Source of the DNA: Emiliania huxleyi CCMP1516
Taxonomy: Eukaryota
Reading direction: 5' to 3'
Length of the DNA stretch: 64,000 nucleotides
Assembly (NCBI RefSeq): GCF_000372725.1
Contig: NW_005201113.1
Coordinates: 1 to 64,000 of the forward strand
The notes beneath the pieces were generated by a model. That model had not been told where the DNA came from and made no database searches. It saw only the letters and a program-made list of their open reading frames with translations. A program made the position numbers and the translations under genes. Below are positions 1-64,000 of this stretch, piece by piece (the stretch's first letter is position 1; the number at the start of each line of letters is the position of its first letter).

Positions 1-420
1 TGCGATGTTCGCCGCCGCCCGTCAGGTTGTTTTGGGTTACTGTAACTGAGGTGTGCAGTCGGCTCCATCTCGATGAGCATGCCCCACGCCGAGCGAAGGG
101 TCTTGACGAGTCGTTTGAGCAGGTATTTGTGTCGTGTCGCGTGCTTCGCACGCGGGTTGACCATTGCGGCATCGCCGAGTTCTTCGTGTGGCTTGCCGTT
201 TGGCGCCTTCTTGCCCGCCTCCACCGCCTGGCAGGCAACATCGAGCGGGAGGCCGAGGCGGCGCTGAACTGTAATGCGCATCGCCCACGTCTCCATCTTC
301 ATATCATCCCGCATGGGGATCGCATTCAGGAAGGCGCCAGCCCCCTCCTGGCTGACTGCGACGAACCGAATCGCCTCGCGCCAGCACTTGTGGTTCTTGC
401 ACCTGCCAGTCTTGTAGCGG
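1..420 (-). mobile_element. Degenerate C-terminal region (RLE endonuclease side) of a CRE-like non-LTR retrotransposon; runs off the window edge
   Basis: Minus frame reads ...GAGAFLNAIPMRDDMKMETWAMRITVQRRLGLPLDVAC...LGDAA...HATRHKYLLKRLVKTLRSAWG...EP...KQPD, closely similar to 55776-56780. There is an apparent 1-nt frameshift just after PD. The frame stays open upstream to an ATG at 1265, but no RT motifs are seen. Confidence 0.75.
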
Positions 421-1252
421 CCGCCCTGCCGGAGGACGATGGCTGCGAGGGCAATGGCGAGGCAGCCGTGCCGCTCGGCTCCGACGGCGATGCGACCGCC
501 TTCGAGACGGGCGGGGGCGCCTCCTCGGGCGGGGGGGGGGGACGCACGGGGCGCGCAGCTTGGCTCGCGGGAAGACGCAGTCTCCTCTCCCTGCGCCGAG
601 GGCGCCCTCGCCGGCCGAGATCGTGATCGTCGCCGAGCTCGCCCCCGCGACCGCCCATCACCGCGGCGCTGGGCGTCTGCCTTCGCCGCCGCCGCCGCCG
701 CCGCCGCCGTCGCCGCCGCGGCCGCCTTCGCCGCCTTCGCCGCCTCTTTCTGCACCCTCTCCGCCTCTGCCTTGGCGGCCTTATCGGCGATCCTTCGGCT
801 AGTCCGCCCAATCTCTCGCGATGGCGCGTCCGACTTAGGCTGGCTCCGGCGCGCACTGCGTTGTTGAGCGCCGCCGGCCCTGAAGTGGAAGAGCGAGCCG
901 AGGGAGGAGGAGGCGTCGCTAGCGTGGTGGGCGCCGGCGGGTCGTCCCGCTTGGTCGAGCCGCGCCCGCCCACGCCGCTCCGCCTCGAGGCTCTCCTCGA
1001 GCCTGAGGCGCGCCGCGCCCTGTTTCTCTTGCGCCTCGCGGACGGCCGACGCGAGCAGCTTGGCCTCCTCCAGCTCCTCCGCGCGCTGGAGCTGCTCGGC
1101 CTCTCGCCGCTTGCGTGCGCGCGCACGGCGAGAGGCGACGGCAGCCCTCCTTGCGTGGCGGGCGCGCTGGAGCCCATACTCGTCGCGGGCGCGCCTGGCC
1201 GTGCGGAGGGCGTGCGCGAGGTTGCCGTCGTCGGAGAGTGCCGCCGCCTCGC

Positions 1253-1597
1253 GGCATCGCGCCATCGTGCATCGACAGCTCTGAACTGCGCCTCACCACT
1301 GACCGGGAAGGCCGCCAAGTGGGCCAGCACAGGTCGCACATTGTGGCAGCAGTCAGCAGTGCATGTCTGATAGCTGGACCAGCAGCGTCACGGTCGCAGG
1401 GTCGGATCGTGTCAAGCCTCTCGCCCGGCCGGCCGCGTACAGACGCGTCGGCCTGTGTCTGGGCTGTGATCTGTCGGCGGTCAGTACGACCGATCAGGTC
1501 GGAGTTTTCTGATGGTTAGAGGGTCTATCTGTATGTACTCCTCGAGATCTCTCCAAATCTGCCCTCTGTTAGACCGGGTTAGATCGGGAAGTCGGTA
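1253..1597. repeat. Dispersed ~340-bp non-coding repeat, copy 1 (copy 2 at 52557-52900)
   Basis: Near-identical direct match, e.g. atcgacagctctgaactgcgcctcaccactgaccgggaaggccgccaagt...gagatctctccaaatctgccctct. Confidence 0.9.
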
Positions 1598-1619
1598 CCC
1601 CTCTCTATCTTTGGATCTC

Positions 1620-3715
1620 AAAAAATCTTTTTTATCGTCGCGTACCCTATGACGACGTACCCATCCGTCCGGCCCGCCGTCGGGGCGGACGATCGCCTCA
1701 CCTGGTCCGCGCCGCGTCGCACGACGCAGGCGAGGTCACTGCAAACCAACGCATGCGCGTTGGTCTCATGTCAAAATTCGTTCGCAGTGTTGAGCAATGT
1801 ACGCCGCAGTACCTCAACTCTGGCACAGTCCTCGAGCATGCTCAGGGCTCCACTGCCAGCCACAAGTCGGCCTCAAAGCCGACTTGCGGCGGCTCGGCAG
1901 CAGCACACGGCGCGGCTTCACTGCGCTGGAAGGGCGACTGGCGCCGACAGGTGCCGACAACCCTCCACTGTGCGTGAGGCCGTACACGGGTTGCTTGCTG
2001 TGCTGCTGACTCTGGGGAAGCTCGGAGCGGCAGCGACAGCGCTCACCGCCGGTCAGCCCGCCGCAATCGTAGCGGCTGCGCCCGCTCGATTGCGGTTTGT
2101 CGCGCCGACCTCGCCGCGAGGCGAGGTAACGGGTCCAGCATGTGCCAATCGCACATTCTGTGCGGTTCCACGTGCACTCATGGCGGCGACGACACGCGGG
2201 GGGCTGGGCGTGAGCCGCAGCTCCCCCGGGCCAACGGGGGCCTATCCCGGTCACAGCCAGCAGGGGCATACAATTCCTGTACCCAGAGTTACTTCACCGA
2301 GAGTAGCGAGATGCAATCTCGCAGAGCAGCTGCTGATGGCAGCCGGGCCACTGCTGTGGCTCTTCGGCTCTATGGCTCTCCTTGACTCCGTGGTTCGGCG
2401 ACTGCCCTTCACACCGCAGCCTGCGGCCGCCATCCCAGTAGGCATCCCCGAGTCAGCCTCTGCATGGCCGCCCTCCTCTCACCACGCCTCTGCGCGCTTA
2501 CACTCCATCCACCAATGCCCGGTGCACACACGGTGATTCACACCCTCTCACGAAAAACCGCGCTCCTGCTGCCACGGATAGCTCGCAGGAGGCGCATCAG
2601 CGCTTTCAAACGCGCCCGCAGGCACGCCCGCAGGCGCGTCAACAATGTCCCAGTGCCCACCCACGGCTGCGAGTCGCCCAACCCCGCACGCACGGTCCCA
2701 ACCACAAATGGACCCCGTCTCGCGTTCCCCACCCCCGCCGAGTGACAGCCTGCCGGATGAGGCGCCCTAGGGCTCGCACTCAGCCCAACAATCAAGCCAG
2801 TCACTCGGGGTGCCAACACTAACTCAACCGCCGAGATCGACCCTATGCAAGCGACCAGGCGCAAACAGGCGCAAACAGACCTCGGTCTGAGGCGCGCCAC
2901 ACCGCCTTCGGCACTCGCCCGCGCCCGCGATCCCTCGGACGCGTTCCACCCGCGCCCTCACCAACCAAATCCCTCGCCTGAAGCACGCTGAAACCGCCAA
3001 CGCGGCCGATATCACGCGAGATAGTCAGAGCTGACACACAGCTCCATTCACACCTCGAGACCAGAGGCGACTACCACGCTCGACAAAGCCCCGGAACCCG
3101 TCCCCACCACCGCTTGCCTACCCTCCGCGTACGGCGACACCCCGACACGCCACCTCGGCAACACCCCAACATCGGCAGGCAAGATTCACGCCACGACGGG
3201 CAGGCAAGATTCACGCCACGACGGCGCCCCACCCACACAGACTGGACAGGCCTGCTCTCGGAGAGGGGGGCTAGGGGGCCAAATCCACGGCCACAACCCC
3301 CTAGAGGCAATGGAGCTGAGAGAAGGCGCTCGGCTGCAAGGGTAGCAGAGCACCACTCCTACGCCCACGCCCCCTCAAAGACGGCAGAAACAGTCACACG
3401 CAATTAGTACATGGCCCAGCTCGCGCCATCGCCCACACTCGAGCTTTGCAGCGCGCGGGCTCACACTCTACTATAGGCCCCCTCGACGCCCACTTCGAGT
3501 TCTACTCAGCTAAGGGCCGCACTTGACGCTGTAAGCAGCGCGCGGCGAAGCAGTTTGGCGCTTGTGGTGAAATATGGGAATCTAGCCCAAGGTCGGAGAG
3601 TCGTGTCATAGAGAGGAGAGAGTGTGTGGAGATGTTTTGTGCGGGATCAGGCCCGAGTCCCTAGTGTCGCCGGAGCAGGTAGCTCCCTTTTTCGTAAAAC
3701 TGAACAGTTTTTTTT
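1620..3715. mobile_element. Putative 2.1-kb non-autonomous insertion flanked by a 14-bp direct repeat
   Basis: TATCTTTGGATCTC at 1606-1619 and 3716-3729. A-run just inside the left end, T-run just inside the right end. No recognisable protein inside. Confidence 0.5.
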
Positions 3716-3744
3716 TATCTTTGGATCTCGTCATATCTCGACCG

Positions 3745-6117
3745 CTATGTGGGTGTGCCACGGCGCTGCCACACCACGCCCAACGCCTCCAGCCGCTCCA
3801 CCTCCCCGTCGCTCATTGCGCTGGCCTTCCCGCGTTTACGCTCCGCCTCGCTCAGCCCTCGCGCCTTGTAGCGCTTCCGCTGGGTCGACAGCCAAGGGCC
3901 AAGCTTCTCGCCATCCTCCACATGCCCGCTTGGCACGTTGGCGTGCCCCTCTCGCTGCTTGAACGCCTGCAGCAGCCCAAACATGCGCTCCCACTGCTCC
4001 GCCAGCACATCCCAGGCCACGCCCACCGCCTCAAGCCGCTCCACCTCCTCGTCACTCATTGCGCTGGCCCTCCTGCGCTTACGCTCCGCTTCGCTCCACC
4101 CTCGCGCCTGGTAGCGCTTTCGCTGCGTCTGCAGCCAGACACCAAGCTGCTCGCCCTCCTCCACGTGCCGCATCGGCACGTTGGCGTGCCCCTCTCGCTG
4201 CCGGAACGCCTGCAGCAGCCCAAACGTACGCTCCCACTGCTCCGCCAGCACATCCCACACCACGCCCAACGCCTCTAGCCGTTGAGCGCGCATTCCCGGC
4301 AGCAGCCCATGTTTGTGAAGCTTGCGCTGGCGCTGGAGCCAAGCGCCAAGCAGCTCCCCATCCTCCTCATGCCGCCTCGGCACATTGGCGAGCCCCTCTC
4401 GCTCTCGAAATGCCTGCAGCAGCCCAAACATTCGCTCCCAGCGGTCGATGAGCTCCCGCGCCACCGTCGCAACCGTCCGCTCCGCCGCGCGCTGCACGTC
4501 GCCGCGATCTGGCAGCAGCAGCACGCTGCGCAGCGCCTCCGGCCATTCCGAGTAGTCGAGCGGCCCCCCTGCGTGCGCCTCGCCGCTGACGAGCGCAGCG
4601 AGGGCTTCGCGGAACTCCGCGTCCTGCTCGGCATACGCCCTCAAAACCGCCGTCGCCCTGCCATGTGCCCCGCCATCGGCCGCCTCCTCGCTGACCGGCA
4701 CGAGAATGTAGCCGAACGCTTTTCCCGGCGCGACGCGCGACGCGCGGCCCATGCACTGGAGGATGTCGACGTGGCTCTGCTTCGCGTCGGCAAACACGAC
4801 GAGGTCGACCGACGGCAAGTCGACGCCCTCCGCAAGCACGCGGCAGTTGGTCACGAGCTGAGTCGGTGCCTCGGCTTCGCCCGCCCGCCGCAGCGGCGCC
4901 AGCCGCCGCTCTCGCGCGTCCGACAGCATCGACCCGTTGACGCGGCCGACGGCAAACTCGTCCGACTCTAGGACCGACGTCGCGACTAGCTCGAGCCTAG
5001 CAGCGCGGGCGTTGGAGGAGGAGAAGGCAAAGGCGGTGCGGACGCCGTAGCTCCTGCGGCAGTCGAGCATGGCGAGGCAGAGCGCGACCAAGTCCGAGTC
5101 GTCCGTGTCAGAGTCGGACACGCGACCGGCCGCCCACGCTGCATACCTGTCGGCCACGTCCAGAAAGACGAGCTTGAGCGGCGACACTACCCCGAGTCGT
5201 ACCGCCTCGCCGTAGCTTAGCCGGTAAACATGCCGCCCAAAAAGGCTCTCGTCGTCCATCGATCCGGCCGGGATGAGGGCTCCGTCTGCGTCGCGCTTCT
5301 CGCCGATGAGCTTGGGCGTGGCGGTGAGGAAGAGGCGGCGGCGGGCGGGAAGAAACTCGTCAAAGAGCGGCCTCGCAAACCGCTTGCTCGTCCGTCCCGT
5401 GCAGCGGTGCGCCTCGTCACACACCAGCAGGTCGGCCGCAGCTCCAACCTCCCGCAACGCCGCGCCCACGCGATCCGCAGAGTGGTAGGTGCAGAAGATG
5501 ACGCGCGGCGCGCCCTCAGTCTCTCGGAGGAAGGTCGCAATAGCGTCAGTATCCGTCGAGCGCGGCAGCACCGCCCGTGGCACCGACGTTGACGAGCAGA
5601 CTGCCAGCGACCGCAAGCCGTCGAGCGGGCCTGGAGCCGACCGCCAGCGCTCCCAGTCGCGATGCGACTGCGAAACGAGGTCGCGCGCTGGGATGAGCAC
5701 GACGGTGAGAGACGAGGCGAGCGCCTCGGCGACGCGCAAGGCGAGGACGGTCTTGCCGGCGCCGCTGGGAAGCACCGCCGTCGCCCGCGAAGCCACCTCG
5801 CCGTCGCCAGGCGCAGCGCCGCCGCCGCCGGCACCGTCGCCGCGGCCCGTCTCGCCACCACCGTCGCCAGGAGAGCAGCCAAAGACGCGGACGATGGCAG
5901 CGCAAGCCGCGCGTTGCACGGCTGCCTTGCCGCCGCTGCTGTCGAGGGTAGCTTGCAGCAGATGGAGGTGATCGCTGTCCAGCTCTCGCGGCGGTGCCGA
6001 CGCAGGCACGGCCGGCCTGGCCGTGGTGGAGGCGGTGCTCATCGACGCGACGCGCGCATCGCGCGCTGGCGGCTGCCGAGGCGAGAGCAACGCCAGCGCG
6101 AAGAGGCTGCCGATCAT
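3745..6117 (-). CDS. SF2 (DEAH, ResIII-like) helicase with three C-terminal helicase-associated (HA) repeats; intronless
   Basis: Motifs LPSGAGKT, VCDEAHR, LTATP, LAEGVDLP, QCMGRASR. Three repeats of WERxFGLLQAFxxREGHANVP..HxExGExLGxWLxxQR..RLEALGVxW. Start placed at MIGSLFALALL (ATG 6117). Confidence 0.9.
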   Translation of the reverse strand: MIGSLFALALLSPRQPPARDARVASMSTASTTARPAVPASAPPRELDSDHLHLLQATLDSSGGKAAVQRAACAAIVRVFGCSPGDGGGETGRGDGAGGGGAAPGDGEVASRATAVLPSGAGKTVLALRVAEALASSLTVVLIPARDLVSQSHRDWERWRSAPGPLDGLRSLAVCSSTSVPRAVLPRSTDTDAIATFLRETEGAPRVIFCTYHSADRVGAALREVGAAADLLVCDEAHRCTGRTSKRFARPLFDEFLPARRRLFLTATPKLIGEKRDADGALIPAGSMDDESLFGRHVYRLSYGEAVRLGVVSPLKLVFLDVADRYAAWAAGRVSDSDTDDSDLVALCLAMLDCRRSYGVRTAFAFSSSNARAARLELVATSVLESDEFAVGRVNGSMLSDARERRLAPLRRAGEAEAPTQLVTNCRVLAEGVDLPSVDLVVFADAKQSHVDILQCMGRASRVAPGKAFGYILVPVSEEAADGGAHGRATAVLRAYAEQDAEFREALAALVSGEAHAGGPLDYSEWPEALRSVLLLPDRGDVQRAAERTVATVARELIDRWERMFGLLQAFREREGLANVPRRHEEDGELLGAWLQRQRKLHKHGLLPGMRAQRLEALGVVWDVLAEQWERTFGLLQAFRQREGHANVPMRHVEEGEQLGVWLQTQRKRYQARGWSEAERKRRRASAMSDEEVERLEAVGVAWDVLAEQWERMFGLLQAFKQREGHANVPSGHVEDGEKLGPWLSTQRKRYKARGLSEAERKRGKASAMSDGEVERLEALGVVWQRRGTPT

Positions 6118-6739
6118 CTCGGCCACTCCCAAAAAGTCGAAAAAGCAACGTCGGCGGACACTCTCAGAACCGGTGGAGCTGGGAGAGGCTAGCGAAGACG
6201 AAAGGCGGCAGCGGAGGAAGCGACACCAACAACGAGGGAAACGACCACACCGGCCGTCGTATGACGCTCGGCAAGCGAGCAAGAGAGCGAATCGGGGAGA
6301 ACCGGAGCCCCGGGAGGACCGAAGGTGGAGCCCCGGGACCGAAGCTCGAGGCGCGTGAGCCGGACCTGTGAGCCGGACCACCCCCTCTTGTTATCTGCGT
6401 TGTTGAGCCAGGACTCAACATACTCGGGCTTGCGAGTCCCAAACTGTCACTCCCCTTTCTCCCGGCCGGGGTGGGGCGCGCGCGGGGGCGGCGGGTGTGC
6501 GGCGAGCGAGTGTGCGGGATGTCTGTGGGCCCGAGAGCGATATGCCATGTCCGCCTTGCGTTGTTTCATAACATCGGAGGCTAAGCTCAAAAAGAAAAAA
6601 AGAACAAGAAGAAATCGGTCCCGTCTCTTGCAGGACCTGTCGGGTCCGGGTCGGCGGGGTCGGAACCACAAATTTCTCGGAAAAGTCGCCAGCTGAAGCG
6701 GAAGATAACAAGGCCGACTCAAGGACCAAGCAACCTGAG

Positions 6740-8476
6740 ATGATGCTGTCGTCGCTGCAATCGGCTTGGCCGGGCAACTGGATCTCCCGTGCCTTCTTCA
6801 CCTCGACCGCCACGCGACGCTCGAGTGCACGCGTCTGCTCCGTCACCACCTTCTGCCTCCTGCACTCCGCCATCACGATGATGGCCGTCTCGGGCGCGCC
6901 GGTTCCTGTAAGCGAGGATGCTGGTGCTAGACTTGCCGAGCGCCGCATCCTCTCGGCTGAGACGGCCAAGGCGGTCGAGGATGCCCAGGCGGTCGCCGGC
7001 ACCGCCAACGCCGAGCTCCTTGACACAACAATCATCCTCGTCGACAAGGCGTCGGCCGCTGCCGTCGCCAACACTCAGATGACGCTCGCCCAGGCGTCGG
7101 CTGACCTAGCCGCGACGGCGGCCGCCTTCACGCCCCTCGATCCTTCGCCTCCTCCTCCGGCGGCGCCTCCGGCGCCGCATCTATACGGCCGCTCGCTCGG
7201 CGTCGCCGCCAATCTCGCCGCCGCCAAGACGGAGGCGTCGGCGGGCGAGGCGGCGGGGCTGGCGGACGAGGCGAATGCCGAGGCGTGGACCGCCCTCGAG
7301 GCGCAGCTCGACGCTGGCTCAGCCGCCTTCGACGCCGACGCCACGCTCGCCGGCGCCAAGATGGACGACCTCTACGACGAGTGGTTTGTCAGCCTCCCGC
7401 CTTCCCCGCCGTCGTGGCTCTCCGAATGGGGCCTGCCGGACCCGTTCGGCCGGCGCCGCCTCTCCACCCAAAAGACCGCCGAGGCTGCCGCGGCGGCGGA
7501 CGCCGCGGCCCAGCTCGCAAACGACCACGCGTATGACGCGAGCTGGGAGCTCAGCGCAGCAATCAGCTCTGCCGCGCACGCCAATGGCCAGGCCGTCTCG
7601 TCGGCGATCGCCAGCGCCGCGGCCGACGCAATCGACGCGTGGTCGGCCGCCGACCCCGCCCCGCCGCCTCCCCCGCCGTGGACGATGTGGCCGCCTCCCA
7701 CTCCGCCGGCGTTCGCGCGCCGCGAGCTGTCGTCCGCGACGGCGGATGCCGCCGCGGCCATGGATGCCCAGAGCAGCCAGGCGTTTGAGAGGGCGGACGT
7801 GGCAAACGCGAGGCTGGGAGACGCGTGGGCGAGGTGGTTCGGAGCGAACACCGCCGCCACACTCGCAAACATGGCCGCCACCGCCTCCGCCGCGACTGAC
7901 GCGGTCGCGGCGGACTTGCTGCCGCCCTCCCCGCCCGCCCCGCCTCCGTTGCCTCCGCCGCCGCCGTCGCCACCGCCGCCGCCGCCGCCGTCTCCCCCCT
8001 TTGCTGGGGAGAGCTCCTCGTTGGGCGAGAGCTCGCCCGGCGGCTGGGGGGCGGAGCCGGCCGCGACGGCCTCGGCCGCGGCGGAGGAGGAGCTGCGCGT
8101 CGACGTGACGGACGGCCGCGCGTACACCAAGGCGGACTTCATCTCCTTTTACGGCGGGACGGCGGAGTGGGAGAGGAGCCCCGTCTTCCGGCCGCTGCCC
8201 GCAGCGGGCGGCGCGGCAGAGGGCGGGCACGCCGTGGCCGACGCGGAGGAGGAGGAGACCACCGCTTCCTCGCTAAAGAGCCACCTGCACCACCTGTCCA
8301 AGGGAGACCTGGCCGGAGTTGTGGCGGAGGCGCAGCGGCAGCAGGAGGCGGACCCGACGGGCAGCAAGGTGGTGGACAAGTTCGACGCAAAGATGAGCAA
8401 GTACGACCCGACGGGCGGCATGGTGCACGACGGTGCGACGGCGTACAAGGACATTGCGGCCGACCTCTTTGGTTAG
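6740..8476 (+). CDS. Acidic Ala/Pro-rich protein with four repeated modules; probably secreted
   Basis: 578-aa ORF. Hydrophobic stretch ending AVSG-AP; four Ala-rich blocks each ending in poly-Pro; C-terminal short motif ELRVDVTDGRAYTKADFISFYGGTAEW. Confidence 0.7.
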   Translation: MMLSSLQSAWPGNWISRAFFTSTATRRSSARVCSVTTFCLLHSAITMMAVSGAPVPVSEDAGARLAERRILSAETAKAVEDAQAVAGTANAELLDTTIILVDKASAAAVANTQMTLAQASADLAATAAAFTPLDPSPPPPAAPPAPHLYGRSLGVAANLAAAKTEASAGEAAGLADEANAEAWTALEAQLDAGSAAFDADATLAGAKMDDLYDEWFVSLPPSPPSWLSEWGLPDPFGRRRLSTQKTAEAAAAADAAAQLANDHAYDASWELSAAISSAAHANGQAVSSAIASAAADAIDAWSAADPAPPPPPPWTMWPPPTPPAFARRELSSATADAAAAMDAQSSQAFERADVANARLGDAWARWFGANTAATLANMAATASAATDAVAADLLPPSPPAPPPLPPPPPSPPPPPPPSPPFAGESSSLGESSPGGWGAEPAATASAAAEEELRVDVTDGRAYTKADFISFYGGTAEWERSPVFRPLPAAGGAAEGGHAVADAEEEETTASSLKSHLHHLSKGDLAGVVAEAQRQQEADPTGSKVVDKFDAKMSKYDPTGGMVHDGATAYKDIAADLFG

Positions 8477-8832
8477 TGCCGCGGGCGCTCGCCGCAGGCA
8501 TGCCATGCGCCGCCGTCGCGCGTCACGGAGGCATCGCAAGCGCGCCCAGTAGCAGGGCGGGGAACCTGTGCGCAGACACGCGGGGCAGCGGCGGCCATTC
8601 TTCTTCTCGTTCGGGTTTGCATGAGGCATGCTCTGGGGTGTTTACTGTTGCTGCATGGTACTGCCAAAAAACTTTCGAGTCACTCCTCGTCGCAAACCCT
8701 GTCGTCACCTCAACATACTGTATGTTCGTAAAAGCCACACTCCTGAATAAAACGAATCGACGAATAAGCCGCTCCCGAGGTCTCGCGCGAGCATGAGCGG
8801 CCGGGCCCCGGGCAGTCGGTGGACTTGCGGGC

Positions 8833-10254
8833 ATGGGCAGTGCCTTCTCCACGAGCGCCGCACCAGCTGCTGGCGAGCCGGATCCGGACGAAGGCATTGA
8901 GAAGCTCGCTCGGATGCTAGCCGGGGGCAGGTCGATGACTGTCTTTACAGGTGCAGGCTGCTCAGTCGAGCCACCCTCATCCATCCCCGACTTTCGCTCA
9001 CCGGGCGGCCTCTGGTCTCGATACGACCCGGCGGTGTACTGCGAGTACAACACTTTTGTCGGCCAGCCACATCTCTTCTGGGAGATGGCGACGGAGTTGA
9101 CGCGTGACATCCACGCCATCAACGGAGGCACGCAGGAAGAGCTGCTCGAGACGGGCACCGTCCGGCACGCGCGGCCGAACGCGGCGCACGTCGCCATCGC
9201 CGATCTGGAGAGGCTGGGCTGCGTGACCGCCTGCATCACGCAAAACATTGACGGGCTGCATGGGAAGGCTTGCTTCTTTCCTCCCCCTTTCCCCCTCTCT
9301 CTCCATGTCTCACGCACCCGCTGTGCCGGCTGTGGCCAATCTGTGCCCGCTATGGCCCATCAGGCGGGCTCCTCCTCCGTCATCGAGCTTCACGGGCATC
9401 CGACGTGGACATCCGCCGCCACAGGGAGCCGAATTCGGTAGTTCTCGGGACCGTCCTGTAGGCGGCAGAGCTCGGCGACATGCATGGCGTGCGGCGCCGG
9501 CTGCGAAACCGAGGCCGAGGTCATCCCGCAGTGGGTCGCCTGGCAGCAGGCGCAGGCCGCGGCAGCGGCTTGCGCTCCGATTTCGTGTTTCTCTAGTCGC
9601 GCATGTTCCTGATTGCAACAGGCGCAGGGCGCGGGCGGCTCCTTCGTGCCCACTTGCCACTGCCCTAGATGCACGGTTCCTATTTCCCGACTAGCCTCGC
9701 CACGTATTCAGCCCAATCACTGTCTTCGTAACCTACGAATGCACGCGATCGCTCCGAGGTTTGGTGTGTCCGCAACGCAGGCCCGCAGCCAGGGTGCGAG
9801 GGCGTGCTCAAGCCGGATGTCACGCTATTCGGAGAAGCTCTGCCGACGGGTGCCTACGCTCGCGCGGTGGGGAAAGTGCTGGCGGCGCCCACCCCGACTC
9901 GTCGTACGTGCTTACCAGATTTCGTCCTCTCTCTTGACAGGTTTCTATCTTGTAGGCGCCCATCTGCCTCGTCGTCGGTACGTCGCTAAACGTCTTCCCC
10001 GCGAGCACAGTGCTTGGCTCCGCGAAGAAAAGAGCCCCACGGTTCCCTTGTCGTGGATGGCAAACCCCTTTTCATAGGTCCCTGGCTTCGTGACCAAGCG
10101 GTTCGGCACACTCGCAGTCAATAACCTCGACGGCTCGGGTACCGGCGACGCACACATAGTGCTTCGAGGACCCGCGGGCGACACGATGACCAGGCTCGCG
10201 AGGCGCGTTCGAGAGCTGAAGAGCCTCCCCGCGGCAACGGCAGGGCGGCTCTAG
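8833..10254 (+). CDS. NAD-dependent deacylase, Sir2/sirtuin family (multi-exon)
   Basis: VFTGAGCS..IPDFRSPGGLW, PNAAH, ITQNIDGLH, VIELHG, CxxC, LKPDVTLFGE, VVGTSL spread over exons; stop TAG 10252-10254. Confidence 0.92.
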
Positions 10255-10264
10255 TGTCTACGAG

Positions 10265-10320
10265 GGTAAGGTAAGGTAAGGTAAGGTAAATTTCTCCACA
10301 CACACAAAGTGGTGGGGCAG
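10265..10320 (-). mobile_element. 3' end of a (CCTTA)n-tailed retroposon
   Basis: (GTAAG)n-GTAAATTTCTCCACACAC...GTGGTGGGGCA, the same terminus as at 28451, 33887 and 52041. Confidence 0.7.
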
Positions 10321-10770
10321 TGTAGCCTGATGTCGTTCTCATTGTTGTGACTTGTGTTGCGCTGCCTGGGGTGCCCGCGGTTCGTAATAACCGCCAAAAC
10401 TGCTTCGGTCTCAATCTTCAAAAGAGATGACATGTGAGCCCCGCTGCCTTCACGCAGCTTCACATTCGTCAGATCTCGATGCTTCGTCCCTACGTATTTC
10501 TGTCGTCGCCGAACGTCCGGTCGTCCGTGTATGCGCGCGCGCGCTCTAGCCGCGAACGCGGCCGAACGCGCGCATCTCGACATCGCCTTCCGCGGGGCAT
10601 ATCACAATAAAATACGTAATCACACTCACGGATCCGGACGCCGAGAGCTGCTGATCTTGATTGTGTACTGCACTCTAGAAGAGCAGAGCCCCGACACCCG
10701 AGACTCCCGTCCAAAGCTCGCGATGGCGTATGTGACCTCAACGCAAGCAAAATGTATCAGAACAGAGCCC

Positions 10771-13326
10771 TCACAGCCTTTTGCCAATCACCTCCTCGCC
10801 GTCGCCCACCCGCGTCGACAGGAAGGTGCCCGCAGACAGGTCGAAGGAAGCGTGGTGCGCGGCGCCTGTTCACGTGCAGCGACTTCACAGCTGGATGCGA
10901 GGCATGGCTGTGGTGCCGCGCCGAGCAGATGGTGTCTACGAAGCGTCTAGGAAGTGTCATGAAGAGGCCAGGAAGTGTCGTGGCTGTGTCCGGGGACGTC
11001 GATGAGAGTGTCGACGACGTGTGTCTAGGAAGCGGCGCCCGAAAAGTCGATGTACAGGCACTCCCCCGGAGGGGCGCATGCCGGCAGCCCCTTTGGCCGC
11101 AGCGCGATCCCCCACTTGCCGACACCCCACGGCGTCTTGAGCGCGCCTGCTCGCAGGTCGCGGTGTGAAGGGCCGCTGTCCACAGGCACTGGCGGGTGCA
11201 CCGCGGCGCCGTGGGCGCGCCCGCGGGCAGGAAAGAGAGCGTCTTGATGCCGGCCCACGTCCAGTGCGAGCCAACCACCGCCGAGGCGAGCGCCGACTTT
11301 TGGATCTCGTCGGCCGTCGCGCCCTCGCGCCTCCAGCCAATGGTGCCCATCGCGTTGGTGGCGGGCCACGTGTCGCCCGCCTCGGTGATGGCCTCATTCC
11401 ACGCCGCATGCAGCCACTTTGTGGACGGGTTGGCCTGCTTGGGCGGCGGGTCGAGATTCGGCGGCGGGTAGGCGCCTCCGTAGTGCCTCTTGTCCAGCGA
11501 CCACTCGCCGATGGTGTTGAAGCCCTGGGGAGAGCCGTTGAGCCGGTACTCGATGCCGTACGTGTAGTGGAAGATTTGGTAGCCCTTCTCGAACCCGTCC
11601 TTTGTCCCCGCATACGCATTCGGCTCGATCTGCATGCCCTTGACAGAGTGTCGGATCCCCAAGCTGGCGGCGGCGATCGAGTAGCCCCACATCTCGAGCA
11701 CCCAATCTTGGATCCGGTGCGCCGGCTCGGGGCGCCCTCGCAGAATGTACGAGCAGTTGAGCCACAGAGGGGCCACCTTGCGAAGCAGCTCCTTCTCGAT
11801 GATGAGCGGCGACGGCCCGACGGCCTGCAAGCTCTTAAAGTCGCCCTGCGGCCAGCAGTACTGGATCACCGAATTGTGCCCCGACGATGCATGCATGTAC
11901 CTGTGAGAGGATAGGCGCGGAATCAACCGACAGATGCGACAAGAAGCGCCCTCGACGCACGGCGTGTACCCGAATCCGTGCGCCGCCGCCAGAGGCGGCG
12001 AGTCGGCGGTGGCGTCAGTCGCGAGGTTGGGCATCGGCTTTGTGAGGACGTGGTCCGTCTCGGCCACGAGGACGTACCTGCCGGGAGGGGGGAAGGGGGG
12101 GGGGGGTTCGGGGCTCCGGTGCAATCAAAGGTAACGGAGGATTAGGCATTGTTGTCATTAGGAGAGATTGTGATGCAATCTGTCGTTGTGGCGCACTTCT
12201 CCTTGACGCGGTCTGCGAGGCCGCGCCGGAAGAACTCGACCACCGAGTGGGGCCGATTCAGGACCCCAAAGTGGCCGTACTTGGCCAGCACCTCGGGAGC
12301 GAGGGAGACAGTGAGGGCGTGAGGGAGACGGAGACGGACGCGGAGAGGGAGCGAGGGCGAAGGCGAGGGTGAGGGTGAGGGTCAGTCACTGTCACTGTAT
12401 CAGCGGGGCGCGCCTCGGGCGTGAGCGATGGCACGAACACGGAAGGGATATACGGCGCCGCCGCATCGGGCAGCCCTCCCTCGGACGCGCAGACGCGCCT
12501 AAAAAGAAATCTAACGCGCGGCTCAGGGCAGGCTCCATCCGGCGGTCCTCCTCAGAGGCGCGGGCGCGCGTGAAGCCGGTCATCTCGGTGCACTCTCCGT
12601 CCGCCGCCTAGACGAGAGGCACGCTGAGAATAGAGAACAGAAAGAGCTGGGCACAAGTGCACGGCCCATCAGTCGCCCGCTGCTTCCGCCAGTGATAGTA
12701 CATGATCCGGCTCTGCCAGCCGTTGTAGGTGGTCCCTACAACAGGGAGGGCCCGAGAAGCTTCGGAGGGGCAGGACGGTTCCGAGAAGAGTCAGCCGCTC
12801 ACGTGATGTGGAAACCGCAAGTGCTATGAATCTAGGGGTTCGTGTTCTGGATCTAGGCGCAGCTACCCTGGCCGGTCAGTAGCGTGTGGAAGGGTCGGCG
12901 GGTCTTGGGGCACGCGGGGTTGTCGAGCGAGATCTCGCGGTGCAGCCTGCCGCCCGCACCGCCGCCGCCGCCGCTTCCGCCACCGCTGCTGCCACCGCCA
13001 CCGCCACCGCCGCCGCCACCGCCGCCGCCACCGCCGCCGCCACCGCCGCCGCTGCTGCTGCCGCCGCTGCCGCCGCCGCCGGACGCGGCTGCGGTCGATG
13101 CCGCGCCGGAGGAAGCGGGCTGTGCGGTCGCCGCCTCGGTAGCCGCAGGCGCGGCGGCGGCCGGCACGGCTGCCGTGTCTGCCCTCGCGACTCGGGGTGC
13201 TGCAAGCGAGGTGTCGCCAGGCGACGCTCGCTGCTCAACGCCGAAGAGCGAGCCGCATAGGTTCCACCAGGCAACAAGGGCGAGAAGGTAGACGAGCAAG
13301 CCGAGCAGGCGGTACGACGCACCCAT
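10771..13326 (-). CDS. Hydroxyproline O-arabinosyltransferase (HPAT/GT95)-like type II membrane glycosyltransferase with an extra C-terminal domain (multi-exon)
   Basis: N-terminal TM (LLGLLVYLLALVAWW), Gly stem, PFHTLLT..YNGWQSRIMYYHW, MTGFTR, VLNRP, YVLVAETDH...PMPNLA, GPSP, WVLEMWGYSIAAA, FHYTYG, GEWSLDKRHY; stop TGA 10771-10773. Confidence 0.85.
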
Positions 13327-13699
13327 CAACGGTGGGGCGGCAGCGGCGGCCACGACCGGCAGCGGCGGCGCCAGCCCCAGCAGAGAACTTGAAAGAAGAA
13401 TTTTACGCTGCTGGCACAACACTGGGCGGGATATGCTCGCAGTGGGAGTCAGAAATGTGGTCCTTGCGCGAGGAATGCTCGATAAACTCGAGGGACCAAA
13501 ATACGCGGAGAGGAGAGCGGAGTTACGCAGAAAGGCGAGAGAAGCAGCGAGAGCAAGAGATCGGCAGACGACAGCGGCGTCTCAGAACGAGGCCGAGGAG
13601 AGCGATGAGTCAGGGGAAGAGACAGCAGGAGAGAGAACGACGAGAGTGAGAAGAATGCGAGGTGGCATGAAGGTCGCTGCAAGAATTGGTGATAAACTG

Positions 13700-14108
13700 C
13701 GGAGAGAGATAGGAAGTGGTAGACGCCCGAGGGTGGGCGACGGCTAACACCACACTTCTCCCCTAAAATCCCTGTGTGGTGGCGGCGTACCGTCCTCCCA
13801 TCCCTCCCTTGGGTTGCCTGTTTTCTTTCTTTCTTTGGGCCCAGGTTGCAGCGAGAAGCGGCGAGAGACTGCGAAAAGAGATAGGAAGAGGCAGACTCCC
13901 TAGGGTGGGCGACGGCTAGCGCATCACACCCCTCTCCTTAAAATCCCTGTGTGGTGGCGGCGTGCCGTCCTCCCATCCCTCCCTTGGGTTGTCTGTTTTC
14001 TTTCTTTCTTTCTTTCTGGGCCCAGTCCGAGCCTGACTGTTCTTCACCTTCCTACATACATACATACATCCCTCCCTTGGGTTGTCTGTTTTCTTTCTTT
14101 CTTTGGGC
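13700..14108 (+). repeat. Tandem ~150-bp units ending in (TTTC)n, with a short (TACA)n-tailed insert
   Basis: gggtgggcgacggcta...aaatccctgtgtggtggcggcgt...catccctcccttgggttg..ttttctttctttctt occurs twice, plus a third partial copy. Confidence 0.8.
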
Positions 14109-14174
14109 ACGGGACGGTCTGTGAAAGAAGAATTCTAAACTCAAAAAGAATTCAACCAACTTTGGAACGGCTGC

Positions 14175-14657
14175 AGGGTCGTGGAGCCGCCCCGGCGGCT
14201 CCACACCAGGCGCTTTGGCCGCGAGGGTCGCCACCGTGTGTATCGCGCGCCTTGCGGGGGGGGGCGCGGAAAAGAGGAACCTCTTAGCGCCCTCGCCACC
14301 GTACCCGCCACCCCTGCCGCCGCCTCCACCCCCGCCGCCGGCGGGGCTGCCACCGTATGGACACGCTCGGAATAACCTGGGGGATCCGGAGCCGCCCCGC
14401 CGGAGGCTGGAGTACCCGGGAGGAGGAGCTGGGGGAGGGGAGTTACCGCAATACGATAAATAACGGGCCCGCCGGCGAGCCGGAAGGCCGAGGCCGGAGG
14501 GCCCCAGGCCCCAGGGGGGGCTTGGGGTCAACTGTCGGAGGAGGCGAGAGATGAGCTGACGCGACCTCTGCGAGTGGAGTCGGGACGTACGAGCTCACCG
14601 GGGGTGGACCCGTCGCGGCGGCAGCTGGACCACTGTGATCTACGACGAGGAGGGCCA
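14175..14657. repeat. Repeat of at least 480 bp with a terminal hairpin; inverted near-identical copy at 19990-20472
   Basis: Reverse-complement match; the ORF track gives identical peptides on opposite strands. Outer end is GTGGAGCCGCC-CC-GGCGGCTCCAC. Confidence 0.9.
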
Positions 14658-15276
14658 CGCCTCCCCGAGCCTGAAGAGGAGCCGGCGGAGGGGAGGGGCG
14701 AGCCGAGGACGATAGAGAGACCGCGGGTGCGGGCGCGACCCGTCGACCAGGGAGAGTGGGCCCGTCCTCCCTGGGAGGGGAGGCGACACGATCCAATGCC
14801 GCCGTCCTCGCCCGGGAACCCCGGCCGGGCCGTCGACGCTCTCGGAGGCTGCGGTACCAGTCGAAGGCGAAGCGGAGTCGAGGCCACACAGCCGAGGAAG
14901 AGGCATCAGAAACGACTGCAGAGGCAGTCTGGTAACGCCCGGAAGGCGAGCAAGGGAACAGGACGAGCCGAGGGCTCGCCCCGACGGGCGAAGGAAGGGA
15001 CTCTGGGACCGGAGCCGGGCGGGCGCACATGAGGCGTATCCGTGTACGTACGTGGAGGCGTATCCGTGTACGTACGTGCGCCTGCGACAAGACGAGACGA
15101 GAAGCGAACGTCGAGGTTTTTGCTGCCGCGGCCGCGCCGCGACCTCCCGTTTGTTTTGGCGCCGATGCAGCGCCGTCTCTCGCCGCGCGAGATGGCGCCG
15201 CCGCGGCGTCGGCGCCGCGATCAACCGCGCTCCAGCAGCGAGCGGTGCAGAGCGGCTACCGACATGACAGTTGGCA

Positions 15277-15465
15277 GGTAGGTAGGTAGAAAGGTGAAGA
15301 ACAGCCAGGCTCGGACTGGACACCAACGCGGTATGGGTGGACGCCGGACAGATGATGACGACACGCACGAGCGACACACAGACACAAACAAGCTCACAAG
15401 ACACACAGCCAGCGGGCTGCCACACACCCTGAGTTGGCGTACACATAACTCAAGGCCACATCCTC
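15277..15465 (-). mobile_element. SINE-like element with (CTAC)n tail, copy 1
   Basis: (GTAG)n-AAGGTGAAGAACAGCCAGGCTCGGACTGG...; copy at 17388-17580; the same 3' end in the opposite orientation at 14022-14066. Confidence 0.65.
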
Positions 15466-15631
15466 CCTGTCGCCCCCCCCACCCAGCCAGCACTCCAAGG
15501 TGCCAAGAGAACAAACAAGGGCACAACAAACAACAGACGACAGGAAGTAACGTGCTAGGCTAGAGCAGACCGCTCCGCTAACAATCTCGCCGGCCGGCGA
15601 GGCACGGACGAGACCGTGTGTGGGGTCTAGT

Positions 15632-17194
15632 GAGAGAGAGAGAGAGAATTCTTGATACGAAACCACGACGACACACACCAGTCGACTCGCATCGGTTGCC
15701 TCCATGAACGGCGGAGCTATTCTCGCGCCCACACCACACCTGGCTCCAACGTGGACACGCCCATAGCTGGGGACACTACTAGGTCACGCATGGCATCACA
15801 GAAGTTTTATCTCTGGGCCCCGAAAGGCATCTCTAGCAGTGTCGTTACACATGCCCCCTCCCCTCCTGGGCGCATGCGCCTCACGTCTCGCCAGAGCATA
15901 AGCCCTTGGCGTGTGGCGAGACGAGTTTTTCGCCATCGCAGCGAGCAGCAACCCGCCCGCCGCAAACAGCCGGAGGCCTCGCCGCGGCACTGGCTGCGCC
16001 GCGGTCCCGCACCCGTCGACGCAGCTCCCCCCGCGGAAGACCGCGCGTAGCAACGTCTTGACGATCGAGATGAGCGTGCCTGAAGCTCGCCCACCTACTG
16101 CCCCTGAGAGTTGGTTATTGAGTGGGATCAGCTCCCCCCCTTGGGATCGAAGCCGCCACAACCTCACACCCAACATCACAGGCGGGATCAGAAGGGGACT
16201 CCACACCGGACACCGCCCGGGCACAGCCCCCCTACCCGTCGGATCGCACAGAGGGCCCCCTCGGAGCAGCCCACACACAATCACGCATCGGCAGATTGAG
16301 TGCCTGAGTCAGGCAGACAGCACAGACAAGAGGAGAGAGAGGAGAGAGAGAGAGAGAGAGAGGAGAGAGGAGAGGGTGAGGGTGTGAACACACGTGAGGA
16401 GTGGGGGAGGGTGTCTGTGGTGGGTTGTAGTCATACTACGTGGTTAGAACCACGCGCTCCTCAGGAGCTCAAGGTAGAGCTGAGCGTCCAAGACGCCTCG
16501 GTGCCTCCCACCGGCGTGAGACCATCCGGATCTACCCAGTGCGTCCTCCGGACGGGCTGGTCCCCGCGATGGCCCACGGTCCGCCGTCGCCTGGTTGAAC
16601 CCCCTGCCTCCCGGTTGACCCCCCGGTCCCCGTACACGACCATGAAATAAACTCAAAGTCCACCACAGCCACCAGCCTCCACCTCCACCCGCGAGCCGCC
16701 ACCGCTGCCGCCCGCGACGCCGCCCGCCGCGTCAGATAGCCGCGACGCGCGCATCGAGTCGCGTCGGAGAGCCGCACCGCACCAGCAGCAGCATCTGCAC
16801 CACCACCACCACCAGCAGCACCACCACCACCACCAAAGAGAGAAGCGCACCTGCCCGACGCCGCCCGCCTCGTCAGATGCTTGCGACGCGCGCGTCGAGC
16901 CCAGTCGCACAGCCGCGCCGCGCCAGCAGCAGCATCGGCACCAGCAGCAGCACCACCACCACCACCAGCATCAACATAGACAGGCAGTGCAGGCGCAGAG
17001 GCGCTCGCAGAGCGGCGCTCAGCGCCGCGCACGCCACGCCGCGGACCGTCGGACGAGCGCACCGTACGTCGGCGGCGAGCCGCGTCGCCAGCCGTCGCGC
17101 GAGAGAGCGGCGCCGCCGCGTGCGCGCAGCAGCCGCCGCGGCAGAGGCGAGCCGCGGCGACGTCCGCACTAACGGATAACGGTCATTGGCGGTT

Positions 17195-17227
<33 letters not shown>
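15632..17227. mobile_element. 1.6-kb non-autonomous element with (GA)n/(TC)n termini, copy 1
   Basis: Flanked by GGGGTCTAGT at 15622-15631 and 17228-17237; near-identical to 17591-19176. Confidence 0.85.
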
Positions 17228-17229
<2 letters not shown>

Positions 17230-17387
17230 GGTCTAGTGAGGTGTCTATGGACGCCCTCCTCGCAGGCTAGCGGCCTACTACTAGCCCTAACTCGCACTCA
17301 TGGGAGATGTCAGTTCATTGTATGAGTGTATGCAAGCAGAGGCGCGTGTGCTGATTCTAGATCGCACGCCGTGGCCTCGAGAAGACA

Positions 17388-17580
17388 GTAGGTAGGTAGG
17401 TAGGAAGGTGAAGAACAGCCAGGCTCGGACTGGACACCAACGCGGTATGGGTGGACGCTAGACAGATGATGACGACACGCACGAGCGACACACAGACACA
17501 AACAAGCTCACAAGACACACAGCCAGCTGGCTGCCACACACCCTGAGTTGGCGTACACATAACTCAGGGCCACATTCCTC
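17388..17580 (-). mobile_element. SINE-like element with (CTAC)n tail, copy 2
   Basis: Near-identical to 15277-15465. Confidence 0.65.
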
Positions 17581-17590
17581 CTAGAAGACA

Positions 17591-19176
17591 GAGAGAGAGA
17601 GAGAATTCTTGATACGAAACCACGACGACACACACCAGTCGACTCGCATCGGTTGCCTCCATGAACGGCGGAGCTATTCTCGCGCCCACACCACACCTGG
17701 CTCCAACGTGGACACGCCCATAGCTGGGGACACTACTAGGTCACGCATGGCATCACAGAAGTTTTATCTCTGGGCCCCGAAAGGCATCTCTAGCAGTGTC
17801 GTTACACATGCCCCCTCCCCTCCTGGGCGCATGCGCCTCACGTCTCGCCAGAGCATAAGCCCTTGGCGTGTGGCGAGACGAGTTTTTCGCCATCGCAGCG
17901 AGCAGCAAGCCGCCCGCCGCAAACAGCCGGAGGCCTCGCCGCGGCACTGGCTGCGCCGCGGTCCCGCACCCGTCGACGCAGCTCCCCCCGCGGAAGACCG
18001 CGCGTAGCAACGTCTTGACGATCGAGATGAGCGTGCCTGAAGCTCGCCCACCTACTGCCCCTGAGAGTTGGTTATTGAGTGGGATCAGCTCCCCCCCTTG
18101 GGATCGAAGCCGCCACAACCTCACACCCAACATCCCAGGCGGGATCAGAAGGGGACTCCACACCGGACACCGCCCGGGCACAGCCCCCCTACCCGTCGGA
18201 TCGCACAGAGGGCCCCCTCGGAGCAGCCCACACACAATCACGCATCGGCAGATTGAGTGCCTGAGTCAGGCAGACAGCACAGACAAGAGGAGAGAGAGGA
18301 GAGAGAGAGAGAGAGAGAGGAGAGAGGAGAGGGTGAGGGTGTGAACACACGTGAGGAGTGGGGGAGGGTGTCTGTGGTGGGCTGTAGTCCTACTACGTGG
18401 TTACAACCACGCGCCCCTCAGGAGCTTAAGGTAGAGCTGAGCGTCCAAGACGCCTCGGTGCCTCCCACCGGCGTGAAGACCATCCGGATCTATCTGCCGC
18501 GTCCTCCGTACGCAGCAGTCCCCGCGATGGCCCACGGTCCTCCGTCGCCTGGTTGAACCCCCTGCCTCCCGGTTGACCCCCCGGTCCCCGTACACGACCA
18601 TGAAATAAACTCAAAGTCCACCACAGCCTCCAGCCTCCACCTCCACCCGCGAGCCGCCACCGCTGCCGCCCGCGACGCCGCCCGCCGCGTCAAATAGCCG
18701 CGACGCGCGCATCGAGTCGCGTCGGAGAGCCGCGCCGCACCAGCAGCAGCATCTGCACCACCAGCAGCAGCAGCAGCACCACCACCACCACCCGAGAGAG
18801 AAGCGCACCTGCCCGACGCCGCCCGCCGCGTCAGACGCTCGCGACGCGCGCGTCGAGCCCAGTCTCACAGCCGCGCCGCGCCAGCAGCAGCATCGGCACC
18901 AGCAGCAGCAGCACCACCACCACCAGCAGCAACACAGACAGGCAGTGCAGGCGCAGAGGCGCTCGCAGAGCGGCGCTCAGCGCCGCGCACGCCACGCTGC
19001 GGACCGTCGGACGAGCGCACCGTACGTCGGCGGCGAGCCGCGTCGCCAGCCGTCTCGCGAGAGAGCGGCGCCGCCGCGTGCGCGCAGCAGCCGCCGCGGC
19101 AGAGGCGAGCCGCGGCGACGTCCGCACTAACGGATAACGGCCATTGGCGGTTTTCTCTCTCTCTCTCTCTCTCTCT
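17591..19176. mobile_element. 1.6-kb non-autonomous element with (GA)n/(TC)n termini, copy 2
   Basis: Flanked by a different 10-bp duplication, CTAGAAGACA, at 17581-17590 and 19177-19186. Confidence 0.85.
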
Positions 19177-19401
19177 CTAGAAGACACCCCGCCGAGAAAA
19201 GAGAACCCACGAATTCGCCGACTCGACGGCCCCCTCAGGCTGCGACAGGTCGTCCAAGTGATCTCATCCAATTGCACCGCCCCTCCTCCCCTTGTGCTAA
19301 TGTAACACCTCGAAAGTGCCAGCTCCCTCTCACGCCCTCTGCTCGCGGCCTCGCAGGCAGCCGTCTGCGTCTCTGCGTTGTGCAACCCCGCCCGGCCTCT
19401 C

Positions 19402-22400
19402 ATGATGCGCCAGACGCCGCAGCCGACCGATCCCGGCTCCTCGGAGCCGGTCAGCGAGACCGAGTCGGGCTGCGAGTCGGCCGACCCGATCGCGCCAGAG
19501 ACCGTTCGGATGCTGCGCCTCGAACTCGAGGGCGAGCGGCGGCAAAACAAGCAGTGGCAGGCCAAGCTCAAGCGAGCGGCCAAGCTCAACGAGCAGCTGG
19601 TGAGGACCGCCGCCTGGCCCCGCGCCGCCGCCGCCGCCGCCTCCGCGTCGGCCTGCGCGTCCGCGTCCGCCGCCTCGTCCCTCGCCGCCACCACCTCTGC
19701 TGCGTCCGGAGTTCCACCGGAAGAGGCGCTTACGTAACTAACCACAATGACGGGGCTGGAATTAGCACATCCACCCTAAGACATGCTTACACACAACCGA
19801 ACAGAACCCGAGCCAGAACTATCTCAGTGACTACCACATGTGCTATGCCACCATGCACGATAACACACAATAAAATCTGATGGGCACTCNNNNNNNNNNN
19901 NNNNNNNNNNNNNNNNNNNNNNNNNNNNNNNNNNNNNNNNNNNNNNNNNNNNNNNNNNNNNNNNNNNNNNNNNNNNNNNNNNNNNNNNNTGGCCCTCCTC
20001 GTCGTAGATCACAGTGGTCCAGCTGCCGCCGCGACGGGTCCACCCCCGGTGAGCTCGTACGTCCCGACTCCACTCGCAGAGGTCGCGTCAGCTCATCTCT
20101 CGCCTCCTCCGACAGTTGACCCCAAGCCCCCCCTGGGGCCTGGGGCCCTCCGGCCTCGGCCTTCCGGCTCGCCGGCGGGCCCGTTATTTATCGTATTGCG
20201 GTAACTCCCCTCCCCCAGCTCCTCCTCCCGGGTACTCCAGCCTCCGGCGGGGCGGCTCCGGATCCCCCAGGTTATTCCGAGCGTGTCCATACGGTGGCAG
20301 CCCCGCCGGCGGCGGGGGTGGAGGCGGCGGCAGGGGTGGCGGGTACGGTGGCGAGGGCGCTAAGAGGTTCCTCTTTTCCGCGCCCCCCCCCGCAAGGCGC
20401 GCGATACACACGGTGGCGACCCTCGCGGCCAAAGCGCCTGGTGTGGAGCCGCCGGGGCGGCTCCACGTCCCTTCTGAGGGAGGGAGAGGGAGAGAGAGAG
20501 GGAGGAGGACGACACACCGCCATCCATCCGTTGACTGAGTCACGCCTCCGTCGCTACTGGGCCAGGTCGAGATGGAGGAGGAGAACATCACAAACAAGCT
20601 CTACAAGAAGCTGGAGCAGGTGCCGCGCCAGCCCGAGATTGCCCGAGATTGCGCGCGAGATGACGTGAGATGGCACGAGATGGCGCGAGATGACGCGAGA
20701 TGGCGCGAGATGACGCGAGATGATGGCGCGGAGATGACGCGAGATGATGGCGCGAGATGATGGCGCGAGATGACGCGAGATGACCCCCCCCCCCCCCCCA
20801 CCCCCCGCAGGTCAAGCAGGAGAAGGTGTCGCTCGAGAATCTGCTCGAGCAGGCGCGCAAGAGCACCCCGCCCGTCACTCGGCCGCTAGCGCCTCGCTAG
20901 CTAGCTGGTTAGTGGAGGAGCGCCCGAGGAGCTAGCTGATTAGTGGAGGAGCTCGTTAGCTAGCCATTAGTGGAGGAGCTAGCTGATTAGTGGCTCGAGC
21001 ACGGCCTGTGTCCTTCGACGCCGGGGGGCNNNNNNNNNNNNNNNNNNNNNNNNNNNNNNNNNNNNNNNNNNNNNNNNNNNNNNNNNNNNNNNNNNNNNNN
21101 NNNNNNNNNNNNNNNNNNNNNNNNNNNNNTGGGATCCCCGCCTCCTAAAAGTGGGCTCTAAGCTGGGGCACAGGTCCTTGGAAGGAAGCTTATGGTGAGC
21201 TCCAGCTAGGGAGCTTCTTCGTTCCTAACTATATCCACAGGGAATGCGATGACGCCTCCATTCACACACCTCTATTCACACACCTCTATTCACACCCGTA
21301 AGGCGCAGGAGCGGTACCGGACCGAGTGCGAGGCCCGCAGCAAGTGTCGTCAGAAGAGAGAGGGGGGGTTCACGCTGGTAGGGTTGATGACTGCCTCTCA
21401 CACAGCAGGCGCAGCGAGATTCCCCGAGATCCCCCGAGATCCCCCGAGATTCCCCGAGATCACCCGAGAGTACCCGAGAGGAGCCGAGAATACCCGAGAT
21501 TCCCCGAGAGTACCCGAGAGTACCCGAGAGTCCCCGAGACTGATGGCTGCCTCTCTCACTGCAGGCGCAGCGGGCGTCGTCGGAGAAGCTCGAGCGCGAG
21601 TTGGCGAGGCTGCAAGCTGACAACGCGGGCTTGCAGCACAAGGCCGAGAGATTGCACGAGAGGAGCCGAGATCACTCGAGATCACCCGAGATCACTCGAG
21701 CGTAGCCGAGAGGACCCGAGAGGAGCCGAGAGTAGCCGAGAGGAGCCGAGAGTAGCCGAGAGGAGCCGAGAGCAGCCGAGAGCAGCCGAGAGCAGCCGAG
21801 AGCAGCCGAGAGCAGCCGAGAGTAGCCGAGAGGAGCCGAGAGGAGCCGAGAGGACCCGAGAGGACCCGAGAGGACCCGAGATCACCCGAGATCACCCGAG
21901 ATCACCCGAGATCACCCGAGATCACCCGAGATCACCCGAGATCACCCGAGATCACCCGAGATCACCCGAGATCACCCGTGACTCACTGAGGAGCAGGTCG
22001 CGCGCGAGCACGAGATCACTCGAGATCACCCGAGATGACCCGAGATCACCCGTTGCTTACTTAGCAGGTCGCGCGCGAGCACGAGATCCGCATTGCGGCG
22101 CAGGTGATCTCGGGTAATCTCGGGCAATCTCGGGCAATCTCGGGTAATCTCGGGCAATCTCGGGCAATCTCGGGTAATCTCGAGCACGAGATCCGCATCG
22201 CGGCGCAGGAGGAGAAGCTGCGGCTGGAGCGCGAGATTGAGATGGACTCGGAGCGCCATTTCAACTCCTGCTCCTCGCGCTCCTCGCTCTCGCTACCCGG
22301 GTCGCCCTCCGTCGCCGCCTCCGCGCCGACGATGCCTTACCCCAACCTGCACCTGCCGCCGGGCTCGTACCACCTAGAAGCGGAAGACGTGTCCATGTCT

Positions 22401-22881
22401 CCCAACCAGCACTCGAGAGGGAACGTGCTCAGCCGTACTCCACTGTGTTTGCGTATTCACGACGTAAGCTCGCACGGCACCGAGAGGAGCCGAGAGGACC
22501 CGAGAGGACCCGAGAGTAGCCGAGAGTAGCCGAGAGTAGCCAAGAGGACCCGAGATCACCCGAGAGTACCCGAGAGGACCCGAGAGGACCGGAGAGGACC
22601 CGAGAGGACCCGAGAGGACCCGAGAGGACCCGAGAGGACCGGAGACTACCCGAGAGGACCCGAGAGGACCCGAGAGGACCGGAGACTAGGCTCCTACGGC
22701 ACCGCCTTCGCGTCGCTCGGCAAGCTCTCCCCGCAAGCTTCCTTCACGCTCAGCGCGCCCGGCCCGCCGTCTCCAAAGTGGGCGGCGCTCGCGCCCGCGA
22801 GGATGCACTGGGAATGGCGTCTCTTCACACCTCCTGGCTGTGAATAGGTGGGCGGCGCTCGCGCCCGCGAGGATGCACTGA
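19402..22881 (+). CDS. CCDC6-like (DUF2046) coiled-coil protein; multi-exon, spans two gaps
   Basis: Exons MLRLELEGERRQNKQWQAKLKRAAKLNEQL, EMEEENITNKLYKKLEQ, VKQEKVSLENLLEQ, KLERELARLQADNAGLQHK, LEREIEMDSERHFN. These resemble the CCDC6 motifs EQEEEFISNTL.KK and EMDDERYFN. Confidence 0.7.
19990..20472. repeat. Inverted copy of 14175-14657 inside the first intron of the CCDC6-like gene; truncated by a gap
   Basis: Reverse-complement identity; ends GTGGAGCCGCCGGGGCGGCTCCAC-GTCCCT. Confidence 0.9.
21415..22686. repeat. Intronic 10-bp tandem arrays (CCGAGATCAC / CCGAGAGGAC / ATCTCGGGCA variants)
   Basis: Decamer periodicity visible between short exons; similar arrays at 20635-20783, 31976-32118, 32610-32769, 49225-49300 and 54361-54560. 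Confidence 0.95.
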
Positions 22882-23650
22882 CTCCGTCGGGCCGCTGCTC
22901 CGATTGCTCTGACGCTGCACCGGCTGCTCTGCTGCTCCGGCTGCTCCTCGCCGTGTCTGCACGGCTGTAGTTCGGCAGATTGCCGCTGCCGCTGCTGCTC
23001 CTGCTGTTGCTCGCCGCGTCTGGTTTTTTGTTTGGGGTAAGGCCTCCCCCCCCCCCCCCTCTTTCGGTGGCACCCTCTGTCCAGTGCACACATTCGCACA
23101 CGCACGCACGCACGCACGCACGCACGCACTCCCCTCCTCCGGTGGCGCCCTCTGTGCACACATTCGCATACACGTGCGCACACGCACACGCACACGCACG
23201 CACGCCACGCAGTAAACGCACGCATGGGTCCGGGTCGTTCGTCGTGTTGAATGTCTTTCGGTTTCGCTCTTTGTCTTTCGGTCTGTTGTCGGTCTGATGC
23301 CGAGTAAACCGCTATAATGCGAGACCGCGTGAACTGGCTCTCGGCCTCGAGCCGCGCGTCGAGCAGGGCCGTTAGCGGATAGCGCCGCGCCGCGCGTCCG
23401 GTCGGAGAGGAGAGCGCTCAGCGAGGTCAGGTTGCCCCGGCGCAGGTCAGCGAGCACGGTCGGGCTAGCGCCCTCCGCCTCCGCCTCAACGCCGCCGAGA
23501 AGGTATGTGAACGGCGCGGTGGCAAACTCGAGCGCCCGGCCAAAGAAGGAGCTGCGCCGTTCTTCTCGGGCGGCCGGCCGGGCGTAGGGAGAGGGCCTGG
23601 TCGCGGTCCGCGCGGAACGCGATGCCGGCATTCACAGCCTTGCCAGCCGG

Positions 23651-24425
23651 GTTGTTCTCGAGGTTCTCGAGGTGGATATCCTTTGGCCGCGTTGGGTAGC
23701 GAGGATTGGTGTAACCCGAGCCACGGAGGCGTGTTTTCTGGCGGCCGACCGTCAGTGCACGGAGTTGCCCTTTCTCCGACTGCCCAGGCTGTGAAAACAG
23801 GTTCTCTCGAGGTTCTCGAGGTGGATATCCTTTGGCCGCGTTGGGTAGCGAGGATTGGTGTAACCCGAGCCACGGAGGCGTGTTTTCTGACGGCCGACCG
23901 TCAGTGCACGGAGTTGCCACTTCTCCGACTGCCCCGGCTAGTTCCCGAGTTTCGCGGGAGTGACCCCATGCGTCAAACCCGAGACCTAGCGCGGGTGGGT
24001 TGGAGGGGGCTCGCCCCGTTCCTCCCCATCGGGCCGCGTGAGCGGCCACGCCTCGCAGATTCGTTTTCGCGCCTGGGTCAGGCGCGCGGGGCATCCCCCG
24101 GGTCGCTCGACCAGCGATCCGAAGAGTGGCCGCTATGCGAAGGAAAGAGTGGGGCCCTCGGGGTACGCCTCGTCCGGCCCCCTCCGAGGGGGGAAGGGAA
24201 TTGCGGGGTCCCCTCGGGCGCCTCAGTTCGGCCCTCCCGAGGGGGGGAGGGGAGCAAGGGGGTGGGGGGGTCGGGGCGGTGGGGAGGGGTCTCGGTTTCA
24301 TGTGGCTAACACTTGCCTTTCGGGGAGGGGCCTCGCGCCAAGCGCAATTGAATGCTGCCTGACCTCTTCCCCTCCTCCCTCGAGGCAGCGAGTAGGCAGC
24401 GAGAGGAAGTCTCGAGCGCCTATAT
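23651..24425. repeat. Dispersed non-coding repeat (copy at 38360-38985); first ~150 bp tandemly duplicated here
   Basis: gttctcgaggtggatatcctttggccgcgttgggtagcgagg...ctcgagcgcctata is shared; the ORF track shows identical spurious peptides at both loci. Confidence 0.9.
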
Positions 24426-26083
24426 GAAGGTATGTGAGATGGTGATGGGAATGGGTGGTCGGGCGGGCGGGCGGGGCGGGCGGGCGGGGCGGGCGGGCGG
24501 GCGGGCGGGCAAGCGGGGAGAGGCGGGCGGGCGGGGCGGAGCGGGCGGGCGGGGTGATCGGAGAAATCGTAGCCACAATCAGCAGCAGCGGAGCAGCAGC
24601 AGCAGTAGCAGCAGCAGCTGCAGCAGCCAGCAGCAGCCTCCACCGTCGAGCCGCGATCGCTGCCGCCCGCGACGCCGCCCGCCGCGTCAGATTGCCGCGA
24701 CGCGCGCCTCGAGTCGAGTCGGAGAGCCGCGCCGCAGCAGCAGCATCAGCACCAGCACCACCAGCACCACCAGCACCACCAGCACCAGAGAGAGGCGCAA
24801 CCTGCCCGACGCCGCCGTGTCAGATGCTTCCGACGCGCGTCTCGAGCCGAGTCGCAGAGCCGCGCCGCGCCAGCAGCAGCATATGCACCAGCAGCAGCAA
24901 CATCACCACCGTGAAAACAGCACTTTGGGGATTTGCACAGCGTCTTCTTCGCTGTTTGTACCGTCGCGGGGAGCGGGCGATAACGCCCGCCCCCACGGTG
25001 GCGAGTCCAGGCGCGGCCGCCAGGCTCGGGCCTCTGGGCGCTATTCTGCACTCGTTATAGGAATTGGGAATCGGGAACACCCCGACGGAAGTCTCAATAG
25101 GGCGGATCGGGCGTAATAGTCTCGCGATGGGCACCAGACGGGCACATTCGGTGACACACAAAGGAATAGCCCCGCTGCACTACTACGTGCGCGGTAATGG
25201 CAGCGCTGCACCGGCGCTGGGGGAAGCGGTAGCATGGCGCGGGCAGCGACGTGTACAGCACGCCCCAGGGAACCTAGATACCCTGGGGTCGCCTCGTGAA
25301 TAAACGAGTATAAAGAGCGGTGGGATTTGTACCTGGCGTTTGTGCCCCGTTTGTGAGTGTGTGTGAGTGCCGCGTCCCGCGCCCCCTCATTTTAACCTGA
25401 TTTTAACTTGGGGGGAATTCCAGTCAATAGAGCATGAAATACCTTTCGACCGGTGGCTGGCCGCCAAAGTGGCTGGACGGCGCCGCGGCGCACACTGGTG
25501 AGCCGCGGAGCACACTGAGTGAGGTCGTCCCTAGGGTCGTCCGCCCCTCGTGAAAGCGCTGACAACCGCGACGTTCCTCTCTCGGGCTCGATCTCGCCAC
25601 TGTGCCTCTTTTGGTACCTGTGTCGAACCTGTCTGCTGTGCGATTGCTTTTGTTGAAGCCGTAGAACCCAGGGTCGTGCGAGGGAGGGTTGTGCGAGGGA
25701 GCTTTTGTAAAATTCTTTGTTCATGTTGCAATATAGTCGTCGGCCGGTCGTCCGTTGCCCCTCGTGAAAGCTGAGCGACGTTCCTCTCTCGGGCTCGATC
25801 CGCGGCGCGTCGCGACTTCTGCCGACGATGGAGACCGAAAAGCAGGTCCGCTCCGCCTTCGCCCGCCCTCTGATGGCTGCTGGCCAACCCGATCCCTTCG
25901 AATCGCAGGAGTCCATCTGCGGGAGCTCAATGTCCCACGACATAGGTGACCGGCCCCATGAGAGCCCTTTTTTTCAGCCGTCAGTAACCCCCGCCTTGCC
26001 GTTGTCCGCAGCGTTTTTCTGCCACCTCGTGAACACGGTCCTTTCTTTCTTCGGGATATTGCAATTCTCGACGCTGTCGTATC

Positions 26084-28459
26084 AGCCGCGAGGAGCCGCC
26101 GCCTCTGCCGGGCGGTCACGACCTTGGCGACCAGCTGTACTGGACGGGCCCGAACCATTCGTTTGAGAATGGCGATACGCTCACGCACGGCCAGCAGGGC
26201 GAGGTCGTCGGCCCCGCGACCGAGGGCACACACCATGGCAACGGCCTGCAGGTCCTGTTTCCAGGGAACAAAGGCTCCATAAACTGCTATCTGCCAAACC
26301 TCAGCCGCGAGAAGCCGCCGCCTCTGCTGGGCGGTCACGAGCTTGGCGACCAGCTGTACTACGCGGGCTCGAACCAGTCGTTCAAGTCTGGAAACAAGCT
26401 CGTGCACGGCCAGAAGGGCGAGATCATCGGCCCTGCGACCGGCGCGCACCAAGGCAACGGCCTGAAGATGCTCTTCCCAGGGAACAAAGACTGGGTAGAC
26501 TGCTCTCTGCCCCAGCTCAGCCTCGAGAAGCCGCCGCCTCTGCCGGGCGGTCACGAGCTTGGCGACCAGCTGTACTACACGGGCTCGAACCAGTCGTTTG
26601 AGAGTGGCGATAAGGTCATGCACGGCCAGCAGGGCGAGGTCGTCGGCCCAGCGACCGGCGAGCACCAAGGCAATGGCCTGCAGCTTCTCTTCCCAGGGAA
26701 CAACGGCTGGATAGAATGCGGACTCGCCTCGCTGTCCCACGAGCTGAGCCTGCCCGGTGGCTTCAGAGTGGGAGAGGAGCTCTACTTTATTGGCGGAGGG
26801 TTCGTCGACGAGCAGGGGGACAAGGCCGTGTTTGGCTGCCGAGGATCGGTCACCGGCCCCGCCCGCAACGGCGACGCCGACGCGGTTTCCATGTCTTTCT
26901 CCGGCAACCGAGGGGACATCCACTGCCGGGCCGAAGAGCTCAGCCGCGAGCCGGCGCCCTCGCTTCCTGGCGGCTTCATTCTCGGCGAGCATCTCTACTT
27001 CACCGGAGAGGACCAGATCGTCGGGCGCGGCATCCTCGTGCGCGGCTCGCGTGGTGAGGTGGTGGGCCTGGGTTTGGAGCCGGACAGCCTCGCGATGCGC
27101 TTTTCAAACAAGGCCTTGCTTTCCGGTAACCAGCCGGTCAACATCGCCTCCCTGAGCCGCGACGATCCGTGCGCCGTGTCGTCCGTGCCCGAGAATGTAT
27201 TGCGAGCGCGCCGAGCGCTCGCCGCGCGCAGGGAGGAGCAGGAGCGGGCTGTGGCAGCAGCCGCGTCGCAGACGGCAGAGGACATTGCAGCAGAGGCGGA
27301 GCGGCGGCAGCAGCTGGCGGCGGAGCTCCTGGAGGAGGAAGCTGCGGCCAGGGTTCCGCCTCCACTTCAAGAGGCGGGGAGGAGGAGGAGGAGGAAGAAG
27401 AAGCAGAGCGGCTTTCGCGGGTCGAGGAGCAGTGCAACCGAAGGAGCAGAGGGATCGGCCGCCTGCGGCGACTCCACCACCTCTAGGGCGGCGCCAGCGC
27501 GCGAGTCCGCTTCAGAGAGCGACGAGGAGGAGCGCGTGACGCCAGCCGAGGAGGCGCGACGGGCGGAGGAGTCGGAGCGGGCGGCGCAACGAGAGCGGCA
27601 GGCGAGGCTGCTCGAGGCAGCGCGGCGGGAGAGGGAGGAGCGTTTGGAGAGGGAGGCTAGGGCCGAGGCCGCTGCTGCGGCTGCGGTGGAGAGCGAGGCT
27701 CGCGGCAGGCGACAGCAGGCAGCGCGAGCGGCGGCGGAGGAGCGGAAGCGAGCAGCGCGGGCGGCGCTGGTGGACGAGATGGAGGCGCGGGCGCGGCAGG
27801 AGGAGGCGGCGCGGGCCGCGGCACCGCTGAGGACGTCACAGGCTGAGCAGTCCAGCACGCGGTCGGCGATCGAGCAGGCGCTCTCCCAGGCTAGGTCAGA
27901 CGCGGCGGCGGCGAGGGTTTGCGAGGCGACGGCGGGGTCAGAGGCGGGACGGGCGAGGTCAGAGGCGGAACAGGCGAGGTCAGAGGCGGAACAGGCGAGG
28001 TTAGAGGCGGAACAGGCGAGGTTGCAGGCGGAGGCGGCGAGGGCGAGGGAGGAGGAGGCGAGGGGGCGAGAGGGGGAAGCAAGGGGGCGGGAGGAGGCAG
28101 CGAGGGCGGAGGCGGAGGCGGCGACGGCACGCGAGGAGGCGCTCACCATGCGACTCGCGGCGCTCGAGCTAGAACCCCCACCGGCCGCCCCGCCACCGGC
28201 AACCGCAAACAACGCTGTGGGAGGAGGCGTCGGAGGCACCTTCCACGGCGCCACGCTGCCGCAGAAGGTCTCGCGGATCTGTACGCATTTGGGGCTGGAC
28301 GCGCGCTCCTCGCTCTCTGCGGCGGTGGCGGCGGCGAACGAGAGCACAGGGGTCGCCGCTGAGGGAGGGCTTTTGCAGCAGGTGGACCGGCTGATCGCGC
28401 TGCTATTTGGGGGGCCGCAGGGGGGCGCTCCGGAGGGGAGCAAAGAGGAGGTAAGGTAA
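26084..28459 (+). CDS. Protein with five tandem ~71-aa beta-rich repeats, a long coiled coil and a small C-terminal helical domain; true start unresolved
   Basis: Repeat PPPLPGGHELGDQLYYTG..SFExGDKxxHGQQGEVVGPA...GNGLxxLFPGNKG..xCxLxxLSRE; frame open from ~26081; C-terminal TLPQKVSRICTHLGLD...AAVAAAN...GGLLQQVDRL. Confidence 0.75.
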   Translation, partial: SREEPPPLPGGHDLGDQLYWTGPNHSFENGDTLTHGQQGEVVGPATEGTHHGNGLQVLFPGNKGSINCYLPNLSREKPPPLLGGHELGDQLYYAGSNQSFKSGNKLVHGQKGEIIGPATGAHQGNGLKMLFPGNKDWVDCSLPQLSLEKPPPLPGGHELGDQLYYTGSNQSFESGDKVMHGQQGEVVGPATGEHQGNGLQLLFPGNNGWIECGLASLSHELSLPGGFRVGEELYFIGGGFVDEQGDKAVFGCRGSVTGPARNGDADAVSMSFSGNRGDIHCRAEELSREPAPSLPGGFILGEHLYFTGEDQIVGRGILVRGSRGEVVGLGLEPDSLAMRFSNKALLSGNQPVNIASLSRDDPCAVSSVPENVLRARRALAARREEQERAVAAAASQTAEDIAAEAERRQQLAAELLEEEAAARVPPPLQEAGRRRRRKKKQSGFRGSRSSATEGAEGSAACGDSTTSRAAPARESASESDEEERVTPAEEARRAEESERAAQRERQARLLEAARREREERLEREARAEAAAAAAVESEARGRRQQAARAAAEERKRAARAALVDEMEARARQEEAARAAAPLRTSQAEQSSTRSAIEQALSQARSDAAAARVCEATAGSEAGRARSEAEQARSEAEQARLEAEQARLQAEAARAREEEARGREGEARGREEAARAEAEAATAREEALTMRLAALELEPPPAAPPPATANNAVGGGVGGTFHGATLPQKVSRICTHLGLDARSSLSAAVAAANESTGVAAEGGLLQQVDRLIALLFGGPQGGAPEGSKEEVR

Positions 28460-28770
28460 GGTCTCTAAGAAAGCCGTAAGGTAAACTTCTCACACACCCA
28501 AGGTGGGGGGCAAGGGGGGGCGACCCTCGCGTCTCGGAGAGGAGTGCAGGAGTCAAGAACCGACGTCCAAAACGCAAGGAAGAATCGGAGCTATGACGAA
28601 GAACGACCGGGAGAGCGGGACGCCGCGCCACGCCGGCCTCGCTAATGAAATTTACGTGTAGGCTACGCTGTAGGCGTGCGATGTCGCTTGAGTCCGTGTG
28701 TCTTGACTCTTGTGGAAGGCGAATCATTCCACCTGAGGTGTGTGTGTACGAGTAAAGTGTGTTGTGTGTA
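28451..28770 (-). mobile_element. (CCTTA)n-tailed retroposon, longer variant
   Basis: GTAAGGTAAG...GTAAGGTAAACTTCTCACACACCC..GGTGGGGGGCAAGGGGGGGCGACCCTCGCGTCTC shares the 3' ~70 bp with the SINE at 33887 and 51892. Confidence 0.65.
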
Positions 28771-29689
28771 CGAGAGTAAAGGGCCCCCTCGGAGCACACT
28801 GGCAGCACCAGCAGAGCTAGTAGAGTGCAGTTCACACCCGATCACCTCTTCAGCGCCTTCTCAGCTCTCATCATGCCGCGGCTACTGAGGGTGCCGTTCC
28901 AAATCAAGCCGATGTACGGCGTCGGTATCGTGGTCTCACACGCCGCACATGTCGTCCTCTCGAGCGCTGGTCGGAAGACTACGCATTCTGCGTCTCGTGT
29001 GCCGGTGTGTGTGCTAGCGTGCGCCCGTCCACGCCCTTGTCGTGCCCGTGTGCTGTGAGAGAGGCTGTCTTCTGAGACCTCTTCTCCGAAGTCAGGCTGC
29101 CGGCTTCACGCTGCCACCTCTGCCACCTCTGCCACGCCTCTCTCACGACACACTAGAGAGAGAGGCGTGTCGTCTAAGCATTGTGCTTCTAGGAGGCCGG
29201 GCTACCTTGATGTCGACGCCGCGGTAGCCCGTCCGGGAGCGCGAGCTGAGGTGCAGCGCCACCTACGGGTGTGTGCGCGGGCGTGTCGTCGACGTGTCGT
29301 CGACGTGTCCGCGGGCGACAGGCGCAGCATCACCTAACGGGGGCGGGGTGTGCGGACGCGTGTCCTGGACGCGTCCACGACGTGTTTGCACGAAGAGGCG
29401 AGCGCGGCGGCCACCCCGTCCGGCGACACATCTCCCCATATCTCCGCATATCTCCCCATATCTCCCTCACCCCGTCCGGCGACACAGCCACCGCTGGCGC
29501 CTGCAGCTCTCGGAGCACGGCCGGCGGCAGCCTCTCGAGCCTAGACAGGTAGGGGACCGGTGTCCACGGGACGGACGGTCCAGGTAGAGGCCACCGGCGG
29601 CGGCGGCGGGCGAGTCTCGGGCCTACACAGAGGGGACGCGGTGTCCAGGCTCCAGGCAGAGGCCACCCACTACCGGCGGCGGGCCCGAT

Positions 29690-30419
29690 CGTGACCCACC
29701 GGGCCGTCACCGCCACCGTCGCCTCCCCCTCCGCCACCTCCGTCGCCGCCGCCACCGTCGCCACCGCCGCCGCCGCCGCCATCGCCGCCGCCGCCGCCAT
29801 CGCCGCCGCTACCGCCACCATCGCCGCCCCCTCCGCCACCGCCATCGCCGCCCCCATCACCTCCACCATCGCCACCGCCGCCCTCTCCGCCACCATCACC
29901 GCCGCCATCGTCACCGCCCCCCTCCCCTCCTCCGCCGTCGCCACCACCACCGTCACCCCCCCACCCTCTCCTCCACCACCCTCGCCGCCTCACCGCCGCC
30001 GCCCTCACCGCCGCGCCCCAGCCCGCCGCCACCATCGCCCCTGCCGCCGTCGCCACCTCCTTCGCCGCCTCCCAGCCCGCCTCCGCCATCGCCGCCGCCC
30101 CCATCACCGCCGCCCCCCAGCCTGCCGCCGCCCTCACCACCGCCGCCCTCGCCGCCGCCCCCGAGCCCACTGCCGCCCTCGCCGCCGCCGCCCTCACCTC
30201 CTCCCCCGAGCTCACCACCGCCGCCGCCGTCTCCGCCGCCCTTCCCGCCGCCGTCACCACCACCTCCGAGGCCGCCGCCTTCCCCGCCGCCCTCCCCACC
30301 ACCACCCTTGCCGCCGCCACCGAGTCCGCCTCCGCCAGCGCCGCCGCCACCGTCTCCACCGCCCTCGCCGCCGCCTTCGCCTAGCCCTCCACCCTCACCA
30401 CCGCCATCGCCGCCACCGC

Positions 30420-30450
<31 letters not shown>

Positions 30451-30537
30451 GCCGTCCCCGCCGCCGCCCTCGCCGCCTCCGCCGCCGCCGCCCTCACCAC
30501 CGCCGCCCTCGCCGCCGCCCCCACCCCCACCCTCGCC
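29690..30537 (+). repeat. Low-complexity (Ser-Pro-Pro-Pro-Pro)n extensin-like coding repeat with frameshifts; ends at a gap
   Basis: Long CCG/TCG/CCA-rich tract that translates to SPPPP repeats in shifting frames. Confidence 0.6.
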
Positions 30538-30884
30538 NNNNNNNNNNNNNNNNNNNNNNNNNNNNNNNNNNNNNNNNNNNNNNNNNNNNNNNNNNNNNNN
30601 NNNNNNNNNNNNNNNNNNNNNNNNNNNNNNNNNNNNNCCGAATCTCAGAGTCAGGAGGCAAAACCGAATACAGTGCCAAAATGACAGACTCAATACTGGC
30701 CCTAAAATCCGCCAGCCTGCTGTCTGCTGCCTCTACTCCCAGCCCGACGCCCTGGTCCCGTGCGAGAGCTTCAGGGATCCACACGGGGCCACACACCGGG
30801 GCCGTCTAAGTCGATTTGTACCCGGATTTTGAAGATTGTGGCAAAACCGCGGAGTCAAAAAATGCGTTTAATTTGCGCGCCTGC

Positions 30885-31045
30885 TGTCCGCCGCCTCCGG
30901 CGGCGCTCCGCGCCGCTCCGCGGCGCCTGCAGGCGCCTACGGCGCCTGAAGGCGCCTACGGCGCCTGCGGCGCCTCCAGCGCCTGCGGCGCTGCCGCTAC
31001 GCGGCAGCTCTTGCGCCTACGTCGCAGGGCGCCTGCGGCGCCCAC
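30885..31045. repeat. Array of 9-bp GGCGCCT(G/A)C units
   Basis: ggcgcctgc aggcgcctac ggcgcctgaa ggcgcctacg gcgcctgcgg... Confidence 0.75.
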
Positions 31046-31215
31046 CCCCCCCCGGGAGCCCCCCTCCAGCCGGTAGTGCCAGTGCGCGCCAGTCCCGTGC
31101 CTAGTGTATCGTGCGCGCGAGCAAAATTCTCTTTTTCACCCTCCTTTCAGTCGACCGCTGCCGGGGCCCCCCGGGGCCGCTCGGCCGCTCGGCGGACACC
31201 ACCCGCCAACGGCAT

Positions 31216-33612
31216 ATGGCCACCAAGTTCCCCGCGCCGAGCTGGGCGACGGAGACCACCCACGCCAACCTCGCGCTCGAAGTGCGGAGCGGCGGGACGC
31301 TTCTGCGCCGGCACGAGCTCCCGCGCGGCCGCCGCGTGTTTGTGATCGGGCGGCAGGCGGACGTGGCCGACGTGGTGGTCCGCGACGACGAGACGGCATC
31401 GCGGCAGCACTGCGCCATCGTGCCGCGCGGCGAGCGCCTCTACCTCATCGACCTCCGCTCGACGCGCGGCACCTTTGTCGACGGGGCGCGCCTCCCGCCG
31501 AACGAGCCGACCGAGCTGTCTCCCGGCGCCAGGCTGGCGCTGTCGGACGCGCCGCCGTACTCGATCGAGCTCGTCGGCCTCCCGCGCGCCGGCCTTGCAG
31601 CCGCCTCCTCGGTGCCCATCTCCATGGCGGCGGCGGCGCACGTGCCGCCCCGGTGCAGCGGTGCCCTCTGGCTGTGAGCAGCGTCTCTTCACACCTGCAG
31701 CTGTGAACAGGTGCCGTCCCGGTTCTCGGGCGACCCGTCCTACTATAACCAAAAGTGGGACCCTGACGCGGCGGCCGCGAGGCGAGACGAGGCGCTTCAG
31801 TTGGAGACGAACCTCCGCTGGTCACCGCCTGCGTGGGCGGTGATGGGGACGGGCGCGAGCCTCGCGGTCAACCTCGTCGAGGGCGGGGAGGTCGTCCAGG
31901 CGCTCGGCCTGCGGCAGAGTGATTCGTAGTGGATGGTTCAGAGTCATTGCTGGACTCTCTGAGCCAGATGACTCAATCTCCCGCTATCTCCCCCAATCTC
32001 CCCCAATCTCCCCCAATCTCCCCCAATCTCCCCCAATCTCCCCCAATCTCCCCCAATCTCCCCCAATCTCCCCCAAGTACTCCCTGAATCTCCCCCAATC
32101 TCCCCCAATCTCCCCCAAGTCTCTCTCAAGTAGTGAATGCATCTCAACCAGGCGCTCGACCTGAGCCAGAAGAAGGCGTATGTGCTCGGCCGCTCCCGCG
32201 AGCAGGCGGACTACGTCGTCCCAGTCGTGTGTCCTGGACACGTCCACGACATGTCCGAGACACGTCGCCGATAGGCGGACTACGTCGTCCCGGACGAGTC
32301 GGTCGTGTGTCCGGGACACGTCCACGACATGTCCGAGACACGTCGCCGATAGGCGGACTACGTCGTCCCGGACGAGTCGGTCTCGCGGCCGCAAGTACCA
32401 CACCCCCCCAGAGTCTCGAATCCAGTGTGGGTTCAGCTCCGTGGGTGGTGTGGTAGGTCTCTCGGCAGCACGCGGCGCTAATGCACGGGCCTCCCGACCC
32501 CCCGCGGCCCGGCGAGGCGCACGAGGCGCTTCTCACGCCGTGGCGCTGCCGCTGCGGCTGGGAGAACCGGCCGACGAACGGCGTCTGTGGCGGAGGCCGC
32601 AGGCACGCAATCTCCCACAATCTCCCCCAATCTCCCCGTCTCTCCCGCAATCTCCCGCCATCTCCCGCCATCTCCCCCGATCTCCCGCTATCTCCCCCAA
32701 TCTCCCGCAATCTCCCGCTATCCCCCCAATCTCCCCCAATTTCCCTAAATCTCCCCCAATCTCCCGCAGGCCGTACGGTTGCGGCGTCAACCGCGCCGTC
32801 GGCTGTCCAGATTACAGGTGCCCGCCACCGCCGCGCAGACGGCTCTTCACACCTCTAGCCGTGAGCAGCGTCTCTCCACACCTGCAGCTGTGAACAGGCC
32901 CGCCACCGCCGCGCAGACGTCGCTGCACGTGGCGGACCTCGCCTCGACAAAAGGCACGTTCCTCGACACGGGCGACGGCGTCTGGCGGCGGCTGCAGCAG
33001 CAGACGCCCATACGAGTGCCGCCCGGCGGCTGCCTCCAGCGGCGCGGCGAGTGCGAGGTGTGAGCAGCGCGTCTTCACACCTGCAGCTGTGAACAGGCGG
33101 CCGCCTCCGGCTCGGCGAGTGCGAGACGCTGGTGGTGCGTCCCGCGCCGCCCAGCCAGCCCGCGCACCATCCGACGCAGAGCATCGTGCCGATGGGCGCC
33201 GCCGCCCTCGCGGCGGCTCGAGCCGCCGCGGCGTCGCGCGCCGCGGAGGACGACAAGACGTCCGCGTACCGAAAGGCGAGCTCTTCCATCCCTTCACTCG
33301 TTCATTAGCGCAGCCCGCCGAGGGGCGATCTCTTCACTCAGATACCCAGTGCATTCACGCAGCCCGCCTAACCGAAAGGCGATGGAGGCGGCCGCGGCCC
33401 TCGTCGCGCCGCCCTCTCGCAAGCACGTCTCGGAAGCCTTCTCGGCGCTGCCGCCCCCGCCGCCGCCGCCAGACGAAGAGCAAGACGAGGCGGCGGAGGT
33501 GGCGGCGGCGGAGGCGGCCCAGCCTGAGCCGGGGTGGCCCGTGTCGGAGGCGAAGCGGCAGAGGGCGGGACCGGCAGAGGAGGGGTGGGTGGCGTGGGAG
33601 CAAGTAGAGTGA
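31216..33612 (+). CDS. Protein with two FHA domains (NIPP1/kanadaptin-like), at least 8 introns
   Basis: FHA1: P.WA...VFVIGRQ...SRQHCAI...LIDLRSTRGTFVDG. FHA2 assembled from exons: PPAWA...AYVLGRS..ADYVVPDESVSRQHAAL...VADLASTKGTFLD...PGGRLRLGE. Confidence 0.85.
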
Positions 33613-33886
33613 GGCGTAGAGCGTGAGCAGGCTAGATCTCTGGGGGCGACTCCGGACGCGCGGGAGCGTCCGGCTAGGACGACGTAGCTCGTACGGCTTT
33701 AGGGAGAGACGCGTTCGCGTAGCAGTAGAGCATCTGTGAGTGATGTGCGGCCGGTAGCGGTTCCACGACTGTTTGTTCATAAACACAATACTGAAACAAT
33801 ACTGCGGCGTGCGGGTCTCTCGTAAAGCCGTATAGATAGCCGTATACGCGAGCGACCCCACAGCCGCCCAGGGCGAAAACGCGAGA

Positions 33887-34040
33887 GGTAAGGTAAGGTA
33901 AGGTAAACTTCTCCACACACACTCGAGGTGGTGGGGCAAGGGGGGGCAACCCAGGAGCCTCGCGTCTCCACGTCTGACGACAGGAGCCCCACGGCATTCA
34001 AAGTGCAAGGCCCAGTGCGCGTGGGTGAGCGGTGTGTGTG
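33887..34040 (-). mobile_element. ~150-bp SINE-like element with (CCTTA)n tail
   Basis: Reverse-complement match to 51892-52041, with the same 5' end (ACACACACCGCTCACCCACGCGCAC). Confidence 0.8.
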
Positions 34041-34144
34041 TAGAGGGTTGTCAAACGTTAACTTTGGGCCTCACTCAAAAGTGGCGCACGCGAGCTGCGC
34101 GCTTACGAAGCACGAAAGCTGGCAGCTTTCCAGAGCAGTCAGAA

Positions 34145-37100
34145 TCACAAGCTGCGTCTGCTTCCACGGCGGACTCTTTTCGTGACGGTATTGGCGTGCC
34201 AACGAAATCGCAGGTACAATGTCGGCAGGGGAGCCAACCCTTTCTGCTTCCGTAGGTGAAGCTCTAAGTTGTGCGTGCTGTCCTTCGAGAAGTTGGCCGG
34301 GTAACGCTGAAGGCGTCGCTGAAGTTGGCCGGGTACTTGTGTGAGATTCACGTCGCGGTGCCGACGGAATTTTGCGCCACTCTGTGACAGCATCCATCCC
34401 AATTGAGCGTCAACGTAGCCATAACTTCCAGCAAAATCCTCATCACTGCCCCCCGCACGCCAGTATGCCTGCCGATGAAAGAGCCAATTGGCCGGGTGTA
34501 CGCTGCCTATATTCTCGCGGTTGAACATGTGCACGCTGTCGATGTCTGACCTCTCTGCAAGCCCAAGTAGCCCACGCGCCGCTTGCGGAGTCACCACCAC
34601 GTCGGCATCTAGTCTCATCGCCCAGCACGTTGTCGCAGTGTGCATCAGCAGGTTGAGGGCTCCGACGTCATTCCAGGCGATCTTAGGAGGCTGAATTGTC
34701 AGCACACGGATCGGATACATCGGCTTGTTCGCACGCACCACGGATAGCGCTGAGTGCTCCGACGTCGAGCAGTCGTCCACCACGGTGAAGTGAAACTGCT
34801 GCGCCAGGCTCTCAGGCCATGTGGCCCAACCGCGCATGATATTGTGGAGTAAGGCCGGGCTGTTGTAGTACAACACGCCGAGCGTCACAATTCGCTGCTC
34901 GCAGGCTGATGCCGCGGCAGCAGCGTTAACTTTGCGTGCCGAACACGCGGCCACGGTGCGCGGCGGCCACCCATCCCCCTGTTCCTGCACATTGCGCGGG
35001 GTGTGCTGGTGACTCCAGCGTGGAGAAATGCACAAATGGCCTCGGTGCTCCTTACCGCCATCAGCAGTACTTTGGAGCGTTTCCGCTTGCGCTTCAGCAA
35101 CTGTTGCCATGGCTATGGGCAGCGCACCCGAGAGGCCTCCTAACCCTTCAGCGAAATCTGAGTCCGGAAGCGCAGTGACGTCTGGCAGCGCAGTTGAGGA
35201 TGCAGCAAGCGCGGCGCCGCCAGCGGCGGTGACCAAGCCGCCAGAGACGGTGGCCAAGCAGAGAAGAATGCCGAGCAGGCTGGACCAGCCGAGTCGGCGG
35301 GCCTTTGAGTTGCGGCGCCACATCACCGTGCCGACGACGGCCAGGGCAGCGGCCGCGGCGGCGACCTGCGGCGGACCCGCCGCGAGCCACGAGAAGGCGC
35401 TCGCGAAGAAGCCGGCAAGCGCCGCCGTGCCGGTGAGGCGCGCCGTGGCGGCGGCGAGGCAGGTGGCCCACGCCGCGCCGCGAGCCCCCTTTCCGCTCGC
35501 CGCGGTCGGCCAGGAGGCGCCGCAAGCGATGGCGAGGAGGATGAGCACGCTTGCGGGCATGAGAAGCGGCGAGCAGCTCACGAGCGAGGACGGATTCGAG
35601 GCGACGGCGGGCGAGAAGGCCGAGGACGCCGCCGAGGCGACGCCGGATGAGAAGGCCGAGGACGCCGAGGCGACGGTAGACGAGAAGGCCGAGGCCACCG
35701 CCGTCGGGCTAGGCACGGCGGACGCGCAGTGGCCGAAGGCGGGCATGCAGACGAGGAGCAGCCACCGGAAGGCGCCCTCGGCCTTCGTGTAGCCGCCCTG
35801 CACGCAGTTGGCCGCCGCCTTGAGGGCGGCGCGACCGCCGGCGCCGCATGTGCCAGCGCCGGCGCCGCATGTGCCAGCGCCGGCGCCGCACGTGCCAGCT
35901 CCGGCGCCGCACGTGCCAGCGGCGAATGGCGCCTTGCCGGACGTGTTCTGCGGCTCGCGGCGCCGGTCCGGGCGGCGGCCGCGGCCGCGGCTCTTGTCAG
36001 TCTTCGGCTTGCGCCAGCGCCTTGCCTTGCGCCGGCACTTCCTCGAGCGCCGCGACTGCAAGTCCGCCCACTTCTCCCGTCGCTCGGCAATGAGATCGAG
36101 CGCGGCCTTCGCCTTCTTGCGAATGCCCTCCCAGTACTCGCGCCGCTCGGCGGCCGCGGCCTCAGCCAGCCCCGCGCCCGCGACCGCGCTCAGTGGCTTG
36201 GGCGCCACGGGCGCAATGCCGCCGGAGGTGGGGACTCCCGGCGACGGCGACTTCTTGCCGTCGGCGGGCGTAGCCTGGTAGACGACGCTCTCGCCCAGCC
36301 GGCGGACTTCGGCCTCGACGCCGACCACGTAGCCCGGTCCGGAGCTGCGGGCCGGCGCCGGCTCGCTCTCCCCCACCGCCGTCGGCGTGGGCAGGCCCGG
36401 GTAGCAGGTGGTGTCCTGCAAGCGCGATAGGGGCACACGGGAAGGGAGATTATTGCCGGTGGGAGAGCGAGGGGTGCCAGGAGAGAATGCTGCGGCGCGC
36501 TCACCGCTGGGTCGGGCGGGTTGGAAACGGTCTTGGCCGGCTTCTCGACCTCCTTTGCAGCCTCCTTGGCGACGGCCCCCTCGGCGGCGGCGGACTTGGC
36601 GGCCTCCTCGGTGGCAGACTCCTCGGTGGCGGCGGCCTCCTCGGTGGCGGCGGACTTGGTGGCGGACTCCTCGGCGGCGGCGGACTTGGTGGCGGACTCC
36701 TCGGCGGCGGCGGCGGCGGACTTGGTGGCGGACTCCTCGGCGGCGGCGGACTTGGCGGCGGACTCCTCGGCGGCGGCGGACTTGGTGGCGGACTCCTCGG
36801 CGGCGGCGGCGGCGGACTTGGTGGCGGACTCCTCGGCGGCGGCGGACTTGGTGGCGGACTCCTCGGCGGCGGCGGGCTTGGCGGCGGCCTCCTCGGTGGC
36901 GGCCTCCTCGGCGACGACGGCCTCCTCAGTGGCGGACTCCTCGGCGGCGGACTCCTCGATGGCTGCCTCCTCGGACTCCCCCTCGGTGGCGGACTTGGCG
37001 GCGGCCTCCTCGGTGGTCGCCTTCTCGGTGGCGGCCTCCTCGGCGGTCGCCTCCGCGGTGGCCGACTCGGGGTCCTCCTCGACGGCGGCGCTTGGCGGCA

Positions 37101-37597
37101 ACTCCTCGGCGGCGGCGGACTTGATGCCGCACGCCTGGGTGAGGGGAGAACACGCAAGTGTGCGGAGACAGGGAGGCCGTAGGGATGATGACAATCCTGG
37201 CGTGCGCACACTCACCTCGGCTCCGAGGAGCGAAGGCGACAGCGACGTGATGCCGACAGGAGCCGTCGGCGCAGACTCGGACGGGACGTCATTGCCGTTG
37301 CCGATGACGTCCTCGAGCGAAGCGGGCTTGCCCTCGGACGGGATGCCAGCGGCCTCGCCTCCGGCAGCGTTGACGGTCATGTTGCCCGCCAGCGACGCCT
37401 GTGTCAGCCAGAAGGCCAGAGGATAAGTCTTGCAGGTAGGACGAGCGCATTGCCACGTGCAGGTAGGACGAGCGCAGTGCCACGTGCACGCAAACACACG
37501 CCTGCTTGTCAGCAAGCGGCCGCGGCGGAGGAGAGAGCTTGAGCACGAGCTTGTCACCGGCGGCCGGCACGAGCTCGAGTTTGAGCTTGTCGAGCAT
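34145..37597 (-). CDS. Chimeric membrane protein: acidic SAAAEESATK-repeat N-terminus, TM segments, and a C-terminal GT-A (GT2/GT7C-like) glycosyltransferase domain
   Basis: GT motifs LYYN, VVDDCS, WNDVGALNL, RLDAD, HPANWL...YWRAGGSDEDFAGSYG..D. The 5' exons are paralogous to 47697-48988. Confidence 0.65.
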
Positions 37598-38359
37598 GTT
37601 GATCGAGTTCCTGCAGAAGGCTGTGTGTGAAGGACATCAAAACTGGCTTGGCTTCGGATCAATCTCGGCGATCAAGCGCCTACGGGATCACTACTACTAC
37701 GGACTACTCTGCATTGCTGCGAATCCTTTACTGGGTCGTGGACTACTCTGCCATCGTGCTACTATTATGCTGGAGACTGTGCAGAGCACCACTTTATTGC
37801 TGTTCGGACTCCTGAGGCGTCTTTGAGGGGGCGTGGAGAGAGGAAGGGGGCTCAAGAGGGCCGCACCTACTCGCAGCGTACGCAGCTTGAGGCCCAGCTC
37901 GCAAGACGCCGCGGCGGTTCCCCTCGCCCCACCTTGTTGTGTGGACCTGCGTGCGCACGACGGCGGTCGAGCGTCAGCAGCATAAAATGGGACGAGCATG
38001 GCGCGGGTTCGCGTCGGGCCTCGCGGGAGCGCAGCAGGCATGGAGGCGATTCGCGGCTGCGCGCTGGGCCGTCGCTCTGCCCGCGATCCGGGTGTGCGCC
38101 AGATTCGTGTCGCTCGCCTCGGAGCGGGCTGCGCGCGGGGCGTTCGCAGCAAGGGGGGCACGGGCACGAGCGCGCTGCAGCGCATGGGATGTGGGGCGAA
38201 ACGGCGGGGCACGCTCGCGCAAAGGCCAACACGCGCCGCATCGCGCGGGGCGCGGGGAGAGGCGAGGAGCGCCCGCACCCTCGATGCAACAACCGGGGCG
38301 CCGTTCATTGAGCTTCGGTGGGAAAACATTCGCAACGATATCTTCCGTCTTTGTAGCCT

Positions 38360-38985
38360 CGGTTCTCGAGGTTCTCGAGGTGGATATCCTTTGGCCGCGT
38401 TGGGTAGCGAGGATTGGTGTAACCCGAGCCACGGAGGCGTGTTTTCTGGCGGCCGACCGTCAGTGCACGGAGTTGCCACTTCTCCGACTGCCCCGGCTAG
38501 TTCCCGAGGTCGTCGGGTGTGACCCCTTCGTCCCCCGAGACCTAGCGCGGGTGGGTTGGAGGGGGCTCGCCCCGTTCCTCCCCATCGGGCCGCGTGAGCG
38601 GCCACGCCTCGCAGATTCGTTTTCGCGCCTGGGTCAGGCGCGCGGGGCATCCCCCGGGTCGCTCGACCAGCGATCCGAAGAGTGGCCGCTATGCGAGGGA
38701 AAGAGCGGGGCCCACGGGGTACGCCTCCGTCCGGCCCCCTCCGAGGGGGGAAGGGAATTGTGGGGTCCCCACGGGCGCCTCAGTTCGGCCCTCCCGAGGG
38801 GGGGGAGGGGAGCAAGGGGGTGGGGGGATCGGGGCGGGGGGGGAGGGGTCTCGGTTTCGTGTGGCTAAGACTTGCCTTTCGGGGAGGGGCCTCAGTTGGA
38901 AGGCGAGGCTAGCTCAGCCCTACGTCTTCCCCTCCTCCCCAGAGGCAGCGAGTAGGCCGCGAGAGGAGCACTCGAGCGCCTATAC
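38360..38985. repeat. Copy 2 of the 23651-24425 repeat
   Basis: Direct near-identity. Confidence 0.9.
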
Positions 38986-39081
38986 TTGGGGTGTGCGTGA
39001 ACAGCGATGGGAAAGGGCAATATGGGGGGCGGGGGGGGGGGCAGGCGGGCGGCGGGGTTGCAGCAGCTGAGCAGCAGCCGT

Positions 39082-39115
<34 letters not shown>

Positions 39116-39809
39116 CAGCAGCAACAGCGATAGCAGCCTCGATCCCCTGCGGTGTCATAGTCTTTCAGTCCTATCTAGGCGGCCGCGAGGTTAATATACT
39201 GAATAATGGTGTCAAAACACCGGGGGGTGGCTGGCGCGCAGGCACCTGAGGGGCGTCCGCCAAGCGCGCACTTGGCTCGACGTGTAGCCTCGCGTTTGTG
39301 CCCCGTTTATGCGGCTTCCCGTGCCTCCGAGCGTTCATTTTAATCCGAACCCGGCGCTTTTCTCGATCGAGAGGTGTAACCTTTGTTTGGCCGCGTTGGG
39401 CAAAAGCTGGACGGTCGCGAATGGAGCCGTCTGTATTCTGGGGGGTATCGGGCGCCTTGGGTGGGGGCGGGGGGGGCTGCACATCTCAGATACGCGCCGG
39501 CACAGAATGACACACGTATCAATCAGGCCTGAGGGGGACCTGGAGGAGTTGCGGAGCGGCCCGGCCCGCGGCGCTGGCGGGGGGGGCAAGAGGTCCCGCG
39601 ACGAGCGCCGGCGGGGGGCGCGGCGGGAGCGACGGGGGGGGGAGGGGATGGAGTCGGAGGATGATGGGGATGGTCCTCTCTGCGAGCACCACGGTGCTCG
39701 CGGATTCGACCATCCGCCTGACTACCAGTCCGACGACGCCTTCTGTGAGGAGGACGGCGTCTGTGAGGGCGACGGCTTCTAAGCCGTCGCCTTTGCAGTG
39801 CCAGTCCCG

Positions 39810-40070
39810 TACCCGGTCGTTTGAGGATGGAGATAAGCTCACGCACGGCCAGCAGGGCGAGGTCGTCGGCCTCACGACCGACGCTATGCACCAAGCTACG
39901 GCCTGAAGATGCTCTTCCCAGGGAACAAAGGCCACGTAAACTGCTCTCTGACCCGGCTCAGCCGCGAGAAGCCGCCGCCTCTCCCGGGCGGTCACGAGAC
40001 CGGCGAACAGCTGTGTACTGGACGGGCCCGAGCCATTCGTTTGAGAATGGCGATAAGCTCGTGCACGGCC
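39810..40070 (+). pseudogene. Frameshifted fragment of the ~71-aa repeat module seen at 26084-26740
   Basis: SFEDGDKLTHGQQGEVVG / LKMLFPGNKGHVNCSLTRLSREKPPPLPGGHE / YWTGPSHSFENGDKLVHG lie in different frames. Confidence 0.8.
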
Positions 40071-41296
40071 GTGCGCGGGGCCGGCGTGTGGGGGCGCGGG
40101 GAGGTCGGTGGTGGTGTGTGGGAGGTGGGGCGAGAACGGAGGAGGCCGGCAGGGATGGTGGGAGGGAGGGGGGGTGACGGTGTCGGAGGGGGTGGCGGGG
40201 CGGGAGGCGGCGGGGGCGGTGGCGGCGGGGGCGGCGACGGCGGCGGCGGTGGCGAGGGCCACGGAATAGGCGGCACCCAAGGCAGCACGGGCCGCAGAGG
40301 CGGCGAGAAGGGCGGTGGCGACGGCTCGGCGAGGGCGGAGGCAGAGGCGGCGTGGCGGCGCGTCGGAGGCGGTGAGAGCGGAGGGGAGGGCGGTGGGGAG
40401 GGCGGTGGCGGTGGCGGCGGCGAGGCCAGTCGCGTGGGCGGCGGCGAGGCAGGTGGCGGGGCCGGAGGCGGCCCGGAGGGCGGCAGCGGCGGCGCGGCGG
40501 CAGCGGCGGCGGGCGGGAGGGTCGTGTCCGTCTCTGAGCTTTTGCGAGACTTGTGCTTCTATTACCATGATAACAGTCCGTCCCACACAGCTCGAGCCCT
40601 ACTTTCCTCTCTTCTCTACCATTGTGGGGCTGTTGCTGCTGGACTGGATTCGGTCTGGGGAAGGTATGGTACCTGTACCCGGCTGTGTCGACCGACCGTG
40701 GGGCGGCAGGCGACAGGGCTAGGCCAGTCGTCCCGTGTGGGTGAGGGGGGCGCGCGAGGTATCTCTCTAACGCGAGGAGTGTCTCTGGCTGTATTACAGA
40801 GGGGAGTGGAGCGGGCGGTGGATTCGGTGCTGTGCGGGTATGGGCGCACCGGTCGGCGAGGGCCTCATCGGGGGTCCGCCTGTGGGCGAGAGGCGTGGCG
40901 CGGGGCGGCGAGAGGAGGGCAGGGTTCTCCTCGGGCCTGTCGCCGTGGCAATGGTCTGGTTGGTCAGCCCATGGAGGTGAGTCGAGGAGTGGGTTCGGTG
41001 CTGGGGAGGTATGGGCGTCCCGCTCTCGCAGAGCTGCGCGGGGGGGGCGCCCATCTGCGGAGGCCTGTCTGCGGAGGAGTAGGTGGTTAGTCGTGCGAGG
41101 ATCATCAGAAGTGCGAGGCTTTCGGCCGATTATATTAAATGATATGAGAGGTGAGACTAGTGGGTTTGGCGCCCGTCGGGCTTCTGGCCGACCCCGAGGG
41201 GGTGGCTCACATCTGCCGCTCTGCCAGGCCCCTGCAGGGGCGCCAGCGTTGCGGCAGGTCGCGCGAGTAGGGGACGTCGATACAAAGGCTGGCCGG

Positions 41297-41329
<33 letters not shown>

Positions 41330-42137
41330 AGCAGCTGCTGGCAAGCAGCAGAGGCTCTCAGCTTGTCGGCTGCGGGCAGCGCCTGCGTGCGATGGTCATG
41401 CGAATCGCGCGGCCACGAGGGTGCCGCGCGCGCGTGTGCCTCGGCTCGCCCACCTCGTGCTGCAAGCAGTGCCAGCAGCATGCAGATGGGCGCAGCAATT
41501 GTTGTGGTGGTGTTGCGGCGCCCGGCTGCGCTCCGCGCGCGGCTGTGCGGCCGCCCGTGGCTGCGCGCAGGCGGCGCCGCCGGTCGTCGTAGCGCGCCGG
41601 CTGCACTGGGCCGCAGCATCAGGCCGGCGCCATTGGCGCCAGCCTTTGGCGCTGTTGGCCCGCAGAGGGACGTACGTCCAAAGTTTTTGATGCGCGCGCC
41701 GACCGCGCCTTCCGGCGGGTCGGGCGCGCTGTGAGCGAGCGCTGGTAGGCGCTGGGTGGCGCTGGGGGCGGCGAGATTCCCCGCCATTCGGGCAAATCTG
41801 TGTCTTGACGCTGCTGCGAAAAGAAAATCCGGTGTCATGACGAGACACAGACAGCGACATATACAGCGGAGAGCGCACACAGCACAGTCACACCGCACAG
41901 CACACAGCACGCAGGCACACTGTACACACAGGCACTGTACAGGCATACTCTACAGACACGTCAACAGGCGGCAGGCGGCGCACGGAGGTCCCAACACCCA
42001 AGGTAAGCCCGGGGGCCCGCAGCGCATAGGTACAGGACAGGTACAGGCACACAGGGCGGCACCCCCCGGCCTCCGTGCGTAGCTGCCTGGGGGCGGGGAA
42101 GTTTGCCTTCGAGCGTGGATTTTAGCTGGGCAGTCCT

Positions 42138-45100
42138 TCAGTCTTTCGGATAGCCGTCTGCGCGGTAAACAACTGACTCCGCGGTAATGTCGGAGGCGCA
42201 CGAGCCGCTTTGCTTGATCATCAAAACGCCCCAGCTAGGCGCGGCCATGCGGCGGTCATCGTCGGATGCAAACTCGCAGCTGCCCTTGACGCAGCCGGTG
42301 CCCGATCGCACTGTGAGGTTCCGGCAGATGCCAGGGCACTGGCCGTCCTCATCTGCAGAGAGGGCCCAGCAGACAGGTTCAATGTCTTTAGACGAGTCAG
42401 GCGCGCCAAACTGGAATCCTGCGCAGTCCGATTGCGATGTGCACGCAGCCTCACAAGATGGGAAGGTGCGCGCGGACTCAACCCGAACAAGGCCGACATC
42501 CAAACACGTCGCCTCAAATCGAGAGTAGCCTGCCACCTCCTGCAAGTACGGCCAGCAGCCCGGGATGGACGGCTTTTCAAGCGCAGCGGTCTCATACGGG
42601 ATGAGATCCACAGGGCAGCCGAGGCGCCAGTCAAAGTAGGCCAGGTTTGAGGTTGGCGAGCAGCACGGTGGCGTCCCTTCGGAGGAGGTGTACGCCAGGA
42701 AGGGCGAGAGCGCTGATGCAACGCCGCCTGGGCCTCGGATGGTTTCTACCCACCGCCAGAGCATTGCTTGGTTCCCATAGTCGTCCTGCTCCAGCTTGTA
42801 CTGGTAGCTTTCCTTGCTCGAGCGAGACAGCTGCTCGATCGTCTCCGTGGACGTTTCGACCGTGGTCCCCCATGTGCGTTGAGTACTCTCCTTGAACTTG
42901 ACCGGGGAAAGCTTGCCGAGTCCGGAAAGCTCCACTTCTTGCTTCAGTGAGCGCTCGACCTTCGAGGTCATCTGCTCTTTTGTGACGCTCTTGTCGCTGG
43001 TTGAAGTGCCCGTCTCGAGCGTGATCTGCCAGTCCGCGTTGCCTATACACAGGCTTGGGCTAAAGGTTAGGTACAGGGTTGGCGTTGGGCTAAAGCGCAG
43101 TACTAACTGCCGTATGCGAACGGGGTCCACTGCCCAAAGTACTCTGGGAAGTCCGCGTCCACCGCGTGTCCGTCGGTGGACGTCAAGTAGCCGTACACGG
43201 TGGTGAAGAAAGGCTGGGCTGGGCTTGGGGGCGATGGCGGTGGTGACGGCGGCGACGGCGGCGGCGGTGACGGCGGAGGCGGCATTGCCGGGTGCGGTTC
43301 GCGGCACTGGCACGCCCCGTCGACAAGGCCCGAACACGTGCCACGGTTGTAGTAGTAGGGTAGCTGTTTGGTCGGGCAAACATAGAAGTAGGCACCTGGG
43401 TAAGATGGGCACACACCATCTCCGGTAAATTCCTCCCGTAGTCCTTCGGTAGTTGAGCAGGTCCCATCCTTGCTGCACTCCGTCCCATCCCTGCTGGTGC
43501 TGGTGCATTCGGGAGAGTAGCATTTTGGATAGCTAACGAAATGGCCATCCGTCGGATCGAGTTCTGTTGTGCACAAGTAGCACTCGCATCGATCGTCTAG
43601 CTTGCAGATCTTGTGGCCGCCGAGGTTGCCCGTCGTCGCTCCTGGGCGGTCGTTCCAGTACACGTCTCGGCTTGTATCTTTGGCGGGCACAAGCGGGCCC
43701 TCCTGTCCCGGCATTCCAGGCGGAGGGGGGGGGTACCATTGGAAACACCCACCGATCCAGTTTTCGTCATTGTCCAGGGCCTTCTGGTACTCCCCCGTAC
43801 TGACCCCCCCCCCAAATGCAGTGCTGGCCAATGCCTGGCACTCATCGGCGTCTTCGACGTCAGTGTATCCTGATGGGCACGTCACGTCCGGGTACGTGAG
43901 GATCTTTACTTCGTCACCGTACATAATTGGAGGATCACCGAGCATACCAGTCAGCATGCCTGATGATGGCTTGGGTAGCATTGCGATCGAGTTGCCACAC
44001 CAGCACGTTGCCGTCGCAACCGTGGGTGCATTCACGATCGTGTAGCTGTAGCCCTTTTCAAGGCACTGTGCCGTGCAATCCTCCCCGCTTGCGAGCTCGA
44101 GCCAGTCGGTGGAAGGCGTAAACGAGGACGTGTATTCGGGTAGCTGGACCCACTTGGATGTGGGGGCCGCGTCATATCGCACCTTGCAGCAAGAGTAGGA
44201 GTACGTGTAGTCGTCACCGAGGTCGTTCATCTAAAGGGAGGGGCGGATGGTGAGAGGGGGGGGCTATATAGCGAGCGCAAGCGGGCACAAGTGGCCCTGC
44301 CTCGAAGCTATTCACCGCAGCATCGCCGCAGTTCACTTCCCCTGCAGGCTCCGCAAGTGAGCGCCATGTTCCGAAACCAACCGCCCAGCAGGAGGAACTG
44401 TTGGCGAATACGTGGACGCCTCGCCCTCATCTGGTTCGATTTGGTCGCATCGATACTGGCCTTTCGCAGCAGTGTCCTTGAGTGGGCAGCATTGGTACCT
44501 ACGCAAGGTGACGTGTGTGTTGTGGGGGGGAGGCGGACTGGTCAGAAGGCCAGAGAGTGGGATGTGCAGAGGCCACAGGTGCGCACTTGTATTTCCACCT
44601 CAGACTTGTTTTTTCCCCTTCGCCTTGCAATTGGAAGTCTGTCAGCACGTCGTCATTTGGGCACGAGACCTTGAGGTCTCCCAACTTTTGTACATTCCCA
44701 GCGGCATCCTGGACATCAGAGGAGTCGTAGTCGGATGCACCCGCAGAAGTCGAAGCTGTCTCCGTTGTGACGCAGTTATCGAGGTCGATCGCCGGGGCAA
44801 AGTCAGCGCAACACGTGTACTCGAAATACGTCTGTTGTGCAGCAACGCCTTCCGAGTCGATGCGCTTTGCGTGCCATTGCGTGAGAGGCATTTTCCCGGC
44901 GCATTGCTGTCCCACGTGGTGCCAGACCAGCTGTTGGTTGTTGTCTCTCGTCGGCCACGTCGTGAAGGTGCGTTCATCCTGACACGTGGGGCGAACCCCA
45001 TTTGTGCTCCATTCGGTGCTGACCGTCACTGCCGCCGTGTCGAGCTCACAAAGATTGATGCCGCCGGTACACTCGCCGCTCTGGTTGATCGGATTTTTTG

Positions 45101-48100
45101 CCTCCCCAGGCAGGCAGCACGGGCGGGAACGCGACTGGACGTAGATTGGTATGCCGGTTCCAACCGCGCCGGCTGAGTAGGTCGTCACCCATTGCCAGAT
45201 TGGTTCCGGCCGAGGCAGGCCTCGGCTGATGCGGCCAGGAGCCCACGTCATCATCGTGCTCAGAGACTGGCTGATGGAATTGGACTGCGTCTTGGTCTGC
45301 GAGTTGAAGCTGGTGAGCGTGTTCGTCGACTTGTAGCTCGGCGTAACGCTTGACTCAGTAAGAAACTTGAGGGTTGCGGACGTCTCGAAGGTATCCTGGG
45401 TAGTTGTGGCCCTGGAGGTCATCAGTGTAGAGTCCTCCGTAGCTTCCATGTTGTCTGTGTGCGTGTAGCTGTTGAAGGAGCCGACAAACTTCCAAGTTGA
45501 CTGCTGCTGCACCGTTGACGATCCATTCGGGAGGTCAAGCACGAGACCAAGAACCTGCGAGCAGCACGTGTATTTGTACCTCATGGTTCCAACTGTAACC
45601 TGCTTGCAACCCTTTGTATTAACACAGCTTTTTTGGGGTTTGTCTTCATCGTTAGATTTGTAGAATCTGTTCACAGCAGTCTGCAGCCCAAAAGCAACGA
45701 GGTAGGATGGAGCCGAGCCCCGCAGGGGGCATTTGACGTCATGCCGGGCGAGGAAAATTGGCTGGTCGCTCCATTCGCTCCATGCCGTGTAGTAGTCAAG
45801 GCACTGAAATGGCGTCGCCAACTCACTGCTTGCGAAAGCGGCCGCCCCGCAAGTAGAACGGTACTCAACGTCCGAGTTCACGCGGCTCAGTTTGAAGCCT
45901 TGGAGGAGCGGGATGCTCACCGCGGGATACTCCGGCGACGTGGTTTCGAACATACCATAGCTGCCGTGGGTGTTTGTTTCGTATCCCTGATAATAGAGCG
46001 ATTCGCTCCCCGAAGAGAACGGCAAGCACGAAGCTGTGATGTTGGAAATGTCGTCGAGATCCACCACCGTAAACATTTGGCAGGTGGCATCTGCGCAGAG
46101 ATCATGTCCTGCTGGGCCAACCTGACTGCTGGCCGTGACCGTGCTAGTCGAGATTCTCGTCGTGAGAGGAACTGCCCTGCAGCAGTACTCGTACTGGAGT
46201 TGGAGACTGTTGTCGGACTGGCGTAGGATTCTGAATCCCGTGAGGGCGAACTGAGAAACGGCCGGCCCATCCTTGGCACCATTGCCACAAGTGACATCGT
46301 GGGGCGAGAGGCTCACGGCGGCGTCCTTGCCTGAGGCTGCAAGATCTGTCCTCCCTGTGTATTCATCCGCCGAGCAGAATGGGGCCGAGCTCATCTGCCG
46401 GGACTGCACCCGCGATGGCGACGGCGGCGGCATCGATGTGGGATCTGGGGCGGGCGCAAAGACAACACCGCGAACCGGTGACTGCACTTCCGAGGAGGGT
46501 TCCCCGCAGACGGTAGCGGCGAACCGGTTGGCAGCCGTGCATGCAGCCGTGCTGTAATGCGACTCTGAGCGCGGCGCGTCCTGCGCGGGGTCACGCACTG
46601 GCACCGCATCGATGGCGGGCAGCACGTTGGGGTTTGCGACAGCGCCAAAGCCGTGGGATGCTGGCGTGGTGTTGGAGAAGTCAACGACCTGCGCAGGTGC
46701 GGGGTGTCAACCTGCCTTCTGCACCTACCGCAGTGTCAACCTCGAGAGGCCATCTCGCGCACCGGGATCGCGGCCGCGTCGGGCACAAACACAGAGTCGC
46801 CGGGGCCTTTCGATGAGAGAGCAAAGGCCGAGCAGACCAGACCGAGCACCGCGATTGAGAAGACGAGGCACAGCAGCTTTGACGAGCAGAACTTACCGAA
46901 GCCAAAGCCGAAGCCGAAGCGCGCGGCGGTCGTAGACGTCTCGACTGTCGCGCCCTGAACAGGCGGCGTGGAGTCGTCAGACTGGCGGTGAGCTAGCGGC
47001 AACGGAAAATCCGGCGTATGCAGGCGGCGAGCACCGAGTCTGTGGTCGACGGCGTGGAGCCGCGGGGCGCCTTGCCATTGCCACCGACAGACTCGGGCGA
47101 GACAGACTCGAACTGCGGCGCGCGCGACGCGCTGTCAAGCAAAGGCGCGGGGCAGTGTGTGTCGTCTGTGTGGGAGGGCGCGCACTGAGGACTCCTTGCC
47201 CCGCGACTCCGCGCCCTTCTCCTTTCCCTTCTTCTCATCCTCGTCCTCGTCGACCTCCGCCGCGACGTTGGTCTCGCCGTCGTAGAGCAGATCGTACTTG
47301 TTGGAGACTTTCGTGGACTTGACCTCGCCCTTGCGCTCCGTCTTGTTGCGCGAGTTCGAGACGTACCAGTCGGGCTCGCCCTACGCGTCGAACGCGGGAT
47401 GGGGTCAGGCAGTGGGTCCGCAGACGCACGGCACAGACTGCGGCGCTCGCCGCCGGGGCGGGCTTCTCCTTTGGAAACTCCTTGGCCGAGACGATCCCGT
47501 CGGGGTGGCCCTACGCATCGACACGGGATGGGATTAGGAGTGACTCCCAGCCGCACGGCACAGAATGCCAGGCGCTCGCTGCCGGTGCGGGGCTCTCCTC
47601 CGGAAACTTCTTGATCGACGAGAGCGGCGCGCCGCCGGTCGCCGCCGGCTTGAAAGCGGGGGCGACTTTGGTGACAGACTTGATCGCTCCCAGGGGCTTG
47701 GGCGCCACGGGCGCAATGCCGCCGGAGGTGGGGACTCCCGGCGACGGCGACTTCTTGCCGTCGGCGGGCGTAGCCTGGTAGACGACGCTCTCGCCCAGCC
47801 GGCGGACCTCGGCCTCGACGCCGTCCACGTAGCCCGGTCCGGAGCCGCTGTGGGCCGACGCGGGCCCGCTCTTCCCCGCCGCCATCGGCGTGGGCAGGCC
47901 CGGGTAGCAGGTGGTGTCCTGCAAGCGCGATAGGGGCACACGGGAAGGGAGATTATTACCGGTGGGAGAGCGAGGAGTGCCAGGAGAGAATGCTGTGGCG
48001 CGCTCACGGTTGGGTCGGTCGTGTTGGAAGCGGTCTTGGCCGGCTTCGCGACCTCCTTGGCAGCCTCCTCGGCGACGACCTCCTTGGCGACGGGCGCCTC

Positions 48101-48997
48101 CTCGGCGACTGCCTCCGCGGCGGCGGACACCTCGGCGGCGGCGGACTTGGCGGCCTCCTCGGCGGCGGCGGACTTGGTGGCGGACTCCTCGGCGGCGGCG
48201 GACTTGGTGGCGGACGCCTCGGCGGCGGCGGACTTGGTGGCGGACGCCTCGGCGGCGGCGGACTTGGTGGCGTACTCCTCGGCGGCGGCGGACTTGGTGG
48301 CGGACTCCTCGGCGGCGGCGGACTTGGTGGCGGACTCGGCGGCGGCGGACTTGGTGGCGGACTCCTCGGCGGCGGCGGACTTGATGCCGCACGCCTGGGT
48401 GAGGGGAGAACACGCAAGTGTGCGGAGACAGGGAGGCCGTAGGGATGATGACAATCCTGGCGTGCGCACACTCACCTCGGCTCCGATGAGCGAAGGAGAC
48501 AGCGACGTGATGCCGACAGGAGCCGTCGGCGCAGACTCGGACGGGATGTCATTGCCGTTGCCGATGATGTCATTGAGCGACGCGGGCTCGCTCTCGGACG
48601 AGATGCCGTCGTGCTTGCCTTCGGCAGAGTCGATGACGGACGAAGGCGGCGACGGGATGACGGACGGGTTGACTTCCTTGAGCGAAGCGGGCTTGCCCTC
48701 GGACGGGATGACGTCCTCGAGCGAAGCGGGCTCGCCCTCGGACGGGATGCCGGCGGCCTCGCCTCCGGCAGCGTTGACGGTCGTGTTGCCCGCCAGCGAC
48801 GCCTGTGTCAGCCAGAAGGCCAGAGAGGATATGTCTTGCAGGTGGGAGCGCATTGTCACGTGCGCGCAAGCACACGCCTTCTTGTCAGCAAGCGGCGGCG
48901 GCGGAGGAGAGAGCTTGAGCACGAGCTTGTCACCGGCGGCCGGCACGAGCTCGAGTTTGAGCTTGTCGAGCATGTTGATCGAGTTCCTGATTTTCAC
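42138..48997 (-). CDS. Large multi-exon membrane or secreted protein: SAAAEESATK-repeat N-terminus, TM, repeated Cys-rich lectin-like domains, two Ser/Thr-rich beta-pore-former-like segments, PAN/WSC/EGF-like Cys modules; may be two genes
   Basis: ORFs 47534-48997, 46736-47002 (TM LLCLVFSIAVLGLVCSAFAL), 44499-46625, 43103-44230 and 42138-43050 can be joined by plausible introns. Repeated L..HDV.C...L..F.L...Y.Y.CC. Apparent 1-nt frameshift near 44340. Confidence 0.6.
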
Positions 48998-50280
48998 ATG
49001 GGGTTTAAATAGTCTTGAGTGCTCTCAAGTGAAGAGGGCCAGGCACCATCCAGAAAGAGGTGCGGAAGTCCCAACGGGCCACCCGGGGCATCAAGCCGAG
49101 ACTCGGCGATCATGTGTCAATCTCGGCTTGATCTCGGGGTCAATCTCGGCGAACGGAGAGGTCAGCACCTACGGGATCATGACCATGTGAAAGAGGGTAA
49201 AAAACTGGTACTGAGATGTCTGGGGGGTATATGGGGGTATATGGGGGTATATGGGGTATATGGGGGTATGAGAAAATCTCGGGCAATCTCGGGCAAATCT
49301 CACACATCTCCAATCCCCCCCCCGCCCCCCACCCCCACCCCTACCGCCTCCCCCGCCCCCGTCCCACCAGTACCCAAGCCAGCAAGCCAGCATAGAGCCA
49401 GGGTAAGGGAAAAGAAAATCGAAGCATGGCAGCAGGAATCGCATCTCTCGGTGCAGAGGACTAACGCGAGCTTTGATGACTGGGTTTGGACGAGAGTGTC
49501 GAGCAGGAGAACGCCGACGCGCCTACGGGCAGCACGTCGCGGCGTGAGCGTCGAGACGAGGCCGCCGGCACGCTCTCTTGCGTCCTCGGCGCTCGGACTG
49601 GAGCCGGGCAGCGATTTGCAAGCAAGCGGGCTGCGTCGCTCTCTCGCCGGAAAAGAGTGGGGCAATCGGGCGGGTTCGCTCGGTGCAAGGGTGAGGAACG
49701 AGCGGCAGCGGCCGCGTCGCGCGGCTCCTCGATGGCAGCAGCCTCACCTGCGAACGGGAGGTGGCAGGCATTGTGAGGCCGAGAGGGGGCGTAGCCACTC
49801 GGGCGCCAAAGCGAAGCGCATCGCATGGTGGGAGCGGAGAGGGAGCGGCGGGTTGCGTGAGCAAGAGGCGTCGCGCCGCTCGAACGTGCTGCTCCCCGCG
49901 GCCATATGTGCGTCGATGCGGCGGGGCCAGCGCGAGTGGAACGAGGGTTGGGCCTTGTGCGGTTGTCAGCAAAGGCCGCCGAGATTCAGCTCGCTGTTTT
50001 TTCTTTATAGGCGTCTGCAACTTCCAAGCTGCGTATTCTTCTTGTATTATCGTCGAGTAGTGCAGGTACTCGGTGGGGGCAGTGTGTATTCTTGTAACAT
50101 GTGCGTATTCTCGTATCACTGGCTCCGAGTAGAAAAAGAAAGAAAACATGCACGGCATTATAGCTCCGAGTAGAGGGGGCGGTCTGCTGCTAGGGGGAAC
50201 CCGGAGCGCGGAGCCAACCCTCGGAGACCCGTGTTTACTTTAAGGCCCTTGCCCTGCGAATGCGCGCCCCCCCTAGCTAG

Positions 50281-50774
50281 TTGGCCTGTCCGAGGGTTTC
50301 CGGCAACCCAGAGGGAAACCAGAGGGTCCCCAGCACTTTGCGTTTCCGGAAGTTTCCAGGGAAACCAGAGGGTCCCCAGCACTTTGCGTTTCCGGAAGTT
50401 TCCAGGGAAACCAGAGGGTGTTTGGTGCTCCATTCTGTTTCTCTCGAGTTTCCCTCGGGAAACTCGCGAGTTTCCCTGAGTCTGAGAGCTGGTCTGGGGC
50501 AAAATCTGGGGCAAAATTGAGGAAATCGGCACGATACCCAGGTATTTTCCAGGTATACCGGGGTTTTCCAGGTATACCCGCAAAATACCCGGTATTTTGC
50601 CGATTTTGGCCCCAAAACAGCCTCAGACACGGCTCAGAGCCCCCCCAAAATGACGAATTCCACGGAGTTTCCCCGGGGTTTCCCGAGGAAACTAGAGGGT
50701 GTTGTAGGGAAACGAGCAGGAAACACGGAAAGGAAACCAGGTAGGGTGCGAGAGGAAACCCTCGGACAGGCCAA
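50281..50774. mobile_element. MITE with 21-bp perfect TIR and 8-bp TSD
   Basis: TTGGCCTGTCCGAGGGTTTCC...GGAAACCCTCGGACAGGCCAA flanked by CTAGCTAG on both sides (palindromic, so the boundary is ambiguous). Confidence 0.85.
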
Positions 50775-50987
50775 CTAGCTAGGGGTCAGGGCTCTCTAGC
50801 CCGTAGCCCGATGCCGATCATCCGGCTCGCTGGGTGCGCTTCTTAGCTCCCCGGCCCTGGATGTGAGGTTACTGACTGCACTCCAAGTGCTCCAAATCTC
50901 ATGTTCACACTGTCGTCTGTGGCCGCAAACTGTGGCCGCGAAACCAAGACCCTGACGGCTTGAGGTCATGAGAGAACTTGAGATAGG

Positions 50988-51624
50988 GAGGGCCCAACAG
51001 GAGAATCGTGCTTTTTGGGTCGGGTTGGGTTGTGGGCCTGGGTTGGGTTGTTCCGCGTAAGGTTGGGTCGTCGGCGAGAAGGCGAGAAGGGTGAGGTCTC
51101 GACCGCCGCCGCTCACGCCAGCGGACGGCCACCATCGGTGTTTTTGGCTTCGCCACCGTCCAAGGCGTGCGCCATGCGCTCGCTGGCATCGAGCGAGCAA
51201 CGTGATCGACCGAGCGGCTTGCTGTGTGGACGCCTTCTTCTGGCTCTCGTCGAGAGCGTTTTGCGTCCCGGCGGGTGGGAGAATATGTGTCGTCTGATGT
51301 GTCACTGTGTGCGTCACATCGGTCTTGATAACAAGCACGGTCGATCCGTCGAAGCGATACACTCGTTCCTATCACGCTGGAAGGCTTGCACGGAGCTCTG
51401 TGCCGGCACACAGAAGAGCCGTGCGGCAAGAGAAGAGCTCGATGGGGACGGTGGCGAAGCCAAAAACACCGATGGTGGCCGTCCGCTGGCGTGAGCGGCG
51501 GCGGTCGAGACCTCACCCTTCGCGCCGACGGGACCCAACCTTACGCGGAACAACCCAACCCCCTACCAACCCAACCCAACACCAAACAACCCCACTGAAA
51601 GCACGATTCTCCTGTTTGGCCCTC
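50988..51624. mobile_element. MITE with ~185-bp TIRs, GAG...CTC termini and 5-bp TSD
   Basis: 50988-51171 is the reverse complement of 51446-51624 (imperfect); ATAGG at 50983-50987 and 51625-51629. Confidence 0.85.
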
Positions 51625-51891
51625 ATAGGGTCGATTCCGCGTGGTACGGGACCCCTCGACCGTCTCGCCCTCCCCTCTCCCTCGCCACCGTCACCGTCAC
51701 CATCCCCGTCGCTACCGCCCTCCATGCCTGCCGCCCTTTGTTTCACACTCGTCTCTGCCATGTCCGCCGTCGCCGCCGTCCTGTCTGCTGCGCTCGGTGC
51801 TCCGAGGTACAGTCGCTTATTGTTGCTCAGGATTAGCTCTCGCACCAGGAGCAGGACAGCCTCCTGCTCGTTACTACTTACTTCAGTAAGT

Positions 51892-52041
51892 ACACACACA
51901 CCGCTCACCCACGCGCACCGGGCCTTGCACTTTAAATGCCGTGGGGCTCCTGTCGTTAGACGTGGAGACGCGAGGGTTGCCCCCCCTTGCCCCACCACCT
52001 CGTGTGTGTGGAGAAGTTTACCTTACCTTACCTTACCTTAC
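51892..52041 (+). mobile_element. ~150-bp SINE-like element with (CCTTA)n tail and 11-bp TSD
   Basis: CTTCAGTAAGT at 51881-51891 and 52042-52052. Confidence 0.85.
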
Positions 52042-52556
52042 CTTCAGTAAGTTTTTGTTAAATTTTTGAGAGTGCTGCGGCTCTGGGGGGAGGCGAGGGC
52101 CCTAGGGGGTACCCATGCGGGGGGGAGATGGGGTTTCCCAGCCCGCCGCAGGCGCCGATTTTTTTGGCATTTTTTCTTTTTCGGCTATTTTTTACTTGTT
52201 TCCATGGGAATTCGGCGTACTTGCGGCCATGCTATCACGCCTTGCGACATCCTTTCGGCGCTGCTGACCGTGCCATGCTGCTCAACTGACCGCCTGCATA
52301 GCTCGCGGCCTTAGTCTTCGGCATTCAGTGACGACCTGATCGTACGGCCAGTAGGAAGGTGTCCTTCCAGCGCGTGCACGCTTCTGGCGCAATGCGCGTC
52401 ACCTCGGATTGGCTGCTGGCAATCTCGAGGCTATGCCTACACAGCCTCGCGCGCATGGGCAGTCAAGAGGGATCATGCACCTTCTCAGGACAGCGCCGGT
52501 GCCTCTCTCTTGGACCGGCAAACGTGGTGGTCTCGTGTCACCGATGTGGGACCAGT

Positions 52557-52900
52557 GCGGCATCGCGCCATCGACAGCTCTGAACTGCGCCTCACCACTG
52601 ACCGGGAAGGCCGCCAAGTGGGTCAGCACCGGTCGCGCATTGTGGCAGCAGTCAGCAGCGCATGTCTGATAGCTAGAGCAGCAGCGTCAGGGTCGCAGGG
52701 TCGGATCGTGTCAAGCCTCTCGCCCGGCCGGCCGTGTGCAGACGTCGGCCTGTCTGCTGTCTGGAGTGATCTGTCGGCGGTCAGTACGACCGATCAGGTC
52801 GGAGTTTTCTGATGGTTGAAGGGTCTATCTGTATGTACTCCTCGAGATCTCTCCAAATCTGCCCTCTACTTAACCGTACTTAATCGGGAAGTCGGTGCTA
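52557..52900. repeat. Copy 2 of the 1253-1597 repeat, ending in an imperfect hairpin plus CTAG
   Basis: Direct near-identity; ends ccgtactt-aatcggg-aagtcgg-tgCTAG. Confidence 0.85.
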
Positions 52901-53345
52901 GTAGAGACTAGTAGAGGGCCGGAGCCCCGTTTCCGCACTGCTGCGCGGCGCACGGTGCCTCCGGGGGCCCCCGCCTCCCCCCAGAGTGCTGCGGTGACCG
53001 CGGTGTGCGATGAACCGATATATTCAGATTTCAGTATTGTGTTTGTGACGCGAAAGGGTTAAGACACATACAGTGAGAGTAACCCCCAACCCCCAACTCC
53101 AGGGTGAGGGACTCACCCTCGATCGAGCCTCGTGCCTCATCACTGAAAACAGATAAATGCGCCCGACAGCGGAGCGCCGCAGGCTGTCACGTCAAGGTCG
53201 CTCCGTCAACGGACTCTGACTCCCGCCTCCTGGCCCGTCACATACACGCAACATGCGCAAATGTGAAATGTCGCACTATCCACATTGAGAGGCGTCGCCC
53301 GCGGCGTGTCCGCCGCCCCGCCGGAGTGCGCCCCGCCTCTATCGC

Positions 53346-55598
53346 TCACCTGCAGCTTCGCACCGCCATGAGCGCGAGGACGGCCAGCTGCTCCTCCTTC
53401 GCCCCGCCATGCGCGCATCCACCTGTCGAGCGAGCGAGAGGAGAGGGAGGCGTCAGGGGGAGGGAGGGGGGGTGGGGGAGGGNNNNNNNNNNNNNNNNNN
53501 NNNNNNNNNNNNNNNNNNNNNNNNNNNNNNNNNNNNNNNNNNNNNNNNNNNNNNNNNNNNNNNNNNNNNNNNNNNNNNNNNNNNNNNNNNNNNNNNNNNN
53601 NNNNNNNNNNNNNNNNNNNNNNNNNNNNNNNNNNNNNNNNNNNNNNNNNNNNNNNNNNNNNNNNNNNNNNNNNNNNNNNNNNNNNNNNNNNNNNNNNNNN
53701 NNNNNNNNNNNNNNNNNNNNNNNNNNNNNNNNNNNNNNNNNNNNNNNNNNNNNNNNNNNNNNNNNNNNNNNNNNNNNNNNNNNNNNNNNNNNNNNNNNNN
53801 NNNNNNNNNNNNNNNNNNNNNNNNNNNNNNNNNNNNNNNNNNNNNNNNNNNNNNNNNNNNNNNNNNNNNNNNNNNNNNNNNNNNNNNNNNNNNNNNNNNN
53901 NNNNNNNNNNNNNNNNNNNNNNNNNNNNNNNNNNNNNNNNNNNNNNNNNNNNNNNNNNNNNNNNNNNNNNNNNNNNNNNNNNNNNNNNNNNNNNNNNNNN
54001 NNNNNNNNNNNNNNNNNNNNNNNNNNNNNNNNNNNNNNNNNNNNNNNNNNNNNNNNNNNNNNNNNNNNNNNNNNNNNNNNNNNNNNNNNNNNNNNNNNNN
54101 NNNNNNNNNNNNNNNNNNNNNNNNNNNNNNNNNNNNNNNNNNNNNNNNNNNNNNNNNNNNNNNNNNNNNNNNNNNNNNNNNNNNNNNNNNNNNNNNNNNN
54201 NNNNNNNNNNNNNNNNNNNNNNNNNNNNNNNNNNNNNNNNNNNNNNNNNNNNNNNNNNNNNNNNNNNNNNNNNNNNNNNNNNNNNNNNNNNNNNNNNNNN
54301 NNNNNNNNNNNNNNNNNNNNNNNNNNNNNNNNNNNNNNNNNNNNNNNNNNNNNNNNNNNNCTCTCGGCTGCCTCTCGGCTGCCTCTCGGCTGCCTCTCGG
54401 CTGCCTCTCGGCTGCCTCTCGGCTGCCTCTCGGCTGCCTCTCGGCTGTGTCTCGGCTGTGTCTCGGCTGCGTCTCGGCTGCGTCTCGGTTGTTCTCCGCT
54501 GTTCTCGGTTGTTCTCGGTTGTCTCTCGGCTTCGGCTGCGGTTCTCGGCTGTCTCTCGGCGCATCCCCCCACCTTGAGGGCGGCGCGAGGCCTCTCTGGC
54601 GGCGTCGACCCTCGCTCGTTCCGCTTGCGCTTCCCGGGCACGTGCGGCGAGCAGGCGAGGTTGAGGCGGACGCAGCGATCGCAGCGCCGCGAGTCTGGGC
54701 GCGGGGAGGGGGTGCGGTCAGGCGTCTCCACACGCACGATCTGGGGGTGGGGGTGATTAGGTCAGGTCAAGTCAGGTCAGGTCAGGTCAGGTGCACTTCT
54801 CCACACATCACGATGTGAACAGGTCGGGCGCCGCGAGGCGCTGGGTAAGCTGTGAACGGCGTCTCTTCACACCTCACGATGTGGTGGGGGAACGGGCAGG
54901 CAGCCCCTCGCGGCACCGCGGCTAAACGGTTGCAGTGGCGGGTCGTGACGGAAGAATTGTCGGGTGGGGTGCGGTGCGGACGACTCCCTGGCGCCTGAGG
55001 AGGAGGAGGAGGAGTCCTGCACGGCGCCGCCGAAGAGGCACTTGACCTTTGCGCGCCGGCACTCGGTGCACGCCGTCTTGACGGGAGGCAGGTCGCTCTC
55101 ACACACAATGTTTAGCTTGACGCACCGCGCGCACGGCCGCTGGTGCGGGCTGCACGCGGCCTTCGCCTTTTGGCAGCCGCGGCAGGCGCGCTTGGTCACA
55201 AAGACGACATCCGCGGGCGCGTGCGAAGACATGACGGGCTGTCCGCGTGCGCTTCTCGCCGGCGCGTCGTGCAGCGCCGGCCCTCCCGGAGGCCTCGCAG
55301 GCGCTGCGGCGGCGTGGGGGACAAGAAGCGGGGCGACGGCGGCGGGCACGGCGGGCGGCAATATGGGCGGCGGCGCGGCGGCCTCGGCCTCGGAGCCCAG
55401 CGGCCCCGGCAATATCGGCGGAGCCAGCACCAGAGGGCCAGCGAAGCCGGGGCGGTGCGAGAGCGGAGCCAACTGCGCGACGTCGTCGGCGACGCGCGGA
55501 GGGGCGGCGGCGGGCGCGGCGGCGGCGGCGGCGGGTGTTGGCGAGGGTTTCTCTTCGACGGGCGTGGCCTCGGGCTCGTGGAGGAGGAGGGGAGCCAT
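53346..55598 (-). CDS. Transcription factor with two Zn(II)2Cys6 clusters; 3' exons uncertain because of the gap
   Basis: ACRGCQKAKAACSPHQRPCARCVKLNIVC, and ACTECRRAKVKC...[intron]...RRCDRCVRLNLAC followed by basic KRKR. Confidence 0.8.
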
Positions 55599-55775
55599 GC
55601 AAACACACCACTCTCGGAACGCCGATGCGCCTGTGATCGGCGGAAGAGCCGGCCGAACAGTCTTGATTCGGTGTGAACACGATTTTTTAGAATTTTACAA
55701 CAAAACTCCCTCGCACAACACTGGGCACGGGACTGGCGCGCACTGGCACTAACACAGGTACACCACGGGAGCCGC

Positions 55776-56780
55776 CTAAGCGACTCCTGCGAGGGTGGCG
55801 AGGCACTTAGCTCCGTGCACCCGCCCACCCCCGCCACAGGCAAGCTCATTCACGACCTGCTCTGCGATGGCCGTGTGAAGAACGACTGAGATGCGCTGCT
55901 TCTGCAGCCCCAGCCAGCTCTTGGTGGTCCAAGTCACCTCATCGAGGTACTGGGCCCGCGTCAGCTTGTTCTGTAGCACGTCCGCCGCTCTCCGGAGGGA
56001 GGATCTCACGGACCCCCTTTCCGAACCCGCCGAACGATTCGAACAGCAGCAGCTGCACTTCGACGCCCTTGTCTTCCCTGGCGTAGCGATAATCCCCGCC
56101 GTAGGACGGTATGCGGCGGTCGCCGCCCACCACCCTGCCCCCCCTGGTATGCCAGCGCCCAGTCCCTTGCCCTCTCTCGCCCTTGCTCTTCCTCTCCCCC
56201 TCCATGCCGCCCCCCCGGTACCCTTCCCCCTCCCCCCCCCCCTCCTCCTCTCCCCCCCCCTCTCCCTGCCCCCCACCTCCCTCTCCCTCCTCGCAGTAGG
56301 GCCCATGCCCCATGACCATGTTCCGGTAGAATGATTCAGTGTTGCCGAAAGCGACAAAAGCGCCCTTCCGACCGTGCTCCCCGCTGCTGCTGAGGGAACA
56401 GACGACCTTGACGTCTCCGCAATAGTGCGTGCCGTCCTTGCCAATGTTGTCCGCGTCCACGTCGGGTTGTTTGTTGTAACTCTGACCGAGGTGGGCTTTC
56501 GGCTCCATTCGCACAGCGGTGCCCCACGCGGCGCGTAGGGCGAGGATGAGGCGTCGAAGCGTGTACTTGTGTCTGGTGTTGTGGCCCTGCTGCGGTACGT
56601 TGACAGCAGCGTCGCCATACTCGTCGTGGGTCTTCCCATTCCGAGTCTTCTTGCCCGCCGCCGCGGCCTGGCAGGCCACGTCGAGGGGGAGACCCAGGCG
56701 GCGCTGCACCGAAAGACGCATCGCCCAAGTCTCCATTCGCATGTCATCCCGCATTGGGATGGCGTTGAGGAAGGCGCCGG
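55776..56780 (-). mobile_element. 5'-truncated, frameshifted CRE-like non-LTR retrotransposon (RLE endonuclease domain)
   Basis: GAFLNAIP...RRLGLPL...D.YGD...H..RH...EP...QPDV...GDVKV (PD-(D/E)xK)...LFESFGGFG...QRISVVL. Confidence 0.8.
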
Positions 56781-57104
56781 GTTTTCCGTCGGCAAGGGTT
56801 TAGGTTCTAGCGCGTGTGGTATGCCCATCACCGGCGCGAATCGCGGTTGTTTCGCGTTGTTAGCCAGACGAGGTGATGTCGAGCAACAGCCCGCAGTGCA
56901 CACCCGCGCGCGCGAATGCAGGAGCCTCCCTCTATGCACATCCGGGGGGGCAAAGGGTTGGGTTTGTTGGGGGTATGGCGATGCGTGCACACCGAAAAGA
57001 TGCTTCCTAAAACTAAAATGTTTGAAGAAACTTCACAAACATGAGCGCCCGCCATATAAAGGCGCCCGTTGACTCCTCGCGCCCGGTGCTCGCCCCCGGC
57101 ACGA

Positions 57105-59168
57105 ATGCCTCCGTCCGGCGACTCCAGCCCGAGACGCAGCCTCTGGCCGCTGCGCCGAAGGCGGCGCCCGCCGGCGCGCGACGGGCCAGCACCGCAGCGC
57201 TTCTTCCTCCCATCGTTGCAGCTGGACGCCGGCCGCGGCGCCCTCGTCGGTCCCAGCCTCGCCGCCCTGTTTGACATCGGCCCCGAGCTGGGTGCGGGGC
57301 GCACGGCAGTTGTGAACCTCGCGGTGCGAAAGGCGGGCGGCAAAGCGTGGGGTAGGAGCGCCCTCAAGCGCTTCTCCGTGGCGGACCTGGCGGAGCATGA
57401 GGAGGATGCAGAGATGCTCCTCGCCGAGGTGGCCATCCTGTCGGCCGTGCCGCCGCATCCCGGCCTCGTGCGGCTGCTGCAGGTGGCGTGTACGCCGGCA
57501 GCGGTGGCGCTCAATCTCGAGTACATTTGCGGCGGAGACCTCTTCGCCTACATTCTGGAGGCTGGTGGGCTGGACGAGGCCGAGGCGCGGCCGCTCTTCG
57601 CGCAGATTGTGGCCGCGCTCGAGCACCTCCGCGCGCACGGGATCTGCCACCGTGATGTCAAGCCTGAGAACTGCTGCTTCGCCGACCCGATGCGGCGAGT
57701 GATCAAGGTTGTGGACCTTGGCGCCGCCGCATTCATCTCTAGCGCCGGCTTCACCTCTCTCGCCGGAACGCCGCTCTATGCGGCTCCCGAGATCTGTCCG
57801 TGGTACTTTGAGACGGTGCGCTCTGCAGACCGCCGCCCGGTCGACCCGCGGCTCTCCGTCTCCGCCTTCTCCTCGCCCAATAGCTCGCCGCCCGACACAC
57901 CGACGCCACAGCTGAAGCAGCGCAACGACGTCCAGCCGCCCGCTGCCGGCGACGCACCGCGTAGATTCGACGCGCTGGAGAGTCAGACCATACCGGCGCC
58001 GATGCCTCCGACGCCCACGCTCGAGGCCGAGTTTGGGCCTGGGAGCGGCGCGGGGAGCGTGAGCGGCTCTCTGCAGCCGTACGGGGCGGAGGTGGACCTG
58101 TGGGCGTTGGGAGCCACCCTCTACGTCATGCTCTCCGGCGAGCCGCCCTACGACCAATCGCTCGAGGTGAGACGGGACAGGGCGGAGATGAGGCAGGTTG
58201 GGCCCCGACACGTGAGACCGACTCATTCCTCCCTCTCCCCCTCCTTTCCCGTTAGGAGGAGGAGCTCTTGGAGCAGATCTGGGCGACCCCGCCGACAGGC
58301 TTGCGAATGAGAGGCGCAAGGAGAGGAAAGGATCTCCCGCGCCTCACCCTACGTCCTGTCCTCATCAGGCGTGCCAATGTCCTCCGCGGCGTGGCGCGGT
58401 GTCTCGAACGAGGCCATGCGGCTAATCCTGAGCCTCATGTCACGCCGCCCGGAGAGCCGCCCAGCCTACGCTGCGGTTCGGGCGCATCCGTGGTTCGCTC
58501 GCGTTGCTGCTTCAGGCCCCTCGGTCGGCGGCGCAGAAGCGCGCGCGTTGCCCTTTGTCCCTCCTCCGAGGCCGCCGGGTCTAGAGGATGCGACGGCGCC
58601 GCGCGGCTCGACGCCGCCGCCGCAGTCCTCGCTTCTGCCCGCCCCGAGCTTGGCACCGCCCTCGCTGTCTATGCCGGCGCTGCCGCTGGCGCCAACTGTC
58701 AATGACCCCGAGGTCGAGGAGGGGCTCGCGTTTGTATGCACCACGCTCGACCCGAAGAGAGTACACGATTTGGCGGGCGATTTGCAGCTCCTTCTACTCC
58801 CTGAGCCGCACGCCATCGGGAGGGTGCGAGCGGTGACACTGCGCTTCGATGGGAGAGGCGGAGTGACTCCGCTGCCGCACGCCACGCCATCGCCGCTCGC
58901 TGTCACCGCCTGCACTCGCCTCGGTCTCCTGCGCTGGGCTACCGGAGAAGGGCCCTTCACTCCGGCGGCCGACCCGGCGGTCGGTTCCTTGGCGCCGCGC
59001 CTCGTCAGCGCGCTGGCACCGGAGAGGAGGGCGTTTCGAGCGTGGCTAGCAGAGAGACGAGCTGGCGAGAGGGAGTGTGTGGCGCCTGTGGGGCGCAGCC
59101 CGAGGCGCGTACCCTCCTTCGCGAAGCTGCGAGGCCGCGCTGCTAATGGTACTCCACGCGACCACTGA
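57105..59168 (+). CDS. CAMK-like Ser/Thr protein kinase (multi-exon)
   Basis: LGAGRTAVV, ALK, HPGLVRL, LEYICGGDLF, HRDVKPEN, DLG, GTPLYAAPE, DLWALG..LYVMLSGEPPY, RP....HPWF. Confidence 0.92.
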
Positions 59169-59460
59169 CCAGAGTTTTCTAAAGATCGCATCGATATCTC
59201 TCTCACGCCGCACATGCTCTCTAGAACTCACACGGGAGGATGAAAGAAGGGAGAGGAGGACGAGCGGCCCGCACGCAGCTCGAGCCTCGACGCTCGCAGG
59301 CAGCTGGCAGGCTGCGAGAGCAGACAGCGCCTGCTGGCCATTTCGAGACATTCGCCAAGAACGCTAGCTACATGGGAGGGCTTCGTGAAGGATGGATTGA
59401 AAAACATTCGAACAAAGAAGAGGCGACGGGAGGAACCAGCAGAGGATGCAGTGACGTGAC

Positions 59461-59513
59461 ACCCCCCCCACACACACACACGCACACACCGACACACACA
59501 CACACACACACAT
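59461..59513. repeat. (CA)n microsatellite
   Basis: Direct observation. Confidence 0.9.
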
Positions 59514-59674
59514 AGGCTGCCGACACACTCTCACGCGTCCACGGCGCTCGGACTGGATGGAGCCGGGCGGGACTGGCGAGCGAGCGGGCTGTGTTGCACT
59601 TCTCGACCACAGTGGTGTACCTGTGTTAGTGCCAGTGCTACAGCTTGCCTCAGAGGAAGACATGCTCTGCTGTA

Positions 59675-62266
59675 TCATGGGGAACGCGGTGCGCCTGCGG
59701 CGGGCCGCACCACCACCCTTGGCAGCACAAAGCTGCGCCAGAGGTCCGCCAGCCCCGGCGCCGCCCCCTCGCCGTCGAAGCGCTCCTCGTCCCAAGCGAT
59801 CAGGTAGCCCAGCCGCATCACCTCGACCGCCCGCTTGCGAGCCGCCTCCGGGAAGAGCTCGTGCGACTGCGGCGACCACTCCGCCGCCTTGAGGATGAGC
59901 CTGCCCACCTCCACCGCCGCGGCCGCTGGCTCCAGGCTGGCCGGCCTGAGGGAGGGCAGAGGCGTGGGGTGTGTCCAAAGAGAGGATCCGGCGAGTGGGG
60001 GAGAGGCCATAGCGCGCCTCATAGCGAGGGCCTTGGCCTCGCCCGCCACGCGCACGCCGAAGCGTCCCGTCGAAGCGCTCGCGAAAACGACGACGCCGAC
60101 CTTGCCATTCATCGACGGCCGCGAGACGAGAGAGTGGATCGCGACGGTGGAGCCGACGGCCGCAGCGGTCGGATCCGACTCGCCCCACGAGCAGAGGACG
60201 CGCGCCCGCTCGAGGGCCGACGGCTCGCCGGCCGAAGAGTCCGCGCCGCCGCGCAGCAGCGCCCGCGCCCGGTCGACGGTGAGCGCCTGCGGGAAGAGGG
60301 ACAGTGAGCGTGAGGATAATGCGCTCACGCTTCTTCAGCCGCTAGTCTCGGGCACGCCTCGAGGTGCTGGAGCGGCGTCCAGCCGCGGCTGGCGACCAGC
60401 CAAGCGGCGAGGTCGGCGTGGCCGCTGCGGCTTGCGGCCTCCTCGGACGTGCCGAGGAGCGTTGCGGCGCGGGAGGCGCCGTAGGAGGAGAGGAGCTGAA
60501 CGACCTCGAGGTGGCCCGCCGCGCACGCCATGCTCAACGGCATGACGCCGTCCTCCTCGGCTTGGTTGACTGCCGCGCCAGCCTCGAGGAGCAGCCGGGC
60601 GAACTTGAGCTGGCCCTGCTGGCACGCCACGAACAGCGGCGTGACGCCATTCTTCTTGGCTTGGCTGACCGCCGCGCTAGCCGCGAGAAGCAGCCGAGCG
60701 ATCTCGAGGTGGCCGTTCTGACACGCCATGAACAGCGGCGTGGCGCCATCCTGCTTGGCTTGGTTGGCCGCCGCGCTGGCCTCGAGGAGCAGCTGGGCGC
60801 ACTCGAGGTGGCCGTTCTGGCACGCGATGAGCAGCGGCGTGGCACCTTGCTCCTCGGCTTGGTCGACCGCTGCGCCAGCAGCGAGAAGCAGCCGGGCGCA
60901 CTCGAGGTGGCCATTGTGGCTCGCGATGAACAGCGGCGTGGCGCCTTGGTTCTGGGCTTGGCCGACCGCCGCGCTGGCCTCGAGGAGCAGCCGGGCGATC
61001 TCGAGGTGGCCGTTAAAGCACGCGATGTACAGCGGCGTGGCGCCGTCCTCTGCGGCTTGGTCGACCACTGCGCCCGCCTCGAGTAGCAGCCGGACGATCT
61101 CGAGGCGGTTGTTCTGGCACGCAGTGTGCAGCGGGGAGACGCGGCCGTCGTTGGTTTGGCCGACCGCCGCGCCAGCCTTGAGGAGCAGCCGGGCGCACTC
61201 GAGGTGGCCCTCCTGGCACGCCATGAGCAGCGGCGTGGCGCCTTGCTCGTCGGCTTGGTCGACCACTGCGCCAGCAACGCACAGCAGACGGACGATCTCG
61301 AGGTGGCCACTCTGGCTCGCGACGCGCAGCGGCGTGAAGCCGTTGTTCGTCGCTTGGTCGATCGCCGCGTTGGCCTCGAGGAGCAGCCGGGCGATCTCGA
61401 GGTGGTTGTTCTGGCACGCGATGTACAGCGGCGTGCCGCCTCGCTTCACGGCTTGCTTGATCGCCGCGCCAGCCTTGAGGAGCAGCCGGACGATCTCGAG
61501 GTGGCCGTTCTGGCACGCCATGAGCAGCGGCGTGGAGCCATCCTTCATGACTTGATCGACCGCCGCGTTGGCCTCGAGGAGCAGCCGGGCGCACTCGAGG
61601 TGGCCGTTCTGGCACGCGATGTACAGCGCGGAGCCGCCGCGGCTGCCAGTCGTCACCCCAACGCTCGCGCCGGCTTCGAGCAGCAGCCGCACCGCCTCGG
61701 CTTGCCCGTGGCGAGCGGCCAAGGTGAGGAGCGTGTCCTGCTTCTCGGTGTCGAGCCGCGCGTCGAGCTGCGCCGTGAGCGACGTGCCGCGCGTCCCCCA
61801 CTCGGACAGGACGGCGCGCAGCGAGCCCAGGTCGCCCACCGCCAGGTCGGCCGGGAGGCTTTGTGATCCCCAGAAAGAAGAATTTTAGTATACAAGCCCC
61901 TCTCACAGCAGACTGGCTCGGACTGGCACTACAAATGGCACAGCAGGCGACGGCCCCTTACGGGTCGTCAAAGAGGCCGGCGTACTCCTCCGGCCGCTCC
62001 TCCCCCTCCCAATCCTCCCCGGGCTCTGGCTCCTCCTCCTTCGCCCGCGCCCTCGCCCCCCGCCGGCGGCGATTCCGTGCGGCCGTCGCCCCCGCCCCCT
62101 CCCCGCCCCCATCACGGCCGGAGCCGTACCACCCAGCGCGCACGAGGAACGAGGACTGAGCCTCAACCTCGTCCAACCTCACCGCCCTCACGGCGGCGTC
62201 GCACGCCTCAGCCCGCGAAGCGCCAGCAGTATGCGCCGCGGCGTACGCCGCGTCGCCGCGGCGCAT
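59675..62266 (-). CDS. Ankyrin-repeat protein (about 13-14 repeats) with a C-terminal domain
   Basis: Repeated G.TPL..AC.NGHLE..RLLL.A.A.VDQA in 60325-61839, further exons to 59675, and a putative first exon at 61955-62266. Confidence 0.88.
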
Positions 62267-62571
62267 ACTGCTGGCGGCCAGAAAGAAGAAAAACGTCCGA
62301 GGAAGTACCCGTGTGGACCGGAGGTAACAGCAGCAGCAGCACCAGCAGCAGCAGGGCGCGCGGGGGGGAGGGGGGGCGGCGGGTGTGATGGACCCGAGAG
62401 CGATTCGCCTTGGCGTTTGTTCTCCCCGAGAGGCAAGAGAAAACCGAGTCATATCTCCCCGAGATCGCAGCCGCGTGATGAGGCAACTTGAAATTTTGCC
62501 GGCAAGGTTAGCTCCCCGGCAAGGTTCAAAATTTTAGCTCCCCGGCAAGGTTAGCTCCGGCCATGTGAGGC

Positions 62572-62980
62572 TTGGGCTGAACACAGTTTTCCGGAAAACA
62601 AAAAGGAAAACAGAGGGTCCCCAGCACTTTGCGTTTCCGGAAATTTCCAGGGAAAACAGAGGGTGTTTGGTGCTCCATTCTGGAAACGTTTCCCTGAGTC
62701 TGAGAGCTGGTCTGGGGCAAAATCTGAGGCAAAATTGAAGAAATCGACAAAATACCCAGGCGGTCGCAGGGTAATTTCCAGGTATACACGGGTTCTCCGC
62801 GAAATTCCCGGCATTTTGCCGCTTTGGCCTAAAATTTGGCTGATTTTGGGCCCAAACAGAGCCAAAAATTTGACGATTTCCACGCAGTTTTCCCGGGAAA
62901 ATAGAGAGGAAAAGAGAGGGTGTTGTAAAAAAGGAAAGGAAAACAGACGGGGTGCGAGAGGCAAACTGTGTTCAGCCCAA
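62572..62980. mobile_element. MITE related internally to 50281-50774 but with a different 18-bp TIR
   Basis: TTGGGCTGAACACAGTTT...AAACTGTGTTCAGCCCAA; shared core cagagggtccccagcactttgcgtttccggaa...tccctgagtctgagagctggtctggggcaaaatctg. Confidence 0.85.
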
Positions 62981-63132
62981 TGTATGAGGCTACCGACTGC
63001 ACTCCAAGCACACCACAACACACATTCAATCACTCGCGAGAGAGGAGCACCCACCGTGGGAATTCGGGCCGAGCCGCTTCAGTGACTGTCGTTTGGTAAC
63101 CACCATCTCTCCTCGCCCTGCAGGGGCTGCCC

Positions 63133-64000
63133 TCAGTACTCGACCCTTGCCCCGGCGTAGTCGAAGAAGGCGCCCGAGTCGGAGGGAGAGAGCCCGTCGA
63201 GGACGTCGAGCATCGAAGCGGTGCTGTACTCCACCGTGAAGAGCTTCTCGGGTCTCACGTTCTTCTGGAAGGGCACACTCAGTCCCGTGTCCTACACGCG
63301 CGCGGGGGGGAGGCGGGGGCGATGAGGTGGTTCAGGGCGGAGCCTCGCAGCCCAGCAGCGAGATGTGTCCGTGCCCACGCCTCAAAGAGCGACCGTGGGC
63401 GGGATGACTGGCGGCGCTCTCTCAGCTCGTGCCGTCGCCACTACTGGCTACTCCGGGCGCACCGCGGTGCCGGGGTGCAGCGAGACCGCGTAGACGTCGC
63501 GTCGCCGCAGCTCGATAGCCATGTTGACAGTCGCCATGTTCAGCGCCGCCTGGTCGCGCTTCTCTTCTCTTCAGTGATGGCATTCCTTCTCTGGCGACGG
63601 GACAGCTGCTCAGCGCCGCCTATTCGCCGAGGTGATGCGCCACGATTCGCCGAGGCTCCGAGCCCCAGGATGACCCATGTCCCGGTGCCGCCTTTGACAT
63701 TCGGTACGACCACCAGCCGCCCAGCCTACGGTGCAGTGTTCCGAGAAGGCTCTTCTGACGAAGACAAGACGGTACGGCCCCAGAATTTAAATGCCGGTTG
63801 TCTCCGATCGAGCCGACGCGCGCAGACAGGTTGGCGACGATCGCGCCTACACGACGCGCGTGCCGTACGGCTCCGGAAAGCGTCCGGAAAGCCGCGCGCA
63901 GCACGGGCTGGCGCCGCCCTTTGCGAGCAGCGGCGCGATCGCCTGCGCCATGAGCACCGGCCCGAGTGCGTTGGTCGCAAAGACGCTCTGCATCGCCGTG
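63133..64000 (-). CDS. CsgA/C-factor-like short-chain dehydrogenase, 3' part (5' end outside the window)
   Basis: FATNALGP, ANLSARVGSIGDNRLGGWWSYRMSKAALNM (YxxxK), SLHPGT.DT.LS.PF, SGAFFDYAG. Confidence 0.92.

Follow-up and report, generated by a model that had tools for sequence, protein, structure and literature searches.

Introners of Aureococcus were reportedly described by Huff et al. in 2016. Introners that co-opt their donor from a 3–9-bp duplication are known from the accessible part of PMC9860276 (2022), whose supplement records 653 elements in five families for Emiliania huxleyi, with a mean length of 37 or 70 and a TSD given as '?' or 'N'. The supplement of a further study names three E. 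huxleyi families, one of them with '10bp terminal direct repeats', the plan 'co-opt 5' carry 3'' and a 2-nt duplication (PMC12130899). The donors of this species are 56–65% GC and about 4% GA, which was ascribed to the GC content of the genome (PMC4028052). We found no report of introners with 20–30-nt duplications in the literature searched, and the accessible text of PMC2784329 and PMC10290126 contains nothing on exon-start copies.

The window analysed here comprises positions 1 to 64,000 of the E. huxleyi CCMP1516 contig NW_005201113.1. Its first-pass annotation had proposed a window-wide rule according to which introns start with a decayed copy of the downstream exon. All intron/exon pairs quoted there were found at the positions given, and comparing intron starts with the next exon against mismatched pairs yielded an identity above the null: bases 3–20 of 14 transcript- or protein-supported introns (contigs of RNA type, runs presumed to be RNA) gave 9.07 of 18 matches, compared to 5.37 for deranged pairs (p = 1e-4). 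These nulls preserve composition, and intron positions 1 and 2 were left out of the score. For the 43 annotated window introns, some of which were positioned by hand after the repeats had been seen, 8.05 of 18 matches were obtained versus 5.37. While the excess identity was clearly demonstrated, the universality of the rule was not, as 18 of the 43 exceeded the 95th percentile of the null (null rate 6.8%) and 25 fell below it. The exon-start copy is thus real, a statistical rather than a universal rule, and extends beyond the window. It is carried about equally by GC introns (8.2/18) and GT introns (7.8/18). The tally excludes the FHA intron ending at 32768, introns at N gaps, the 28.8–29.7 kb and 54.4–55 kb regions and the paralogous copies at 47.9–48.5 kb; four of the 15 listed joints (11511/11673, 11575/11666, 11704/12048 and 12077/12567), which have short sides and no shared letters and are likely paralogue joins, were discarded.

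The sirtuin gene (8833–10255, plus strand) contains six introns (9268–9363, 9396–9461, 9550–9621, 9656–9780, 9885–9955 and 10010–10077) with five GC donors and one GT donor, placed by joints, by protein P0001 matching over five junctions and by an open spliced reading frame; three of them passed the copy threshold. The main X1 contig retains the lead example, 9550–9621, unspliced; this intron has no joint among the joints listed, and its splicing is suggested by protein P0001. The HPAT gene (10770–13326, minus strand) was identified by Pfam HPAT and by P0156, which matches over seven junctions. Joints in three runs presumed to be RNA were obtained for all eight of its introns (12736–12866, 12608–12676, 12499–12569, 12292–12413, 12078–12196, 11901–11969, 11147–11220 and 10866–11038; five GC and three GT donors), and four passed. 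The 74-nt GC-AG intron 11147–11220 consists of a decayed next-exon copy followed by a decayed copy of a 39-nt filler (11147–11185, 29/39 identical), and the joint 11140/11215, which removes the unit whole, was present in runs X1, X4 and X9 (presumed RNA).

The coiled-coil gene carries introns at 20620–20810, 21333–21564, 21643–22067, 22104–22208, 22363–22689 and 22778–22847 (plus strand), the first placed by reading frame and the other five by the spliced-looking homologue P0143. Stacked units make up 21643–22067, the final 71-nt unit opening with a 20/20 exon copy; the 3' end of 22104–22208 carries an upstream-exon copy, and 22778–22847, a 34-nt exact copy plus filler, is missing from P0143. 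In the FHA gene (31216–33600, plus strand), six of seven introns passed (31642–31710, 31900–32151, 32206–32352, 32380–32456, 32818–32897, 33026–33096 and 33276–33378), and 32206–32352 contains three copies. This gene and its introns were placed by Pfam FHA, by the homologue P0121 running over three sites and, for the other introns, by the reading frame. Reading frame likewise placed the SDR introns (63847–63917, 63726–63794, 63550–63691 and 63292–63462, minus strand), two of which passed; 63550–63691 represents two stacked units with different fillers. Among the quoted pairs, those from SDR and from HPAT 11901–11969 are present but individually remain below the null 95th percentile, and at 33276–33378 the repeat exists but lies mostly on the upstream-exon side. 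Twelve introns placed by reading frame within 36416–60357 show no detectable exon copy (36416–36504, 37135–37215, 43043–43110, 44231–44300, 44499–44586, 46689–46762, 47381–47459, 47511–47588, 58167–58255, 58314–58368, 59946–60017 and 60287–60357; 0/12 above threshold), and none of the kinase, ankyrin and 36–47 kb gene introns passed.

A filler of ~39 nt occurs in five window introns of three genes and in 122 metagenome stretches. Its reference copy (31672–31710, plus strand) has 10-nt terminal direct repeats and terminates with the acceptor AG; additional copies lie at 32859–32897, 33058–33096, 54850–54888, the minus-strand 11147–11185 described above, and one ends at 22847. After removal of 17 non-family matches, seven without flanks and 19 merged duplicates, 142 metagenome matches left 99 distinct sites; merging also took out sites with a common 5' part, and a recount gave 141 copies at an identity of at least 29/39. 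An identity of at least 14/20 to the next exon was observed at 68 of the 99 sites, compared to 1.7% of 9,702 mismatched pairs. By gapped alignment 73 of the 99 consist of a ~30-nt next-exon copy (median 30 nt, median identity 0.86) and the filler ending in AG, at a length of 59–78 nt; the local exon copy is absent at 26. Identity rises from 0.34 at position -2 to 0.88 at -1, where the G is duplicated in 62 of 73 sites, reaches 0.93–1.0 at +1 to +6 and falls below 0.5 from +29. Similarity to other introns does not reach both ends, the 5' ~30 nt being site-specific in 73/99; several sites have their 5' part in common with another locus, with whole-unit sharing in few locus pairs only. The element extends over 37–41 nt in 54 of 68 sites, its 5' end being fairly constant, and overlaps the copy by 1–7 nt in 25 of 68. 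Beyond small indels no element copy with another 3' end was found by a scan whose pattern demanded the AG. The inverted match of its ends is imperfect (about 7/9). Of the 45 elements with a confident orientation (28 of the 73 orientations are weak), 42 run in the sense of the coding frame, and at 38 of 39 sites the frame would be broken by retention of the unit. In 61 of 73 sites there is an inner GT 37 nt upstream of the AG; as a general splice site it was rejected, as the resulting 37-nt intron would shift the frame in 45 of the 61. Rfam gave no match, and searches of the viral collection gave zero and one matches, the single one a chance match. Duplication identity shows no correlation with element identity (rho 0.02, p 0.84), which yields no simple age series; the age test was null.

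The plan is not restricted to this element. In a strand-free metagenome repeat scan from which it was excluded, 42 of 113 pairs were of the 5' type (~11 expected) and 11 of the 3' type (~20 expected); 63 of the 113 matched neither type under a strict rule. The 42 fillers comprised 11 arrays, 12 AT-rich sequences and 19 others; 10/11-mer-array and AT-rich fillers follow the same copy-plus-filler plan, and a single gene contains 10-mer arrays in both orientations. The duplication varies from 20 to 35 nt (median 22–30 nt), and the units are ~60–80 nt long. Stacked units were observed at ten of the 73 element sites, eight with the same filler and two with different fillers. At locus L041 one unit is a ~150-nt repeat piece with a 5-mer tail, flanked by ~18-nt repeats.

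The proposal that the donor is former coding sequence was supported. In 51 of 55 metagenome sites (null mean 22.4, maximum 33) and 31 of 43 window introns (null mean 19.1), the donor reads the same as the dinucleotide that opens the next exon. Duplication of an (A)G/GY site, as originally suggested, was not supported: AG precedes the donor in just 17/55 and 16/42 metagenome sites and 18/43 window introns, and similarity is at background from -2 upstream. The copy is one-sided, and the AG is supplied by the filler, outside any duplicated AG/GY site; all 43 window introns begin with G and end in AG. The GC donors would be explained in part, in that donors are copied from coding sequence, but coding composition alone misses their spectrum, with GC:GT:GA at 953:273:403 in coding sequence compared to 35:27:5 (metagenome) and 27:16:0 (window) in donors. 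This difference suggests that the spectrum further required a permissive spliceosome and selection in favour of GT.

Homologues on contigs of 8.6–65 kb pass all eight HPAT sites without gaps, one on a 14.7-kb contig passes three FHA sites, and one on a 142-kb contig passes the sirtuin sites. From the size of their contigs we assume that these are single open reading frames on DNA; those relatives may also have lost the introns. No empty allele or presence-absence polymorphism was found in overlapping loci (about 8 kb) or in a 91%-identical FHA allele, the introns being common to all.

The architecture supports the view that many introns originated by duplication with added filler; insertion with target duplication appears quite probable. 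We lean towards the view that introns built from a 20–30-nt copy of the next exon and a 35–50-nt filler ending in AG stem from staggered-cut insertions, probably by non-LTR target-primed machinery. Such machinery would belong to a non-LTR retrotransposon, use short non-autonomous templates and make a staggered cut at the target, which gap filling would then duplicate. The 5' third of the intron would derive from the first copy, whose opening dinucleotide would serve as the donor, and the acceptor would come from the filler; only those insertions would survive that have a duplication beginning with GT, GC or GA and a total length tolerated by the spliceosome. GC-rich coding DNA supplies far more GC than GT, so that GC donors would come to dominate. 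The copy would decay later, and unequal exchange between copies likely stacks and re-homogenises units. A fixed 3' end, a long variable duplication and the lack of clean inverted ends fit a retro-type enzyme, as does the L041 unit with its 5-mer tail; in the accessible texts, RTE elements show repeat tails, truncation at the 5' end and duplications of 20 bp (PMC2887409), and CRE and R4 elements always duplicate their target (PMC3636483). The near-constant 5' end of the element, unlike random 5' truncation, argues against such an enzyme, and the diverse fillers and oppositely oriented 10-mer arrays argue against a single template. Candidate retrotransposon reading frames in the window gave no Pfam or PDB match and represent an atlas lead only.

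For insertions of this geometry, a mobile element is somewhat favoured over plain repair as the driving agent. Repair without any element, in which a staggered break is filled in, duplicating 20–30 nt, and end joining adds templated or captured DNA, with repeated fillers as favoured templates, is unlikely but would account for the diversity of fillers, AT-rich and unique ones included, and for the overlap of copy and element; new Daphnia introns likewise have 4–12-bp repeats in common with the adjacent exon in the accessible text of PMC4202315. The repeats described here are two to five times as long, however, the near-constant 39-nt filler ends exactly in AG at 99 distinct sites, and random fillers should favour internal AG/GY and two-sided similarity, which is rare. 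Abortive intron loss, by which a break in an old intron leads to brief copying of spliced mRNA or cDNA that overwrites the 5' half and leaves the 3' half, would explain a one-sided copy beginning exactly at the junction, a -1 G that is not always duplicated and a filler with a ready-made acceptor. We consider it rather improbable, as relatives appear intronless at the tested sites and it accounts neither for the spread of one filler to many genes nor for the stacking of units that differ in filler, as at 63550–63691.

The imperfect inverted ends, the fairly fixed element length and the 'carry 3', co-opt 5'' plan described for DNA-type introners (accessible part of PMC9860276) recall a MITE-like DNA transposon of the kind known from algal introners, here with a target duplication of unusual length; yet the duplications described there measure 3–9 bp, most fillers lack inverted ends and the sense bias is strong, which makes this origin very unlikely. 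Slippage, unequal exchange or gene conversion might instead create or refresh the copy in introns of other origin. Stacking, mostly with the same filler, the uncoupling of identity from element age and locus L007, whose exon agrees with the intron copy at places where that of allele L109 differs, point in this direction, but exchange requires a prior repeat and sets neither the left edge at the splice junction nor the ~30-nt length, and we regard it as highly improbable. Chance from GC-rich composition or splice consensus, or an assembly artefact, is scarcely credible, even though the window has ~65% GC, a perfect 78-nt tandem at 32224–32382 could be such an artefact and some introns were set by hand with the repeats in view. 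The composition-preserving nulls rule out chance for the tested sets, the RNA-defined set being significant alone; k-mer artefacts were rejected, as copies are imperfect and independent assemblies show the same sites again, with point differences between them.

The birth of introns is a long-standing question, for which exon-start copying offers a concrete, testable origin, with donors copied from coding sequence. Copied donors would help to explain the GC-donor majority of E. huxleyi, so far ascribed only to genome GC content. The published introner method for this species, as given in the accessible text, requires similarity at both intron ends and would thus overlook introns whose 5' third is site-specific, a blind spot of searches of this kind, and some catalogued 37-nt introns might be mis-set gene models. 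The rule is simple enough to correct gene models in this group, and a genome-wide test is possible with existing genomes and RNA. It is conceivable, if somewhat doubtful, that most Emiliania/Gephyrocapsa introns derive from one still-active process that duplicates 20–30 nt of exon and adds an acceptor-bearing repeat, and that it flooded the genome with coding-derived donors, drove the spliceosome to near-consensus-free GC/GA donors and escapes introner surveys.

Compared with known systems, the Daphnia pulex introns attributed to staggered breaks (accessible text of PMC4202315) also combine filler with a direct repeat of the adjacent exon at the new intron's opposite end, but their repeats measure 4–12 bp in 33 cases, whereas those here have 20–35 nt, lie nearly always 5' and adjoin fillers of recurring families. 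Tandem genomic duplication of an AGGT exon segment (PMC3443670) also makes an intron from duplicated coding sequence. It needs AG/GT inside the duplicate and no filler, whereas here filler is always present, the acceptor is foreign and upstream similarity is at background; AG before the donor is confined to a minority of sites, and two-sided similarity is rare. As in introners, near-identical sequence, the 39-nt filler, lies in introns of unrelated genes, and the unit is spliced out, as seen at 11147–11220 and 22778–22847. Known introners, as far as the accessible sources describe them, share a repeated element carrying the acceptor, a GT, GC or GA donor from duplicated host sequence and an unchanged mRNA, but their duplications of 3–9 bp contrast with 20–35 nt here, a third to half of the intron, and with many unrelated fillers on one plan; the clear terminal inverted repeats and fixed 3–9-bp duplication of MITE/DNA-transposon introners are lacking. 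The E. huxleyi families, compared by description only, resemble the ~39-nt filler in lengths, GT/GC donors and 10-bp terminal direct repeats, although no long duplication is on record for them in the accessible parts of PMC9860276 and PMC12130899. Non-LTR retrotransposons (RTE, PMC2887409; CRE/R4, PMC3636483; accessible texts) differ from the non-coding fillers of 35–50 nt, but resemble the present units in their long target duplications, fixed 3' ends and short-repeat tails, and a long variable duplication with a fixed 3' end, as expected from TPRT, is what was observed here.

To examine the first-pass proposal that introns start with a decayed copy of the downstream exon, splice evidence for positions 8500-13690 was taken from contigs of three runs of three studies, which are presumed to be RNA. 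G..AG introns were obtained from 11 of the 15 joints among those listed, and the other four were left out of the intron set. Three further sirtuin introns were based on contig pieces and the protein P0001, which matched the spliced sirtuin protein across five junctions. After splicing, both the sirtuin gene and the HPAT gene yielded a complete ORF. The HPAT exon had its best named matches in Prymnesium parvum (52%) and Diacronema lutheri (49%), which identifies the DNA as haptophyte. In the resulting 14 introns, picked without reference to repeats, positions 3-20 had on average 9.07 of 18 bases in common with the next exon, compared to 5.37 for deranged pairs (p = 1e-4), so that the likeness is above a shuffled control. 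No likeness was detected between their 3' ends and the upstream exon (5.5 versus 4.9, p = 0.13). The sirtuin intron 9550-9621, the leading example of the proposal, was kept unspliced in the main contig of run X1, which retains two sirtuin introns (9461-9883); intron 9656-9780 was partially retained in runs X4 and X9, in agreement with the pervasive retention already published.

Addition of eight homology-supported and 21 frame-only introns to a total of 43 gave 8.05 versus 5.37 matches over the same positions, with 18 of 43 exceeding the 95th percentile of the null (null rate 6.8%). Since part of the added introns were placed once repeats had been noticed, the 14 introns represent the clean test. 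The likeness is frequent but not a window-wide rule, as the exon copy was absent in this test from twelve introns between 36 and 60 kb. This region includes paralogous gene segments with introns in common (36200-37600 and 47690-48990), a tandem exon-plus-intron duplication with a period of 129 (47357-47613) and a gene for a long cysteine-rich predicted protein (42100-46760, minus strand), with GC below its neighbours and four annotated introns, none with an exon copy. The sole clear mirror case was 22104-22208, where the intron ends in ~28 nt copied from the upstream exon and the GT donor comes from the filler.

Five window introns in three genes end in the same ~39-nt filler (31672-31710). 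A search of 15 of the 64 parts of a metagenome collection returned 122 stretches (~530 estimated); of 142 filler matches, 125 were retained by element features alone; flanking sequence was present for 118 of these, which represent 99 distinct sites. The first 20 nt of the next exon were repeated 55-95 nt upstream at 14 or more of 20 positions in 68 of the 99 sites, compared to 1.7% of 9,702 mismatched site pairs, and gapped alignment identified the copy in 73. These 73 units measured 59-78 nt in total, with medians of 30 nt for the length and 86% for the identity of the 5' part. By position, identity was 0.34 at -2 and 0.88 at -1, reached 0.93-1.0 over +1 to +6 and lay under 0.5 starting at +29. 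In a codon model fitted to 3,711 codons from the window, 45 sites gave a confident orientation (28 of the 73 were weak), and 42 of these had the element sense to the coding frame; leaving the unit unspliced broke the frame in 38 of 39. The whole unit at 11147-11220 in HPAT, a decayed element member, was spliced in all three runs. At 61 of the 73 sites, an inner GT occurs 37 nt ahead of the AG; a 37-nt intron starting there was rejected as the general splice, as it would shift the frame in 45 of the 61. One window copy (54771-54888) is antisense to a zinc-finger-like gene and adjoins a hybrid of the element end and a tailed repeat family, which may hint at a common origin.

The plan is not restricted to this filler. 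A strand-free repeat search in 102 metagenome element loci (210 kb) found 176 repeat pairs, 113 of them without the element. Among these, 42 consisted of a 5'-end copy plus a filler ending in YAG (~11 expected from displaced windows), 11 showed the reverse arrangement (~20 expected), and 63 matched neither under the search rule, many of them, judged by eye, because their first bases have decayed. The 42 pairs, some of which will be chance pairs, have putative copies of median 21.5 nt, units of median 72 nt, predicted donors GC (27), GT (8) and GA (7), and apparent fillers of 10/11-mer arrays (11), AT-rich (12) or other sequence (19). In locus L068, the unit ending at 1832 is filled with telomere-type-like repeats. 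The exon-copy plan at intron starts is real and widespread.

Donors at the 73 element sites were GC (35), GT (27), GA (5) and other (6). When the copy start was placed using positions from +4 on, donor and first two exon bases were identical in 51 of 55 sites (null mean 22.4, maximum 33). This agrees with the idea that GC donors are former coding sequence, but relative to coding DNA (GC:GT:GA = 953:273:403) GT is over-represented and GA under-represented, so that coding supply, selection and a tolerant spliceosome would all be needed. GA donors are predicted to have been made by duplication in loci L013, L042, L088, L104 and L120. GC and GT introns carried the copy alike. Duplication of an (A)G|GY site is not supported: AG directly precedes the donor in a minority of cases (17/55 element sites, 16/42 other-filler pairs, 18/43 window introns), indicating that the acceptor comes with the filler.

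An origin of the introns through insertion is likely. HPAT homologues (contigs of 8.6-65 kb) align without gaps over all eight intron sites, P0121 (14.7-kb contig) is continuous across three FHA intron sites, and P0023 (142-kb contig) spans the sirtuin sites, five of six gapless; we assume that these homologues are single ORFs on DNA. Intron loss in the homologue lineages is the alternative to gain here. No empty allele was found in ~8 kb of overlapping metagenome loci, and L093, an FHA allele at 91% identity, has its introns in common with the window. Whole units were common to unrelated loci in few pairs (L028/L040, L043/L072, L054/L075). Stacked units occur at 10 of 73 element sites, two with a different filler, and in the window at 21643-22067, 32206-32352 and 63550-63691. 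Secondary homogenisation between intron start and exon start is a rival to duplication at insertion; exon and intron copy match in L007 at places where its allele L109 shows no such match. The prediction that young introns keep better copies failed with element identity as age proxy, since copy and element identity were uncoupled (rho 0.02).

Insertion at a staggered cut, then gap filling, would be the simplest account of the unit geometry, and we infer that it lies behind these introns. A DNA transposon as source of the units is one rival; the 3' end is fixed and the duplication long and variable, which favours target-primed reverse transcription instead. A simple version of retro-insertion is disfavoured by the diversity of fillers and by the fairly constant 5' element end. 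Element-free repair, as the origin of copy and filler, or overwriting of old introns from mRNA are further explanations. A repeat family with a 5-mer tandem tail occurs at 10262-10319, 28449-28535, 33886-34042 and 51890-52045, with no clear target duplication at these four copies; in L041 (1313-1464), a ~150-nt piece of it forms one intron-like unit between ~18-nt direct repeats. Two related broken ORFs (3-340 and 55779-56799, minus strand; 73% nt) presumably resemble the C-terminal zinc-knuckle/endonuclease part of an RLE-type non-LTR retrotransposon. They had no match in Pfam or PDB, and in the atlas gave a weak zf-RVT lead with unnamed eukaryotic clusters as neighbours. A ~2-kb LTR-like direct repeat (15270-19200) adjoins an assembly gap. 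According to the available parts of the respective papers, RTE elements produce 20-bp duplications and carry repeat tails (PMC2887409), and CRE/R4 elements duplicate their target in every case (PMC3636483).

The available text of PMC4028052 reports for E. huxleyi 56-65% GC donors, ~4% GA donors, AG acceptors and reads running through 89% of introns; GC content (~65%), donor spectrum and intron retention of the window, which also has short introns and 10-mer arrays, agree with these figures. There, the GC donors are put down to genome GC content; copied donors are a plausible account of this oddity. Emiliania is unmentioned in the accessible main texts of the introner surveys PMC9860276 and PMC12130899, whose method, as described there, requires likeness at both intron ends. 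Among the entries listed in the supplement of the former are 653 E. huxleyi elements (mean lengths 37 and 70), with the duplication entered as '?' or 'N', and the accessible supplement of the latter holds at least three families, of which one has a 2-nt duplication and is annotated with '10bp terminal direct repeats'. By these lengths and terminal repeats, compared by description alone, the 39-nt filler is probably already catalogued, minus its long duplication. No exon-copy intron plan in haptophytes was described in the literature searched, mostly outside subscription papers such as Read et al. 2013. As far as the consulted portions of these sources go, introners that carry the 3' site and co-opt a 5' site from the duplication have 3-9-bp duplications (PMC9860276; reviewed in PMC11282704), repeats at Daphnia intron gains measure 4-12 bp (PMC4202315), repeats of 4-30 bp lie near 213 introns of every kind in a general survey (PMC11782384), and the AGGT duplication model (PMC3443670) is unlike the plan found here. 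The exon-copy introns of E. huxleyi probably represent a new form of duplication-assisted intron gain.

What the first reader, a model, noticed from the sequence alone, without database searches (positions are those of the whole stretch)
22778..22880. Apparently young intron made by a 37-bp hairpin insert with a perfect 33-bp target-site duplication
Seen: GTGGGCGGCGCTCGCGCCCGCGAGGATGCACTG occurs at 22778-22810 and 22848-22880, around GGAATGGCGTCTCTTCACACCTCCTGGCTGTGAATAG. Splicing from the GT of the first copy to the insert's AG (22778-22847) restores the original reading frame exactly (SPK|WAALAPARMH*). Inference: a small mobile insert supplies the 3' splice site and the duplicated exon sequence supplies the 5' site, so the insertion is spliced out seamlessly. 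The introners I know of have short TSDs; a duplication this long around so small an insert looks like a different mechanism.
Basis: partly seen in the sequence, partly recalled or inferred. Interest (0 to 1): 0.92.

Follow-up and report, generated by a model that had tools for sequence, protein, structure and literature searches.

The report
Introns built from duplicated exon starts
In a marine alga (likely the coccolithophore Emiliania), this 70-base intron is a copy of the next 33 exon bases plus a short repeated module that supplies the intron's end; about ninety related introns share this build, which likely marks an undescribed copying process that makes new introns and would explain the alga's unusual GC splice donors.

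Summary
The 33-nt repeat is exact, and two DNA-type runs carry the insert at flank depth. An RNA run and an RNA-like run skip exactly 22778-22847, GT..AG. The insert belongs to a ~41-nt family (arm, inverted arm, arm). Of 117 testable metagenome copies, 92 are preceded by a copy of their own downstream exon start (control 1%). The copy is 18-40 nt (median 28) and the intron 59-78 nt (median 68). Donors are GC 42, GT 29, GA 7 of 89. Unrelated fillers show the same build (29 of 694 AG|GY sites against 9 of 3,482 controls), so the process is wider than one mobile element. Best reading: the 3' end of an existing intron is copied into a staggered break at G|GY, and selection keeps products of about 68 nt. 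Enzyme and template are unknown. No empty allele was seen, and 'young' and 'hairpin' are weakly supported. Ten paper searches found no description. It works like an introner that takes its donor from the duplication, but lacks the short fixed duplication and inverted ends.

The parts
22778..22847 (+). 70-nt GT-AG intron, last intron of a DUF2046/CCDC6-like gene
   Evidence: Skipped in contigs of RNA run X9 and of X1; present in DNA-type runs X6 and X8
22778..22810 (+). Copy 1 of the 33-nt duplication; forms the intron's 5' part and supplies the GT donor
   Evidence: Exact repeat; joint ends GT..AG
22808..22847 (+). Family module (arm, inverted arm, arm), 37 nt unique plus 3 nt shared with copy 1; supplies the AG acceptor
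   Evidence: raised depth over this stretch in DNA-type runs
22824..22828 (+). Possible branch-point motif, A about 20 nt before the 3' end (inferred from recalled consensus; not tested)
   Evidence: Sequence; present in the searched pattern, so its conservation is by construction
22848..22880 (+). Copy 2 of the duplication: start of the last exon, ending in the stop codon (22879-22881)
   Evidence: 9 of 9 cluster proteins end here
22690..22777 (+). Upstream exon of the host gene
   Evidence: tblastn of P0005; contigs
19400..22881 (+). Host gene, coiled-coil protein; 3 of 8 relatives scanned carry Pfam DUF2046 (H4/CCDC6). Start coordinate approximate
31642..31710 (+). Family intron 1 in the neighbouring FHA-domain gene (69 nt, decayed duplication; splicing not tested)
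   Evidence: duplication score only ties its control
32818..32897 (+). Family intron 2 (80 nt, GT-AG, two module units, 22-nt duplication)
   Evidence: Skipped in X9 and X1; present in metagenome ortholog L067
33026..33096 (+). Family intron 3 (71 nt, GC-AG, about 30-nt decayed duplication)
   Evidence: Skipped in X9 and X1, kept in a 351-nt contig of DNA-type run X3; present in L067
31900..32151 (+). Intron with the same duplication but a decamer-array filler (GC-AG, inferred)
   Evidence: score 26 against control maximum 20; relative P0010 runs open across the site
32206..32352 (+). Two tandem duplication-plus-filler units of another filler family (GC-AG, inferred)
   Evidence: P0010 runs open across the site
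22104..22208 (+). Mirror-type intron: the 28-nt duplication ends at the acceptor and the array filler begins at the donor
   Evidence: junction from P0005
54790..54890 (+). Degenerate pair of module pieces, apparently antisense to a minus-strand Zn-cluster gene and inside or beside one of its introns
   Evidence: gene structure read by eye

Best explanation
This is a real, spliced 70-nt intron made of a duplicated exon start plus a multi-copy 3' module, and it likely arose when the 3' end of an existing intron was copied into a staggered break about 25-35 nt wide. SHOWN: the unit is [copy of the next 18-40 exon bases][~41-nt module ending in AG]; its 3' junction is exact and its 5' junction ragged; the target is G|G(C/T); the total is about 68 nt; most copies lie in the sense of coding sequence; three such introns are skipped in RNA; unrelated fillers give the same build. 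INFERRED: a nick at the start of the future duplication primes copying of the template from its AG backwards (TPRT-like; RNA template more likely than DNA, enzyme unknown, perhaps a borrowed non-LTR retrotransposon RT/endonuclease or a repair polymerase). Copying stops near the module's left arm, and a second nick or strand displacement 25-35 nt downstream duplicates the exon start. The product is removed without a trace only if the duplicated piece starts with a usable donor and the total reaches about 60 nt or more, so selection sets G|GY, the sense orientation and the length. The two copies then allow unequal exchange: tandem gains (seen) and precise loss (predicted).
For: Exact 3' end and variable 5' junction: of 49 well-resolved copies, 13 overlap by 1-4 nt, 5 are blunt and 31 have extra bases; module length is 39-41 nt in 40. 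Variable duplication of 18-40 nt in 92 of 117 copies, controls 1% and 10 of 114. G follows the module in 121 of 126 copies, GC or GT in 113; G precedes the donor in 79 of 89. Sense bias: codon score 90 of 106; Pfam hits 13 of 114 sense against 3 of 112 antisense. RNA skipping. Other fillers: 29 of 694 against 9 of 3,482, 25 of the 29 at 65-76 nt, so templates are many and look like intron 3' halves; related fillers recur within one gene (L021, L079). One whole duplication-plus-module unit recurs at unrelated flanks (L015, L072, L081). Variable, even very long, duplications around LINE insertions and heavily 5'-truncated Penelope-like insertions are documented in Chlamydomonas (PMC9977147, passages). 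A relative (P0010, 69% identical over the first FHA exon, 14.7-kb contig) has an open frame across three of the window's intron sites.
Against: No enzyme or longer parent element was found (no RT or transposase family among 70 window ORFs; the genome is not held). No empty allele was seen at any site. Mirror-type introns, where the filler starts at the donor, exist (22104-22208; 14 of 711 against 41 of 3,581, p 0.10), and decamer arrays occur in both orientations; copying intron 3' ends does not explain these directly. Neighbouring modules are no more alike than random pairs (6.5 vs 5.7 and 8.4 vs 8.4 mismatches). 25 of 117 copies show no duplication. The exact-match search favours young, intact copies, and metagenome assembly favours genes, so precision and exon bias are inflated by an unknown amount. 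Most loci come from two assemblies that may be one sample, and the shared-unit loci could be misassemblies.
Confidence: 0.5

Rival explanations
1. Generic repair of staggered double-strand breaks with fillers copied from DNA elsewhere (polymerase-theta-like). There is no 3'-end-specific step; only spliceable products survive in exons, and this module is simply the most successful template.
For: Very diverse fillers, including AT-rich and quasi-palindromic ones and arrays in both orientations; mirror-type cases; extra bases at the junction in 31 of 49; an apparently antisense module pair at 54.8 kb. Staggered-break intron gain is described in Daphnia (PMC4202315, passages).
Against: The Daphnia repeats are 4-12 bp. 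Here 113 of 126 copies abut G(C/T) and 92 of 117 have the duplication starting at the AG; neutral copies with ragged ends should be common and are few. One 41-nt sequence appears to have been reused hundreds of times or more.
Confidence: 0.22
2. Partial reverse splicing: the post-splicing complex joins an intron's 3' AG to the displaced sense DNA strand of an R-loop at a G|GY site. The freed upstream DNA end is extended 25-35 nt by strand displacement and rejoined to a DNA copy of the intron's 3' part.
For: Explains in one step the exact 3' end, the splice-site-like target, the sense and exon bias and the variety of intron-end fillers. 16 of 123 loci hold a second module within about 500 nt, 21 pairs on the same strand against 2 opposite. 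Reverse splicing into R-loop DNA is proposed for introners without transposon marks (PMC10996645, passages). Linear group II introns integrating with an exact 3' and a ragged 5' junction is recalled, not read here.
Against: [quoted passage not shown] Antisense and mirror-type cases need another route. Selection can produce the same biases.
Confidence: 0.14
3. A minimal non-autonomous HUH (Replitron-like) transposon: 11-12-nt direct terminal repeats and a hairpin, inserting next to a fixed dinucleotide with a variable duplication and a fuzzy far end.
For: Read on the other strand, the module parallels all four Replitron-1 traits: oriented insertion after a dinucleotide, short direct terminal repeats, extra bases at the far end, variable duplication (PMC10288648, section 9 part 1). 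Replitron proteins are reported from two haptophytes.
Against: 41 nt is shorter than the 52-53 nt that align at each end of Replitron-1 and -N1, and duplications were seen in no other Replitron family. No longer element with these ends was found. It does not explain fillers without terminal repeats. No covariation in either hairpin (the 3' one is fixed by the search).
Confidence: 0.11
4. Not an intron gain: an assembly artefact, or a strain-specific insertion that is absent from the strains whose RNA was laid.
For: No matched DNA and RNA of one sample. The 33-nt repeat exceeds the 31-nt word size of the contigs, so an empty allele beside a filled one would add no new words.
Against: DNA-type runs X6 and X8 cover both junctions at flank depth. 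X9 and X1 also skip two family introns that X3 (one of them) and L067 (both) keep, with GT-AG and GC-AG ends.
Confidence: 0.03

Closest known systems
Introners that carry the 3' splice site and take the 5' site from the target-site duplication (Symbiodinium; Polarella classes 4/5 and 6/8/10; Aureococcus) - 10.1101/2022.06.06.494994, 10.1101/2020.10.14.339549, PMC11282704 (passages read)
   Same: Multi-copy insert, acceptor carried, donor recruited from the duplication, seamless removal, many GC and some GA donors, one productive orientation.
   Different: There the duplications are fixed and 3-8 nt, and many families have terminal inverted repeats. Here the duplication is 18-40 nt, variable and about 40% of the intron; the ends are direct repeats; and unrelated fillers share the signature.
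Intron gain by repair of staggered double-strand breaks (Daphnia pulex) - PMC4202315, PMC3443670 (passages read)
   Same: Direct repeat of exon sequence at the far end of a new intron; heterogeneous fillers.
   Different: Daphnia repeats are 4-12 bp with mostly unknown sources; here the repeats are about 28 nt, start at the donor, and one filler is a high-copy family.
Intron gain by tandem genomic duplication of an AGGT-bearing exon segment - PMC3443670 (passages read)
   Same: Duplicated exon sequence becomes the intron and supplies a splice site.
   Different: There both sites come from the duplication; here a foreign 30-55-nt piece supplies the acceptor.
Non-LTR and Penelope-like retroelement insertions with long variable duplications or heavy 5' truncation (Dualen-4b, Chlamys in Chlamydomonas) - PMC9977147 (passages read)
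   Same: Variable duplication flanking the insert (Dualen); very short 5'-truncated insertions (Chlamys).
   Different: Not described as intron-forming in the passages read; the module has no poly(A) tail, a fairly sharp 5' end, and no parent was found.
Replitron-1/N1 of Chlamydomonas reinhardtii - PMC10288648 (section 9 part 1 and passages read)
   Same: Short direct terminal repeats, hairpin, oriented insertion at a dinucleotide, fuzzy far end, variable duplication.
   Different: 910 bp and 3.6 kb against 41 nt; under-represented in coding sequence and introns (PMC9977147); no HUH partner known here.

Membership tests
Introner (transposon-derived intron family) | Many introns at unrelated loci share the inserted sequence | tested here: met
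   126 distinct copies in 123 loci; 4 in two genes of the window
Introner (transposon-derived intron family) | Similarity between introns reaches both intron ends (screening rule in 10.1101/2022.06.06.494994) | tested here: not met
   Similarity stops 40-41 nt before the AG; the first ~27 nt are site-specific host sequence
Introner (transposon-derived intron family) | Insertion is removed by splicing, with a splice site taken from the duplication | tested here: met
   Three family introns skipped in RNA contigs with GT-AG or GC-AG ends; DNA and RNA not from one sample
Introner (transposon-derived intron family) | Intron-less orthologous alleles or recent presence/absence variation | tested here: inconclusive
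   None seen. A 69%-identical relative is open across three sites of other filler types, not across a module site
MITE-type (DDE) introner | Short, fixed-length target-site duplication | tested here: not met
   18-40 nt, median 28, in 49 resolved copies
MITE-type (DDE) introner | Terminal inverted repeats | tested here: not met
   The two ends are direct repeats; the inverted arm is internal
Non-LTR retroelement / SINE-like insertion (TPRT) | Fixed 3' end, variable 5' end, variable duplication | tested here: met
   the 5' end is sharper than usual truncation would give (39-41 nt in 40 of 49)
Non-LTR retroelement / SINE-like insertion (TPRT) | Poly(A) or simple-repeat tail; 3' end shared with an autonomous RT-encoding element | tested here: inconclusive
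   No poly(A); no parent among loci flanks or window ORFs; whole genome not held
Replitron (HUH transposon) | Short direct terminal repeats and oriented insertion at a dinucleotide | tested here: met
   11-12-nt arms at both ends; G(C/T) follows in 113 of 126
Replitron (HUH transposon) | Autonomous partner with a Y1 Rep transposase and the same termini | not testable with these tools
   No genome held; flanks of 300-500 nt only
Known structured RNA family (Rfam) | Match to a covariance model | tested here: not met
   0 matches at E<=1 in 22600-33600

The most novel reading that the evidence does not exclude
Haptophytes of this lineage make a large share of their introns by a host-level reaction, not by a transposon: the 3' half of any existing intron is joined or copied to a G|GY site in a transcribed exon, possibly by spliceosomal partial reverse splicing into R-loop DNA, and the next ~28 exon bases are duplicated to become the intron's 5' half. 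Intron ends would then be self-propagating half-introns, and the GC-donor majority, frequent intron retention and repeat-filled introns of Emiliania would be scars of this one process.
Probability: 0.2. Interest if true: 0.95.

Novelty: new variant of a known kind. Interest (0 to 1): 0.8.

Why it matters
How new spliceosomal introns arise is an open question, and the known large-scale source is short-duplication transposons. Here about 40% of each new intron is the host's own exon, so screens that need similarity at both intron ends would miss the family (rule read). The donor is whatever G|GY the exon offered, which in a 65-70% GC genome gives 61 GC to 52 GT. That is close to the 56-65% GC donors reported for E. 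huxleyi, for which only a compositional explanation appears in the passages read (PMC4028052); unselected donors would also fit the reported intron retention. Each intron carries its own clock (copy 1 against copy 2: 48 mismatches in 1,351 nt) and a built-in route to precise loss or tandem gain. With hundreds to perhaps thousands of copies in a cultivable alga with many sequenced strains, the mechanism is directly testable.

Tried and rejected
Whole genome: none held, so no genome-wide count and no search for an autonomous partner. Pattern in prokaryote genomes and viral contigs: 0 and 0. Rfam: 0. Pfam on 70 long window ORFs (of 107 listed): no RT or transposase. Hairpin as a conserved RNA structure: 78-81% of cells pair against 27-52% for slid controls, but no compensatory change (24 rows). 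Nucleosome-linker idea (recalled): no CpG excess in the duplicated piece (0.138 vs 0.145, p 0.49, n 71). Copying from the nearest neighbour: not supported overall, though spacers match in 9 of 23 non-independent pairs against 15%. Intron length mod 3: no bias (p 0.50). Empty alleles: none among 13 overlapping locus pairs; one 67-nt unit differs in tandem number, L007 against L079. Run X5 did not cover the FHA flanks and says nothing. 'Every intron starts with an exon copy' is too strong: 5 of 11 introns in the two window genes beat their control, 2 tie and 4 do not. Naming the organism: three protein searches and two cluster look-ups gave no species name; Emiliania/Gephyrocapsa is inferred from 65% GC, GC donors, marine sources and recalled genome traits. 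My recollection that PMC2784329 describes decamer intron repeats was not borne out by its passages. PMC12857005 gave no duplication lengths for CRE/SLACS elements.

Full report
OBSERVATION. The two 33-mers at 22778-22810 and 22848-22880 are identical and flank a 37-nt insert ending in AG. They lie at the 3' end of a coiled-coil gene; 3 of 8 relatives scanned carry Pfam DUF2046. Removing 22778-22847 gives the C-terminus of five database proteins, four more end at the same place with two substitutions, and 0 of these 9 carry the 12-residue read-through tail. The window is 65% GC and full of decamer arrays. I infer Emiliania/Gephyrocapsa, but no call named the organism.

IS IT IN DNA AND IS IT SPLICED? 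Of 17 runs listed I laid six. On 22690-23030, DNA-type runs X6 and X8 have contigs over both insert junctions at about flank depth, while RNA run X9 and run X1 each have one contig that joins 22777 to 22848, GT..AG. On 32770-33480, X9 and X1 skip two more family introns, 32818-32897 (GT-AG) and 33026-33096 (GC-AG). A contig of DNA-type run X3 keeps the second, and metagenome locus L067 keeps both. X1 therefore behaves as RNA. Limits: these are contigs, not reads; no DNA and RNA pair is from one sample; and a 33-nt repeat hides an empty allele in 31-mer contigs except through depth.

THE FAMILY. A module motif occurs six times in the window against 0.07 expected. There were 146 matches, 126 distinct. 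The module is about 41 nt: a 12-nt arm, 3 nt, an imperfect inverted arm, 2-3 variable bases, and the arm again ending in AG; conservation drops sharply 40-41 nt before the AG. Summed contig depth over it is about 2,000 times single-copy depth in X3. The tool warns that this is no copy number; I read it only as hundreds to a few thousand copies.

THE DUPLICATION IS THE RULE. An ungapped copy of the downstream sequence (score 12 or more) lies upstream in 79 of 118 analysable copies against 0.3% of 600 shuffled pairings. A gapped test gives 92 of 117 above the 99th control percentile, against 10 of 114 for sequence further into the same exon; 9 copies lacked flank. For the 89 with a defined start, the implied intron is 59-78 nt (median 68, quartiles 66-71), donors are GC 42, GT 29, GA 7, other 11, and G precedes the donor in 79. 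In 49 well-resolved, non-tandem copies the duplication is 18-40 nt (median 28), perfect in 18, and 3.6% diverged overall; the 5' junction overlaps in 13, is blunt in 5 and has extra bases in 31. Copies lie mostly in the sense of coding sequence: 90 of 106 by a codon score trained on 1,427 window codons, and Pfam hits in 13 of 114 sense frames against 3 of 112 antisense. Tandem duplication-module-duplication-module arrays occur in the loci and in runs X3, X5 and X9, as unequal exchange between the repeats would give.

NOT ONLY THIS MODULE. With module sites excluded, AG|GY sites have an in-register upstream copy that starts with a donor in 29 of 694 cases against 9 of 3,482 other AG sites (odds ratio 17, p 5e-16), and 25 of the 29 are 65-76 nt long (a looser test gave 41 of 866 against 212 of 14,202). 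Their fillers are decamer or 11-mer arrays, AT-rich stretches and unique sequence. The mirror arrangement is not significantly enriched (14 of 711 against 41 of 3,581, p 0.10) but has real-looking cases, among them 22104-22208. In the two window genes 5 of 11 introns beat their control, 2 tie and 4 do not. A related protein on a 14.7-kb contig, P0010, aligns without a break across three of these intron sites. I infer an intron-less ortholog there; it is one sequence, and the direction of change is not proven.

MECHANISM. An exact 3' end, a ragged 5' end and a variable long duplication are what nick-primed copying of a template end produces. The fillers look like intron 3' halves, related ones recur within a gene (L021, L079), and one whole unit recurs at unrelated flanks (L015, L072, L081; misassembly not excluded). 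I therefore favour copying of an existing intron's 3' end into a staggered break, with selection fixing G|GY, orientation and length (0.5). Generic break repair with DNA-templated filler (0.22), partial reverse splicing into R-loop DNA (0.14) and a Replitron-like HUH element (0.11) remain open; artefact is unlikely (0.03). No enzyme, parent element or empty allele was found, and the search favours intact copies in genes. The anatomy itself I hold at about 0.9.

COMPARISON. It works like introners that carry the acceptor and take the donor from the duplication, but the duplications in the passages read are 3-8 nt and fixed. Daphnia break-repair introns have 4-12-bp repeats. A survey of 213 introns found repeats of 4-30 bp, mean 11.4, with no mention of Emiliania or haptophytes by name (PMC11782384). 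The two large introner surveys do not mention huxleyi or Emiliania in the main text; their supplements were not examined and may list it. Replitron-1 shares four insertion traits. E. huxleyi is reported to have 56-65% GC donors and reads through 89% of 535 introns. Ten searches found no description of this architecture; subscription papers, including the original genome paper, are outside the library. Of the 15 papers opened I saw keyword passages only, plus part 1 of section 9 of PMC10288648; the others not cited above are PMC8557442 and PMC8379373. An earlier AI note on another haptophyte genome (e1-2577349) describes a 66-nt intron with a 15-nt repeat and over a hundred relatives; it agrees, is unchecked, and is a lead only.

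VERDICT. The intron is real, spliced, and part of a large family and a wider process. It is a new variant of duplication-recruiting intron gain, with a 20% chance of being a distinct host-level route. Interest 0.8.

Noticed in passing
L015 190-850, L072 498-610, L081 200-400: One 71-73-nt duplication-plus-module unit occurs in arrays at unrelated flanks. L015 and L081 also share about 70 nt of leader, and in L015 two inverted arrays bracket a heliorhodopsin fragment. Possibly the tail of a longer mobile element, or misassembly.
   Followed up: partly
L079, L007, L095: A gene in which every visible intron is duplication plus filler, three of four with related 11-mer fillers. One unit differs in tandem number between assemblies, and the exon copy beside the module differs between L007 and L079 in a way that suggests conversion between the two copies.
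   Followed up: partly
window 32818-32825 against L067: The first bases of the intron copy differ between alleles: the window has a GT donor made by two extra bases, L067 a GC donor. Possible donor improvement after birth.
   Followed up: partly
window 33276-33378: 103-nt GC-AG intron skipped in RNA run X9, with a 12-nt repeat straddling both junctions.
   Followed up: partly
window 21240-21300: Intron with 14-nt repeats that resemble the module's arms.
   Followed up: no
window 29412-29486: 19-nt exact repeat around a 37-nt decamer array; probably another unit of the same build, strand not determined.
   Followed up: no
window 15633-15932 and 17590-17889; 16666, 18624, 24621: An identical repeat of at least 300 nt 1,957 nt apart and a dispersed 167-nt family; possibly LTR-like or a local duplication. 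No Pfam hit in the ORFs scanned there.
   Followed up: no
window 23656-23939 and 38364-38526: 149-nt tandem repeat with a 96%-identical dispersed copy.
   Followed up: no
L006 1-500: Module array joined to a cytochrome b frame on the opposite strand; probably a chimeric contig or an organellar insertion.
   Followed up: no
window 3745-6390, 8797-9441, 10757-12124, 54867-55694, 57060-58310, 60325-61884: Ordinary genes: helicase with helicase-associated repeats, Sir2, HPAT, Zn2-Cys6 cluster, protein kinase, ankyrin repeats.
   Followed up: no

What the first reader, a model, noticed from the sequence alone, without database searches (positions are those of the whole stretch)
31642..33125. Same ...TTCACACCTGCAGCTGTGAACAG insert forms three separate introns in one FHA gene
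Seen: introns 31642-31710, 32818-32897 and 33026-33096 all end in GTGAGCAGCG(T/C)..CT(T/C)CACACCTGCAGCTGTGAACAG, with a TTCACA/TGTGAA stem. Each begins with a copy of the next exon's start: GTGCCGCCCCGG vs GTGCCGTCCCGG; CCCGCCACCGCCGCGCAGACG twice; GCGGCTGCCTCCAGC..CGGCGAGTGCGAG vs GCGGCCGCCTCCGGCTCGGCGAGTGCGAG. Removing them rebuilds canonical FHA motifs. Repeated independent insertion of one family, with duplications at different stages of decay, suggests an active intron-generating element family.
Basis: partly seen in the sequence, partly recalled or inferred. Interest (0 to 1): 0.9.

Follow-up and report, generated by a model that had tools for sequence, protein, structure and literature searches.

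The report
Introns built from duplicated exon starts
In a marine alga, probably the coccolithophore Emiliania huxleyi, many spliced introns of about 70 bases consist of a 15-40-base copy of the next exon's start followed by a roughly 40-base tail shared with other introns, which likely records a way of making new introns by pasting the end of an existing intron into a gene.

Summary
Confirmed and wider than reported. The three inserts exist; RNA contigs remove introns 1 and 3 exactly, while intron 2 rests on reading frame only. The shared tail is a high-copy family: 114 unique copies, 109 followed by G; 61 of 96 non-tandem copies carry a duplication of the next exon's start, against 2 of 1422 controls. 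Unit length is 68±4 nt, and one RNA contig splices out all five predicted units of another gene. The design is not specific to this family: 6 of 7 introns of this gene and about 38 further events use unrelated tails. Same-gene neighbours share bases in register (6 of 12 against 0.13 expected). Best reading: templated insertion with a ~29-nt target duplication that supplies a GC/GT/GA donor, copying an existing intron's 3' end. Not shown: the enzyme, RNA versus DNA template, absence from orthologues, present activity (no empty allele seen). Published catalogues list ~70-nt E. huxleyi Introner families of unknown mechanism, but not this architecture in what I could read.

The parts
31216..31641 (+). 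Exon 1 of a two-FHA-domain gene (410-aa model); complete FHA1
   Evidence: Pfam FHA E 1.2e-17; RNA contigs X7 rec 24, X1 rec 2
31642..31710 (+). Family intron 1 (69 nt, phase 0): 12-nt decayed copy of next exon start, 17 nt of other origin, tail 31671-31710
   Evidence: Removed exactly in RNA contigs of X1 and X7
31711..31899 (+). Exon 2
   Evidence: X7 rec 24
31900..32151 (+). Intron (252 nt, GC-AG): copy of next exon start (16 of 20) plus 10-nt tandem-repeat filler; other family
   Evidence: 252-nt removal in X7 rec 24
32152..32205 (+). Exon 3 (start of FHA2)
   Evidence: X7 rec 24
32206..32352 (+). Two head-to-tail units (69 and 78 nt) with 17- and 27-nt copies of the next exon start and the same palindromic filler; other high-copy family
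   Evidence: (D3); depth pile; boundaries from reading frame
32353..32379 (+). 27-nt exon 4 (predicted)
   Evidence: reading frame
32380..32456 (+). Intron (77 nt): copy of next exon start (10 of 12) plus a strong hairpin filler (z -5.75); third family
   Evidence: depth pile; boundaries from reading frame
32457..32602 (+). Exon 5 (3' end predicted; the listed X7 piece stops at 32596)
32603..32769 (+). Intron (167 nt, predicted) of 10-nt repeats; the only one without a recognisable duplication (3 of 12)
   Evidence: not bridged in listed RNA pieces
32770..32817 (+). Exon 6 (predicted)
   Evidence: reading frame
32818..32897 (+). Family intron 2 (80 nt, phase 2): GT, exact 22-nt copy of next exon start, part of a second 29-nt tail unit, tail 32858-32897; other alleles lack two bases at the donor
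   Evidence: table 4; splicing inferred from frame only
32898..33025 (+). Exon 7 (C-terminal part of FHA2)
   Evidence: X7 rec 28
33026..33096 (+). Family intron 3 (71 nt, GC donor, phase 1): decayed ~30-nt copy of next exon start, tail 33059-33096
   Evidence: 71-nt removal in X7 rec 28
33097..33309 (+). Last coding exon
   Evidence: X7 rec 28 to 33267
22778..22847 (+). Fourth, variant family copy: perfect 33-nt duplication plus 37-nt tail (70 nt); splicing not tested
21997..22067 (+). Same design with a different 10-nt-repeat filler: perfect 21-nt duplication, 71 nt; splicing not tested

Best explanation
These spliced ~70-nt introns, each a copy of the next exon's start plus a ~40-nt tail ending in AG, likely arise by templated insertion at a staggered break about 29 nt wide, in which a polymerase likely copies the 3' end of an already existing intron, often one in the same gene. 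Fill-in would duplicate the target, so that the left copy supplies the donor (GC, GT or GA taken from exon sequence), the pasted tail supplies branch region and acceptor, and splicing restores the mRNA exactly. Selection would keep insertions that start at a G and give an intron near 70 nt. The family is then a successful lineage of intron ends, one of several, not a transposon with its own two termini. Later in-register conversion between copies would erode the duplication from its 3' side without changing the length. Shown: architecture, splicing, high copy number, generality over tails, same-gene sharing. Inferred: the break, the direction of copying, the selection filter. I lean about 55:45 to an RNA template with a reverse transcriptase over a DNA template with a repair polymerase.
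For: 114 unique forward copies; 109 followed by G (GC 55, GT 41, GA 12); duplication in 61 of 96 non-tandem copies against 2 of 1422 cross-pairings. Unit length 68.1±4.1 nt (n=53); where the duplication abuts the tail it measures 20-32 nt, 12 of 18 at 28-32. The 3' end is fixed at AG; the 5' edge is mostly at -38 to -41 (46 of 53); loose contig ends with unlike flanks pile at 31671-73 and 31711-14. One X7 RNA contig removes all five predicted units of locus L044 (71, 68, 71, 66, 66 nt), and the DNA-type runs X4 and X6 show none of these joints. Same design with unrelated tails: 43 of 87 cleaned events, about 5 of them degenerate family copies, median 70 nt, in six other multi-member tail groups and 19 singletons; raw scan 362 hits against 5 in shuffled sequence. 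Extra bases between duplication and tail match a same-gene neighbour in register in 6 of 12 cases (four gene pairs) against 0.13 expected; the 13 extra bases of L045 equal the exon-derived part of L005. 17 of 71 loci hold two or more separate copies.
Against: No empty allele at the three FHA sites or the five L044 sites; of 19 overlapping locus pairs none lacks a family unit outright. So the pre-insertion state is inferred. Same-gene similarity is weak overall (permutation p=0.034; none within the tail itself, p=0.66), and in-register sharing could be later gene conversion. Junction microhomology is marginal (11 of 53 against 11.7%, p=0.04). The sharp 5' edge at about -40 with an 11-nt direct repeat looks more like an element terminus than random truncation. 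A few copies lie reversed (L026), which a pure intron-RNA template explains poorly. The narrow total length is not explained by a known enzyme. Most loci come from two near-identical assemblies, so from about one population.
Confidence: 0.55

Rival explanations
1. The 40-nt tail is a true non-autonomous mobile element (Replitron-like or Penelope-like) with defined ends, moved by a dedicated enzyme that makes ~29-nt target duplications; the other tails are other passengers of that enzyme, and same-gene sharing is later conversion.
For: Sharp 5' edge and an 11-nt direct repeat at both ends, 29 nt apart; high homogeneity (87 of 114 copies at least 90% like the majority); head-to-tail units. Replitron-1 has short direct terminal repeats, an RG target and variable-length duplications (PMC10288648 passages); Penelope-like elements give short 5'-truncated, tandem insertions (PMC9977147 and PMC8557442 passages).
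Against: Tails of the same design include microsatellite-like, AT-rich and unique sequences with no shared termini; no fuzzy 3' end; no transposase or reverse transcriptase among 29 long window ORFs scanned or in the ORFs I read beside the odd copy in L073 (by eye); no match in viral contigs.
Confidence: 0.25
2. A ~70-nt exon stretch first duplicates in tandem and one copy is spliced out; its 3' part is then overwritten by ectopic conversion from other introns, which supplies a good acceptor.
For: Explains the constant total length and the inverse relation between duplication and filler (rho -0.87, n=31; partly an artefact of measuring filler as length minus duplication); whole-unit tandem copies exist (L043 versus L072); alleles L045 and L068 have different 5' fillers at the same length.
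Against: A raw exon duplication needs an AG at the right place before conversion; duplications abutting the tail cluster at 28-32 nt instead of running towards 70; I saw no similarity to the exon resuming beyond the tail edge in the listed units.
Confidence: 0.13
3. The positions are old introns whose contents were replaced: the 5' part by slippage from the next exon and the 3' part by conversion among introns; no intron gain.
For: No empty allele found; orthologue test not possible for the three positions.
Against: A relative (P0001, 69% identical in FHA1) aligns without insertion across three neighbouring duplication-type intron positions of FHA2, which means absence if it is an unspliced gene call on its 14.7-kb contig (assumption). 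Five units lie within about 720 nt of L044. Donors carry almost no consensus beyond G|G.
Confidence: 0.07

Closest known systems
[quoted passage not shown]
   Same: Multi-copy intron family; acceptor on the insert; donor (GT/GC/GA) from duplicated exon sequence; exact mRNA restoration.
   Different: Duplication of 15-40 nt (mode about 29), nearly half of the intron, against 3-9 bp; no terminal inverted repeats; only the 3' half is shared between copies; unrelated tails share the design.
E. huxleyi CCMP1516 Introner families in the Gozashti catalogues (PMC9860276 supplement rows; PMC12130899 supplement 8 rows)
   Same: Two 2022 families average 70 nt with TSD and TIR marked '?'; 2025 fam24 (5 members, about 70 nt) is noted '10bp terminal direct repeats', 'co-opt 5' carry 3'', class Unknown. 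It may be a subset of this family.
   Different: Their tables give at most a 2-bp TSD for it and few members; their filter demands similarity along the whole intron (passages), which would miss most copies here. No sequences were in the rows I saw, so identity is untested.
Intron gain by staggered double-strand-break repair in Daphnia (PMC4202315 passages)
   Same: [quoted passage not shown]
   Different: Repeats there are 4-12 bp; here about 29 nt, with fillers from recurrent intron-end families and a fixed total length.
Tandem genomic duplication and local intron propagation in Oikopleura (PMC3443670 passages; bioRxiv 10.1101/051292 passages)
   Same: Donor made from duplicated exon sequence; copying of intron sequence to nearby sites.
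   Different: Here only the first 15-40 nt are duplicated and the acceptor is imported; the two processes appear joined in one event.
Replitron-1 and Chlamys Penelope-like elements of Chlamydomonas (PMC10288648, PMC9977147, PMC8557442 passages)
   Same: Variable-length target duplication; short direct terminal repeats (Replitron); fixed 3' end, short and tandem insertions (Penelope-like).
   Different: No coding partner found; not reported to create introns in the passages read; no fuzzy end.

Membership tests
Introner (Gozashti et al. definition) | Insert is removed as a spliceosomal intron | tested here: met
   RNA contigs, (2 of 3; 4 of 4 family units plus one other)
Introner (Gozashti et al. 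definition) | Many similar copies in unrelated genes | tested here: met
   114 unique copies in 71 loci; summed contig depth about 900-1900 times the flanks (not a copy number)
Introner (Gozashti et al. definition) | Similarity runs over the whole intron, to both ends | tested here: not met
   Conservation starts at about -40 of ~69 nt; only a small subgroup shares its 5' part (L003, L019, L022, L060, L062)
Introner (Gozashti et al. definition) | Position absent from orthologues or other alleles | tested here: inconclusive
   No empty allele; homologues do not cover the three positions
MITE-type DNA-transposon Introner | Short fixed target duplication (3-9 bp) | tested here: not met
   20-32 nt at direct junctions
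MITE-type DNA-transposon Introner | Terminal inverted repeats at both ends | tested here: not met
   The ends are an 11-nt direct repeat; the internal near-palindrome folds no better than shuffles
Replitron (non-autonomous) | Short direct terminal repeats and variable target duplication | tested here: met
Replitron (non-autonomous) | Shared termini with a Rep HUH-coding element | not testable with these tools
   No genome held; none seen in 29 window ORFs
Target-primed retroposed copy (SINE or Penelope-like) | Fixed 3' end, variable 5' end, variable target duplication | tested here: inconclusive
   3' end fixed and duplication variable, but the 5' edge is mostly at -38 to -41 (46 of 53)
Target-primed retroposed copy (SINE or Penelope-like) | Poly(A) or shared 3' tail with an RT-coding partner | tested here: not met
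   The tail ends at the acceptor AG with no poly(A); a partner could not be sought genome-wide
Intron by tandem genomic duplication | Whole intron is a copy of adjacent exon | tested here: not met
   Only the first 25.7±6.7 of 68 nt

The most novel reading that the evidence does not exclude
This alga has a genome-wide intron-making process in which any intron's 3' end is pasted into a ~29-nt staggered break, preferentially in the same gene, so that introns breed introns without a transposon. A large share of its introns, its GC-donor majority and its 10-nt intronic repeats would stem from this one process, and the spliceosome would find the donor mainly by distance (~70 nt) from the acceptor.
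Probability: 0.4. Interest if true: 0.92.

Novelty: new variant of a known kind. Interest (0 to 1): 0.78.

Why it matters
How new spliceosomal introns arise is still open in most lineages. Here each intron carries a long, datable footprint of its target and, in some cases, of its donor, so genealogies of introns, direction of copying and RNA versus DNA templating become testable in a cultured alga with many sequenced strains. It offers one cause for the unusual majority of GC donors reported for E. huxleyi (56-65%, PMC4028052 passages): donors taken from GC-rich exon sequence. It also shows a blind spot of Introner searches that demand whole-intron similarity, and it warns annotators that junctions are ambiguous over 20-30 nt.

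Tried and rejected
No whole genome is held for this window, so no genome-wide count. Viral contigs: 0 matches. Rfam on 31100-33500: 0 matches at E 1 or better. Hairpin as key feature: rejected, z about 0. Branch-point block as cause of the 40-nt tail: the best yUnAy-like site (consensus recalled) lies about 20 nt from the AG, not 40; dropped. L073, a copy without duplication, as the end of an autonomous element: no such ORF seen by eye (not scanned against Pfam). Transposase or RT in the window: none in 29 of 107 long ORFs scanned. Excess mismatches next to the donor: not significant (p=0.11). Orientation test by a codon model: 38 sense and 14 antisense of 52, but the model was trained on a gene model with one boundary off by one base, and several 'antisense' calls read as plausible protein on the sense strand; not used. 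Control anchors were contaminated by reverse-strand reads of the same events; replaced by shuffles and cross-pairing. One search included reverse reads (194 unique); 80 were dropped. The 94 'other' events include protein repeats; 50 of all 137 events were dropped. Earlier scan notes for this genome or sequence: none. Literature: ten searches found no description of exon-start duplications in haptophyte introns; Read et al. 2013 is not held, subscription papers such as Huff et al. 2016 were not seen, two supplement files of PMC12130899 were not searched, and the supplement of PMC9860276 was cut when stored.

Full report
Observation. The three inserts are present at the stated coordinates and share an exact 21-mer ending in the acceptor AG; no shuffle of the window gives one match. 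Each starts with a copy of the next exon's start: 11 of 12 nt, 22 nt exact from 32820, and 11 of 12 with later decay. The host gene model has eight exons and 410 codons with two FHA domains. RNA contigs remove intron 1 (runs X1, a guessed RNA run, and X7), intron 3 (X7) and the 252-nt intron at 31900-32151 (X7). Intron 2 is not bridged in the listed pieces and rests on the reading frame. Because of the duplication, a spliced RNA looks like an empty DNA allele; the runs X4 (kind unknown) and X6 (guessed DNA) show contigs entering the inserts, and X1 has the same organism code, which favours splicing.

Organism. No tool names it. About 65% GC, a majority of GC donors (as reported for Emiliania huxleyi, PMC4028052 passages), marine metagenome matches and 10-nt intronic arrays (recalled from Read et al. 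2013, not held) point to E. huxleyi or a close Gephyrocapsa. This is inference, about 90%.

The family. Summed contig depth over the tail is roughly 900-1900 times that of the flanking exons, and loose ends with unlike flanks pile at 31671-73 and 31711-14 (the tool warns this is no copy number). A metagenome scan gave 81 loci, mostly from two near-identical assemblies. Allowing three mismatches and dropping 80 reverse reads of the near-palindrome leaves 114 unique copies; 109 are followed by G (GC 55, GT 41, GA 12). Conservation begins about 40 nt before the AG. Of 96 copies not followed by another unit, 61 have a duplication of the next exon's start, against 2 of 1422 cross-paired controls. 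In 53 young copies the unit is 68.1±4.1 nt and the recognisable duplication 25.7±6.7 nt; where it abuts the tail it is 20-32 nt, 12 of 18 at 28-32. Donor context is little more than G|G. As an independent test I laid four runs on locus L044: one X7 contig removes all five predicted units (71, 68, 71, 66, 66 nt; four of this family, one of another), X1 shows the first joint, and X4 and X6 show none.

The design is wider than the family. Six of the seven introns of this gene begin with a copy of the next exon (10-12 of 12 nt, intron 2 read from 32820), with four different fillers. A scan of all fetched DNA found 362 raw events against 5 in shuffled sequence. After cleaning (87 of 137 unique events kept), 42 belong to the family, 2 are reverse reads and 43 do not match it (about 5 of these are degenerate copies); those 43 have a median length of 70 nt, 35 within 60-78, and tails that are 10-nt repeat arrays, palindromes, AT-rich or unique sequence. 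So the shared motif is no generic acceptor, and it is also not the cause of the duplication.

Signs of local templating. 17 of 71 loci hold separate copies on one strand, while the 64-kb window has one clear copy outside this gene. Bases lying between duplication and tail match a same-gene neighbour exactly and in register in 6 of 12 cases (pairs in L006, L009, L010, L026) against 0.13 expected. In three of these the shared bases overlap the upstream intron's own duplication, which suggests upstream-to-downstream copying (my reading). One cross-gene case exists: L045 carries 13 bases of the exon-derived part of L005. Against this, similarity within the tail is not higher among neighbours, the permutation test is weak (p=0.034) and junction microhomology is marginal (p=0.04). 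Later gene conversion could produce the same sharing.

Age and activity. Alleles L063 and L017 (98% exon identity for L063) carry all three inserts with different decay; contigs of X1 and X6 lack two bases at the donor of intron 2, which would leave the exact GC-starting duplication. No empty site was seen at eight positions. Of 19 overlapping locus pairs, one differs by an extra tandem unit (L043/L072), one by an 82-nt insert of another type (L008/L051) and one by a likely assembly collapse. A relative, P0001, aligns without insertion across three neighbouring duplication-type positions, which means absence only if it is an unspliced gene call; it does not cover the three family positions. 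Perfect 20-36-nt duplications argue for recent events, but present activity is not shown.

Mechanism. I favour templated insertion at a staggered break about 29 nt wide, copying the 3' end of an existing intron, followed by selection for spliceable products and by in-register conversion (0.55). The exact stop at AG and the same-gene, same-strand bias suit an excised intron or pre-mRNA as template; rare reversed copies suit DNA. Rivals are a dedicated non-autonomous element (0.25), 70-nt exon duplication followed by conversion (0.13) and turnover of old introns (0.07). The narrow total length is unexplained: either an enzymatic ruler or splicing that measures from the acceptor.

Comparison and novelty. 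It works like Introners that carry the acceptor and take the donor from the target duplication (PMC9860276 passages; bioRxiv 10.1101/2020.10.14.339549 part 1 of 4), but fails their whole-intron similarity, short-duplication and inverted-repeat features. Supplement rows list E. huxleyi Introner families of about 70 nt with unknown mechanism, one noted for 10-bp terminal direct repeats, so part of this family may be catalogued. Daphnia break-repair introns have 4-12-bp repeats (PMC4202315 passages). Ten literature searches found no account of ~30-nt exon-start duplications with exchangeable tails; several key papers are outside the library. Other papers were seen as passages only: PMC12130899, PMC10288648, PMC9977147, PMC8557442, PMC11282704, PMC8469720, PMC3443670, bioRxiv 10.1101/051292 (51). 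Verdict: real, new variant of a known kind, interest 0.78.

Noticed in passing
window 32206-32352; L005, L014, L020, L029, L048, L052, L072: Head-to-tail units with no exon between them, each ending AG and followed by G; in the window the two units have different duplication lengths (17 and 27 nt). Candidates for stepwise splicing and for re-insertion at a regenerated target.
   Followed up: partly
window 31671-31710 and 32842-32897: The tail's two 11-nt direct repeats are 29 nt apart, the same as the commonest target duplication; intron 2 holds part of a second 29-nt unit.
   Followed up: partly
window 32394-32456: A different high-copy intron tail forms a strong hairpin with inverted ends (z -5.75), the most MITE-like filler seen.
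   Followed up: partly
L045 and L068: Two alleles of one intron share the 15-nt duplication and the length (68 and 69 nt) but have different bases before the tail.
   Followed up: partly
L003, L019, L022, L060, L062: A subgroup shares its whole ~70-nt sequence, including a GT-starting 5' part, across different loci; the likeliest match to published whole-intron Introner families.
   Followed up: partly
L026:536-606 (+) versus 1169 and 1331 (-): Family copies in reversed orientation relative to two other copies and to an apparent ABC-type reading frame.
   Followed up: partly
L008 versus L051 (L051 alignment position 427): 82-nt insert with a 10-nt duplication present in one assembly and absent in the other; no AG|G design.
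   Followed up: no
P0001 C-terminal part: A 10-residue stretch recurs 31 residues later just after the second FHA's conserved histidine, as if a more distant alga had a read-through duplication-type intron.
   Followed up: no
window 32457-32897 (FHA2): FHA2 carries an insertion of about 60 residues with several cysteines, absent from FHA1.
   Followed up: no
L044:258-491: 234-nt segment absent in contigs of X6 and X7 but present in X4.
   Followed up: no
window 3745-6390 (-), 10757-12124 (-), 57060-58310 (+), 60325-61884 (-): Helicase with helicase-associated repeats, hydroxyproline O-arabinosyltransferase, protein kinase and ankyrin-repeat ORFs; ordinary neighbours.
   Followed up: no
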